From positions 4,030,001 to 4,094,000 of the forward strand of contig NC_086119.1 of NCBI RefSeq assembly GCF_963921235.1: a stretch of 64,000 nt of DNA, in the 5' to 3' direction. Every line of letters starts with the position of its first letter. Within the stretch, counting starts at the first letter, position 1. Below the pieces are notes generated by a model, which was given only the letters and a program-made list of their open reading frames with translations, ran no database searches and was not told where the DNA came from. The translations under genes and the position numbers were made by a program. Positions 1-64,000 of the stretch are shown piece by piece. The DNA comes from Mobula hypostoma (Eukaryota).

Positions 1-96
1 ACAAGTCTGCTCAAAGACACTGAGGCCCTGGGATAACACACGGAGCACTGCTCATTACCGTGCAAACACACAGTCTGGGAAATATAACAACGTAAC

Positions 97-356
97 AGTT
101 ACTGTATAACACCGGAGTCCGGTCTGTTAGTGTATAACACCGGGGTACGGTGCCGGTGGGGACGGGTTTGTCGGTGTATAACACCGGGGTACGGTACCGG
201 TGGGGATGGGTCTGTCGCTGTGTAACACCGGGGTACGGTACCGGTGGGGACGGGTCTGTCACTGTATAACACTGGGGTACGGTACCGGTGGGGACGGGTC
301 TGTCAGTGTATAACACCGGGGTACGGTACGGGTGGGGACAGGTCTGTCAGTGTATG
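97..356 (-). repeat. 44-bp CpG-rich minisatellite, ~6 copies; reverse complement of the 21486-25480 array
   Basis: Unit TATAACACCGGGGTACGGTACCGGTGGGGACGGGTCTGTCAGTG repeats in tandem and is the reverse complement of the large-array unit. Confidence 0.95.
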
Positions 357-1389
357 CTGAGCGGTGCTGAGGTGGATATATTCCATCGTTACTGACTGTG
401 AACACTCGGGCTTGTGCGTTACCGGGGAATATTGAATGATTTCCCTTGCAAACGCACTATTTTGCTAACTCAGCACTGTGCTCATCGTTGACTTGAGCGA
501 GGGTGTTTATGAAAGACAATTTGAACCGTGGTTAATCTGTAACACGGAGCAGAGGAATTGCAAGGTTCACTACCAGGTGAGCGATTACTGGAGAGTTGAG
601 GGATTCCTAGGTTTATTGATAGCCGCGTGTCTACAGGAGGGTTGTGAGGATTTCTAGAGCTGCTGATGCCACGAGGTTGGGGGAATGGAGAGGGAAGTCT
701 GTTCTATTCATTTACACGGCAAGTTTAATGTTAGACACCTTCACCGGAGTTTCATAAACGTTGTTGGACGGGAGCAAATGGAGATGGAACAGTGAAAGTT
801 TCAGCAACATGGTGAATGAGAGTGGTGGTGGGGTAGCAAAGGGGGTTTGCAAATGTTAATCCAAGTTCAAGTTTATTGTCATCCGTCTGTACGTATAGAC
901 AACCAAACGAAACAACGTTCCTCCGGACCGCGGTGCATCCAGAAAATATCACACACACTGCACACAAACCAGAATATTACCACAATACAGGCATCATAAT
1001 ATTTGGTGAGCTTTACCCACCAGATACAGGACCGACTGTGGCTCGGAGACGAGAATCAGCTCTCATAGTCTCAGCTTTCCTTATGGCGTTGGAGGCCATT
1101 CGTCTTATTAAGCCTGTACTAGCTCAAACCAATCCCACCAGACAAATCACCTCACTTGTTTCTCTGAAACCCTTTTCTCGTGCCCCCATTAACGCCCCCT
1201 GCAATTACATCGGTGGGAAATTTCCCAATTAACCTACCGATTCCTGGAGTTTTTCAGCACTCTGGGGAAACCTCAGAGGTGACAGAGAATGTGCAAACTC
1301 CACGCCGACAGCACGGGATGTCAGAATCACTGGAAAAGAGGCAGGCAAGATTTATTTATGTAACTCTGAAACCCTCAGTTTTTCCTGTC

Positions 1390-1995
1390 AACACGCAAAA
1401 TGCTGGAGGAACTCAGCAGGTCAGGCAGAACCTCTGTAAATGAATAAACAATCGATTTTTCGGGTCAAGACCCTTCGTCAGGATGGGAAAGCAAGCGGGA
1501 AGATGCTAGAATAAAAAAGTGGCGGAAGGAGGGTGGCTAGAGGGTGATAGGCGAGGCCGGGTGGGTGGGAAAGGTCACGGGCTGGAGAGGAAGGAATCTG
1601 ACAGGAGGGGAGAGTGGAGCACAGGAGAGAGGGAAGGAGGAGGGGATCCAGAGGAGGTGATAGGCAGAGGCCAGAGTGAGGAATAGAAGTAGAGGGAAGA
1701 GGGAGCGAATTAAGGAGAAATTTATATTCATACAATCAGGTTGGAGGCTACCCAGGCGTTGCTCCTCTACCCTGAGGATGGCCTCATCTTGGCACAAGAG
1801 GAAGCTGTGGACTGACATGTTGGAACGGGAATAGGAATCGGAATTAAAACGTTTGGCCACTGGAAGTTCCACTTGTTGTGAATACATTTATGACGGATCT
1901 CACCAATGTAGGGGAGGCTGCATCGGGAGCACCAGATAGGATAAATGGCCACAGCAGGTTTGAGGAGCTGCCTCGGTCGGAAGGGCTGAATGGGG
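1390..1995 (-). mobile_element. Penelope-like retroelement 3' fragment (GIY-YIG remnant plus terminal repeat)
   Basis: Minus-strand translations IWCSRCSLPYIGE and LPVAKRFNS resemble the Penelope GIY-YIG endonuclease. The fragment ends in the recurrent ACACGCAAAATGCTGGAGGAACTCAGCAGGTCAGGCAG block. Confidence 0.7.
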
Positions 1996-2608
1996 ATGGA
2001 GACGTATTGTTCATGACGATGACGTTGGAACTTGACACACGAGCCGGAAAGGCCGGTTATCTGATATTGTGGAATCCGATATACAGACCCAACCTGACAG
2101 ACAGAAGGTGGTTGGGTGGGGGGGTGGTGGCTGTTCCTGGAGCCGACATTGGGCATTGTTGGAATGGTTCAGGGAGACACAGAGGGGTCAGAGAGAGGTG
2201 GAGGGGATGGTAATTACACTGATGGGCTTGGGGTCTCCCTTAGGCAGCGGGGCTGGGGGTGTTGGACACGGGAGCTGAGGTACTGCAGTTCAGTCACAGG
2301 GACCGCACTCTCTGTTCAAAGTCCCTGCTGTCGGCAGGAAGTGTGTGTGGGGGGGGGGGGCCGGGGCGGCGGCGGCGGGGAGTCTCCTGGGACCACCAAA
2401 TCCCACTCTCTCCCGGTCGTTGGATTCTGCTGTGCATGGAGTCTGCCGCATTGTAGGAGGGTCTGGTGTCCAGGGAATGGGCAGGGTGAGTCGTGTTTTC
2501 CAGGACAGGAGCAGGGCCTGTCCAAGGGGATGAATCCAGGGGTAGAGCCGCTGAATGGGCGTATCCAGTGGGCGGGACCTCAACCGGGGTTGGGGTAGGG
2601 GTTGCGAC

Positions 2609-2719
2609 ATGGAGTCGGTGACCGAGTGGCTCCAGCAGCGCTTCCCCGCGGTGCGACACCTGGGCCCGGATGCGCTGGAGCAGCTGCTTCGGGAGGAGCG
2701 GGGGCGGCTGCTAGTGCTG
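2609..2719 (+). CDS. Rhodanese-domain gene A, coding exon 1; full CDS join(2609..2719,3424..3532,6322..6581), 159 aa
   Basis: ATG at 2609, 37 codons MESVTEWLQQRFPAVRHLGPDALEQLLREERGRLLVL, GTGAGC donor at 2720. Same length and phase as exon 1 of paralogs B and C. Confidence 0.9.
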
Positions 2720-3423
2720 GTGAGCGCGGACTGGCCGATCCCGAAGGGGCAGCGGTTCCGGGCAACTTCACCGCCCAACGCCGAGGCCGCAGCTACTGGA
2801 GAACGACCCGAAACGCGGCGTCCCTCCATCAGAACTCCACCGGGGAAATTTTGGTCCCTCCTCCTACCCCCGGGACTCCTCTCTTCGTCCTCCTGCTATC
2901 CTGGTATCTCTCTTTTCCCCACCCCGGGGTCTTTTCCTCGATTGGATCATAACTCAACCCCGTCATACAATCACTGTCGTCGGGAACGGGGGGAGCCCCG
3001 AAACAAACATTGAACCGGCCTCCGCTGAAAATTCTCAAAGTAAATCTTTATCATCAAGGTACTGTACATATAAGTCACCATTTACAACCCCGAAATTCTT
3101 TCTCGGAAGCATGTCCTCACGTATGAGCCCCTCTGACACTGGGAACGTTCGGCCCACTGGGTCTCTGCTAGCGCCCAACTCTTACAGTGACCCCGCCCAC
3201 TTCATTTCCCCCACCGGATGCACTGTGACCTATTTGCGCTTATATAAGTTTTCCCCACCCCACCCCACTCCACCCAACCCATCCTGCCCATCGCTGGGAT
3301 GTGGGGGGTGACGGAGACCCCGGAAGGAAGGGAACCCCCTCCGATCACAGGGAGAGCGGGCAAGTTCCCCCCCCCCACCCCAGGGAGAGAAGACAACGGA
3401 CCGGTGTCTCCCTCTCGTTACAG

Positions 3424-3532
3424 GACGTCCGCAGTCCGGCCGAATATGAAGTCAGTCACTTGGAGGGAGCCGTTCGCGTCGACCCAGAGACCACCGACAT
3501 GGAGAGGGTGGTGGAGGAGCTGGGTCTGGCAG
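3424..3532 (+). CDS. Rhodanese-domain gene A, coding exon 2
   Basis: CTCTCGTTACAG acceptor; encodes DVRSPAEYEVSHLEGAVRVD (rhodanese DVR..EY..H..GA motif); 109 nt; GT donor at 3533. Confidence 0.92.
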
Positions 3533-3536
3533 GTAA

Positions 3537-5240
3537 TCTTGCCCGACAAATCTGTTAGAATTATTTTGTGGAAATGATATACAGGATAGACACAGGAGAG
3601 TCAGTGGATGTTGCTTATGTGGATTTTCCGACGGTCTTTGACAAGAGCTGCTCATGAGGCCGCTTGGTATTACAGGAGGGATAAAAGCCTGGCTGACTGG
3701 CAGGAGGCAAAGAGTGGGGAAATGGGGGCTTTTCTGGTTGGCTCCTAGTGACTAGTGGTGTTCTGCTGGGGTTGGAGTTGGGACCATTTGGATGATAGAA
3801 TTGATGTCTTTGTGGCCAAGTTTGCTGACTATATGAAGATAGGTGGAGGGGCAGGTAGTGTTGAGGAAACAGGGTGTCTACAGACAGACTTAGACAGATT
3901 GGGAGAATGGGTGAGGAAGTGGCAGGTGGAATATAGTGTAGGGAAGTGTACGCTCAGGCACTTTGGGAGAAGGAATAGAGGGTAGACTGTTTTCTAAACA
4001 GGGAGAAAAGTCAAAAATCAGAGGTGCAAAGGGACTTGGGAGTTCTCATGCAGGATTCCCTGAAAGTTAGCCTGCAGGTTGAGTCGGTGGAAGGCAAATG
4101 CAATGTTAGCATTCATTTCGGGAGGACTAGAATGTAGAGGAAAGGCTATGATGTCGAGGCTTTATAAGGCTCTGGCCTGACTGCACTTGGAGTATTGTGA
4201 GCAGTTTTGGGCCCCTTATCTTAAAAAAAACTGATGTGCTGGCATTGGTGAGGGTCCAGCGGATATTCACGAGAATGATCTCAGAAATGGACGGGTTAAT
4301 GTATGAGTGTTTGATGGCTCTGGGCCTATACAGAAACTGCAACACATATGCTGACTGCTGTGCTACTGGTTGGTGGACATAGGATTTTCTCAGGGGAGAC
4401 CCTGTCGAAGGGTTAAGTAGATGTAAAAGACAACAAGGGGACACCCCAGAGTGTTTGCCAACGACCTGACCTAACACTTTGAGCCAGTTTACAGTCTGAA
4501 CCTAAACAGAAAAATATTGAAAGTTTTTCCAACAAGTTACTGTTCCAGATCTTTGTCGTCTGTGGACCAGTAAGCCACATGTTGAAGATGGTTTAGTTTT
4601 ATTGATGAATCAGTAAATTAAGCCAGTTCAAGATCATAACCTGACATCTATCTATGTCATGGTGTCGAAGAATGGTGGTGGTGGTGGGGGGGGGGGTGGT
4701 TCTCATTGGAACCCATTGAATATTGAAAGTCTCAGATAGTCTGGATGTGGAGAGGATGTTTCCTATAGTGGGGGAGTCTAGGACCAGAGGACACAGATAG
4801 AGTGGATGTGGAGAGGATGTTTCCTATAGTGGGAGAGTCTAGGACTAGAGGACGCAGGTAGAGTGGATGTGGAGAGGATGTTTCCTATAGTGGGGGAGTC
4901 TAGGACCAGAGGACACAGATAGAGTGGGTGTGGAGAGGATGTTTCCTATAGTGGTTTAGTCTAGGATCAGAGGGATGCCCATCTATAATGAAGATGAGAA
5001 GGAATTCCTTTCGCCAGAGTGTGGTGAATCTGGAATTTATTGCCGCAGATGGCTGTGGATGGCATCATGGGGTATATTTAAGGCTGAGGTTGATAGGTTT
5101 TTGATTAGTCAGGGCATCAAAGGTTATGGGGAGAAGGCAGGAGAATGGGATTGAGAGGGATAATAAGTCAGCTGTGGTGGAATGGTGGAGCAGATTCGAT
5201 GGGTTGAATGGCCTAATTCTGTTCCTCTGTCTTCTGGTGT
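3537..5240 (+). mobile_element. Degenerate CR1 LINE fragments in intron 2 of gene A (interrupted ~4330-4700), including a 61-bp tandem expansion at 4735-4975
   Basis: RT motifs (VAKFADYMKIGG, LDRLGEW), CR1 C-terminal region and 3' UTR. Homology starts about 4 nt after the exon 2 donor. Confidence 0.85.
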
Positions 5241-6321
5241 AAGGAAAACTGATCTCAGACCTCTGCTGCCTTGTGGCTGTACCCATTCATGGGGAAGGCG
5301 TTGGCAGTAAATCCCGGGGAAAAATCTGGAGCCAGTTCCTCAGGCAGTCCTATGTTGAGTTCAATGCTGACTGGTAACTCCTGTGACACCACTGGTACCA
5401 AACTGTATCGGTCTCCAAACTGTTGGATTCAGCCTGCTCATGGACAATGGCTTCGTACTGTCCTGGATTGTGTATTACGTAGACAGCTGGGTCACCACAT
5501 CCATGGTCGATTCTGAGCAATGGGGGCCTCTAATCAAAGAGTCTGAGGTGTGTGGAACTCGAATGAACAGGCTTCTGGTTGATGCTTCAAGAAACAAATG
5601 GTTAAATGGAAGCTGCTGTTTCAGAGTAACACACACACAAAATGCTGGAGCAGTTCAGAAGATCAGGCAGCAATAAACAATCGACATATCAGATTGAGAC
5701 CCCTCAACAGGACTGATCCTGGTGGTTTGGGACTTCAGGCTCCTATACCTCCTGCCCGATGTGAGGAGTGAGAAGATGGCCTGGCCCGGAGGGTGGGGAT
5801 CTTTGATGATGGACGCTGCAATCTTGAGGCAGCATCTCCTGCAGATATCCCGATGGTGAGAGGGACGTGTCCGTGATGGACTGGGCACAAGTCCACTACT
5901 TTCTCCAGCTTTTTACAGTCTTCTGCATTTGGGTTGCTGTGATGCAACCAGTCAGGATACAACATTCAAGATTGTTTCTCGTCATTCTTCAGAGCATGAG
6001 TGTAAAGGAGAGCAAAATGATCATTACTCCAGATCCAGTGCAGCTTAAAAAAGCACAAAGAACCCAATAAATAGAAATATATAACATTACCTTCTATACA
6101 TTGATTGTATGACATAGCATACTGCTACTGTCAGTGTAACACACACAAAATGCTGGAGGAACTTGGCAGGTCAGGCAATATATAAGGAAGAATAAACAGC
6201 TGAAGTTTCAGGCCGAGACCCTTCATCAGGACTTGGTGCCGGGAAGTGCTTGCAGGGTGATGTGTGACTGGAAGTGCACTGTGAGCTGCCTAACCCTCTC
6301 TATGCTCTGTCTCTCCCACAG

Positions 6322-6581
6322 GCAGCACTGTGGTCTGTTACTGCACAGTTGGATATCACGCCTCCCAAATGGCACAGAAGCTCTCTGAGGTTTGGGCCAG
6401 GGACTCCAGTCCGAGTGTCCCGGTGATGCCGAAAGTTTACAACCTGGACGGGGGCTTACGGAAGTGGAGCCAGGAGAACAGGCCCATGGTGGACGGCAGT
6501 AACCGCCTGACCAGCCAGGTTCATCCCTACAGCCAGCTGTGGGACCAGCTGCTGGAAGCTGATTTCAAACCTCCAGAGTAA
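6322..6581 (+). CDS. Rhodanese-domain gene A, coding exon 3 (active-site loop CTVGYH)
   Basis: Pyrimidine tract plus CCCACAG acceptor, phase-compatible. Encodes VVCYCTVGYHAS...YNLDGGLRKW...VHPYSQLW, TAA stop; AATAAA at 6744-6749. Confidence 0.92.
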
Positions 6582-6789
6582 TGCCCACTCCCCGGCACCA
6601 GACTCCTGCAGACACCTCTGGGCACAACGCCACTCCTCCTGACACAACACCCACCACCACCCCCTCTTGGCATTCGCCCAGCTGGAGGGGTTTAGCACCT
6701 TGTACACACCTCATCATGTGTAACTTGTTAGGGGGTTGAAGAAAATAAAGAAAATGGCTTGTTTAATATTGCTGTGTCCTGTATTTTGA

Positions 6790-7020
6790 ATTTAGAGATA
6801 CAGCTCAGTAACAGGACTTTCCTTCCCAAAGAGCCCACACTGCCCATGTGACCATCGAACTTGCTGACCGGTATGTCTTTGGACTGGGGGAGAGAATCAG
6901 AGCACCCAGAGGAAACCCACACAGTCACGGGGAGAACGTACAAACTCCAGCAGGAATTGAAGCCGGATCACAGGTACTGTAATGGTTACACATTCAGTGC
7001 TACACTGCTGTAGGCTACCA
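6790..7020 (-). mobile_element. tRNA-derived SINE (V-SINE/HE1-like core); related copies near 20750-21050, 26820-27000, 41548-41790, 41845-42120, 47840-48085, 50100-50720, 51450-51730, 56510-56830
   Basis: Shared core GTTCTCCCCGTGACTGTGTGGGTTTCCTCTGGGTGCTC...CCCAGTCCAAAGAC recurs many times on both strands. Confidence 0.7.
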
Positions 7021-10000
7021 TCTGCCTGGAGCAGCTGTGTCTGCAGAGGACCCAGACTGAGACAGGCGTCGAGTTCTGCTGGAGGGTGCCAGCTCAGTGA
7101 AAGATGGCCTTTGGTCAGCCTAGAACCTGTTGCTCTCTGGTACAACAGGCCAATGTCAACGCCTGGCAAAGTCCAGGCTTCGGGAGCCTCATCCCGCACT
7201 GGCCACTTTACATCATCGTCACTGCGGTTTCACAATTTATATGATTGTTCGTTTTATTGTAATAGTGCCAGTAACATTACACTGTCTTACATAAACATGC
7301 TCATCGCACCATTTGTCAACCTGTCCGTCTCCAGGCCATGTCACTCAGGGACTTAGGCTAGTATTATTTTGTGACTGTATGTGCTGGATTGTAACTGCAG
7401 TATCTGTGCTGTGTGTGACTGTATGTACTGTGTTTTGTACCTTGGTCCCAGATGAACAATGCTTTGTTTAGCTGCGTATATGTGTATAGAATGACAATAA
7501 ACTGGAACTTGAAGAGGACACCCTGAGGAAGCCAATGCAATTGACCTTTTTACTTTTACAAATCTACGTAGAATTGCTCATTACAGTTCTACAGTATGAC
7601 AACGAATACAGAGGCGATAACAGTATCCAGCACAATCTCAATAAAAACATCCCTATGCCTGGCAGGGATGACGGTTATCCCCTGCGGTGCCCAGCAGACC
7701 CGAACACCTCCATGGTACCATAATGATCTGTCTGGTCTATATGACCCACTCTGTATCACGTCACTCTACGTTCTCAGTTCTCTTCTCACTGCTGCCATCA
7801 GCAGGAAGGTACAGGAGCCTCAGGGCCCACAGCACTAGATTCAGGAACAGTTACTAACACTCAACAACCAGGCTCTTGAACCAGTGTGGTAACTTCACTT
7901 TCCCCATCACTGAACTGTTTCCACAACCTATAGACTCACTTTCAAGGACTCTTCATCTCATGGTCTTGATATATGTGTTGCTTATTCTTTCTCTCGTTTT
8001 GTATTTGCAGTTTGTTGTCTTTTGTACACTGATTGAACACCCAGGTTACTGTGGTCTTTCACTGGATCTATTATAGTTATTATTCTGTTATGAATTTATT
8101 GAGTATGCCCACAAGAAAATGAATCTCAGGGTTGTATATGGTGATGTACGTACTTTGATAATAAATTGACTTTGAACTTTGATCCACTCTATATGACCTG
8201 GGCACAAGTAGCAGTTTCAATTCCCGCTTGCTGAGACCAGAGTCGGGAACAGGAAGGTAGGTGTCAGGACCAGAGTTGCCCCTGTTATTCAGAGGGCTGA
8301 GGAATAAGACCATAAGATATAGGAACAGAGTTTGGCCATTTGGCCCATTGGGCCCACTGTGCCATTGAGGCTGATTGATCTCCCCTCTCAACCCCATTCT
8401 CTATTCTGAGACTGTGCTCTCTGTTCAAGACTACCCCACTAATTGAACCATCCTCTCCACGTCCACTCTGTCTACGCCTTGCAATATTCGATAGGATTCA
8501 ATGAGATTCCCCTCTCATTCTTCTAAACTCCAGCAAGTACAAGCCAGAGCCATCAAATGCTCCAAATACATAACGCTTTCATTCCTGGGATCATTCTTGT
8601 GAACCTCCTCTAGACCCTCTCCAATGGTAGCCCATCTTTTTTTAGATAAGGGGCACAAAACTACTCACAATACTCTGCGGTCTGACCAATGTCTTATAAA
8701 AGCCTCAGTATTACACCTTTGCTCTTAGATTCTAGTCTTCTTGAAATGCAAGCAAACATTGCATTTCCCTTCCTCACCACTGACTCAACCTGCAGGTTAA
8801 CCCTCAGGAAATCTTGCACAAGGCCTCCAAAGTCCCCTTGCACCTCTGATGTTTGCATTTTCATGTGGAGGTGGCAGTGCTCCGTGGGTGTGAGAATCCC
8901 AGAGTGAGATCAGTGGGATAAGGAATCGGGTGGATGATCGGCTCGGGCATTGAAGGGAGGGTGGAGTTGAAGGGCCAAGTGGCCTGTAACCCACTGTAAA
9001 TTTTGAAACCTTAGACGGTAACCAAGAACCAGCTGTATATTCATTACAGATTCCATTGGTGCTGGGGGAGGCCCCACGCTGTCATGCAGCAGGTAGTGCG
9101 GTTAGCTCCCGGCTCTGGAGACTCTGGTTTGATCCCAGACTCTGTGTGGAGTTTGCACATTCTCACTGTGAATGTGTGGTTTCCTCGCTGGCCGTGGGGT
9201 TAAGTGCCCGCTGTAAATTAGTCCAGAGCACTGATGTACTGAGGGAATGGAACAGAACCACGTGGGCATGGGAGGGGTGGGGGAGAACGGGTGAGAGGGA
9301 AGCTGTTCAAGGAACCAGCATGACTCGAAGGGCTGGTTGGCTGCCTTGTGTTCTTGTCAGCAATTTAACCAAAACCACCCCCCCCCCCCGCACTGTGCAG
9401 TTGATGGTTTCAATAGCTTCTGTGGATCATCGAGAAACTGATCTTGTAATTTAGGGTCAGAAGAGGAGGGGTAATCAGGTGACCCCCCTCCGCAGCCCCA
9501 GGTTATCGGAGTGAGTTAAGAGGCCAGAGATTCGAACTGCAGCCCTGAACTCCTAATCACGGCTGACAGCTCGGTGCCTGAGCCCGGGTGAGGCTGGCGC
9601 TGGTCGCTGGTTATCTCCCAGCTCACACAACTGCAATGAACCACCGTGAGGCTAATGGGGATGAATCGATCCGTACAAAACGCCTGCACCTTTCCCTCTG
9701 TCACAAATCCGATGTTCCACCAGTGTCACCCACTTTGGGAAAGAACAGCCTGTCTCTCCCCTCACCCCATCAAACCACTGATAACACAACCAGCTCCTCC
9801 AGCCCAGCATTACCACCCTCGCCAGGGTGAGTGTGAGTACGTGTGTGTGTCTGTGTAGGAGGGTGAGTGTGTGTGAGCAAGGATGTGTGTGTTTGTGCAG
9901 GAGGGGGAGTGTGTGTGTGTTTTGTGTGTGTAGGGAGTAGGGAAATGTATTGTCACAAAGATCCAGTTTTACACACGAGGAGGCCAGTCAGCAGAGAGCA

Positions 10001-10199
10001 CCAGCACTTTATTGTATTCACAGCTGCTTTGATTGTTTGGACAATGCGTCAGACCCTGTGTGTACACAGAAATCCAAGTTACATCTTCTAACCTTGATTA
10101 TTAGTCCACAAATTTCACCTTGCCACAAATAGCTGCTGTGCAGGGCAGAAGAATCAGAATTGGAGATTGGTCTGGGATCATATATAATGGGTTCATCCC

Positions 10200-12223
10200 C
10201 ATATATAAAGCAGTTATAATGGGTGACTTCAATCTACATATAGATTGGGTGAGCCAAATTGGTAAAGGTGCTGAGAAAGAGGATTTCTTGGAATGTATGA
10301 GGGATGGTTTTCTGAACCAACATGTCGAGGAACCAACTAGAGAGCAGGCTATTCTAGACTGGGTATTGAGCAATGAGGAAGGGTTAGTTAGCAATCTTGT
10401 CCTGTGAGGCCCCTTGGGTAAGAGTGACCATAATATGGTGGAATTCTTCATTAAGATGGAGAGTGATATAGTTAATTCAGAAACAAAGGTTCTGAACTTA
10501 AAGAAGGGTAACTTTGAAGGTATGAGATGTGAATTAGCTAAGATAGACTGGCAAATGATACTTAAAGGGTTGATGGTGGATATGCAATGGCAAGCATTTA
10601 AAGATCGCATGGATGAACTACAACAATTGTTCATCCCAGTTTGGCAAAAGAATAAACCAGGGAAGGTAGTGCACCCGTGGCTGACAAGGGAAATTAGGGA
10701 TAGTATCAATTCCAAAGAAGAAACATACAAATTAGCCAGAAAAAGCGGCACACCTGAGGACTGGGAGAAATTCAGAGTCCAGCAGAGGAGGACAAAGGGC
10801 TTAATTAGGAAAGGGAAAAAAGATTATGAGAGAAAACTGGCAGGGAACATAAAAACTGACTGTAAAAGCTTTTATAGATATGTGAAAAGAAAAAAATTGG
10901 TTAAGACAAATGTAGGTCCCTTACAGACAGAAAAAGGTGAATTGATCATGGGGAACAAGGACATGGCAGACCAATTGAATAACGACTTTGGTTCTGTCTT
11001 CACTAAGGAGGACATAAATAATCTTCCGGAAATAGTAGGGGATCGAGGGTCTAGTGAGATGGAGAAACTGAGGGAAATACATGTTAGTAGGGAAGTGGTG
11101 TTAGGTAAATTGAAGGGATTGAAAGCAGATAAATCCCCAGGGCCAGATGGTCCGCATCCCAGAGTGCTTAAGGAAGTAGCCCAAGAAATAGTGGATGCAT
11201 TAGTGATAATTTTTCAAAACTCTTTAGATTCTGGATTAGTTCCTGAGGATTGGAGGGTGGCTAATGTAACCCCACTTTTTAAAAAAGGAGGGAGAGAGAA
11301 AGCGGGGAATTATAGACTGGTTAGCCTGCCATCGGTGGTGGGGAAAATGCTAGAGTCAGTTATCGAAGATGTGATAACAGCACATTTGGAAAGCGATGAA
11401 ATCATCGGACAAAGTCAGCATGGATTTGTGAAAAGAAAATTGTGTCTGACAAATCTCATAGAATTTTTTGAGGATGTAACTAGTAGAGTGGATAGGGGAG
11501 AACCAGTGGATGTGGTATATTTGGATTTTCAAAAGACTTTTGACAAGGTCCCACACAGGAGATTAGTGTGCAAACTTAAAGCACACGGTATTGGGGGTAA
11601 GTTATTGATGTGGCATTCATAGCAAGAGGATTCGAGTACAGGAGCAGGGAGGTACTACTGCAGTTGTACAAGGCCTTGGTGAGACCACACCTGGAGTATT
11701 GTGTGCAGAGGAAAGACATCCTTGCCATAGAGGGAGTACAAAGAAGGTTCACCAGATTGATTCCTGGGATGGCAGGACTTTCATACGATGAAAGACTGGA
11801 TTGACTAGGCTTATACTCGCTGGAATTTAGAAGATTGAGGGGGGATCTTATTGAAACGTATAAAATCCTAAAGGGATTGGACAGGCTAGATGCAGGAAGA
11901 TTGTTCCCGATGTTGGGGAAGTCCAGAACGAGGGGTCACAGTTTGAGGATAAAGGGGAAGCCTTTTAGGACCGAGATGAGGAAAAACTTCTTCACACAGA
12001 GAGTGGTGAATCTGTGGAATTCTCTGCCACAGGAAACAGTTGATGCCAGTTCATTGGCTATATTTAAGAGGGAGTTAGATATGGCCCTTGTGGCTAAAGG
12101 GATCAGGGGGTATGGAGGGAAGGCAGGTACAGGGTTCTGAGTTGGATGATCAGCCATGATCGTACTGAATGGCGGTGCAGCCTCGAAGGGCCGAATGGCC
12201 TACTCCTGCACCTATTTTCTATG
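10200..12223 (+). mobile_element. Young CR1 LINE, 5'-truncated, with the RT core deleted
   Basis: Endonuclease motifs (MGDFN, SDHN), KSPGPDG, SQHGF, YLDFQKTFDKVPH and the CR1 C-terminus, ending in TTCTATG. Compared with the 52893 copy it lacks ~460 nt at ~11612 and 18 nt at ~11708. Confidence 0.95.
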
Positions 12224-12330
12224 AATACATCAGGTCTCGGCCCAAACATCAACGGTTTTTCCTCTCCACAGAGGCTGTCTGACCTGCTGAGTTCCTTCAG
12301 CGTGTTGTGCGTGTTGCCCTCGGTGTGGGA

Positions 12331-12602
12331 TCAGATTGGAGCCCTGAACTCGGGCTCCACCAGCTCAGCCCAGACCTTGTTGTAGGGGTGGACCAGGTGG
12401 GTGGGCTGCTCCTTGCCATCCACTATGGGTTTCCTCTCATTGGCCCACTTCGCCAGGCCTCCCTCCAGGTTGTAGACCACTGGGCAATGGTGCCCCGGCT
12501 GCTCAGGACCTGACGCCAGAGCCTGCTGCACTTTCTGAGCCATCTCCGAGCCGTGGTAACCCGCCGTGCAATAGCACACTACCTCTTTGTCCTTCAGATC
12601 GC
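12331..12602 (-). CDS. Rhodanese-domain gene B, coding exon 3 (active-site loop CTAGYH)
   Basis: TTGCAG acceptor, phase-compatible. Encodes GDLKDKEVVCYCTAGYHGS...YNLEGGLAKWANE...VHPYNKVW, TGA stop. 272 nt, same length as exon 3 of C. Confidence 0.9.
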
Positions 12603-12769
12603 CTGCAACGAGATCCATTGTGACTGGATATAATACATAATCAGAAATTTATAAAGCATCGGTCAGACCGCACTCAGAGGTTTATGAGCAGTTTGGGGCC
12701 CTGTATTGAAGAAAGGATGTGCTGGTATTGGAGAGAGTCCAGAGGAGGTTAATCATTTCACCTTTCACC

Positions 12770-13510
12770 CTTAACCCATGACCTGTGTAGTCTCACCCAA
12801 CCTTAGTGGGAAAACCTGCTTGCATTTACCCTAGCTATACCCCTTATAATTTTGAGTAACCCTAACAAATCTCCCTCATTCTTCCATCGCTGGGGAATAA
12901 GGTCCTAACCTGTTCAACCTTTCCCTCTAACTCAGGCCCTCAAGTCCCGGCAACATCCCTGTAAATTTTCTCTGTACTTGTTCAATCTCACTGATATCTT
13001 TCCTATAGGTAGGTGACCAGAAATGCACACAATATTCCAAATTAGGCCTCATCAACATCTTATACAACTTCAACTTAAAACATTCCATCTCCTGTAATCA
13101 ATATTTTGCCTTTGAAGGCCAATGTGTCAAAATCTTTCTTTATGATTTTATCGAACTGTGATGCCACTTTGAAGAAATTATGGATCTGCATTTCCAAATC
13201 CCTGTTCTACCGCACTCCTCAATGCCCTATCACTCACTGTGTAAGACCCACCCTGGTTTGTCCTCCCAAAATGCAACACCTCACACTTGTCTGCATTAAA
13301 TTCCATCTGCCATTTTTCCAGCTGGTCCAGATCACACTCCAAGCTTTGATAGCCTTCCTCACTTCCACTGCGTCCCCTCCAATCTTGGTGTCATCCGTAA
13401 ATTTGCTGATCCAGTTAACCACATTATCATCCAGATCATTGACACAGATGACAAACAACAATGGACCCAGCACTGATCCCTGTGGCACTCCACTAGTCAC
13501 AGGCCTCCAG
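12770..13510 (-). mobile_element. Degenerate CR1 LINE RT fragment
   Basis: TSGVPQGSVLGPLLF...SKFTDDTKIGG on the minus strand. Confidence 0.85.
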
Positions 13511-13884
13511 TTATCCCGGTTCTATAGGGACATCCTTCTAATCTGTGGTACCCTTAACCTATGACCTCCCATTCTGATCTCACCCACCTCAGTGGAAAAT
13601 GCCTGCTTGCAATTATCCTGTCTATAGCGTTCATGATTTTGGGTATATCTATCAAATCGGTCTTAAGGCCTACACTTCTGGCTGCCTCAGTAAAGCAGCC
13701 AGCACAATCAATGGCTCTACTCTTCCCGGACATTCTCTCTTTTCCCCTCTCCCATCAGGCAGAAGATACAAAAGCCCGAAAGCACGTCTCACCAGGCTGA
13801 AGGGAAGATTCTACCCCGCTGTTACAAGACTATTGAACAGTCCCCTAGTACCGTAAGATGGATTCTTACCTCTCTTTTCAACCA

Positions 13885-14317
13885 TTATTGAGGTATGTAC
13901 CCAAAATATATGGTCTTACTTTCTAAGGGTATTTCACATCTGCTTCCGCTACTTTTTGATTAACGTTGGTGAGCTCAGATTTAATATTGTTCAGTTGTTT
14001 TATGTCTTTACGAAAGTCCCGTATCTCCTCCAGAACTTTTGCTAAACTTGCCTCTTCGTTTGAATGAGGGGTAGCGTTAACTTCGCCATCATGCGCCTGT
14101 GCAGGAGAGCTGTTCTCTGTATTTTCTTCATTTACAGGCTCTGCAATGGCGCTTGTTTTGTTTCCATCCCTTTTCCCCATTCTTGCCCCCCTTACCAGTT
14201 CAGGTGTTATCAAGAGTTTTGTATTTGGCGGTTTAACGGGGTGAAATAAGCGTTTTTTTTCCGGAGGAACTATTATTTTAGGCAGCCATTCTGGGTGATG
14301 ACGTCACTGGAACCGCA
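13885..14317 (-). mobile_element. L1/Tx1-like element 5' end (5' UTR plus ORF1 N-terminus), truncated or internally deleted
   Basis: Starts GCGGTTCCAGTGACGTCATCACCCAGAATGGCTGCC, followed by a coiled-coil ORF1-like peptide (LAKVLEEIRDFRKDIKQLNNIKSEL). Confidence 0.55.
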
Positions 14318-16420
14318 GTCTGTTATTCTTTTACCTCAATGCACTGTGAAATGAGTTGATCTGCATCAATGGGGTGCACGACAAGTTTTTTCCTGCACCT
14401 CTGTATATGAGCCAATAAAAAACTTTGAGAAACTTTGAACTTTACTGTGCTCACGGACTTCTTCATCAAGTTATGGTATGGTTACACTGTTTGTAACTAC
14501 ATGTTATAATTATGTGGTTTTGTCAGTTTTTTCAGTCTTGGTTTGTCCTGTGTTTTGTGATATCGCACCGGAGGAAATAATGTATCATTTCTTAATGCAT
14601 GCATTACTAAATGACAATAAAAGAGGACTACGTATCTTCATAATCATAATCATAAAAAATAAATAACTGATTTCCCTCTAACCCAGTCCTGGTTGGGATA
14701 GGAGGTGGTGATGGGAGCTACGAGGACCTCTTTGCCTGGGACTATTACACCACTGAGCTCCAGGTGCAACCCAACAAACCTGGCACTTACAGTGTGGTAG
14801 TTACACACCCACCCAAGCACTAGAGATTTCTCCAGGACCCGCCTGCTGTTTACATCTGACTGCAGGCAGTTCCAGGGATGTCTGAGACGTGGTCTGCTAT
14901 CCACAACATCGTCCTGGCAGAGGGGCTGCGGGATGTCTGAAGCTGGAATCAGTCACCACAAGAGTCAAAGAGTCACACAGACTGGAAGGGGGTGCTCTTC
15001 CCTCCTTTACTTTCTTCCATGGCCTTCTGTCCTCTCCGATCAGACTCCCCCTTCCCCAGCCCTGTGTCAATCAACTTCCCAGCTCCCTGCTTCATCCCTC
15101 CTCCTTGAGGTTTCACCTATCACCTTGAGTTTCTCTCTCCTCTCCCCCACCTTTTAAATCTACTCCTCAGCCCTCTTCTCCAGTCCTGCCCGATACGGCG
15201 ACTGTACTGCTTTCCATAGATGCTGCCTGGCCTGCTGAGTCCCTCCAGCATTTTGTGTGTGTTGTTCCAACTGGTCCACGGTGACCAAGATTGCCACCTG
15301 AGCCCGTTCCATTTGCCCGCGTTTGCCCATATCTCTCTAAGCCAGGCATTCCCACCTTTTTTAAGCCGTGGAACAATACCAGTAAGCAAGGGCTCTGTGG
15401 ACTCCAGGCTGGGAACCCCTGCTCAGAAACTTTCCTGTCCAAACGTTTCAAATGCCGTTAATGTACCTGCCTCAACAACTTCTTCTGGCATCTCAGTCCA
15501 TATACTGACCACCCTCCGGGTGGAGATGTTGCCCTTTGGGTTCCTATTATCATAAGACATAGGCACATAATAAGGCCATTCCGCCCATCGAGTCTATGCC
15601 ATTCCATCATGGCTGATTTATTAACCTTCTCAACCCTATTCTCCTGTTTACTTCCCATAACCTTTGGTGCCCTGACTAATCAAGAACCTATCAACCTCCA
15701 CTTTAACATACACAATGACTCGGCGTCCACAGCTGCATGACAGTACAAAGTACAAAGTAAATTAAAATATTGCCATTCTGATCCGGGATGCAGTTTATCC
15801 CTGGTGGTACCCAACAGTCCCAGAACACCTTCCTGGTGTCCGTGGACACAGGGTGTTATTTTCCCCAGGATACGAGTGGTCTGAGGGGAGGGGTCACTGA
15901 CCCTTGTCCTGGACACTGCAGTCCTGCGAAACAGCCTCACCTACAGCAAGTCATAAGCTTGAGATTCTGCCGAGCAACACACACAAGATGCTGGAGGAAC
16001 TCAGCAGGTCAGGCAGCATCCATGGAAATGAACAAACAGTCGATGTTTCCGGCCACGACCCTTTATCAGGATTGGAAAGGAAAGTGGGGAGAGGGGAAGG
16101 AGTACAAATTGGCAGATGATGGGTGAGACCAGGTGAGGGGGAAGGTGGGTAGGGGAAGAGGGGATGAAGTGAGAAGCTGGGAGGTGATAGGTGAAAAAGA
16201 TAAAGGGCTGAAGAAGGAACCTGATAGGATAGGAGAGTGGACCATGGAAAGAAGAAAAGGAGGGGAAACAGAGGGAGGCGATGGACAGGTGAGAAGAAGA
16301 GAAGGGGGGCAATGGAATGAGAGGGAGTAGAGGAGGCCCTGGGAAAACATGCTTGTTGTGGATGGTATGTGTTATTCACAAACAGCTCAGTGTCCAGGCC
16401 AGGCTCCCGGTGGTCCCTAC

Positions 16421-16529
16421 CTGCCAGACCCAGCTCCTTCACCACCTTCTCCATGTCGGTGGTCTCTGGGTCGATGCGAACGGCTCCCTCCAAGTGACTG
16501 ACTTCATACTCGGCCGGACTGCGGACGTC
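16421..16529 (-). CDS. Rhodanese-domain gene B, coding exon 2
   Basis: CTCTCGTTACAG acceptor, DVRSPAEYEVSHLEGAVRIDPETTDMEKVVKELGLA, GTAGGG donor; 109 nt. Confidence 0.92.
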
Positions 16530-17199
16530 CTGTAACGAGAGGGAGACCCTGGTCTGTTGGCTTCACTCCCTGGGTGGAGCTTGCACGCTCTACCTGTGAC
16601 CGAGCGGGGAGGTGAGGGTTCTCCCACTCTGGGGAAGGGCTCCATCTCCTCTAACATCCCAGTGATGTGCAGGGTCGGTGGGTTAATGTTCCGTAGTCGC
16701 GGGGGAGGCGGGGGTACTGACACATGTGCGAGTAAGTCATAGTAGGAGAATGGGCCGGACAGGGTCACTGGGGTGGGCCGAATGACCTCCTGTACCCAAG
16801 GCAAAGGTGAGGACGTGGTACTGAGAATTGCCATCTGAACCCCATTAGGTGTTTATTTCACGGGGGAAAGTCCAGAGAAAGTGAGATTCCCAACAAGCAA
16901 GAATTTACAGTAAGACTGTTCTTGTTTGCACATATCTATGAAAAATATTCAGACTTATCAACCTAAACTGCCTTTGCTAGTATGCCAAGTTGTATGCACC
17001 ATGAGGATGAGCTTTGACCTGGCCAGGTTGCTAGGCAACACCTTCAAGCTACACTCAAAAGCAGATACATTGTGGGCCACTAGCCTTGGGAAGTGCCCAG
17101 AGACACAGCAGAGAAGTCAGTCAAACTCTCAGGGAGAGAAAAGGGGACTTTTGAAGTCCAAATAAAAATAATAAATAAAGAAGCGGGAAAATAGAGCAA

Positions 17200-17790
17200 A
17201 TATCTGCGGTACCTACAGCTACTTACCTAATAAAGCCCCCTGGGACATTTGATTTCTCTAAACCAGGGGACTTTGAGAGATAGTTCAGATGCTTTGAGAG
17301 ATTCAGGGTTGCAAGCAATCTCACTCAGGCTTCAGAAGAGCATCAAGTAAGCACACTGATATACTGCATGGGTGATAATGCAGATGACATCATGAGGCTA
17401 TTAGGATTGACAGATGCTCGGGAAAAGGAGTACAACACAGTTCAGGACAAATTAAAGAATATTTCAGAGAGTGATATATGAGAGGGCAAAGTTCAACTCC
17501 AAAAAACAGGAGCCTGAAAGTGTAAATGACTTTATCACAGCGTTGTATGCCTTGTCGGACAACTGTGCATATGGAAATCTGAGAGATGAGCTCATTAGAG
17601 CCAGGATTGTTGTCGGGCTACTAGGCACCAAATTGTCAGAGAGACTTCGTTGCAGGTACATCTGACAATAGAGAAAGCTGTTACTACAGTCAGGCAGAGT
17701 GAGAATGTTCATCAGCAACAGGCAGAACTCGGGCACAAAAATGACACTGAGGTAAATCTCGAAGCCGTACGAAGAAAAGTGTTGTCAATA
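17200..17790 (+). mobile_element. Gypsy-type LTR retrotransposon gag remnant
   Basis: Translation FERFRVASNL...QVSTLIYCMGDNADDI...IYERAKFN..KQE.ESVNDFITALY.L...C.YG.LRDELIRARIVVG is typical of Gypsy gag; contains stops and frameshifts. Confidence 0.8.
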
Positions 17791-17844
17791 AAGTTCAGTT
17801 GGATAGCCTGCATGCTGGCCCCCTGGTGTTATTCTGCACTCTCC

Positions 17845-18700
17845 CTCAATATTGAACACTATTCGGAGAAGTCTTGTCAGAAGTGCTCTTTGTGAAAGAA
17901 TTGCTGCCGAGAATCCATTCCTCCGAAGAGGAAACAAAGCCAAGAGACTCACCTATGCACAAAAACACAAGGACAGGGGTACTGAACAAGGACAGCAAGT
18001 GCCCTGGACTGACAAGTCAAACTTCTCATCTTTTGGCTCAAACAGGAGGCAGTATATCTGTAGAAAGCTGGTGAGCTCTACGTGGTTGAGTGTCTACACC
18101 CAACAGCGAAGCAGGGCAGAGGCTCCCTGCAGGTCTGGGGCTGCATTTCTGCAAATGGAGTTGGTGATCTGGTCAGAATTAATGGATCCTCAATGCTGAG
18201 AAGAATATAAGCAGATTCTCATCCATCACACACCATCAGAGAAGCATCTGATCAGTCCCACCTTCATTCTGCAACAGGACAATGACTCCAAACATACAGC
18301 CAAGGCCATAAAGAACTATCTTCAATGAAGAGAAAAATAAAGTCTGCAATAATGGTATGGCCACAGAGTCCTGATCTCGACATCATCGAGGCTGTCTAGG
18401 ATTACCTGGAGAGACAGAGGCAAGTGAGACAGCCAGAGTCTGCAGATGAAATCAGGCAAATTCTTCAAAATGCTTGGAACAATTTACCAGCTGATTTTCT
18501 TATAGAACTGCGCAAGTGTACCGGAGAGAAGTGACGCAGTTTTCAAGGCAAAGGCTGGTCACACCAAATATTGACTTGATTTAGTTTGCTACTCTTTACA
18601 GTATTTTTTATATATTTAGAAACTTTTCATGGTTTTTGAAAGTGTCTTTCCTTTACGGAATTTTTTCAAGTCTGTAAGACTATTTTACATAGTACTTTGT
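17845..18700 (+). mobile_element. Degenerate Tc1/mariner transposase, 3' part
   Basis: Motifs NKAKRLTYAQKH...WTDKS, QQDNDSKHT, WPQSPDLDIIE and terminal GHTKY* across frameshifts. Confidence 0.85.
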
Positions 18701-18794
18701 ATAAGTTGAGATGCATTCTATATTGAGTTGGAGTTTAGAGTTAAGCTAAGCATATTTAACATTTCAGTAATGTTGTAAATATATTATTTGATGA

Positions 18795-19215
18795 GGGAAG
18801 AGATGGGGAGGGGTTAAGAGATGGGGGTAAGAGGCGGGGGTAAAGAGACAGAGGGTAAGAGTTGGGTGGGGGAAGAGATGGGGATGGTAAGAGAGAGGAG
18901 TGAGTGATGGGGTAAGTGAAGGAGATAAGACACAGATGTAAGAGTTGGGGTAAGATATGGGGGTTGAGAGCCAGGAAGTAAGTAATAGGAGGTAAGAGAC
19001 TGTTAAGAAATGGGGAAGAGACGGTGGATAAGAGACAGGTGGGGGAAAGACGGGGGTAAGAGATGGGGATAAGAAAGGTGGGGTAAGTAGACGAGAGTGG
19101 CTGAAGAGACGGAGAAGAAATGGGGGTTAAGAGACGAGGGTGGGCGAAGAAATAGGGGATGAGAGACGGGAAGGAAAGAATCGGGGTTGGAGGAAGGGAC
19201 GCGGTTTGAGTACAA
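18795..19215. repeat. Purine-rich low-complexity tract
   Basis: GA-rich degenerate GGGGTAAGAGA repeats. Confidence 0.7.
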
Positions 19216-19344
19216 GAGAGTTTGGGGGAGGATACGTTGTATATATCCCGGGTCATTTGCCAGCGCTGAGCTGCGGCCTGGGCGTTGGGCGGTTTAAGTT
19301 GCCCGGACCCGCTGCCCCATCGGGATCGGTCTGTCCGCGCTCAC

Positions 19345-19455
19345 CAACACTAGCAGCCGCTCCCGCTCCTCCCGAAGCAGCTTCTCCACAGCGTCCGAGC
19401 CCAGGTTCCGTACCGAAGGGAAGCGGTGCCGGATCCACTCGGTCACCGGCTCCAT
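19345..19455 (-). CDS. Rhodanese-domain gene B, coding exon 1; full CDS complement(join(12331..12602,16421..16529,19345..19455)), 163 aa
   Basis: ATG at 19455, MEPVTEWIRHRFPSVRNLGSDAVEKLLREERERLLVL, GTGAGC donor; 16 nt differences in 111 versus exon 1 of gene A. Confidence 0.9.
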
Positions 19456-21485
19456 GACGCAGCCCAGATCCCGGGACAAGACCCCACCTCCTGGACAAAC
19501 CCTCTCAACTGACCCCGCCCCCCACCCACCCTTTCTATTCCCTCAGAACCCGGCTTCTCCCATGACCAAAAGCCCCCAGCCCAACCCAATGCGACAGGTT
19601 CTGTGCACAGCAGGATCCCATGACAGTGAGGAACGGGGAATTGGTATGTGTCGGTGGTCCCAGGAGACCCACCCCCCACCCGGATATTCCCGTGCCAGCA
19701 AGGACGTGGGATGAAGAGGGCCGTACCTGTGACTGAAGAGCGCTTTCTCAGCTCCTACCCCCAGCGGAGGTACCAGGACCGGGTACCCAGGGACACCCCG
19801 AGCTAATCACTGTGACTCCCCACCCCACCCCCTCTCTGGCTCCTTGGTGTTGCCCTGAATGGTTCCAAAAGTACCCAATGCCTGTTCCACGAACAGCCCT
19901 GCACCTGTCAGACACGGTGCAGCTTTGAGTCCCGGATTCCAGAATGTCAGATGCCCAGCCTTTCCAGTTCGTGCATCGTTCCAATGTCATTGCTGTTGTA
20001 GGGGGAAGAATAGCAAAGGCTAATAACTAATAGATAGTGATGTGGATTGTTTTAATGTGATGATAACAGATAAAAGCAGAAATCTGGAATGCAAAAGCAA
20101 CAACACCCAAGTTTCAGCAAGTTCACTAATTATATTGTGCACCCATTGTTGTAATAGAAAATTGGATTTGCTATCAGACCTGTTTTATTCTATAATCAGG
20201 ACCTAGTTTGTTACTTAAACCCCCCTGTAGCAAAATGTTACTGGTAAACTCATCCATTGAGGTCAGCTTTCACAGGTCTCCTGGGCCACACCAGCTTTTA
20301 ACAAATCGTTCGTTATTTCAAACACCAATTCTGTTTGCTCTGATAATCCATTTCTCTCTCTACAGCTGCTGCCTGACCCACTTCTTCACATTCATGGTTA
20401 CTGCTGATCACAATGAAGAGGGAAACCGGGGGGGGGGGGGGGGGGTCATTTAACTGGTGGAATTGGTCCAAGCTAGTACAGGCTTGATAAGACAAATGGC
20501 CTCCAAAGGAAATCTGGAAGATATGAGTTTTGATTCTCACTCCTGCACCACAATCAGTTCCGTACCTGGTCAGTAAAGTTCAACAGATTTTATCATTCCA
20601 CCACAGATGGGCAGAGTCTCAACTGCCAAGATCCAGCATTCCCACATCCTGTTCCACACCCTCTCAACACCTCCACTAGTTTAAAACCCACACGCTTTCA
20701 TCAAAATTTGCTATGTCCCATAATGTTCTGTAGGGTTATATTAAAGGTGCCTGTATAAATGTGCAGTTAATGTAACGCACCCATCACCAGCGATCCCGGT
20801 TTAATTCCTGCCAGTGTCTGTAACAGTTTGCACATTCTCTCCATGACCACGTGGATTTCCTCCAGGTGCTCTGGTTTCCTCCCACAGTCCAAAAGTGTAG
20901 AGTTTAAAATCAGTAAGTTATGGACATGCTACGTTAGCACCAGAAGCGTGGTGACATTTGCGGGCTGTTCCCAGCACACCCTCAGAATGTGTTGGTTGTT
21001 GACACATTTCACTGTGTGGTTCAGTATGCATGTGACTAATAAAAGCTAAACTTTACAATATTATCTTCATAAGGTGGCCATTCACTTTCCCCCAGCATTT
21101 TGGCTGTGGCAGGTCTAGAACTGGAAATGATGTTGGTTTAGATGCAGAGTTTTGACCAAAAACACCAACAAGATCTCCCACCTCCATCCACAGAGGCTGC
21201 TTGACTTACAGAGATCCCCCAGTAGATTCCAGCCTCAGCAGTCTTGTTTCCATAAATTCCCACCCCTGCTGTAATTGATCACCTATTAATGAACCCTTGT
21301 CACTGTGAAAGTTTAACCCTGCTTGAAATTGCCCTTTCAAACACGCCTACTCACTTGTTTACACAACAAAGTAAGAGCTTTCAATGTCTGCAGGGACTGC
21401 AAAGACCAAGGTTACAAAAAATGAGGGCCAATGCTGCAATCCCGGCAACACACCAGTGCAGCGAGATTCCAGAGGCACTTTACTG

Positions 21486-24400
21486 CAGTCCCAGTACCTG
21501 GTGTTACAGTGACAGACCCGTCCCCACCGGTACCGTACCCCGGAGTTACACAGTGACATACCCGTCCCCACTGGTACCATACCCTGGCGTCATACAGTGA
21601 CAGACCCGTCCGCACCAGTCCCAGTACCTGGTGTTACAGTGACAGACCCGTCCCCACCGGTACCGTACCCCGGAGTTACACAGTGACAGACCCGTCCCCA
21701 CCAGTCCCGTACCCCGGAGTTATACAGTGACAGACCCGTCCCCACCGGTACCGTACCCCGGAGTTATACAGTGACAGACCCGACCCCACCGGTACCGTAC
21801 CCCGGAGTTATACAGTGACGGACCCGTCCCCACCGGTACCGTACCCCGGAGTTATACAGTGACAGACCCGTCCCCACTGGTACCATACCCTGGCGTTATA
21901 CAGTGACAGACCCGTCCCCACTGGTACCATACCCTGGCGTTATACAGTGACAGACCCGACCCCACTGGTACCATACCCTGGCGTTATACAGTGACAGACC
22001 CGTCCCCACCGGTACCGTACCCCGGAGTTATACAGTGACGGATCCGTCCGCACCGGTACCGTACCCCAGAGTTATACAGTGACGGACCCGTCCACACCGG
22101 TACCATACCCCGGTGTTATACAGTGACGGACCCGTCTGCACCAGTCCCAGTACCTGGTGTTACTGTGTCTGACCCGTCCCCACCGGTACCGTACCCCGGT
22201 GTGATACAGTGACAGACCCGTCCCCACCGGTACCGTACCCCGGTGTTATACAGTGACGGACCCGTCCACACCGGTACCGTACCCCGGTGTTATACAGTGA
22301 CGGACCCGTCTGCACCAGTCCCAGTACCTGGTGTTACTGTGTCTGACCCGTCCCCACCGGTACCGTACCCCGGTGTGATACAGTGACAGACCCGTCCCCA
22401 CCGGTACCGTACCCCGGCGTTACACAGTGACAGACCCGTCCCCACCAGTACCGTACCCCAGTGTTATACAGTGACAGACCCATCCCCACCGGTACCATAC
22501 TCCAGTGTTACACAGTGACAAACCCGTCCCCACCAGTACTGTACCCCGGTGTTACACAGTGACAGACCCGTCCGCACCAGTCCCAGTACCTGGTGTTACA
22601 GTGACTGACCCGTCCCCACCGGTACCGTACCCCGGCGTTATACAGTGACAGACCCGTCCCCACTGGTACCGTACCCTGGTGTTATACAGTGACAGACCTG
22701 TCCCCACCGGTACCGTACCCCGGTGTTACACAGTGACGGACCCGTCCCCACCGGTACCGTACCCTGGCGTTATACAGTGACGGACCCGTCCGCACCGGTA
22801 CCGTACCCCAGAGTTATACAGTGACGGACCCGTCCGCACCGGTACCGTACCCCAGAGTTATACAGTGACGGACCCGTCTGCACCAGTCCCAGTACCTGGT
22901 GTTACAGTGTCTGACCCGTCCCCACCGGTACCGTACTCCAGTGTTACACAGTGACTGACCCATCCCCACCGGTACCGTACCCCGGTGTTACACAGTGACA
23001 AACCCGTCCCCACCAGTACCGTACCCCGGTGTTACACAGTGACAGACCCGTCTCCACCGGTACCGTACTCCGGTGTTACACAGTGACTGACCCATCCCCA
23101 CCGGTACCGTACCCCGGTGTTACACAGTGACAAACCCGTCCCCACCAGTACCGTACCCCGGTGTTACACAGTGACAGACCCGTCCCCACCGGTACCGTAC
23201 TCCAGTGTTACACAGTGACTGACCCATCCCCACCGGTACCGTACCCCGGTGTTATACAGTGACAAACCCGTCCCCACCAGTACCGTACCCCGGTGTTACA
23301 CAGTGACAGACCCGTCTCCACCGGTACCGTACTCCGGTGTTACACAGTGACTGACCCATCCCCACCGGTACCGTACCCCGGTGTTACACAGTGACAAACC
23401 CGTCCCCACCAGTACCGTACCCCGGTGTTACACAGTGACAGACCCGTCTCCACCGGTACCGTACTCCAGTGTTACACAGTGACTGACCCATCCCCACCGG
23501 TACCGTACCCCGGTGTTACACAGTGACAGACCCGTCTCCACCGGTACCGTACTCCGGTGTTATACAGTGACAGACCCGTCCCCACCGGTAACGTACCCCG
23601 GTGTTATACAGTGAGACCCATCACCACTGGTACCGCACCCCGGTGTTGTACAGTGACAGACCCGTCCCCACCGGTACCGTACCCCGGTGTTATACAGTGA
23701 GACCCATCACCACCGGTACCGCACCCCGGTGTTGTACAGTGACAGACCCATCCCCACCGGTACCGTACCCCGGTGTTGTACAGTGACAGACCCGTCCCCA
23801 CCGGTACCGTACCCCGGTGTTATACAGTGACGGACCCGTCCACACCGGTACCGTACCCCGGTGTTATACAGTGACGGACCCGTCTGCACCAGTCCCAGTA
23901 CCTGGTGTTACTGTGTCTGACCCGTCCCCACCGGTACCGTACCCCGGTGTGATACAGTGACAGACCCGTCCCCACCGGTACCGTACCCCGGCGTTACACA
24001 GTGACAGACCCGTCCCCACCAGTACCGTACCCCAGTGTTATACAGTGACAGACCCATCCCCACCGGTACCATACTCCAGTGTTACACAGTGACAAACCCG
24101 TCCCCACCAGTACTGTACCCCGGTGTTACACAGTGACAGACCCGTCCGCACCAGTCCCAGTACCTGGTGTTACAGTGACTGACCCGTCCCCACCGGTACC
24201 GTACCCCGGCGTTATACAGTGACAGACCCGTCCCCACTGGTACCGTACCCTGGTGTTATACAGTGACAGACCTGTCCCCACCGGTACCGTACCCCGGTGT
24301 TACACAGTGACGGACCCGTCCCCACCGGTACCGTACCCTGGCGTTATACAGTGACGGACCCGTCCGCACCGGTACCGTACCCCAGAGTTATACAGTGACG

Positions 24401-25480
24401 GACCCGTCCGCACCGGTACCGTACCCCAGAGTTATACAGTGACGGACCCGTCTGCACCAGTCCCAGTACCTGGTGTTACAGTGTCTGACCCGTCCCCACC
24501 GGTACCGTACTCCAGTGTTACACAGTGACTGACCCATCCCCACCGGTACCGTACCCCGGTGTTACACAGTGACAAACCCGTCCCCACCAGTACCGTACCC
24601 CGGTGTTACACAGTGACAGACCCGTCTCCACCGGTACCGTACTCCGGTGTTACACAGTGACTGACCCATCCCCACCGGTACCGTACCCCGGTGTTACACA
24701 GTGACAAACCCGTCCCCACCAGTACCGTACCCCGGTGTTACACAGTGACAGACCCGTCCCCACCGGTACCGTACTCCAGTGTTACACAGTGACTGACCCA
24801 TCCCCACCGGTACCGTACCCCGGTGTTATACAGTGACAAACCCGTCCCCACCAGTACCGTACCCCGGTGTTACACAGTGACAGACCCGTCTCCACCGGTA
24901 CCGTACTCCGGTGTTACACAGTGACTGACCCATCCCCACCGGTACCGTACCCCGGTGTTACACAGTGACAAACCCGTCCCCACCAGTACCGTACCCCGGT
25001 GTTACACAGTGACAGACCCGTCTCCACCGGTACCGTACTCCAGTGTTACACAGTGACTGACCCATCCCCACCGGTACCGTACCCCGGTGTTACACAGTGA
25101 CAGACCCGTCTCCACCGGTACCGTACTCCGGTGTTATACAGTGACAGACCCGTCCCCACCGGTAACGTACCCCGGTGTTATACAGTGAGACCCATCACCA
25201 CTGGTACCGCACCCCGGTGTTGTACAGTGACAGACCCGTCCCCACCGGTACCGTACCCCGGTGTTATACAGTGAGACCCATCACCACCGGTACCGCACCC
25301 CGGTGTTGTACAGTGACAGACCCATCCCCACCGGTACCGTACCCCGGTGTTGTACAGTGACAGACCCGTCCCCACCGGTACCGTACCCCGGTGTTGTACA
25401 GTGACAGACCCGTCCCCACCGGTACCGTACCCCGGTGTTATACATTGACAGACCTGTCCCCACCGGTACTGTACACCAGG
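21486..25480 (+). repeat. 44-bp CpG-rich minisatellite, ~90 copies, with a 1574-bp higher-order duplication
   Basis: Unit GTTATACAGTGACAGACCCGTCCCCACCGGTACCGTACCCCGGT. The variant pattern at 22261 recurs at 23835, and identical ORFs occur at 23601 and 25175. Confidence 0.97.
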
Positions 25481-25871
25481 ACTGCTGGATTGGACAGGAA
25501 GGTTAAAGTTTTGGCTGGGTGTAGACCTTCAAAACACACTGAAATCTAGTAACATGGTCTTACTGTATATTGCGCTAGTTCCTTCTACAAATGGCTAATA
25601 TTTCTGGGTTTTCAACTGGATAACGTCCAGAGAGTTGTGTTCTGTCCCACTGACAGAAACTCTCAGCAGTGAATCGAGCTGATGTTGAAGAGTGCAGAGC
25701 TGCAGATTGGGGCACATTGTCCTCACTCAATCGCTTCACCTCTGAACTGTTCATAAAACAAATCTCCAAGGGAGGGGTCCTTTCCTGCCCCAGGTGTGCC
25801 AGGAGAACGCCTATGTTGAAGTTTGCTGCGGCAGCCTTCACTCTGGCCTCCCCTGACGCTCTCCGGCACCC

Positions 25872-26064
25872 TCACTTGCCAGACGCGTTGTTCTGCTGCT
25901 GTTGCTCTGCCAGGGCCTGCTGCAGCCTGACCCGCTTGCGGGAGTAGTGCTGCCAGTGGAGAAGCTGCTGCTCGTCGATGAACTTGGCACACTGCGCGTT
26001 CACCAGCTCCTTGCGGAAGTGCTCGTACTGCAGCAGCTCCAGCATGTGCAGGCACTGGGGGTAT
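25872..26064 (-). CDS. MED31: Mediator subunit 31, exon 4
   Basis: YPQCLHMLELLQYEHFRKELVNAQCAKFIDEQQLLHWQHYSRKRVRLQQALAEQQQQNNASGK*, nearly identical to the vertebrate MED31 C-terminus; CTGCAG acceptor. Confidence 0.98.
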
Positions 26065-27019
26065 CTGCAGGGCAAGAGACAGAGAGTGAGAGAACTAGTG
26101 GAGAAACACGAGGGCCAGTGACCCCACACCCCAGGTCGGCAAGGGTCGGTTGGAGACACGAGGGGCGCGGTTCAAAGTCCTGTGATCAATGAGCCCTGGT
26201 CGTAGACCGGTGAGTCTGGAGGTTAAGGCCAGAAGGTCGAAGCCCCTGGGTCGGCATGTCTGGAAGTTGGAGGCCCGATGTCTGCAAGTCTGGGCAAGGA
26301 ACTGGAGGCCAGACATCTGCGTGTCTGAGAGAGCATAACATATAGGAGCAGAAGTAGGCCATTCAGCCCATCGAGTCTCTGCCATTCAGTCATGGGCTGA
26401 TTCAATTCTTCCAGTCATCCCCATTCCCCTGCCTTCTCCCCATACCCTTCGATGCCCTGGCTAATCAAGATAAGGCCGGGGCCAAGAGTCCTGTGGTTGG
26501 AGGCCTGTCTGTGTGAGTGGTTTAGAGGGTGGGAAAGGGCGTTGTTTTGGTGTTGTTCTGCTGAACCTTGTGGACATGCTATATTGGCACCAGACTGTGT
26601 GGCAGCAATTGCAGACTGCCCCTAGCACATTCTCAGCGCAAACACCACATTTCACATTATGCTTCCATGTACACGTAACAAACAAATGAATCTGAAGAAT
26701 AATTCAGTGTCTCAAGAAGGCGGATTCATCACTAAAGACCCTCACCACCCAGGACATGCCGTCTTCTCATTACTATCATTGGAGAGGAGGTCCAGGAGCC
26801 TGAAGACACACACTCATGAACAGCACAGTGGTGTAGTGGTTACAGCGCCAGTGGCCCGGGTTCGATTCCTGACGCTGTCTGTACATTCTCCTCGTAACCG
26901 CATGGCTTTCCTCCCAGTTATTGTACAGTGACAGACCCTAACGGTTAGTAGGTTCATTGGTCACATGGAGGTAACTGGGCAGTGTGGGCTCGTTGAGCCA
27001 GAAAGGGCTATTACAATAA

Positions 27020-27830
27020 TACATAGGAACAGAATTAGCCCACTCAGCCCATCAAGTCTGCTCTGCTATTTCATTATGACTGATTTATCATCCCTCTTAG
27101 CCCCATTCTCCTGTCTCCTGACACCCTGACTAATCAACCTCTGCTTTAATATACCAATGACATGGCCTCCACAGCTGCCTGTGGCAATGAATTCCATAGA
27201 TTTAATACCCTCTGGCTAAAGAAATTCCTCATCTCTGTTCTAAACAGATGTCCCTCAATTCTGAATCTGTGTCCTCTGGTGCTAGACTCCCCACTATAGG
27301 AAACATCCTCTCCACATCCACTCTATCTGTGTCCTCTGGTCCTAGACTCCCCCACTATAGGAAACATCCTCTCCACATCCACTCTATCTGTGTCCTCTGG
27401 TCCTAGACTCCCCCACTATAGGAAACATCCTCTCCACATCCACTCTATCTGTGCCCTCTGGTCCTAGACTCCCCACTATAGGAAACATCCTCTCCATACC
27501 CACTCTGTGACCTCTGGTCCTAGACTCCCCCACTATAGGAAATGTCTTCTCCACATCCACTCTATCTGTGCCCTCTGGTCCTAGACTCACCCACTATAGG
27601 AAACATCCTCTCCACATCCACTCTATCTGTGCCCTCTGGTCCTAGACTCCCCCACTATAGGAAACATCCTCTCCACATCCATTCTATCTGTGTCCTCTGG
27701 TCCTAGACTCCCCCACTATAGGAAACATCCTCTCCACATCCATTCTATCTGTGTCCTCTGGTCCTAGACTCCCCCACTATAGGAAATGTCTTCTCCATAT
27801 CCAGTCTGTCTGGGCCTTTCACCATTTGAT
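27020..27830 (-). repeat. CR1 3' fragment containing a ~61-bp minisatellite (~9 copies, 27265-27800)
   Basis: Unit encodes DRVDVERMFPIVGESRTRGH on the minus strand and is flanked by CR1 3' sequence. Confidence 0.9.
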
Positions 27831-28179
27831 GCCATGCTGTATCTCTAGTTTCTTTTCCTCTGCCATCCAAATCCATGAACACTAACTTCTTATTTCTTTA
27901 TTTACAATATTTAGTCATTTGTAATTTATAGTAATTTTTATGTATTGTGTTGTACTGCTGCTGCAAAAGAACAATTTCACAACACATCTCAGTGATAAAA
28001 ACCTGATTCTAGATATGAACTTCCCAGGGCAATGTACAGTGAAGAAGGCGGTGCCTCAGGTTATCTATTTTTACGGTAATTTATATTACATCGCTCTGTA
28101 CTGCTGCTGCAAAACAATGCATTTTACGTTATACGCCAGTGATATGAAACCCAAATCCGACACTGGCCGGGGCACTTAC

Positions 28180-28276
28180 TTCAGGTACTTGGCGTACTCC
28201 GGTTCTTTCCAGTACAGAAGGTACTTGAAGTAATTGACGAACGTGCGGTCTCTGAAGTAGCCTCGCTGCGCCAGGA
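28180..28276 (-). CDS. MED31: Mediator subunit 31, exon 3
   Basis: (F)LAQRGYFRDRTFVNYFKYLLYWKEPEYAKYL(K); 97 nt; CAG/GTAAGT boundaries. Confidence 0.97.
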
Positions 28277-30252
28277 CTGCGGCACCAAGACAAAATAATT
28301 CAATTAGATGCCAGCGACAAGGCTACCCAGACCACCACACCAATAGACAAGGCACACCTCCATAACCAGTGCTGGCTCTCTAATCCCTCAGCCACAACCC
28401 CAACTCCCACCACTCTTTAACGCCATTCCCCTACCTGTCCCTCTGCATTGCCACCCCTCCAACAATCCCTTACAGGAGCTACTCCCAACCACCCAGCACG
28501 GTCCTTACCACCGTTCACACCCAGCAAGCACTCCTGTATCGCCCAGTGAGCCTCCGGGGCCCCTCTCTGAGACCCTGCCATTCACCGATCACACCGCGTC
28601 GTCAGTCAAACTCTCAAATGCCGAGGAGGAGCGTACTGGAGTGAGACGGATCAGCAGCAACCTTGCACTCAACATCAGCAAGAACAAGAAATAGACGGGA
28701 CTTCAGGAAGGGAACACACACTGGCCCTCATCGAGGGGCCAGGGGTGGAAAGGCTGAGTAGTTTAACCAATTTCCCCTGGGATCAATAAAGTATGACTAT
28801 GACTATGTCTGGTTTCAAGTAGCTGGGCATCAACATCTCAGAGGATCTATCAAGGGCCGAAGGTCTATCAGGGGCCGTTGGTGTAACCATGAAGAAGGCA
28901 CAACAGCGGCTCTGCTTCATTAGGAGCTTGAGGAGACTTGGTATGTTACCAAATACTCTGACAAATCTCCGTAAATGTCCGGTGGAAGGCATTCTGACTC
29001 GTTGCATCACAGTCTGATTTGGAGGCTCCAATGCACAGCATCGGAATGAGCTGCAGAGGATTGCAGACTGAATCAGCTCTATCGTGGGCACAACCCTCCC
29101 CAGCACCAAGGACATCTTCTAAAGGCGGTGCCTCAAGACAGCAGCCACCACTAGGAACCCTCAGCACCCAGGGCAAGCCCTCTCCTCATCAGTACCATCG
29201 AGGATGAAAGGCCCACATGCAATGCTTTGGGAACAGCTTCTTCCCCTCCACCATCAGATTTCTGAATGGACAACGAACCCATGTACACTACCTCACTTCT
29301 TTTTCTTTCTTTTGCTCTCTTTTTGCACAATTAATTTAATTTATATATATATATATATATATTTCATTGTAATTTTTAGTTTGTTATGTATTGGAATTTA
29401 CTGCAGTTGCAAAACAACATATTTCATGACATGCCAATCATATTAAACCTGATATCATCGTGGTGTGTGGACTGGGCTCTGTAGTTCACGTTATGATGTG
29501 TTTCTGGTCTCTCCCTTTTTAATTGCTAATTTGTACGATTTTCATTGGGACAGACTGGCTCTGTGGCCTGCAGTTAAACAACACAGTGCTCAGCTGAACT
29601 GAACATTCCTAGGCTGGTTCAAGGTTTTGATGTTTTATATTTTGTGTGTTTTTTGCTCACCTTTGCCATTTGCACAATTTTTTCTCTTTTTTTTGCACAA
29701 TGGGTGTTTGATGTTTTCTTTGAATGGGCTCTTTGTTTCACGGCTGACCGTGGAAAGTCGAATCTCATGGTTATATGCTACATATACTTTGATAATAAAT
29801 GTACTTTGACTTTGAATCTTTGATTCTGGCTTAATTGTGCAAACTTGGAGGCAGAATTTAGTCAGCTTCCATCATCAGGGACCCCCACCACCGAGGACTG
29901 GCCCTCTTCTCACTGCTACCATCAGGGAGGAGGTACAGGAGCCTGAAGGTACACAGTCAACGATTCAGGAACAGCTTCTTCCCCTCCGCCATCAGAGTTT
30001 TGAATGGTCTGTGAACCCATGAACACAAACTAGTTATTCAGCTTTCGTAATTTACGGTGTTTTTATATGTATTGCATTGTACTGCTGCCACCAATATCAC
30101 ATCCTATGTCAGTGCTAATAAACCAGATTCCGATATCCTACACCAGCTCCCCTGGTCTAAGCCTCCAGCTGAATCCCGTTGCACTGCCTTGCGCAGTCTG
30201 CCTGGCACTGTTCCCGAGGTCAGCAACGCCGGCAGCTACCCAGGATACTCAC

Positions 30253-30327
30253 AGTTCAGGTAGTTTGGGTTTGCCAGACACTGAACAAACTCCAGCTCCA
30301 CCTGGAAACGCAGCTTTGCCTGTTCCT
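30253..30327 (-). CDS. MED31: Mediator subunit 31, exon 2
   Basis: (E)EQAKLRFQVELEFVQCLANPNYLN; 75 nt; CAG/GTGAGT boundaries. Confidence 0.97.
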
Positions 30328-32519
30328 CTGATGATGGATAATGGGGCGGGGGGGGGGGAATGGTGGAAAACACAGGTTAATTCTCACTGTTCAAAAACTG
30401 ACAAAGTGTGATACTCAAACATCATCTCACAAAACATAGAACAGTACAGCAGTACAGAGTACAGGCCCTTTGGCCCATGACGTTTTTACTTACTCTAAGA
30501 TCAATCTAACCCCTCCCTCCCACACAGCCCTCCATTTTTCCATCATCCATATGCCCATCTAAGAGTCTCTTAGATGCCTTTAATGTATCTGCCTCCATGC
30601 CCCCAAACCTCCTCTCCACCTCCCAGTAAATCTTCCTGGGGATCTCCTGCACCTTGCCCCACAACCTCGGGGACCTGCTCCTGACATCCGCCACTGTCTG
30701 CGTTCTCTCCGTGACTGCGTGGGTACCTCCTGGGTGTTCCAGTTTCATCCCTCATTCCAAAGACGCGGGAGCTTCTGGGTTAATTGACCACTGCAATTTA
30801 CCCTCCAGCTGGGTTAATGGCAGAGTCTGTGTGAACTTGATGGGAATGTGGGGACAATTAAAGCAAATGCATGGCTAATGGTTGGCACTAACCCAGGGGT
30901 CAGTAAGACCAAAGAACTGATTGTGGACCTCAGAAAGAGTAAGAAGAAGGAACACACACTGGTTCTCATCGAGGGATCAGAAATGGAAAGAATGAGCAAT
31001 TTCAAGTTCCTAAGTGTCAACATCTCTGCACCCAACATATTAATGCAGCTTCAAAGAAGATACATCAGCAGCTATATTTCATTAGGAGTTTGAGAACATC
31101 TTCGGAAACAGCTCTGTTTCTATCTTTAATATCTCTTTTTTTCCTTTTCAGGGTTCTTTTGAAGACCCTGACCTGGAGTTACACGCTGACTTCAGTTCTT
31201 TGCAGAAATGGGACCCGCTCTCAGGGCCTCACGACCGGCAACTTTTCGATATGCCAAGGACGTGGCCTGGAAGACTAGCACACCTTCAGGGTGCCGGATT
31301 TTGGTGGCTCTGGAGATGGGCTGATTCGAGGCCGGTACTGCTGCCTGATGTGTCGCGGGAGTGTATGGAAGATCGAAAGCAGCGAGCTGGCTGCTGGCTG
31401 TGTGCCTAGAGACCCGAGTTCTTTGGGCACAAAGCTCCGGAAAATCGACGCAAGACTTTTAACTCCATAAATTGGCGAGTTGTTTTGTTATGCCGCCCCT
31501 CTCGCTGTGAAATGGGGACACCTATTTTTCCCTTATTAGGGAGAGAGAGAGAGCCTGTGGAATGTTGAATTACCGGGTGAACGAGTAGTGCAAGTCTGTG
31601 TCTTTATTGATGCTTCGCTGCACACTTGAGTGCTCGGTGGAGGGGGGGGTGCTTTTTTGCTGGTGGGGGAGGGAGGGGGTTGTTGCTTTGCTGCTGTTTA
31701 TGCTTGGGAGGGGGGAGTTGGGGGTCTTTGGGGTTCTAACATTTAACTGTCATTTATTCCTCTGCTTTCGTGGATGTTTGCGAAGTAAAAGAATTTCAGG
31801 ATGTATATTGTATTCATATATACAGTGTGTGTGTTTTTTTTATATATATATATATATACACACACACTTACTGTAATTCACAGTTTCTTTCTCTATTATT
31901 ATGTGTTGCATTTACTGCTGCCGCAAAGACGACAAATTTCACAACAAATGCTGGTGATGTTAAACCTGATTCTGATTCAGGTGGGGGCGGGGGATGCTAA
32001 ACCCTAATACACTTTATTATTTCTTAATTTATTTGTGGTTATATTAGTTAGTGTATTGTGTGTGAGCTATATGTACAGTGTTTAGCGTCTTGATCCGGAA
32101 ATGAATCTCAGGGTTATATATATGGTGACATTGATGCACTTTGGTAATAAATTTATTTTGAACTTTTTCTTTAGTGAACTGGAAAATTGCACATCATGAA
32201 AAGGCCGATAAGAATGGCGATAATTTCTTTGGAACAGAGGACTATAAGGAAACTTTGTCGAAATATATAAAATTATGAACGACCTGGATTCAGTGAGCTT
32301 ACAGGAAGAATTAATTTGACACCAGAGTGTGTGGCAACACCTGCAGGCTACTCTTAGCACCTGCCTGGGTATCTTGGTTGTTAACCCCAATGATTCATTT
32401 CACTGAACGTCTCCATGTCTGTGAGATACATAAGCATAAATCTTGAATATATCCCTTTACAGATCTATCACATTCAGATATATCCCTTTACAGATTTAAT
32501 TCTCACAAGTACATTGAAA

Positions 32520-32860
32520 TATTGAGTGGCAGGGTGGAGATACGTCTCTACCAAAGGAGGTGTAAGGCATTCCTTCCCTCCACTAGTCTACAGGTCACCC
32601 TTGGGCAAGGTGTAGAACCTGCTTAGCCCCCCACTGATCAGGGTCACGTGAAGCCACGGGATCAGGTGGTGGATGGTTGTTTGAGCAGCTGGTGTACATC
32701 ACAAGTCCTGGTTACTTGACCACTGACAGCAGACAATCTCTGAAGAGTATTGATAATAGCTGGGGTCACCCAGCTTGTAAAGATACTGGCCAGAAGAAGG
32801 CAATGGCAAACCACTTCTGAAGAAAAATTTACCAGGAACAATCATGGTCATGGAAATGGC
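32520..32860 (+). mobile_element. Probable RTE-related SINE or RTE fragment
   Basis: Contains GAAGAAGGCAATGGCAAACCACTT, a segment characteristic of RTE/BovB-related repeats; classification tentative. Confidence 0.4.
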
Positions 32861-33539
32861 ACATAACGTACAAAACTATAGTGGGGAGGGGGGTGACCAA
32901 AACAAAGATTGAAACATTGAAGCATACAGAGGAATGTGTCATTTGTGGTAACAACCAACACATTTAAGGATGTGCTGTCCTAGGGCCAACACAGACCAAT
33001 GATCGAACAACATGAGAGATGAGGAAATGAAGGGACTGGTATTTTTTGTAGGAAGAGTTACAGAATAAACACTCACTGCAAGGCAATTAATCCTCCTGCC
33101 TTCCAGCTCCAAAATCCGGGTTCATCCCTGACTTCCAGTGCTGACTGTGTACACTTTGCATGTTCTCCTCTGACTGGGTAGGTTTTCCCCACGTGCTCTG
33201 GTTCCCCCCCGCCCGCCCCGATCACATTCCAGCTCGCAGGTTGCTGTGCTAATGTCTGTGCAATCCGGTAGACATACGGAAACATCTTGGCCAAGACAGT
33301 GAGACTGAAAACAGCTTCTTCCCGAGGGCTGTTGTGCAGCTGAAAGATGCTACACCACGGCTTGCCGATGGCCTTTGAGTGTTATGGACTACTGCAGTCA
33401 CTTGCTGCATGTAAATATGGAAATTTTGTTTTTAATTAAGCTGTAACACATGTATTGCAGATATTTGTTTTGCTGAGACTGGAATAGCACAGCAATCTCA
33501 TTGTCCTGAGCAATGACTTATTCTAATTGCCCAATTTAG

Positions 33540-35460
33540 ACCATAAGACATAGGAGCAGAATTAGGCCATTTGGCCCATCGAGACTGCTCCCCCATTTAA
33601 TCATGGCTGATCCTTTTATTCCCTCCTCAGCCCCACTCCCTGGCCTTCTCCCCATAACCTATGATACCGTGTCCAATCAAGAACCTATCAAGCTCTGCTT
33701 TAAATACACCCAACGACCTGGCTTCCAAAGCTGCCTGTGGTAACAAATTCCACAAATTCACCACTTTCTGGCTAAAGAAATTTATTTGCATTGCTGTTTT
33801 AAATGGATGTCCCCCTATCCTGATGTTGTCCTCTCCTGTCCTTGACTCCCCCAACATGCAAAACATGCTTTCCACATCTACCTTATCTAGGCCTTTCAAT
33901 ATTTGAAAGGTTTCAATGAGATCCCCTTCGTTCTTCTAAATTCCCGCAAGTACAGACCCAGAGCCATCAAACATTTTTCATATGATTAACATTTCATTCC
34001 CAGAATCATCCTTATGAACCTCCTCCAAACCCTCTCCAATGACAGCACATCTTTTCTTGGATGAGGAGCCCAAAACTGTTGACAATATAACACTTTAAAT
34101 GCTGCATTTGCTACCCTTTTTGATTCTGCATCCCTAGTGCACTGATACTCACCCTGCTGGCTGCAGTTTTCTCCTCTCATCTGCCTGTCCTTCCTGACAG
34201 TCTGTCTGCACACTATCTTGGCTTTTTTTACCATCCATTCTACCCTCAGTCCCTTTACTCCGGTTCCCACTCCCCTGACAAATTAGTTTAAACCCTCCCC
34301 AACAGCTCTAACAAACCTGCCCACCAGAATATTGGTCCCCCTCGGGTTCAGGTGCCGCCCGTCACTTTTGAACAGGTCACACCTCCCCCAGAAGAGATCC
34401 CAATGATCCAAGAACCTAAAGCCCTGCCCCCTGCACCAGCTTCTCAGTCATGCATTAATTTGCCAAATCATCCTGTTTCTACCCTCACTGACACGTGGGA
34501 CAGGCAGCAGTCAAACGTTCCTCATTTGATAACACTTTCGTTCCTGGAATCATCCTTGTGAACCTCCTTTGAACCCGAAGCCCAAAACTGTTCACAATAC
34601 TGAAGGTGAGGCCTCACCAGTGCCTTATAAAGCAGACCTCTTGAAATGAATGCTAACATTGCATTTGCCTTCCTCACCACCAACTCTACCTGCAAATTAA
34701 CCTTCAGGGTGTTCTGCACAAGGACTCCCAAGTGCTTCTGCATCTCAGATTTTTGGATTTTCTCCCCAATTAGAAAATAGTCTGCACATTTATTTCTACT
34801 ACCAAAGTGCATGACCATGCATTTTCCAACATTATATTTCATTTGCCACTTTCTTGCCCATTCTCCGAATGTGTGCAAGTCCTTCAGCAGCCTACCTGTT
34901 TCCTCAACACTATCTGTCCCTCCACCAATCTTCGTATCATCTGCAAGCTTGGCAACAAAGCCATCTATTCCATCATCTAAATCATTGATATACAGCATAA
35001 AAAGAAGTGGTCTCAACACTGACCCCTGCAGAACACCACTAGTCACTGGCAGCCAACCAGAAAAGTATCCTGTTATTCCCAGTTGCTGCCTCCTACCAAT
35101 CAGCCAATGCTCTAACCATACCAATAACTTTCCTATGATACCATGGACTCTTAACTTGGTAAGCAGCCTCATGTACGGCACCTTGTCAAAGGCCTTCTGC
35201 AAGTCCAAATATACAACATCCACTACATCCCCTTTATCTATCCTACTTGTAATTTCCTCAAAGAATTCCAACAGGTCCATCAGGCAAGATTTACCCTTAA
35301 GAAACCATGCTGACTTTTTCCTATCTTGTCCTGTGTCACCAAGTACTCCATAACCTCATCCCTAACAATTGACTTCAACATCTTCCCAGCCACTGAGGTC
35401 AGGCTAACTGGTCTATAATTTCCTTTCTGCTGCTTCCCTCCTTCCTTAAAGAGTGGAATG
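33540..35460 (-). mobile_element. CR1 LINE fragments (RT region 34522-35460, 3' end 33540-34090, rearranged piece between)
   Basis: YLDLQKAFDKVP, SGVLQGSVL, ADDTKIGG and FFSQKVVNLWN motifs on the minus strand. Confidence 0.9.
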
Positions 35461-35479
35461 GCATTTGCATTAGTGCTGC

Positions 35480-36270
35480 TTCATGCACCCATGCTGCGTT
35501 TGCTAATTTCATCAATTTTGCCTCCAGCTTCCACCCTGCCCTTAAATTCACTTGGTCCATTTCTGTCACCTCCCTCCCCTTTTTTGATCTCTGTCTTCAC
35601 CTCCATCAACAAACTGTTGGCTGCCATATTTTATAAACCTACTGATTCGCAGTTATCGTGACTCTTCCGACACTGTCCACCGTAAAAATGCAATTCCCCT
35701 TTCTCAGCTCCTTCATCACCGCTGCACGTGTCCGCAGGATGCTTTCCTTTTCAGTACATCAGAGATGCCCTCTTTCTTCAAAGAACGGGATTTCCCTTCC
35801 CCCCTCACCAGCATCTCCCCCGTTTCCTGCTGCCTTAATATAGAATTCTTTTGTCCTCACCTACCACCCCATGCTTCCACATTCAACAAATCATTCTCCA
35901 CAGCTTCTGCCATCTTCAACAGGATCCTACCACCATACACATCTTTAACCCCCCACTTCCCACAGGGGTCGCTCCCTCCATGATTCCTTGTCCATTTGTC
36001 CTTCCCACATATACCCCTGCTCCTTACCTGCCCACCACATCGCCCCCGGCTTCTCCTCTCCTCTCCAGCCCTTGACCTTTCCCAGCCACCTGGTTTCACC
36101 TATCACCTTCCAGCTATCCTCCTTCCCCTACCCTCACCTTTTTACTATGTCGTCTTCCCCCCCCTCCTTTCCAGTCCTGAAGAAGGGACTCAAGCTAAAA
36201 CTTCGACTGTTTGTTCATTTCCATCGATGCTGCCTGACTTGCTGAGTTCCTCTTGCGTTTCGTGTGTTGA
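35480..36270 (+). mobile_element. Penelope-like retroelement fragment
   Basis: Degenerate RT-end motifs (FYKPTDS, IPFSQL) followed by the same terminal repeat seen at 1390 and 45530. Confidence 0.6.
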
Positions 36271-36719
36271 ACTGAGAGAGAAAGTGGGTTGCAGGCAAAT
36301 AGGAGGGAGATAGATTTAAACAGGCTTCCTCCTTTACCTGATAAAAGAATGAGTTACTTACACAGCACGTGGATCTGTATCAGCAAGACTAAAGAGCAAA
36401 TGCGGAAAGGAGGGATTGGGCCAAGAGGCTGTTTCATCAACGGGCCAGAGAGTTGAATTAATTGTAAAATTAATTTAATAAGTAAGCAATGGCGAATGCC
36501 AGGTCAAAAGAAGATTCTATATTTTGAGGTCAAAAGATTGTTAGACAATTCGCCAGTGGTGGAACCAGATACCCCAAGCCGGCGCTGCTTGGATAGTACA
36601 GAAAGCTCAAGGGCCGAACTGTCTCTCCTCACCCTATGGAAAGCGCCCGAATGGCTAGGGTCAGTCCCCCAAACCACAGCAGCACTGGCTGGGGAGAGAG
36701 AACAACAGCGATCTCCAAC

Positions 36720-37090
36720 AACTGGACCCCGACTTCCGCCCCGTGCATTTGCTCGCAGCTCCCACTTCCGCCCCTCTTAGCCGCCCGGCGATTGGCGCAG
36801 CCGGTCACGTAACGAACACATCACCATTACCAGTCTCCAAAGTATTCGGGGCCGCCGCCATTCTCCCTTCGTTACGCCACGGACATAAACCAGAAGAAGC
36901 CGTTTCGCGTCCCCAGCACTAATAGTCGGTGATCACAGGTACGATTTTCCGCACGTTAATCGATGTAATCGACACAGCAGACGAGGAATCAGCCCCCCGC
37001 CTCAACCCGTTCACCGTCTCCGCAAGCAACCGAAGGAAGTGACGAAGACAAGCAGACACTGCCCCCCACCGGAATGGAGGGGAAACGGCA
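36720..37090. promoter_or_regulatory. CpG-rich bidirectional promoter shared by MED31 (-) and rhodanese gene C (+)
   Basis: High CpG density; ETS-type ACTTCCG (~36732, ~36764) and GGAAGT (~37035); GC boxes; ATTGG at 36791; YY1-type AATGGCGGC over the MED31 ATG; divergent genes on each side. Confidence 0.75.
36831..36861 (-). CDS. MED31: Mediator subunit 31, exon 1; full CDS complement(join(25872..26064,28180..28276,30253..30327,36831..36861)), 131 aa
   Basis: ATGGCGGCGGCCCCGAATACTTTGGAGACTG|GTAATG encodes MAAAPNTLET; phase 1 matches exon 2; total CDS 396 nt. Confidence 0.92.
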
Positions 37091-37534
37091 CGATATCGCC
37101 TCAGGGCTAGAGGACCGCCGGTATGGCCTCCTGACTGCCGGAAGACCGGTGCTGCCGCTCCCTGTCTTCAGGAGGACCGGTGCTGCCGCTCCCTGTCTTC
37201 AGGAGGGCTGGTGGTGCCGCGCTCTGTCTGCTGGAGGACCGGCGGTGCTACCCCCCCGGTCAGTGGGAGGACCGGTGGTGCTGCCCCCTGTCTGTGGGAG
37301 GACCGGTGGTGCTGCCCCCTGTCCGTGGGAGGACTGGTGTGCTGTCCCCGTCTGCCTGAATGGAAGACCAGTGGTGTTGTGTTCACTGGCCCGACTCTGG
37401 CCCCTCCTGGTTCACCTCTGTGAGCTGTTCCTTCTGGATAACCGCTTTTCCTGACGTCCTCTTTCCTGTGTGCTGACAGGTGGTTTTGGAAGATCCCGGA
37501 TCACTGTGAACCCCAGATCATCCCACCAGCAAGG

Positions 37535-37645
37535 ATGAACCCTGTAATCTGGTGGATTCGTACCAGCTTTCAGTCAGTGCAGGACCTCGAGTCCAACCAC
37601 CTACTGGAACGGCTGAAACAGAGCCGGAACCAGGTGTTGCTGCTG
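37535..37645 (+). CDS. Rhodanese-domain gene C, first coding exon; full CDS join(37535..37645,39395..39503,41148..41419), 163 aa
   Basis: MNPVIWWIRTSFQSVQDLESNHLLERLKQSRNQVLLL, 37 codons as in A and B, GTGAGA donor. An upstream acceptor at 37478-37479 suggests a 5' noncoding exon. Confidence 0.88.
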
Positions 37646-38452
37646 GTGAGAGGCCCTGAGCAATTCCTTCCTCCTCCTTCCCGTAGCTGCCGGATTGTCT
37701 CTGGAGATTGTTGGGAATATGGGAGCGGCAGGGATAATTAGATAACTGTGTTCACTGGGCCACAGAGTGAGATATCATTGAAACAGTAGACCATACGACA
37801 TAGGAGCAGAATTAGGCCATTCAGCCCATCGAGTCTGCTCTGTTGTTCCATCATGACTGATTTATTATTCCTCTCAACACCATTCTCCAGTCTTCTTTCC
37901 ATAACTTTTGAACTGCTAACTAATCAAGAACCTGTCAACCTCTGCTTAAAATATACTCAATGATTTGGCCTCCACAGCTCCATCAGCCTCTGACAAAAGA
38001 AATTCCTCCTCATCTCTGATTTAAAGGAAAATCCCTCAATTCTGAGGCTCTTCCCCATTATCCTAGACTCCCGCTATAGGAAACAGTTCTCTCCACATCC
38101 AGTCTATCTAGACCTTCCAATATTGCAAAGGTAATTCAGGCCCTTTGGCCCAACTGGTCAACACAGGCCACAGCTGGTTCATAATCCTCCATGAACCTCT
38201 TAAATGTTGCAATTGGACCCACCTTGACCACTTCCTGGGACAAAAGGTACTTGGTGAAGGGTCTGAGAGAAAATTTACAAGGATGTGGCCGGGACTTGAG
38301 GACCTCAGTTAAAGGAAAAGGTTGAATAGGTTAGGACGTTATTCCCTGGAGAGCAGGAGGATGAGGAGAGATTCACAGATGTATTCAAAATTATGAGGGG
38401 TACAGATAGGGTAAATGGAGGCAGCATTTTCCACTGAGGTTGGGTGAGACCT

Positions 38453-38580
38453 CACCAAATACCCTGTATCACTGATACGGTCACATCACCAAATACCCTG
38501 TATCACTGATACAGTTGCATCACCAAATACTCTGTATCACTGATACAGTTACCTTACCAAATACCCTGTATCACTGATAG
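38453..38580. repeat. 34-bp tandem repeat (~4 copies) with internal palindrome TGTATCA-C-TGATACA
   Basis: CACCAAATAC recurs at 38453, 38487 and 38521. Confidence 0.85.
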
Positions 38581-38599
38581 AGTGATGCTCTCTTTATAC

Positions 38600-39350
38600 C
38601 ATCCTGTCATGCACTCCCAGGGTCAGACACAGGGTAAAGCTCTCTCCACACCGTCCCATCACACACTCCCGGGGTCAGACACAGAGTGAAACTCCCTCCA
38701 CACCATCGCATCACACGCTCCCGGGGTCAGACACAGAGTGAAGCTCCCTCCACATCGTCCCATCACACAATCCCGGGGTCAGACACAGAGTGAAGCTCCC
38801 TCCACACCATCCCATCACATACTCCCAGGGTCAGACACAGAGTGAAGCTCCCTCCACACCGTCCCATCACACACTCCCAGGGTCAGACACAGAGTGAAAC
38901 TCCCTCCACACCGTCCCATCACACACTCCCGGGGTCAGACACAGAGTGAAGCTCCCTCTACCCTGTCCCATCACACACTCCCGGGGTCAGACACAGAGTG
39001 AAGCTCCCTCCATACCGTCCCATTACACACTCCCGGGGTCAGACACAGAGTGAAGCTCCCTCCGCACCGTCCCTTCACACACTCCCGGGGTCAGACACAG
39101 AGTGAAGCTCCCTCTACCCCGTCCCATCACACACTCCCGGGGTCAGACACAGAGTGAAGCTCCCTCCACACCATCCCAACACACACTCCCAGGGTCAGAT
39201 ACAGTGTGAAGCTCCCTCTACCCCGTCCCATCACACACTCCCGGGGTCAGACACAGAGTGAAGCTCCCTCCACACCATCCCAACACACACTCCCAGGGTC
39301 AGATACAGTGTGAAGCTCCCTCCTCACCGTCCCATCACACACTCCTGGGC
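38600..39350. repeat. 52-bp minisatellite, ~14 copies
   Basis: Unit CCGTCCCATCACACACTCCCGGGGTCAGACACAGAGTGAAGCTCCCTCCACA. Confidence 0.95.
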
Positions 39351-39394
39351 CAAGGATAATACATCAAACATGATTCCTATTCCACTCGTTACAG

Positions 39395-39503
39395 GACGTC
39401 CGCAGTCCGGCTGAATATGAAGTCAGTCACTTGGAGGGAGCCGTTCGCGTTGACTCAGAGACCACCGACATGGAGAAGACAGTGAAGGAGCTGGGTCTGG
39501 CAG
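39395..39503 (+). CDS. Rhodanese-domain gene C, coding exon 2
   Basis: CTCGTTACAG acceptor, DVRSPAEYEVSHLEGAVRVDSETTDMEKTVKELGLA, GTAGGG donor; 109 nt. Confidence 0.92.
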
Positions 39504-39589
39504 GTAGGGACCACTGGGGTTCTGATCCTCTCCACCATCGTCTCCCCCTCCTGAATGTCACTCTTCACCCTCCCTTCAGCTAAACGTCT

Positions 39590-51220: not shown

Positions 51221-52374
51221 CTGCACAGAGATAAAAACTCATTAAAAATCTGTACTGCACCCCCCCCACCCCCTCCCAAAGAGTGACCAACCAGTGGTCC
51301 CCCACACCAGAACGTCCCAGAGAAGCAGGATGTCATCTGGATGCAGCAAGCAGAGTTGTCTGGGTCACTGACAGAGGACAGCTGGAAGCTTCTGGGTAAT
51401 TTATCCCAGGCTGTTCCAGTGTGACTAGAGCTAGCGATTAGTTTCATTTGTTACGTACAGTGAAATACATCATTTGTGTCAACAGTTAACGCAGTCCAAG
51501 GATGTGCTGGGGGCAGCCCGCAAGTGTCTGGCACCAACATAGCATGCCCACGACTCACTAACCCTAACCCATAGGTCTTTGGACTGCAGGAGGAAACTGG
51601 AGCACCCGGAGGAAACCCATGTGATCACGGGGAGAATCGACAGACTCCTTTCAGACATTGGCAGGAATCAAACCCCGATCTTACCAGCAGCGCTGTAAAG
51701 CATTACAATAACCGCCATGTTGCTGTGCCACGTACCATAAGGTCTCTCCCTTTCACCTTAAGCCTGTTTTTGACATTTCCACTGTGGGGAAGAGAAGACT
51801 GATTATCCACCCGATCTGTGCCACTCTATCAAGTCACCTCTCAGTCTCCAATACTCCAGAGAAAACAACCCAACTTTGTCCAATATCTCCGTACAGCTCG
51901 TGCTCTCTAATCCAGGCAGCATCATGGTGAATCTCCTCTGTACCCCGTCCAAAGCCTCCTCACCTTTCCAGCAATGAGGCGATCAGATCTGCACACAGTA
52001 CCAACGGACCTGGGTTAGGTTGGATGCGGACATGTTGGGAGGGGTCTACGTTTCCACCCCAGTGAGGGGCAGGAAGCTGAAGCTGAGGAAGGCATGTGAC
52101 TGCAGAGAAGGCAGGGGAGAGTTTGGCCATTCATGCCATCGTTTCTGTGCTACAGGTCCCTCTGTTCCACAATGACCGTAGTCCAGAAGCTGATCAGCGC
52201 CCTGTACAGGCCCCGGTGCTCATCAGCACACTATACGGGTACGGGCCCCGGTGATGATCAGTGCACTTTACAGGTATGGGTCCCGGTGCCTATGTTCAGA
52301 TGTGAGGGTAAATCTCCCTGCCACCTGTCTCAGGGAACCTCAAGACCACCACTGCTTCCTTTCCAAGCACTTAC

Positions 52375-52512
52375 CATGTCCGAGACCCTGAGGTGGCCGT
52401 ACGAGAAGACGATGGCGTTGGGCGGGGTCGCCACAGGCAGCATGAAAGCAAAGGAGGTGCTGAGGGTGGCTGGAATCATGACGTAGAGGGGGTTCATTCT
52501 GATCTGGGAGGC
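52375..52512 (-). CDS. SLC13A5: SLC13A5 penultimate exon
   Basis: ASQIRMNPLYVMIPATLSTSFAFMLPVATPPNAIVFSYGHLRVSDM contains the SLC13 signature FMLPVATPPNAIVF; 138 nt; CAG/GTAAGT boundaries. Confidence 0.92.
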
Positions 52513-52666
52513 CTGGGTGGGGCAAGAGGGAGAGTTGTAGGGTTAAGCACGTAGAGGGGGTTCATTCTGATCCGGGTGGGGCAAGAGGGAGAGTTGTAAG
52601 GTTAAGCACGTAGAGGGGGTTCATTCTGATCCGGGTGGGGCAAGAGGGAGAGTTGTAGGGTTAAGC
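52481..52666. repeat. 68+59+59-bp tandem triplication spanning the SLC13A5 splice acceptor
   Basis: ACGTAGAGGGGGTTCATTCTGATC recurs at 52481, 52549 and 52608. Confidence 0.92.
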
Positions 52667-52892
52667 ATGTCTCAGGCTCAGAGTCCATAGAGAATCAGGA
52701 TCAGGTTGATTATTAGCAGGACACTGCATTGTGTTAAAAAAAATCACGACAAGTTACAAGAAATGTAGATATAAATACATAGTTCAAACAGAGAGCGGTG
52801 GTGAGGTAGTGTTCTTGGGTTCTTTGTCTATTCAGAAATCTGATGGCACAGGGGAAGAAGCTGTTTATAAAAGAGTGTGTATCTTCCTTCGT

Positions 52893-54085
52893 TATTTTCA
52901 AAAGGCTTTTGACAAGGTCCCACATAGGAGATTAGTGTGCAAACTTAAAGCACACGGTATTGGGGGTAAGGTATTGGTGTGGGTGGAGAATTGGTTAGCA
53001 GACAGGAAGCAAAGAGTGGGAATAAACGGGACCTTTTCAGAATGGCAGGCGGTGACTAGTGGGGTACCGCAAGGCTCAGTGCTGGGACCCCAGTTGTTTA
53101 CAATATATATTAATGACTTGGATGAGGGAATTAAATGCAGCATCTCCAAGTTTGCGGATGACACGAAGCTGGGTGGCAGTGTTAGCAGTGAGGAGGATGC
53201 TAAGAGGATGCAGGGTGACTTGGATAGGTTGGGTGAGTGGGCAAACTCATGGCAGATGCAATTTAATGTGGATAAATGTGAAGTTATCCACTTTGGTGGC
53301 AAAAATAGGAAAACAGATTATTATCTGAATGGTGGCCGATTAGGAAAAGGGGAGGTGCAACGAGACCTGGGTGTCATTATACACCAGTCATTGAAAGTGG
53401 GCATGCAGGTACAGCAGGCGGTGAAAAAGGCGAACGGTATGCTGGCATTTATAGCGAGAGGATTCGAGTACAGGAGCAGGGAGGTACTACTGCAGTTGTA
53501 CAAGGCCTTGGTGAGACCACACCTGGAGTATTGTGTGCAGTTTTGGTCCCCTAATCTGAGGAAAGACATCTTTGCCATAGAGGGAGTACAAAGAAGGTTC
53601 ACCAGATTGATTCCTGGGATGGCAGGTCTTTCATATGAAGAAAGACTGGATGAACTGGGCTTGTACTCGTTGGAATTTAGAAGATTGAGGGGGGATCTGA
53701 TTGAAACGTATAAGATCCTAAAGGGATTGGACAGGCTAGATGCAGGAAGATTGTTCCCGATGTTGGGGAGGTCTAGAACGAGGGGTCACAGTTTGAGGAT
53801 AGAGGGGAAGCCTTTTAGGACCGAGGTTAGGAAAAACTTCTTCACACAGAGAGTGGTGAATCTGTGGAATTCTCTGCCACAGCAAACTGTTGAGGCCAGT
53901 TCATTAGCTATGTTTAAAAGGAAGTTAGATATGGCCCTTGTGGCTACAGGGGTCAGGGGGTATGGAGGGAAGGCTGGGTTCTGAGTTGGATGATCAGCCA
54001 TGATCATAATAAATGGCGGTGCAGGCTCGAAGGGCCGAATGGCCTACTCCTGCACCTATTTTCTATGTTTCTATGTTTCTATGTT
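52893..54085 (+). mobile_element. Young 5'-truncated CR1 LINE with an open RT/C-terminal frame, antisense in an SLC13A5 intron
   Basis: Uninterrupted frame FQKAFDKVPH...GVPQGSVLGP...FADDTKLGG...FFTQRVVNLWNSLP; (TTCTATGT)n tail; nearly identical to 10200-12223. Confidence 0.95.
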
Positions 54086-54711
54086 ATAGAGGGCATGTCC
54101 TGGGTGATGGGGAGCCTTAATGATGGATGCCTCCTTTCCGAGGCATCACCTTTTGAAGATGTCCTCAGTGCTGGGGAGGCACAAGCCCATGATGGAGCTG
54201 GCTGAGTTTACAACCCTCTGCAGCTTTTTCCGATCCTGTGCAGTGGCCCCTCCACACGAGATGGTGATGTAACCAGTTAGAATGCTCTCCGCAGTAAATC
54301 TGAGGAAATCTGCTTGTGACTTTGGTGACAGACCAAATCTCCTCAAACTCCTTGTGAACTCCAGCTGCTGCCACGCCTTCTTCAGAATTGCATCAGGATG
54401 TTGGGCCCAGGATGTGGACAGGGTAAGTACCAGACCCAGTTCCATTGCAGGAGCACAGCAGGTTGAACAGCATCCATAGAGGGATGCAGGTAGGGATTCC
54501 CACTACCAACCCACTGTGCATTGCGTGGCTGTTGTGGGAGTGATGGAGACCGAGGGAGGAGGTGGGTAGGTTACTGAGCAACGACAAGGCCTGGAAGTGA
54601 CATAGGACAGGTGGCTCCAATCCCCGCTGTTCATGAGTGTTTGACAAGGAATCCCAGATCCCCCTCCTCCCAAGATGTTGGCGGACCCTCGGAGCGGGTG
54701 TTGGGACGCAC

Positions 54712-54873
54712 CATGGAAGCCAGGATGGGGAGGAAGAGAGTGGCAGTGGCCACGTTACTGGTGCACTCGGTGAAGGTGGCGATCAGCAGGCAGAGAACAG
54801 TGACGATGGCCCATGGTGGAATATTCTGCAGGGGCAGCAGCTGGCTTCCCAGCCACCTGGACAGTCCCGACTC
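54712..54873 (-). CDS. SLC13A5: SLC13A5 exon (TECTSN motif)
   Basis: ESGLSRWLGSQLLPLQNIPPWAIVTVLCLLIATFTECTSNVATATLFLPILASM; 162 nt; CAG/GTGCGT boundaries. Confidence 0.92.
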
Positions 54874-55087
54874 CTGCGAGGGAAAAATGGGAGTTTTATC
54901 TGCTGACAGCATTTACACTCGGGATATTACATACCAAAACTTTTCAGAACTTGACCCACTCCTCCCAATCTCACCTGTCTTCTCCTGACCTCTGCCCTGT
55001 CCCACATCTGCTTGACCTGCTCAAGGGTAGGTCACATCTGATCCATACGGGTACATTTGACCTGGTCCAGTGAGGAGATGTTAAGGC

Positions 55088-55750
55088 TGTGTCCTCTGGT
55101 CCTAGACTCTCCCACTATAGGAAACATCCTCTCCACATCCGCTCCATCTGTGTCCTCTGGTCCTAGACTCTCCTACTGTAGGAAACATCCTCTCCACTTC
55201 TACTCTATCAGTGTCCTCTGGTCCTAGACTCCCCCACTGTAGGAAACATCCTCTCCACATCCACTATATCTGTGTCCTCTGGTCATAGACTCCCCCACTA
55301 CAGGAAACATCCTCTCCACACCCACTCTATCTATGTCCTCTGGTCCTAGACTCCCCCACTATAGGAAACATCCTCTCCACACCCACTATATCTGTGTCCT
55401 CTGGTCCTAGACTCCCCCACTGTAGGAAACATCCTCTCCACATCCACTCTATCTGCGTCCTCTGGTCCTAGACTCCCCCACTGTAGGAAACATCCTCTCC
55501 ACATCCGCTCTGCCCAGCTCTTTCAATATTCGATAGGTTTCAATGAGATCCCTTTTGCCATTGTTTTGAATTTCAGCAAGTACAAACCCAAAGCTATCAA
55601 ACTTTCCCTGTACATTAACCTTTTCATTGCTGGGAATTTTCTTGTAAACCTGCTCTGGACTCTCTTCAAAGCCAGCACAGCCTTTCTTAAATATTGGGCC
55701 TAAAACTGGTCACAGTACTCCAAATGTCTTATAAAGCCGCAGCATTATAA
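55088..55750 (-). repeat. CR1 fragment with a 61-bp minisatellite (~7 copies, 55088-55510)
   Basis: Same unit as 27265-27800 and 4735-4975. Confidence 0.9.
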
Positions 55751-56260
55751 GCACAAAACACTATTATAACACAGCATTACAACACTACAGCACATAAACA
55801 GGCCCTTTGAACAGATCACATGGGGTAGACACCAAAGGACATCACAAAGCGAGGATCTCATACTTACAGACTGACTTTACAGAACAGTACAACACAAAAA
55901 CAGGCCCTTTGGACCATCTAGTCCATGCAAACTATTAATTGGCCTAGTCCTATTGACCCACATCTGGACCATAGCCGTCTATGCCCCTCCCATCCTTGTA
56001 CTTCTCCGAACATCCACCCCGTCTGCTGGCAGCTCGTTCCACACTCTCACCACCCTCAGGGTGAAGAAGTTTCCCCTCATGTTCCCCTTGGATATTTCAC
56101 TTTTTATCGTTAATCTATGACTTCTAGTTCTATTCACACCCAACCTCAGTAGAAAAGGCTTGCATTTACCCTATCCATACCCCTCATAATTATGTTGGTT
56201 TTTGTATAATCCTGAAATTTTAGGAACGTGAGGACGATGGTTAATGAAGGAATGTCTTAC

Positions 56261-56382
56261 CTCACAGCCCCTGGCCAAGGCAAAGCCTCCTCCTAACAAG
56301 AGGATCACATTCCAGGGCACCTTCTTCTGCACCAGTTTCCACTCCAGGAGCCGGGTGCCGGGGGACTCCGACCGCTGCCTGC
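56261..56382 (-). CDS. SLC13A5: SLC13A5 exon (VPWNVILLLGGGFALA)
   Basis: (G)RQRSESPGTRLLEWKLVQKKVPWNVILLLGGGFALARGCE; 122 nt; phase-compatible with both neighbours. Confidence 0.9.
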
Positions 56383-58142
56383 CTGCACCACAGGAGGGAA
56401 AATAAACAGCTGTTAACTGATAAGGAAGCGGAGCAGAGGTGGGATGTCAATGGCACAGTGTTGTGGAGGTTATGATGAAATAAACAGCTGTTAACGGATA
56501 AGGAAGCGGAGCAGAGGTGGGATGTCAATGGCACAGTGTTGTGGAGGTTACTGTAACACTTCACAGCTCCAGCAACCTGGCTGCAATTCTCACCGCTGTC
56601 TGCAAGGAGCTTGTGTGTTCCTGTGACTGCTTGGGTTTGCTCCAGGTGCTCCAGTTTCCTCCCACATCATGGAGACGTAGGGCTTAGGGTTAGTGAGTTG
56701 TGGACATGCTATATTGGCACCGGAAGTGTGGTGATAGTTGCAGGCTGCCCCCAGTACAATGCTTGGACTGTGTCGCTGCTGAGGCAGATGATGCATCTTA
56801 CTGTGTGTTTCAATGTACATGTGACAAATAAAACTCATCGTTAATCTTTAGGTGCTGGATCGCCGAGCACAGGCTGGGTGCGGATTCACTAACTCAGCAG
56901 ATGTACCTGTTAATGGCCAGGTAGAAGCTGGACCCCATGGCCTCCTGGCCCGGAGACACCATCTCCAGCTAAACCAGTCTCTTGAAAAGAAGACTGCCAC
57001 AGCAGGTAGTGCTGCTGCCTCACGGGCCCAGAGACACTGATTCAATCACGGCCTCTGGCACTACCTGTGTGAGGCTTGAAAGTTGTCCCTATCACTGTGT
57101 GTCTGTGAGTGTGCACGTGTGTATGTGTGCTTTCTTCTTAAGCTGATCACCTTGACCAGGGCACAGGCTGCCGACAGCAGCTCTCCAGAGTCCCCTGTCC
57201 TGGGCCAGTCTAGCAAGTTGTCCCCAGGTGTAGCCCATCTTCGAAGACCCTTCCTCTCCCAGGAATGAGGCCTTTGGAGCTCCGGCAGCTCTGGGTTTTA
57301 AGGGATGGGCTTCTTAATCCTATGCCCAACCCCTCTCCTACAACAGCCAGGATCGGGAATGTCCATAGTGGAATTATTCACTGGGTTTTTACAGGACGGG
57401 ATTACTAGCCTCATGCCCAACCCTTCTGCTCTTGCAGCTGGGATTGGGACCGTCCATAGTAGAGTTTTGTGTGCATGTATATAACTGTGTGTGCATAAAT
57501 GTGGGTTGTGGGTTGTGAACAAAGTGGAGAATTTACCCACAGCAATGAATTGTCTCAACCCAAGTGACAAGCCCAGTGAGAGTTGGCAGAGAAACCATCC
57601 CCTCTCCATGGGGCCTGTCCCCAGGACAGCCTCTGACCAGGAGGTGTGCTCTAAGAATGAAACTTGCTGTTGTAACAGAGTGGAGAAGGGTGACAAATAC
57701 CCCAACAGCCAGTGTGGAGGCATCACCAAATGCCCAACAGAAGAACCAGGCTGGAGTCAGGACTGACTCCGGACCCTTGTGGATCAGGCAGGGCTGGAGC
57801 TGAGGTTAGCTATCTCCAGGAGGTGGTCGACTCCTTTGAAAAGAAGGACATCCATTTAGAACAGAGATCTGGAGGAATTTCCTTAGCCAGAGGGTGGTGA
57901 ATCTGTGGAATTCATTGCCACAAGACGGCAGTGGAGGCAGAGTCATTAGGTATATTTAAAGCGGAGATTGAAGGTTCTTATTTGGTAAGAGTGCCAAAGG
58001 ATATGGGGCAAAGGCAGGATAATGGGGTTGAGAGGGAAAGTAAATCAGCCATGATGAAGTGGTGGAGCAGACTTCAAGGACTAAATGACCCAATTCTGCT
58101 CGTATGTCTTACGGTTGGATAGACAGACAGACAGACAGACAG

Positions 58143-58177
<35 letters not shown>

Positions 58178-58416
58178 ATCCTTGCCCATTCATGTAACCT
58201 GTCCATATCCCCCCTAAGGTTCTCCTCTCAGATCCACCATTATATCATCAACAAGATTGGATCTAGAACAGGGTCTTATGGAACCACGGCAACAAGAGAA
58301 AGTGGACACAAGGAAAGTCAATTCATAGAGCACGGCGATGCTGCCAAAGACCAACAAACGTCACAGTCCATACACACCCAGGGTGCTGGGAGAAGCCCCC
58401 TCTCCCGGGCACATAC

Positions 58417-58538
58417 CTGTCATGTCCTCTTCTGCACTCCGCCTGCCCTGCACCCAGGGCTTGAGCTGTGGTCTCTGTGAAGGTGCGATAAACATCAGGA
58501 TCGTGATGAAGATCACCACAGTGGCATCAGTAACAAAT
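58417..58538 (-). CDS. SLC13A5: SLC13A5 exon, the most 5' exon found in the window; the gene continues beyond 64000
   Basis: FVTDATVVIFITILMFIAPSQRPQ...; 122 nt; TTTCAG/GTATGT boundaries. Confidence 0.9.
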
Positions 58539-58849
58539 CTGAAACAAGCAGAAATGGTGAGTGTTGAGGCTGGTGGGTGGTGGGCCGTCTCCAGGGAACC
58601 AGGGGCAGAGATCGGCACTGGGACAGGGGGCTATTTAGGCCATCTTTTCCCAGGACACAATAACCAACACCAGAGGACATCCATTTAAGCTGATTGGAGG
58701 CAAGTTTATGGACAATGTCAGAGGTATTTATTTTAAAAACACAGAAAGTGGTGGGTACATGGAACACACCTGGGGGGGGGGGGGTGGCGGTAGAGGCTGA
58801 TAGAATACAGACATACATGGGACTCAGGCACGTGAATGAAGGAAAATTG

Positions 58850-59565
58850 GAGGGTTATGGCTGTGTACGAGGAGAGGGTTAGATTGGAGGGGAGGGTTAG
58901 ATTGGATGGAGGGTTAGATACTGTGTAGGAGGGGAGGGTTATGGTTGTGTAGGAGGGGAGGGTGAGATTGGAAAGGAGGGTTAGATACTGTGTAGGAGGG
59001 GAGGGTTAGATTGGAAGGGATGGTTATGTACCATGTAGGAGGGGAGGGTTATGGCTGTGTAGGAGGGGAGGGTTAGATTGGAAAGGAGGGTTAGATACTG
59101 TGTAGGAGGGGAGGGTTATGGTTGTGTAGGAGGGGAGGGTGAGATTGGAAAGGAGGGTTAGATACTGTGTAGGAGGGGAGGGTTAGATTGGAAGGGATGG
59201 TTATGTACCATGTAGGAGGGGAGGGTTATGGCTGTGTAGGAGGGGAGGGTGAGATTGGAGGGGAGGGTTAGATTGATGGGTTATGGTTGTGTAGGAGGGG
59301 AGGGTTATGGCTGTGTAGGAGGGGAGGGTTAGATTGGAAGGGATGGTTATGTACCATGTAGGAGGGGAGGGTTATGGCTGTGTAGGAGGGGAGGGTGAGA
59401 TACTGTGTGTGGGGGGGAGGGTGAGATTGGAGGGGAGGGTTAGATTGGAGGGTTATGGCGGTGCAGGAGGGGAGGGTGAGATACTGTGTGTGGGGGGGAG
59501 GGTGAGATTGGAGGGGAGGGTTAGATTGGAGGGTTATGGCGGTGCAGGAGGGGAGGGTGAGATTC
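58850..59565. repeat. G-rich composite minisatellite
   Basis: Modules TGTAGGAGGGGAGGGTTA followed by GATTGG, TGGCTG or GATACTG in varying order. Confidence 0.9.
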
Positions 59566-60599
59566 ATTGCAGAGGTCAGCACAGTATCGTGAGGTGAAGG
59601 GCCTGTGCTGTGCTGTACCTTTCTATGTTCTACAAGACTGTAAGAAATGGGAGTTGAATTAGGCCATTCAGCCCCTTGAGTCTGCTTTGCTATTCCATCG
59701 TGGATGATTTATTATTCCTCTCAAACTCATTCTCCTGCCTTCTCCCTGTAACCTTTGACGCCCTGGCTAATCAAGAACCTATCAACCTCTGCTTTAAATA
59801 TATCCAATGACTCTGCCTCCGCGGCCGTCTGTGGCAATGAATCCCTCTGGCGGAAGAAATTCCTCCTCCTCCTCTGTTCTAAAGGGATGTCCTTGTATTC
59901 TGTGGATGCGCCCTCTGATCTTAGACTCCCTCACTATAGGAAACATCCTCTCCATTTCCATTTTATCTGGGCCAGAGCCATCAAATGCTCCTCATTCCCA
60001 GGGTCATTCTCATGACCCTATCCAATGCCAGCACATCTTTTCTTAAATACGAGGCCCAAAACTACTCACAATACTCCCAAGTGCAGTCTGACCAATACCT
60101 CAGCATCACATCCTTGCTTTTATATTCTAGTCCTCTCAAAATGAATGCCAACATTGCATTTGCCTCCCTTAATTTATATACTGAAGGGTACCCATGAGTA
60201 GGCTCTTCCCACCCTAACAACGTCACAACCCTGATTAATCCTTACCCAGTCACAGGACAGTTTACAATTAACCCACCCGGTTCGTCTTTGGAGCACCCAG
60301 GGAGGACGTAGAGAGACTCCTTACAGAATAGCACCGGAATTGAGCTTCGAAACACCCCAATCTATAATAGTGTCATGCTACTCGCTACTCTACTGTGGTG
60401 TGAAACATACCCCTATGCTCCACAATGAGCAGATTGCTTTACATTAGCTTCTGTGATTCTGACAATTAATAAAAACATCAACAAGTTCACTGGACTCTAA
60501 GATGTTGTCAAACAAACATCTCCATCGAGACTGGCTCCAACTGCACTTTTTCAGTGTGTGGGGATGGTTTTGGGGACAAAGGGAGTGAAAGGAGTTAGG

Positions 60600-60800
60600 G
60601 TTCAGGTAGGGTTTAGAGACAGGGATGTGGGGAGCTAGATGTCAGATTAGGGTTTAGAGACAGGGATGTGGGGAGCTAGAGATCAGATTAGGCTTTAGGG
60701 ACAGGGATATGGGGAGCTAGTGGTCAAATTAGTGTTTAGGGACAGGGATATGGGGGTTAGAGGTCAGATTAGGGTTTAGGGACAGGGATGTGGGGAGTTA
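60600..60800. repeat. ~41-bp tandem repeat, ~5 copies
   Basis: Unit AGGGTTTAGAGACAGGGATGTGGGGAGCTAGATGTCAGATT. Confidence 0.85.
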
Positions 60801-61364
60801 GCGGTCAGGCCTCCACTCCATGTTTGAAGGGAGCAACATAGATGGGTGGCAAAGGACATCTGTGTATTTAGGGCTGTTCCAAATCCCCAGGATCAGATGC
60901 TCGTGTTTGAGTAGGAGATATGAGGAGACGAGAGAGCTCATCAGTCGAAGTGCATGGAGTTTGAGCCTGGCATTTGGGGTCCCAATATTGGCTGGTCTGG
61001 GGGTCAATTGGATGTCTCAAAGTCGAAGCCCAGTGACTGAAGCCTGGAGGTGTGTATGGGGAAAGGGGTTTGTTTCGAGTCGTTCTGCTGAACACTGAGG
61101 ACGTGCCATGTTGGTGTCAGAATGCGTGGTGACACTTGCGGGCTGCCCCCAGCACATCCCTAGCTCGTGTTGGTTGTTAACATAAACGACACTTTTCACA
61201 GCATGTTTCCATGCACATGTGATAAATAAATCTATCTGAGCTAGTCTGGCGCCACATAGTGGGCCGAAAGGCGTTTTCATGTGCGGTTCTGTTCTATGCT
61301 TGGAACTGTCCGGTCCCCTGTCTCCTCAGGTGCTGCTCGACCTGCTGAGATCAAGGTCCGATGC

Positions 61365-61902
61365 CAGACATCCCACCCTGCAAAAACTGATTTCAGGGAG
61401 GTAGCACCATCAATTTGCGGGAGACTTCCGGGAGAGGTGGGATGTCTGCAATAGAGTAGCTCCTTAGCAGCTGGCCAGCTAGTTTAAATAACGTTAGCTA
61501 TGCTAATGAATGAATGACACCTGTTAAACTCACCTCAACGTGTCTTTTACAGTCCTAACCCACCATGGGCAATAGAAAAGTCACTGTTACAAACAGTGCA
61601 GCGAGCAACACTGTCATTATTTTGACCCCTATTAGGCAGGGGTACACTTTAGTGTAGTCTGGGGTGATGTACATTTTATATTTTCTTTTTTTGGAACACT
61701 GTCGCTCTCTCTCTCTCGTGCGTGCTCTCTCGCTCGTGGTCACTCTCTCTTGCGCTTGCTTTCTTGCTCTCTCTCGCGCGTTCTCTCACGCTCGCTCTCA
61801 AAAAATCAATTTCCGGGACATTGTATATAATTTGCGGGCATCAGGGAGCCACTATTAATATGCGGGAGACTCCCAGAACTTCCGGGAGAGGTGTGATGTC
61901 TG
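61365..61902. mobile_element. Non-autonomous TIR DNA transposon (hAT-like)
   Basis: Ends CAGACATCCCACC ... GGTGTGATGTCTG; flanks GTCCGATG / ATCCGATG resemble an 8-bp TSD; an internal copy of the right end lies at ~61415-61448. Confidence 0.55.
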
Positions 61903-62134
61903 ATCCGATGAGAACCGGATGTGAGGCCTGGCTGTGGTCCAGCTCAGGAGGCCGTCCCTCCCCGGCCTGTTCAATGCTGCGGCCTCCTTGTCATGCACCT
62001 CACGGACTCTGGAGCTGAAGGCTGCCGTTGCCAAGCAGCTGTTGCCAGGCACCGGTTGAGGGTGAAAGGGAGAGTTTGGCAGGGGGCGGGGGGTCAGGAG
62101 ATCTGATGAGGTGCAATGAGGAGCAGATTCTGGG

Positions 62135-62800
62135 AGGCCTGCCCTGGTCCACAGGCGGAGGACTCCCTGTGTTGTTTCCCCTGACTGGGGGAGGGGGGTG
62201 TCAGGGAGTGGAGTAAGGGGTCTGCCCTGGTCCACAGGAGGAGAACTCCCTGTGTTTTGTCCCCTGGGGAGGGGGGGATGTCAGGGTGTGGAGTAAGGGG
62301 TCTGCCCTGGTCCACAGGAAGAGAACTCCCAGTGTTTTGTTCCCTGGGGAGGAGGGTGTCAGGGAGTGGAATAGTGGGCCTGCCCTGGACCACAGGAGAA
62401 CTCTCTGTGTTTTGTCCTGTAAAGGGGGGAGGGTGCCAGGGAGTGGAGTAAGGGGTCTGCCCTGGTCCACAGGAGAACTCTCTGTGTTTTGTCCTGTAAA
62501 GGGGGGAGGGTGTCAGGGAGTGGAGTAAGGGGTCTGCCCTGGTCCACAGGAGAACTCTCTGTGTTTTGTCCCCTGGGGAGGGGGGTGTTGGGGTGGGGGT
62601 TTGCCCTGGTCCACAGGAAGAGAACTCCCAGTGTTTTGTTCCCTGGGGAGGGGTGTGTCAGGGAGTGGAGTAGCAGGCCTGCCCTGGACCACAGGAGAAC
62701 TCTCTATGTTTTGTCCCCTGACTGGGGGTGGTGTGGGGTGGGGGTCTGCCCTGGTCCACAGGAGAACTCTTTGTGTTTTGTCCCCTGGGGAGGGGGGTGC
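62135..62800. repeat. ~60-80-bp imperfect minisatellite, ~9 copies
   Basis: TGCCCTGGTCCACAGGAGAACTCTCTGTGTTTTGTCC recurs. Confidence 0.85.
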
Positions 62801-63429
62801 TTCCAGGATCTCCCCCCACCCCCCACACACCGGACAGAGAGCCAGGATTCTCTCTGTGCTCTGACAGGAAGGATCTGAGGAAACAGTAAACTTGGGAGTG
62901 GGACAGCACAGGAATGGGCTCTTCGGCCCACATTGACAGTGCCGGCAATGACACCAATTTAAATTAACCTCAGTCTGATGTTCTCAAAGAGGATCACCAC
63001 CATCCCAGCCCACACATACTCCATATGCTTCTTGTCTTCCACCTGTCTAACAGCCTCTTAAACGCCCTCTACCTTTCTCCACCACCATCACTAGCAACAC
63101 ATTCCCAGCACCTATCAATCGCTGTATAAAAAACAACCAGCCTCACACATCACCTTTGAACCCACCTTCAATGCCTGCCCTCTGGCATCAGGCATTCCAA
63201 CCCCGGGAAACATATTTTCCCTGTCTACTCTACCGTGCCTCTCGTAATCTTACGAACCTCTATCAGATCTCCCTCAGCCTCTGCCACTCCAGAGGAAACA
63301 ACCCAAGTTTGTCCAAGCACTCCTTGTAGCACATAGCCTCTAACTGAGGCAGTAACCTCTTCTGTACCCTTTCCAAAGCCTCCAGGTTCTTCCTGTAATG
63401 CAGGGGCAGAGGACACTAGGCAAGCAAGT

Positions 63430-64000
63430 TACGAGAGAGGTCAGTAGAGGAACAGTAGCAGATCGATGGCACGAAGGTTGGTGGTGTTGTGGATAGAGCA
63501 GAAGGTTGTTGTAGCTTACAATGGGACATTGGCAGCATGTACAGTAGACCTGGCTTCAGAATTTGCAGATGTAGTTCAATCCAGGAAAATGTGAAAATGT
63601 AAAACGATAAGAGAGAGATGAGAGTGGATATAGAATTGTTAGAAAATGAGGCCAGAGAAATAATAACAGAGGACAAGGAGATGGGAGATGAACTAAATGA
63701 GTATTTTGCACCAGTCTTCACTGTGGAAGAGATTAGCAGTGTGCCAGGTGTTGAAGTGTGTGAGGGAAGAGAAGTGAGTGCAGTTACTATTCCACGGGAG
63801 AAGGTGCTCAAAAAGCTGAGAGACCTAAGGGTACATAAGTCACCTGGACCAAATGAACTGCATCCTAGGGTTCTGAAAGAGGTAGCGGTAGAGATTATGG
63901 AAGCATTAGTAATGATCTTTCAAAAATCATTGGACTCTGGCATGGTGTCAGAGGACAGGAAAATTGCAAAAGTCACTCCACTCTTTAAGAAAGGAGGCAG
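63430..64000 (+). mobile_element. CR1 LINE fragments running off the window end
   Basis: ELNEYFAPVFT, KSPGPNELHPRVLKE and VTPLFKKG motifs. Confidence 0.85.

Follow-up and report, generated by a model that had tools for sequence, protein, structure and literature searches.

How one short exon can stay almost identical in three otherwise divergent genes is the question raised by this locus. The window, the whole 64,000-nucleotide stretch of Mobula hypostoma DNA analysed, contains three 3-exon single-domain rhodanese genes, A (plus strand), B (minus strand) and C (plus strand), with MED31 sitting between B and C. Gene A comprises coding exon 1 (2609..2719, 37 codons), an open reading frame with a GT donor, coding exon 2 (3424..3532, 109 nt), and coding exon 3 (6322..6581), which carries the catalytic loop CTVGYH, the C-terminal part and the stop codon. 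RNA contigs from Mobula hypostoma and a sister species confirm its GT..AG joints on both sides of exon 2, namely 2718>3423 (runs X5 and X13) and 3529>6319. If used, the in-frame ATG at 2555 would lengthen the gene A protein by 18 residues. Gene B, inverted relative to A and C, has coding exon 1 at 19345..19455 (located by tblastn and translation), exon 2 at 16421..16529 and exon 3, with the loop CTAGYH and the stop, at 12331..12602. In gene C, exon 1 lies at 37535..37645, exon 2 at 39395..39503, and exon 3, with the loop CTLGYR and the stop, at 41148..41419; the assembled C protein is 100% identical to protein P0001. A candidate acceptor about 55 nt upstream of coding exon 1 suggests a separate 5' UTR exon in gene C. 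MED31 (25875..30331, minus strand; coding exons 30331-30254, 28274-28179 and 26066-25875) was located by a tblastn search using MED31 from locus L002. In the gene tables of Hemitrygon the genes follow the same order, A, B, MED31, C.

On sequence grounds, A, B and C are rhodanese (sulfurtransferase-like) proteins and predicted enzymes, matching PF00581 with E-values of 6.5e-16 to 1.9e-15 over profile positions 3-101 or 7-101 of 102, and no Pfam family other than rhodanese was found in them. Like the single-domain rhodaneses of PF00581, such as 6mxv and yeast YOR285W (3d1p), they possess one domain of about 100 residues, with the catalytic Cys opening a six-residue loop. All 40 aligned homologs keep Cys85, which matches the YCxxGFRS loop of 6mxv in alignment and follows strand 80-84 in a confident AF2 model (pLDDT 91). 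The exon 2 module encompasses the end of strand 1, helix 42-47, the SHLEGA turn and helix 63-69, and the catalytic loop, Cys-x-x-Gly-x-(Arg/His), lies in the part encoded by the first half of exon 3. Similarity to solved rhodanese structures is weak (E = 9e-5); unlike these, the three proteins have a helix at the N-terminus and end in a conserved tail (…VHPY…W…L), and paralogs A and B carry His in place of the loop Arg. In the searches made, the gene family was found in cartilaginous fishes, a crocodile and invertebrates. A literature search returned no publication on conversion between rhodanese genes and none on the A/B/C family, which is an undescribed animal rhodanese subfamily.

Exon 2 differs at 4/109 nt between A and B and at 8/109 nt in both A-C and B-C, with 1.0, 2.8 and 3.8 synonymous differences, respectively, and a dS of 0.04-0.17. 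For exon 1, dS of A or B against C is 1.6-1.7, with synonymous sites saturated and residue identity between A and C at 30% (11/37). Synonymous sites are likewise saturated in the first half of exon 3, and its second half has a dS of 0.7-1.0, the last 47 codons of B and C carrying 15.5 synonymous differences. The hand counts of a previous sequence-only reading are reproduced; it had given the same nucleotide differences for exon 2, 11/37 residues in common for exon 1 of A and C, and about 15 synonymous differences over about 48 codons at the end of B and C. In every pair, synonymous differences are strongly depleted in exon 2 relative to the remaining CDS (Fisher P = 6e-6 to 2e-5), differences at all sites follow with P <= 1e-10, and the mosaic along the gene is non-random (maximal-segment permutation P = 1e-4 for each pair). 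A GENECONV-style scan, which conditions on polymorphic sites, picked out one tract common to A and B, over exons 1-2, and another common to B and C, in the 3' part of exon 3. Because such a scan is blind to a block identical in three copies, exon 2 was tested by Fisher tests and cross-species permutations in its place.

In pairs with C, the similarity ends close to exon 2 in the flanking introns. CTCGTTACAG, noted previously as the acceptor common to all three genes, occurs exactly three times in the window against 0.03 expected by chance, always directly 5' of exon 2, and GTAGGGACCAC, noted as common to B and C, occurs twice, directly 3' of exon 2. The A-C block spans 3411..3535 (+), from -13 to +3 around exon 2, with its partner at 39382-39506 in C; the B-C block pairs 16406-16542 with 39382-39518, from -13 to +15. 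Blastn identity of the blocks with C is 92.7-92.8%, and nothing outside them is alignable, local alignments included. A 52-bp tandem array of 14 copies (38612..39349) fills the end of C intron 1 to about 45 nt from exon 2, so that upstream of the tract C has no homology left to A or B. The end of A intron 1 (3274..3423, +) is alignable to B 16530-16682 at about 70% identity, with 35/40 matches beside exon 2, and is read as an older or rarer, wider A-B tract. In Chiloscyllium, B and C differ at 4/109 nt in exon 2, and their identity ends at -17 upstream; on the other side it persists for about 108 nt of intron 2, with 76/80 matches over the initial 80 nt. Upstream, the tract ends between -12 and -18 in the two species with DNA, Mobula and Chiloscyllium; splice-acceptor selection would also keep that stretch conserved.

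The comparison across sharks and rays included 30 elasmobranch proteins from 16 genera, with 10 species having at least two paralogs and 20 within-species pairs. Exon 2 protein identity is 96.5% between within-species paralogs versus 74.5% between orthologs (within- against between-species permutation P = 0.0002 for every paralog pair), whereas in the first half of exon 3 the corresponding values are 42% and 61%. The per-exon trees came out as the sequence-only reading had predicted for conversion, with species clusters in exon 2 and paralog clusters in exon 3: on the exon 2 tree of the 10 species, the species label requires 9 changes, the minimum, and the paralog label 16, while on the exon 3 tree the paralog label requires 2, the minimum. 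AU tests concur: for exon 2 they reject the C and A clades (p = 1e-52 and 0.003, respectively), and for exon 3 they reject species clades (p = 1e-37 and 9e-7). In the trees of exons 1 and 3, sharks and rays both fall inside each of the A, B and C clades. Nucleotide trees, using Chiloscyllium, Rhincodon and skate transcript contigs, agree, with exon 2 grouping by lineage and exon 3 by paralog. At the nucleotide level, within-species pairs come only from Mobula and Chiloscyllium, with a further skate pair resting on a transcript contig that may be chimeric; the other eight species rest on annotated proteins. For the same paralog in Mobula and Chiloscyllium, exon 2 dS is 0.56-0.87. Species-specific replacements are common to all paralogs of a species, with EYQ...NMGELVKTLGLE in 3/3 Scyliorhinus copies and EQVVRELGPA in 3/3 Pristis copies, one of which, P0020, bears an isoform label and might in principle have exons physically in common with the neighbouring gene. 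Paralog-diagnostic residues are fixed in the first half of exon 3, the loop residue being Arg in C and His in A and B in all species.

Further tracts are present outside exon 2. An A-B block takes in exon 1 together with 75 nt at the start of intron 1 (2599..2794, +; partner 19269-19465), with identities of 95/111 (86%) in exon 1 and 68/75 (91%) in the intron part. In the cross-species comparison, A-B identity is 0.89 within a species versus 0.66 between species (P = 0.0014). In C, the 3' half of exon 3 (41274..41419, +) is 81% identical to B 12331-12476; with B-C identity of 0.75 within species versus 0.71 between (P = 0.004), this likeness is read as a weak, old tract. These tracts join only two paralogs at a time, whereas every lineage shows homogenisation of exon 2 across A, B and C. 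The first half of exon 3, with the catalytic loop, is homogenised in 0/20 within-species pairs. The proposal of conversion confined to a tract of about 130 bp at exon 2 is supported for the exon and its edges in pairs with C (-13, +3/+15), but the tract is not strictly exon-bounded, given the +108 nt of intron 2 in Chiloscyllium and the additional tracts in exons 1 and 3.

The data show concerted evolution of exon 2, including synonymous and intronic sites, in every elasmobranch lineage sampled, and its absence from the first half of exon 3. Since synonymous and non-coding sites are homogenised, protein-level selection cannot explain the likeness of exon 2. The most probable explanation, held at roughly 85%, is recurrent short-tract interlocus (non-allelic) gene conversion, which would have homogenised exon 2 of A, B and C since before the shark-ray split. 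Ectopic conversion of this exon had been suggested from the Mobula letters, and the suggestion gains support from the discordant exon trees, the lower exon 2 dS between paralogs within a species than between species, and the intronic identity. Under gene conversion, A, B and C would be linked paralogs of one single-domain rhodanese gene, already distinct before sharks and rays diverged, and the 109-bp exon 2, with a few to about 100 flanking intron bases, would have been repeatedly overwritten from paralog to paralog, reaching both the inverted B and, about 20 kb off beyond MED31, C; such overwriting would keep exon 2 in concert within each species. The tract may be self-sustaining, with exon 2 as the last remaining homology block, because heteroduplex presumably cannot spread outward into adjacent introns filled with unrelated repeats. 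The paralog-specific exons may escape through divergence below the needed homology, through selection against converted alleles, or both, and conversion is probably episodic, the Mobula copies having since gained their dS of 0.04-0.17. The inverted position of B may also aid conversion, as the sequence-only reading had suggested. Counting against conversion, general reports in mammalian cells suggest that efficient conversion usually takes longer homology than a block of about 125-230 bp. It is possible, though rather unlikely, that the exon 2 island is no passive remnant of homology but is actively kept, either by selection for an identical module, such as a docking surface common to the three enzymes, or by a recombination-initiating sequence of its own; if true, this would explain how about 125 bp stays concerted among three loci, one of them inverted and another 20 kb away beyond MED31, in all shark and ray lineages from before the two groups parted.

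Selection could also act on top of conversion, setting both its persistence and its limits, if exon 2 must match in the three enzymes, for example for a common docking partner; selection would in that case favour homogenised alleles, as in paired immune receptors, and purge conversions into the catalytic-loop exon. The fixed paralog-diagnostic residues in the never homogenised first half of exon 3, the three-way homogenisation of exon 2 in all lineages beside merely pairwise tracts elsewhere, and the analogous selected cases of Siglec-11/16 (PMC5701461) and CEACAMs (PMC2832619) are consistent with this explanation. However, exon 2 varies freely between species (74.5% identity), which indicates that no particular sequence is required, and the paralog differences within it are mostly non-synonymous (3/4 in Mobula A-B and 3/4 in Chiloscyllium B-C), unlike the expectation of selection for identity. 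A neutral, homology-limited island predicts the same pattern equally, and a governing role of selection is considered doubtful. Constraint at the nucleotide level, where an overlapping element (a splicing enhancer, an RNA structure or an embedded RNA gene) would freeze synonymous sites without any exchange, could account for the low synonymous divergence within Mobula and the acceptor decamer common to the three copies. It is refuted by the same-paralog dS of 0.56-0.87 between distant species, where the sequence-only reading had expected such constraint to leave synonymous sites conserved, and by the species-specific amino-acid and synonymous states that paralogs have in common, the identity reaching into intron 2 in Chiloscyllium, and an Rfam scan for an RNA element hidden in exon 2, which had no hit anywhere in the window; its probability is very low.

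Even less credence is given to an artefact, in which polishing cross-talk or collapsed copies would have created the identity in Mobula and annotation reusing one exon the pattern across species. Short-read DNA contigs break inside exon 2, where they neither support nor contradict the letters, one Logan transcript contig is a C-exon-1/B-exon-3 chimera, and Pristis P0020 carries its isoform label. Against these points, the three Mobula copies have unique flanks and 4-8 fixed differences, and exon 2 word depth in a DNA run is about 3x that of the flanks (34 vs 11). Assembly error, a concern raised with the original proposal, is further countered by a sister-species RNA contig that has 0 differences over 3448-3529 and continues into A exon 3, with the same joints in Mobula hypostoma RNA; a separate C transcript with 7 differences is also present in the RNA contigs. 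Chiloscyllium B and C lie on separate contigs with differing upstream introns, Hemitrygon A and B are separate convergent gene models, and the pattern is repeated in 10 independently assembled genomes. Equally improbable are independent lineage-specific duplications or exon shuffling, by which each species would have recently remade its paralogs or re-inserted exon 2. The clustering of exon 2 by species would follow from such events, but exons 1 and 3 cluster by paralog with sharks and rays within each clade, the gene order with MED31 is conserved, and exon 2 is bounded by introns at identical positions and in identical phases in every copy.

Globin and opsin gene pairs are classical cases of tandem duplicates evolving in concert through interlocus gene conversion. 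As in these pairs, the process envisaged here is short-tract and non-reciprocal, erases synonymous and intronic divergence, and is interrupted by divergence or by selected key sites. In globins and opsins homogenisation covers most of the gene and spares a few sites, whereas in A/B/C it spares most of the gene and affects one small exon; as a case of a known process, exon 2 is clean and very old. Conversion restricted to one domain has been described in paired receptors, for Siglec-11/Siglec-16 (PMC5701461) and for CEACAM N-domain exons (PMC2832619), where linked paralogs likewise exchange part of the gene, that part being concerted within species and the rest paralog-specific, and where the evidence also consists of discordant per-region trees. 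Unlike these immune receptors of one mammalian clade, A/B/C are small cytosolic-type predicted enzymes with three copies, one inverted, a tract consisting of a single 109-bp exon plus 15-110 nt of flank, and a distribution over all sampled shark and ray orders. In the paired-receptor type the homogenised part is a ligand-binding domain of receptors that signal in opposite ways; A, B and C are single rhodanese domains and not receptors, and the resemblance is one of mechanism only.

With a 109-bp exon concerted and a catalytic-loop exon paralog-specific throughout shark and ray history, the locus makes an unusually clean natural experiment for probing what limits gene conversion. It opens the questions of the shortest homology block able to sustain concerted evolution, of how tract edges move between lineages (+3, +15, +108 nt), and of whether selection or sequence divergence protects functional differences between duplicates. 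The skate contig joining C exon 1, exon 2 and B exon 3 (L005) was considered as trans- or alternative splicing and set aside as a probable de Bruijn chimera formed via the shared exon, and it was not counted as independent evidence. In practice, the exon common to A, B and C will mislead per-gene trees, ortholog calls and transcript assemblies in this family, as the chimeric transcript contig illustrates.

A short block around exon 2, silent and intronic sites included, evolves in concert at three separate loci in all lineages sampled. The loci are the linked single-domain rhodanese genes A, B and C, modelled by tblastn, splice-site inspection and translation with three coding exons apiece: A on the forward strand (2609-2719, 3424-3532, 6322-6581), B on the reverse strand (19455-19345, 16529-16421, 12602-12331) and C on the forward strand (37535-37645, 39395-39503, 41148-41419); MED31, on the reverse strand, separates B from C. 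All introns have GT..AG ends, and intron positions and phases are identical across the three genes. The order matches the annotation of Hemitrygon akajei, in which A is convergent with B, followed by MED31, C and an SLC13-type gene. The proteins comprise 159-163 amino acids with one rhodanese domain each (PF00581, E about 1e-15), and the assembled C protein is 100% identical to an NCBI protein of Mobula hypostoma.

According to the confident AlphaFold2 model of C (pLDDT 91), the first core strand begins in exon 1, which supplies most of it after an N-terminal helix, a short strand and a second helix. The strand ends in exon 2 (residues 38-73), which goes on to helix 42-47, the SHLEGA turn and helix 63-69. 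From exon 3 come the strand VVCYC, the catalytic loop and the long helix, followed by a variable loop and a tail that is conserved. All 40 homologs have the catalytic cysteine, which lines up with the active-site loop in solved rhodanese-like proteins. The loops (A 6342-6359, +; B 12570-12553, -; C 41180-41197, +) carry arginine in C (CT[VL]GYRS) and histidine in A (CTVG[YF]HAS) and B (CTAGYHGS) in every shark and ray examined, which makes this active-site distinction among the paralogs both ancient and fixed.

Within Mobula, exon 2 differs at 4 of 109 nt between A and B and at 8 of 109 for both A-C and B-C, reproducing the counts from which the sequence-only reading had proposed gene conversion restricted to this exon. 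The acceptor decamer common to all three genes and the 11-mer that B and C share after the donor also occur exactly where that reading placed them, and nowhere else in the window. Nei-Gojobori dS by region is 0.04, 0.12 and 0.17 for the three pairs in exon 2; in exon 1 it is 0.23 for A-B and 1.6-1.7 for A or B against C, it is saturated in the first half of exon 3, and it reaches 0.68-1.02 in the second half, where the 15.5 synonymous differences between B and C agree with the roughly 15 estimated earlier. Synonymous differences are significantly rarer in exon 2 for every pair (P = 6e-6 to 2e-5). In blastn between gene regions, similarity extends from 13 nt upstream to 3 nt downstream of exon 2 for A-C, and from 13 nt upstream to 15 nt downstream for B-C. 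Only A and B are alike over about 150 nt upstream of exon 2, at about 70% identity; they also resemble each other over exon 1 and the first 75 nt of intron 1. This intron stretch (68/75 identical) is more alike than exon 1 itself (95/111), which points to a process at the DNA level. Elsewhere the introns are unalignable between paralogs.

The copies and their differences are borne out by reads. Contigs of four public runs were aligned to gene A, the RNA runs including one from a sister species whose introns differ by about 2%. RNA of Mobula hypostoma and of the sister species contains the exon 1-exon 2 and exon 2-exon 3 joints of A with GT..AG ends. A sister-species contig joined to A exon 3 matches 3448-3529 without any difference, covering 3 of the 4 A-B diagnostic sites and 7 of the 8 A-C sites; these differences are therefore real and predate the split of these species. 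A C-type transcript is also present, with 7 differences over exon 2 and its own C exon-3 start. DNA words cover exon 2 at roughly threefold the depth of the unique flanks (34 vs 11). Short-read DNA contigs end inside exon 2, as expected from the shared 31-mers, and are uninformative on its letters.

Homology searches extended the set of A-, B- and C-type proteins to 15 more genera of elasmobranchs, with relatives also in Callorhinchus and a crocodile, and an alignment of 32 proteins was cut at the exon borders; annotated proteins alone represent 8 of the 10 species with two or more paralogs. Species-specific exon-2 replacements are common to all paralogs of each species. The exon-2 proteins are identical among three copies in Pristis, three in Scyliorhinus and two in Stegostoma, and lie 0-3 residues apart in Heterodontus, Heptranchias, Rhinoraja, Hemitrygon, Narcine and Chiloscyllium. 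Exon-2 identity is 0.965 between paralogs within species and 0.745 for the same paralog between species; different paralogs between species reach 0.749, indicating zero paralog signal in this exon. For the first half of exon 3, the values are 0.42 within species and 0.61 for the same paralog between species. As exon-wise conversion had predicted, exon 2 groups by species and exon 3 by paralog. On the maximum-likelihood tree of exon 2 the species label changes 9 times, the fewest possible with 10 species, and the paralog label 16 times; on that of exon 3 the paralog label changes 2 times, again the minimum, and the species label 21 times. For exon 2, a single clade of C copies (p = 1e-52) or of A copies (p = 0.003) is rejected by AU tests, as are species clades for exon 3 (Mobula p = 1e-37, Pristis p = 9e-7). 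The A clade, the B clade and the C clade all include sharks as well as rays, so the triplication is older than the shark-ray split, and exon-2 homogenisation has gone on separately in every lineage from then on.

Nucleotide data outside Mobula are concordant. In Chiloscyllium punctatum, B and C lie on separate genomic contigs and differ at 4 of 109 nt in exon 2, with identity running from 17 nt upstream to about 108 nt into intron 2 (76/80 in the first 80). The B genes of Chiloscyllium and Rhincodon are alignable along both introns, as expected of orthologs. The exon-2 nucleotide tree groups by lineage (Chiloscyllium B+C 91/86; skates 97/96) and the exon-3 tree by paralog (B clade 90/93). Constraint on exon 2 at the nucleotide level is ruled out, since the same paralog differs between Mobula and Chiloscyllium by an exon-2 dS of 0.56-0.87, meaning that synonymous sites there are free to change. 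Rfam found no RNA family anywhere in the 64,000-nt window. One skate transcript contig, L005, joins a C-type exon 1, exon 2 and a B-type exon 3 (1097-1573, against 923-1426 of L002, a locus that carries MED31). The join sits downstream of the MED31 5' end, and its exon 1 is 1 nt from the C transcript. L005 is probably a de Bruijn assembly chimera formed via the shared exon 2, though it may be a genuine hybrid transcript.

Exon 2 is the only block homogenised among all three genes, and to that extent the exon-restricted proposal holds; it does not hold for pairs, which have tracts elsewhere. A and B are homogenised over exon 1, with identity of 0.89 within species vs 0.66 between (P = 0.0014); in Pristis and Heterodontus the exon-1 proteins of the two genes are the same. 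Between B and C, a weak excess is seen in the 3' half of exon 3 (0.75 within vs 0.71 between species, P = 0.004), most evident in Heptranchias and orectolobiform sharks. A maximal-segment permutation scan of the Mobula coding sequences recovered the same pairwise blocks. In the first half of exon 3, a within-species excess is absent for every paralog pair; this catalytic-loop half is the sole block never exchanged.

The process acting on exon 2 is most probably short-tract non-allelic gene conversion, favoured because crossing-over would delete or invert the interval, whereas synteny is conserved. Tract edges probably track residual homology, given that a 52-bp tandem array in the intron upstream of C exon 2 reaches about 45 nt from the exon and the rest of the intron sequence is unalignable. 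The paralog-specific exons would escape through selection, as proposed from the sequence, or through plain loss of homology. The differences accumulated in Mobula exon 2 (dS 0.04-0.17) are common to the sister species, indicating that events are rare on the speciation time scale.

Homogenisation of one domain of linked paralogs by partial-gene conversion is well documented, with Siglec-11/16 (PMC5701461) and CEACAM N-domain exons (PMC2832619) as examples. The rhodanese exon 2 resembles those systems in affecting linked paralogs. It is distinctive in its small island, in its three participants, with B inverted and C beyond another gene, and in its persistence over all sampled sharks and rays. 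Our literature search turned up no publication about this rhodanese family, nor any on conversion within it. Relatives outside cartilaginous fishes include the crocodile protein (40% identity), proteins of corals, a chiton and a choanoflagellate, and cyanobacterial and Gemmatimonadota rhodaneses; none from teleosts or mammals appears among the matches listed in protein searches, and the family may have been lost from several bony-vertebrate lineages.

Several further features of the locus were observed. An upstream in-frame ATG (2555-2608) would lengthen A by 18 residues (MGVSSGRDLNRGWGRGCD), and the annotated Hemitrygon A protein has a nearly identical N-terminal extension, so translation may indeed begin at the earlier ATG. 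Just 5' of the first coding exon of C lies a 31-bp tandem repeat (7 copies, 37126-37355), in a region presumed common to the MED31 promoter, and a possible splice acceptor near 37480 suggests an untranslated first exon of C. C exon 2 is an island among satellites, flanked by the 52-bp array in intron 1 and by a 27-bp array (29 copies) and a 67-bp array that make up most of intron 2 (40248-41045 and 39647-39874). A large satellite with a 44-bp unit (>80 copies, 21417-25200) lies between B and the MED31 3' end, with a short inverted block of this repeat at the window start (70-400). A 61-bp tandem repeat family occurs in three places, 90-93% alike (27136-27918, 54957-55622 and, inverted inside intron 2 of A, 4714-4974). 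A reverse-strand ORF at 54631-54912 encodes a membrane-transporter-like peptide (…ATATLFLPILASM…). In Hemitrygon an SLC13-type sodium/sulfate symporter gene has been annotated downstream of C, and the ORF may represent one exon of that gene. A forward-strand ORF of 417 aa (52731-53984) with reverse-transcriptase-like motifs (…FADD…) is probably a LINE fragment; intron 2 of A (3755-3985) and other parts of the window contain related fragments.

Follow-up and report, generated by a model that had tools for sequence, protein, structure and literature searches.

Two of three neighbouring rhodanese genes in the ray Mobula hypostoma, here called A and B, end their active-site loop with a histidine, and the third, C, ends it with an arginine. 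We consider it probable that A and B encode working proteins of an old lineage specific to chondrichthyans, within a family of single-domain rhodaneses of animals and bacteria, and that this lineage has altered its use of thiosulfate, its sulfur donor or its acceptor. The rhodanese fold and the C-x-x-G-x-R family type are already known; what is new here is a rhodanese with a loop-end His. In rhodaneses of this type the loop-end Arg is regarded as indispensable for catalysis, and a natural lineage has swapped in His, a replacement kept under purifying selection in all cartilaginous fishes sampled. The ancestral Arg copy, a few kilobases away, serves as a built-in control, and three paralogues with one fold, open to reciprocal single-residue swaps, make a clean natural experiment on the loop-end residue.

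The initial annotation of this DNA had proposed that C is the ancestral enzyme and that the A/B lineage changed donor or acceptor specificity after duplication. That proposal is partly supported: its evolutionary half holds, and its functional half is what we infer from the comparisons below. The derived His state is far older and better conserved than could be told from the sequence alone at that stage.

Three rhodanese genes beside MED31

In the window (the whole 64-kb stretch of DNA analysed), the genes run in the order A> <B <MED31 C> <SLC13, with arrowheads giving the direction of each. A, B and C are intact three-exon, single-domain rhodanese genes encoding proteins of about 160 amino acids (aa), with GT-AG boundaries at all introns and open frames throughout, and tblastn of the exon peptides against the whole window returned three copies of each of the three exons and no further ones. 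The introns preceding exon 3 span 1.6-3.8 kb. The gene models for A and B are based on splice-site reading plus orthologues; the spliced translation of C is 100% identical to the M. hypostoma protein P0001, which NCBI names 'sulfurtransferase Alvin_2599-like'. The features are as follows.

2609..2719, forward strand: A exon 1 (coding), 37 codons beginning MESVTEW..., GT donor at 2720
3424..3532, forward strand: A exon 2, DVRSPAEYEVSHLEGA..., phase 1 at its end
6322..6581, forward strand: A exon 3, with the active-site loop, the hypervariable segment, the C-terminal HPYS motif and the stop; spliced product 159 aa
6342..6359, forward strand: A loop CTVGYH, with the catalytic Cys codon at 6342-6344 and the loop-end His codon CAC at 6357-6359
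12331..12602, reverse strand: B exon 3, with the active-site loop and the stop; spliced product 163 aa
12553..12570, reverse strand: B loop CTAGYH, in the minus-strand reading
16421..16529, reverse strand: B exon 2
19345..19455, reverse strand: B exon 1 (coding), MEPVTEWIRHRFP...
25875..36861, reverse strand: MED31, coding exons at 36861-about 36832 (MAAAPNTLET), 30331-30254, 28274-28179 and 26066-25875
36500..37400, no strand: CpG island common to MED31 and C, GC 0.55-0.63 and CpG observed/expected (o/e) 0.74-1.07, rising to 1.29 in the core at 36700-37000
37535..37645, forward strand: C exon 1 (first coding), MNPVIWWIR...
39395..39503, forward strand: C exon 2
41148..41419, forward strand: C exon 3, with the active-site loop and the stop; spliced product 163 aa
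41180..41197, forward strand: C loop CTLGYR, with the loop-end Arg codon CGT at 41195-41197
51104..54876, reverse strand: 3' exons of a gene for an SLC13-type sodium/sulfate-carboxylate symporter, convergent with C; lizard and elephant shark have this neighbour as well

The A protein is 95% identical to its counterpart in Hemitrygon akajei and 71% identical to that in Pristis pectinata, and the B protein shares 93% identity with Hemitrygon B, 82% with Pristis B and 66-73% with the B-type proteins of sharks. In addition, the skate B-type exon 3 occurs in a spliced Logan contig from run SRR13269362, which points to transcription and splicing of the His type in at least one species.

MED31 lies between B and C, head-to-head with C. 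The latter probably has an untranslated 5' exon that ends at a GT near position 36940, and the MED31 start codon is less than 100 bp from this putative exon. The initial annotation had placed C on a housekeeping promoter, and the CpG island that C shares with MED31 agrees with this, but the property is not unique to C, because the 5' ends of A and B are likewise CpG-rich (GC 0.64-0.67, CpG o/e 0.65-0.93). Specific to C is a promoter shared bidirectionally with MED31.

All three genes are recognized as rhodanese by Pfam PF00581 (gathering score 22.2 bits), with exon 3 alone scoring 23.1 bits for A, 22.8 for B and 23.4 for C; exon 2 alone, at 22.8 bits, also exceeds the gathering score, and almost every full-length homologue has a precomputed match to the same domain. 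When 1.84 billion representatives were searched with a profile, 244 proteins scored at E <= 1e-30, and among the best 150 of these the single-domain ones nearly all carry C-S-[VLI]-G-Y-R-S; the loop consensus of the family is C-[ST]-x-G-Y-R-S. Named members come from corals (Montipora and Acropora), an octocoral, abalone, a caecilian, lizards, the coelacanth and the elephant shark, a range that marks the family as old in animals. From corals to lizards it appears to be without a characterized member, and a literature search returned no paper on cartilaginous-fish rhodaneses. We also considered horizontal transfer from bacteria, since bacterial proteins are 42-51% identical in exon 3. It was ruled out by the presence of the family, with its CYC motif and its insertion (both described below), in corals, octocoral, abalone, caecilian, lizards and coelacanth.

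The active-site loops of A, B and C

The initial annotation had read the three loops as CTVGYH, CTAGYH and CTLGYR at the positions listed above, and this reading stands: A and B end in His and C in Arg. The loop-end codons are CAC in A, CAC in B and CGT in C, and a single G-to-A step thus turns a CGY codon into one for His. We compared these residues, all numbered here as in C, with 137 outgroup sequences from bacteria, corals, molluscs, tetrapods and the coelacanth, which were picked for a Y-C-x-x-G core and not for the loop-end residue. Position 90 is Arg in 137/137 outgroup and 9/9 C-type sequences, and His in all 15 of the A/B-type His proteins, which represent 12 elasmobranch species. This pattern exceeds chance, and its weight lies in retention rather than in the count of 15, because the His sequences stem from one or two events. 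At position 91, Ser occupies 132 of the 137 outgroup sequences and all 9 of the C type, and Gly or Ala takes its place in every A/B-type sequence (15/15). Position 93 is variable in the outgroup, Lys or Arg in the C type and Glu or Gln in the A/B type; a Glu three residues beyond the loop end (Glu93) is present in 11 of the 15 His-type proteins.

Elsewhere the domain is conserved. Among 28 columns with an outgroup conservation of 85% or more, just 90 and 91 divide A and B from C and the outgroup. Cys85 is invariant in A, B, C and all 137 outgroup representatives, and A and B also keep D38, R40, E44, S48, H49, Y84, G88, N118, G121, W126, H145 and P146. A and an A-like gene of the elephant shark differ in addition at positions 127/128 of the conserved W-A-N-E motif. 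Both the catalytic Cys and the CYC motif are present in all three paralogues, as the initial annotation had noted; all homologues examined from chondrichthyans, tetrapods, corals and molluscs have CYC, as do 44/137 outgroup sequences overall. Cys83, two residues back on the same strand, should have its side chain facing the Cys85 side. The description of the segment before YNL as hypervariable was also accurate: the residues quoted match, and the 13 residues in question, an insertion relative to bacterial homologues, vary in sequence and length across species. They map to a lower-confidence surface loop in an AlphaFold2 model (block 101-110, mean pLDDT 70).

That model, of the Hemitrygon B orthologue (P0017), has a mean pLDDT of 92.1 and places the loop (85-88) between a strand (80-84) and a helix (89-104). 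Cys85 directly follows the strand, the first turn of the helix, which closes off the catalytic loop, holds His90, and Glu93 lies one turn beyond His90 on the same helix face. The best PDB and Swiss-Prot structure matches of the model, found with Foldseek, all have rhodanese or Cdc25 folds, those to rhodanese structures with TM scores of 0.54-0.62 and identities of 17-23%. A sequence search of the PDB gave no close solved structure, the best match being 6MXV (E = 9e-5).

The His singled out by the initial annotation recurs in sharks, rays, skates and one chimaera gene. B-type loops, C-T-[AV]-G-Y-H-G-S-E, were found in Carcharodon, Cetorhinus, Rhincodon, Heterodontus, Mustelus, Scyliorhinus, Chiloscyllium, two skates, Pristis and Hemitrygon. 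The C-type loop, C-T-[VL]-G-Y-R-S-S-K, occurs in rays, a skate and sharks, and a coelacanth protein carries the same loop. A-type loops, C-T-[VT]-G-[YF]-H-A-S-Q, were found besides the window in Hemitrygon and Pristis only: the searches made here turned up none in a shark or skate, nor was an A-type gene present within 10 kb downstream of B in the whale shark and white shark, which may reflect loss or non-sampling. The elephant shark has one further gene with a loop-end His (g3), and its A-like gene (g2) has Gln at this position.

Origin and maintenance of the His-type lineage

Comparison of loci gives the direction of change. In a lizard locus there is one Arg gene only, head-to-head with Med31 and followed by SLC13, which identifies C, by its position, as the orthologue of the ancestral gene and makes Arg the ancestral residue; together with the invariance of Arg in the outgroups, this bears out the earlier designation of C as the ancestral copy. 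The elephant-shark locus (L006) holds the same three-gene cluster in compact form: its Arg gene (CTVGYRSSK) lies head-to-head with Med31, the cluster is flanked by an SLC13 gene and, downstream of Med31, g2 (CTTGYQAAH) and g3 (CTVGYHGSQ) form a convergent pair. An exon-3 tree rooted on bacteria joins batoid A with g2 (support 96/89) and elasmobranch B with g3 (94/77), and therefore both the A and the B lineages predate the chimaera-elasmobranch split, which lies roughly 400 million years back. The A/B split is thus old, not recent.

In the same tree the non-Arg sequences form one clade (95/82), in which a single change at position 90 (to His/Gln) is set against a tree length of about 3.5 substitutions per site. 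The treatment of A and B as one lineage in the initial annotation agrees with this clade, with a shared exon-1 type (M-E-P-V-[TS]-E-W in A/B versus M-N-P-V-I-W-W in C) and with the position of the two genes as a convergent pair, which is also conserved in the elephant shark; but with the loop and the next three columns masked (75 columns left, which is too few), the non-Arg clade is absent from the tree. Because masking leaves the A/B clade unresolved, the case for a single origin draws in part on synteny and exon 1. Batoid and skate C sequences are drawn towards B in the masked tree, probably by partial conversion or slow evolution in the 3' half of exon 3, where B and C have 81% nucleotide identity.

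The masked tree would also fit a history in which His was gained independently in A and B or passed between them by gene conversion, a process demonstrably active in this cluster, and the step from CGY to CAY is a single transition. We nevertheless regard such a history as very unlikely. The unmasked tree has one non-Arg clade, an approximately unbiased (AU) test with the loop masked does not reject that clade (p = 0.47-0.57), the exon-1 type and the convergent arrangement are shared by A and B at the same place in elephant shark and ray, and the A-B divergence of exon 3 reaches a dS of about 1.7, the loop being free of any conversion tract and the alignable portion confined to the 3' half (70%).

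We then assessed constraint on the derived copies. For B, pairwise NG86 estimates of dN/dS on exon 3, many of them with saturated dS values above 1, were 0.14 for Mobula-Rhincodon, 0.13 for Mobula-Chiloscyllium, 0.14 for Rhincodon-Chiloscyllium (the least saturated pair, dS 0.87), 0.18 for Rhincodon-skate and 0.32 for Mobula-skate; three pairs of C gave 0.19-0.46. Values of 0.13-0.32 in B are not those of decaying copies and differ from the dN/dS near 1 that the initial annotation had named as evidence against its proposal. For A, exon-3 protein identity between Mobula and Hemitrygon is 95%, compared with 93% for B and 80% for C, and in the exon-3 tree A has a long stem, at about 0.2-0.3 substitutions per site, and very short branches in its crown. 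This shape is that of an early burst with constraint thereafter, and a dN/dS near 1 for A is implausible.

These observations bear directly on the idea that A, B or both are decaying duplicates or catalytically dead pseudoenzymes. Both have lost a residue that is invariant elsewhere, A combines its long stem with extra changes at the conserved positions 127/128, and A-type genes were missing from the searches of sharks and skates. Against this, both genes have intact frames and canonical splice sites and retain the catalytic Cys as well as 26 of the 28 family-conserved columns, dN/dS in B is low, A and B are more similar than C between Mobula and Hemitrygon, and the lineage has persisted from a time before chimaeras and elasmobranchs separated. 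Decay is already largely refuted, and we give it almost no credence.

The cluster has a further property, in that its exons differ in how they evolve. Within species, exon 2 is 92.7-96.3% identical in nucleotide sequence between paralogues (Mobula, Chiloscyllium and skate contigs), whereas between species it is 73-88% identical, orthologues included; for example, Chiloscyllium B is 88.1% identical to Rhincodon B and 96.3% identical to Chiloscyllium C. In the window, A exon 2 is 96.3% identical to that of B and 92.7% to that of C. Between paralogues, dS is 0.04-0.17 in exon 2 versus 0.8-1.7 in exon 3. Around exon 2, the similarity of A and of B to C reaches about 13 bp into the intron upstream and ends there; A and B share in addition about 150 bp upstream of exon 2, as well as exon 1 with about 75 bp of intron 1 (87% nucleotide identity). 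The exon-1 peptides of the two derived elephant-shark genes are identical, and Pristis has two proteins with identical exons 1-2. On these comparisons, gene conversion is active across the cluster, yet exon 3 has kept its type-specific sequence since before the chimaera split. The distinctness of exon 3 is the pattern that would be expected from selection for distinct active sites, and physical distance, given by the 1.6-3.8-kb introns before exon 3, could contribute to it. As exon-limited concerted evolution, it offers a tidy case of selection bounding gene conversion.

Predicted sulfur transfer and relation to known rhodaneses

For the mechanism we draw an analogy with yeast RDL2, a distant rhodanese (the closest such match to the ray proteins is RDL1/3d1p, E = 1e-3). 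Replacement of the loop-end Arg of RDL2 (CAKGVR) by Ile in the R111I mutant removes about 90% of thiosulfate:cyanide activity, raises the Km for thiosulfate from 32 to about 100 mM and leaves the enzyme forming no Cys persulfide from thiosulfate (PMC8533005). The R99I mutant of DUF442 (CRTGTR) behaves in the same way (PMC8533005). Among 13 solved rhodaneses the loop ends in Arg in 8, Thr in 3 and Ser in 2, and never in His (PMC8533005); C falls within this range of residues, and A and B fall outside it.

The comparative data show the following course of events. A single ancestral gene head-to-head with MED31 has persisted as C, with its loop-end Arg retained, and before the chimaera-elasmobranch split two more copies, convergent with each other, arose beyond MED31. 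These two exchanged the invariant Arg-Ser of the loop end for His-Gly or His-Ala (Gln-Ala in the A-like elephant-shark gene), and purifying selection has held this state since, while gene conversion keeps exon 2, and between A and B exon 1 too, near-identical within species without having erased the difference in the active-site exon. Because the loop-end Arg of CxxGxR rhodaneses is needed to take up sulfane sulfur from thiosulfate, and because the Cys and the fold are kept, A and B are predicted to load poorly and to serve another partner. The His-type proteins would most likely still carry persulfide on Cys85, with poor loading from thiosulfate at neutral pH, and the other donor or acceptor would probably be a low-molecular-weight or protein persulfide, possibly used in a pH-dependent manner through the imidazole. 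The Gln in the A-like chimaera gene suggests that the lineage tolerates or needs the loss of the guanidinium group, not the gain of an imidazole as such. A has drifted further, with its changes at 127/128 and its long stem, and may have a third specificity.

A near-neutral exchange of Arg for His is the main alternative to this change in specificity, and we judge it rather unlikely. Here His and Glu93 would together supply the same charge, and the copies would be kept by differing expression, C from the bidirectional MED31 promoter and A and B each from a promoter of its own, a case of regulatory subfunctionalization. His is protonatable, and the conserved Glu93 at i+3, present in 11/15 His-type proteins, could raise its pKa and make it a partial substitute for Arg; A and B show no change in any other conserved residue, with Cys85, Arg40, His49 and the HPY motif among those kept; and the genes have separate 5' regions, with a promoter common with MED31 in C alone. 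A neutral swap should recur, but Arg is invariant in 146/146 other family sequences from bacteria to tetrapods. The His change is moreover coupled to that of Ser91 to Gly or Ala, the A-like elephant-shark gene carries an uncharged Gln, and conversion homogenizes exon 2 and never exon 3, as selection for two active sites predicts. Finally, the R111I and R99I mutants mark the position as catalytically critical in CxxGxR rhodaneses (PMC8533005).

A stronger form of the change in specificity is more speculative, and we hold it to be possible but doubtful: that the His-type B and the A-type proteins constitute an unrecognized rhodanese class, a pH-tunable or persulfide-specific relay for sulfur (or selenium), with selection barring conversion from the active-site exon. 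If so, cartilaginous fishes would have kept an imidazole class beside the ancestral Arg enzyme throughout their history.

Among characterized proteins, yeast RDL2 and RDL1 (CAKGVR and CASGKR; mitochondrial; PDB 3D1P is RDL1) have a single rhodanese domain and the C-x-x-G-x-R loop of C and the ancestral family, and a conserved DVR motif of RDL1 aligns with the ray proteins. They are distant nonetheless (phmmer E = 1e-3; 18% identity by Foldseek) and differ from A and B, which have the loop-end His; the ray proteins also add an N-terminal helix, a variable insertion and a C-terminal HPY[SN]xxW extension. The top curated family is NCBIfam NF045521, 'rhoda_near_glyco', a bacterial family of unknown function, which matches nearly the whole domain and scores 100.8 bits for C, 90.1 for the B type and 81.5 for the A type. 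It is also the top family for the bacterial homologues P0010 and P0043; all of these scores, those of the bacterial relatives included, lie below the cut-off of 145 bits, which leaves NF045521 as the nearest family, with membership not established.

The single-domain rhodanese fold is also common to Alvin_2599 (Rhd_2599) of Allochromatium vinosum (TM 0.57 by query and 0.85 by hit), which according to the literature is itself part of a cytoplasmic persulfide relay with TusA/DsrE2. It ranks 11th among the Swiss-Prot models, with 26% identity over 121 residues, and at 107 aa it is without the N- and C-terminal extensions of the ray proteins, which are about 160 aa long. Given this identity and these lengths, we rejected orthology of C with Alvin_2599 and take the NCBI name as a loose best match. 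Escherichia coli GlpE and TrhO (YceA) share with the ray proteins the rhodanese fold and a catalytic Cys that opens the loop, but their loop motifs are unlike those of the ray proteins, and the NCBIfam scores are low (28.8 against a cut-off of 102 for GlpE; 38.1 against 170 for TrhO, NF001133). Identity with TrhO, a tRNA uridine(34) hydroxylase, was rejected as well, as the ray proteins are without its N-terminal domain and the rhodanese part alone aligns.

The Swiss-Prot structural neighbours Alvin_2599, TrhO, GlpE, YqhL and Arabidopsis STR14 are merely 18-28% identical to the ray proteins, which is why orthologues stand under four names (Alvin_2599-like, GlpE-like, TrhO-like and YqhL-like). 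The present comparison puts on record, behind these inconsistent annotation names, an animal rhodanese family that extends from corals to lizards and lies beside MED31 and SLC13.

Exon 2 of the three paralogues

Exon 2 of the rhodanese genes A, B and C undergoes concerted evolution. Across the window and four further loci (L002, L003, L004 and L005), exon 2 copies share 93–96% nucleotide identity within a species, whereas identity between species is 73–88%. Conversion spares exon 3, which encodes the active site, and does so equally in Mobula, Chiloscyllium and skates.

Exon 2 copies in the window
3424–3532, + strand, exon 2 of A
16421–16529, − strand, exon 2 of B
39395–39503, + strand, exon 2 of C

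A skate Logan contig (L004, run SRR13269362) joins C-type exons 1–2 to a B-type exon 3 (1097–1573, protein P0026) and also extends into Med31 on the opposite strand. Because the exon 2 copies of the paralogues are almost identical, this C/B hybrid probably arose as a chimera during assembly and not by alternative splicing. In the Rhinoraja B protein as annotated (P0027), exon 1 is B-type.

Gene order and the SLC13 neighbour

In the elephant shark (L006 10001–14389), the A-like gene, with Gln at the end of its loop, adjoins Med31 on the same strand, and the B-like gene, with His, is the convergent member of the pair; in Mobula (window 2609–19455), A and B occupy the opposite places. Exons 1–2 of the A/B pair are homogenised and lie in inverted orientation; recombination between them would invert the segment carrying both third exons, and such an event could have caused the exchange of positions.

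The SLC13-family neighbour of the ancestral rhodanese gene is conserved in ray, elephant shark, white shark and lizard. The placement of a sulfate-family transporter beside a sulfurtransferase may be coincidental or may reflect functional linkage.

Genes for SLC13-family sodium-coupled sulfate/carboxylate symporters
Window 51104–54876, − strand
L007 26038–28895
L006 1–19

Annotation names and multidomain matches

Orthologues and paralogues of the cluster (P0001–P0027) are named Alvin_2599-like, GlpE-like, TrhO-like, YqhL-like or uncharacterised; at 22–28% identity, these names are all loose best matches. The top scorers of the profile search (P0029, P0030, P0032 and P0049) are proteins of 1197–2327 amino acids with 8–16 tandem rhodanese domains and CYTGHTAS loops. 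These proteins are members of a different, non-animal-looking family that matches through summed repeats only.

Repeats and mobile-element remnants

The 44-bp minisatellite comprises about 91 copies with 87% matches, a GC content of about 0.60 and a CpG observed/expected ratio of about 0.9. Open reading frames at 11–405 resemble those of this minisatellite in peptide pattern, which suggests that a repeat related to it lies at the window's left edge. The array of roughly 28-bp units occupies most of C intron 2, reaching the exon 3 acceptor region, and produces the long minus-strand open reading frames over this intron, which are spurious.

Repeats and reverse-transcriptase-like open reading frames (LINE fragments) in the window
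21505–25474, 44-bp minisatellite, between the B 5′ end and the MED31 3′ end
38440–39340, tandem array, unit about 58 bp, C intron 1
39890–41070, tandem array, unit about 28 bp, C intron 2
10414–11622, + strand, LINE fragment, A–B intergenic region
11835–12140, + strand, LINE fragment, A–B intergenic region
13234–13500, − strand, LINE fragment, B intron 2
34522–35280, − strand, LINE fragment, upstream of C
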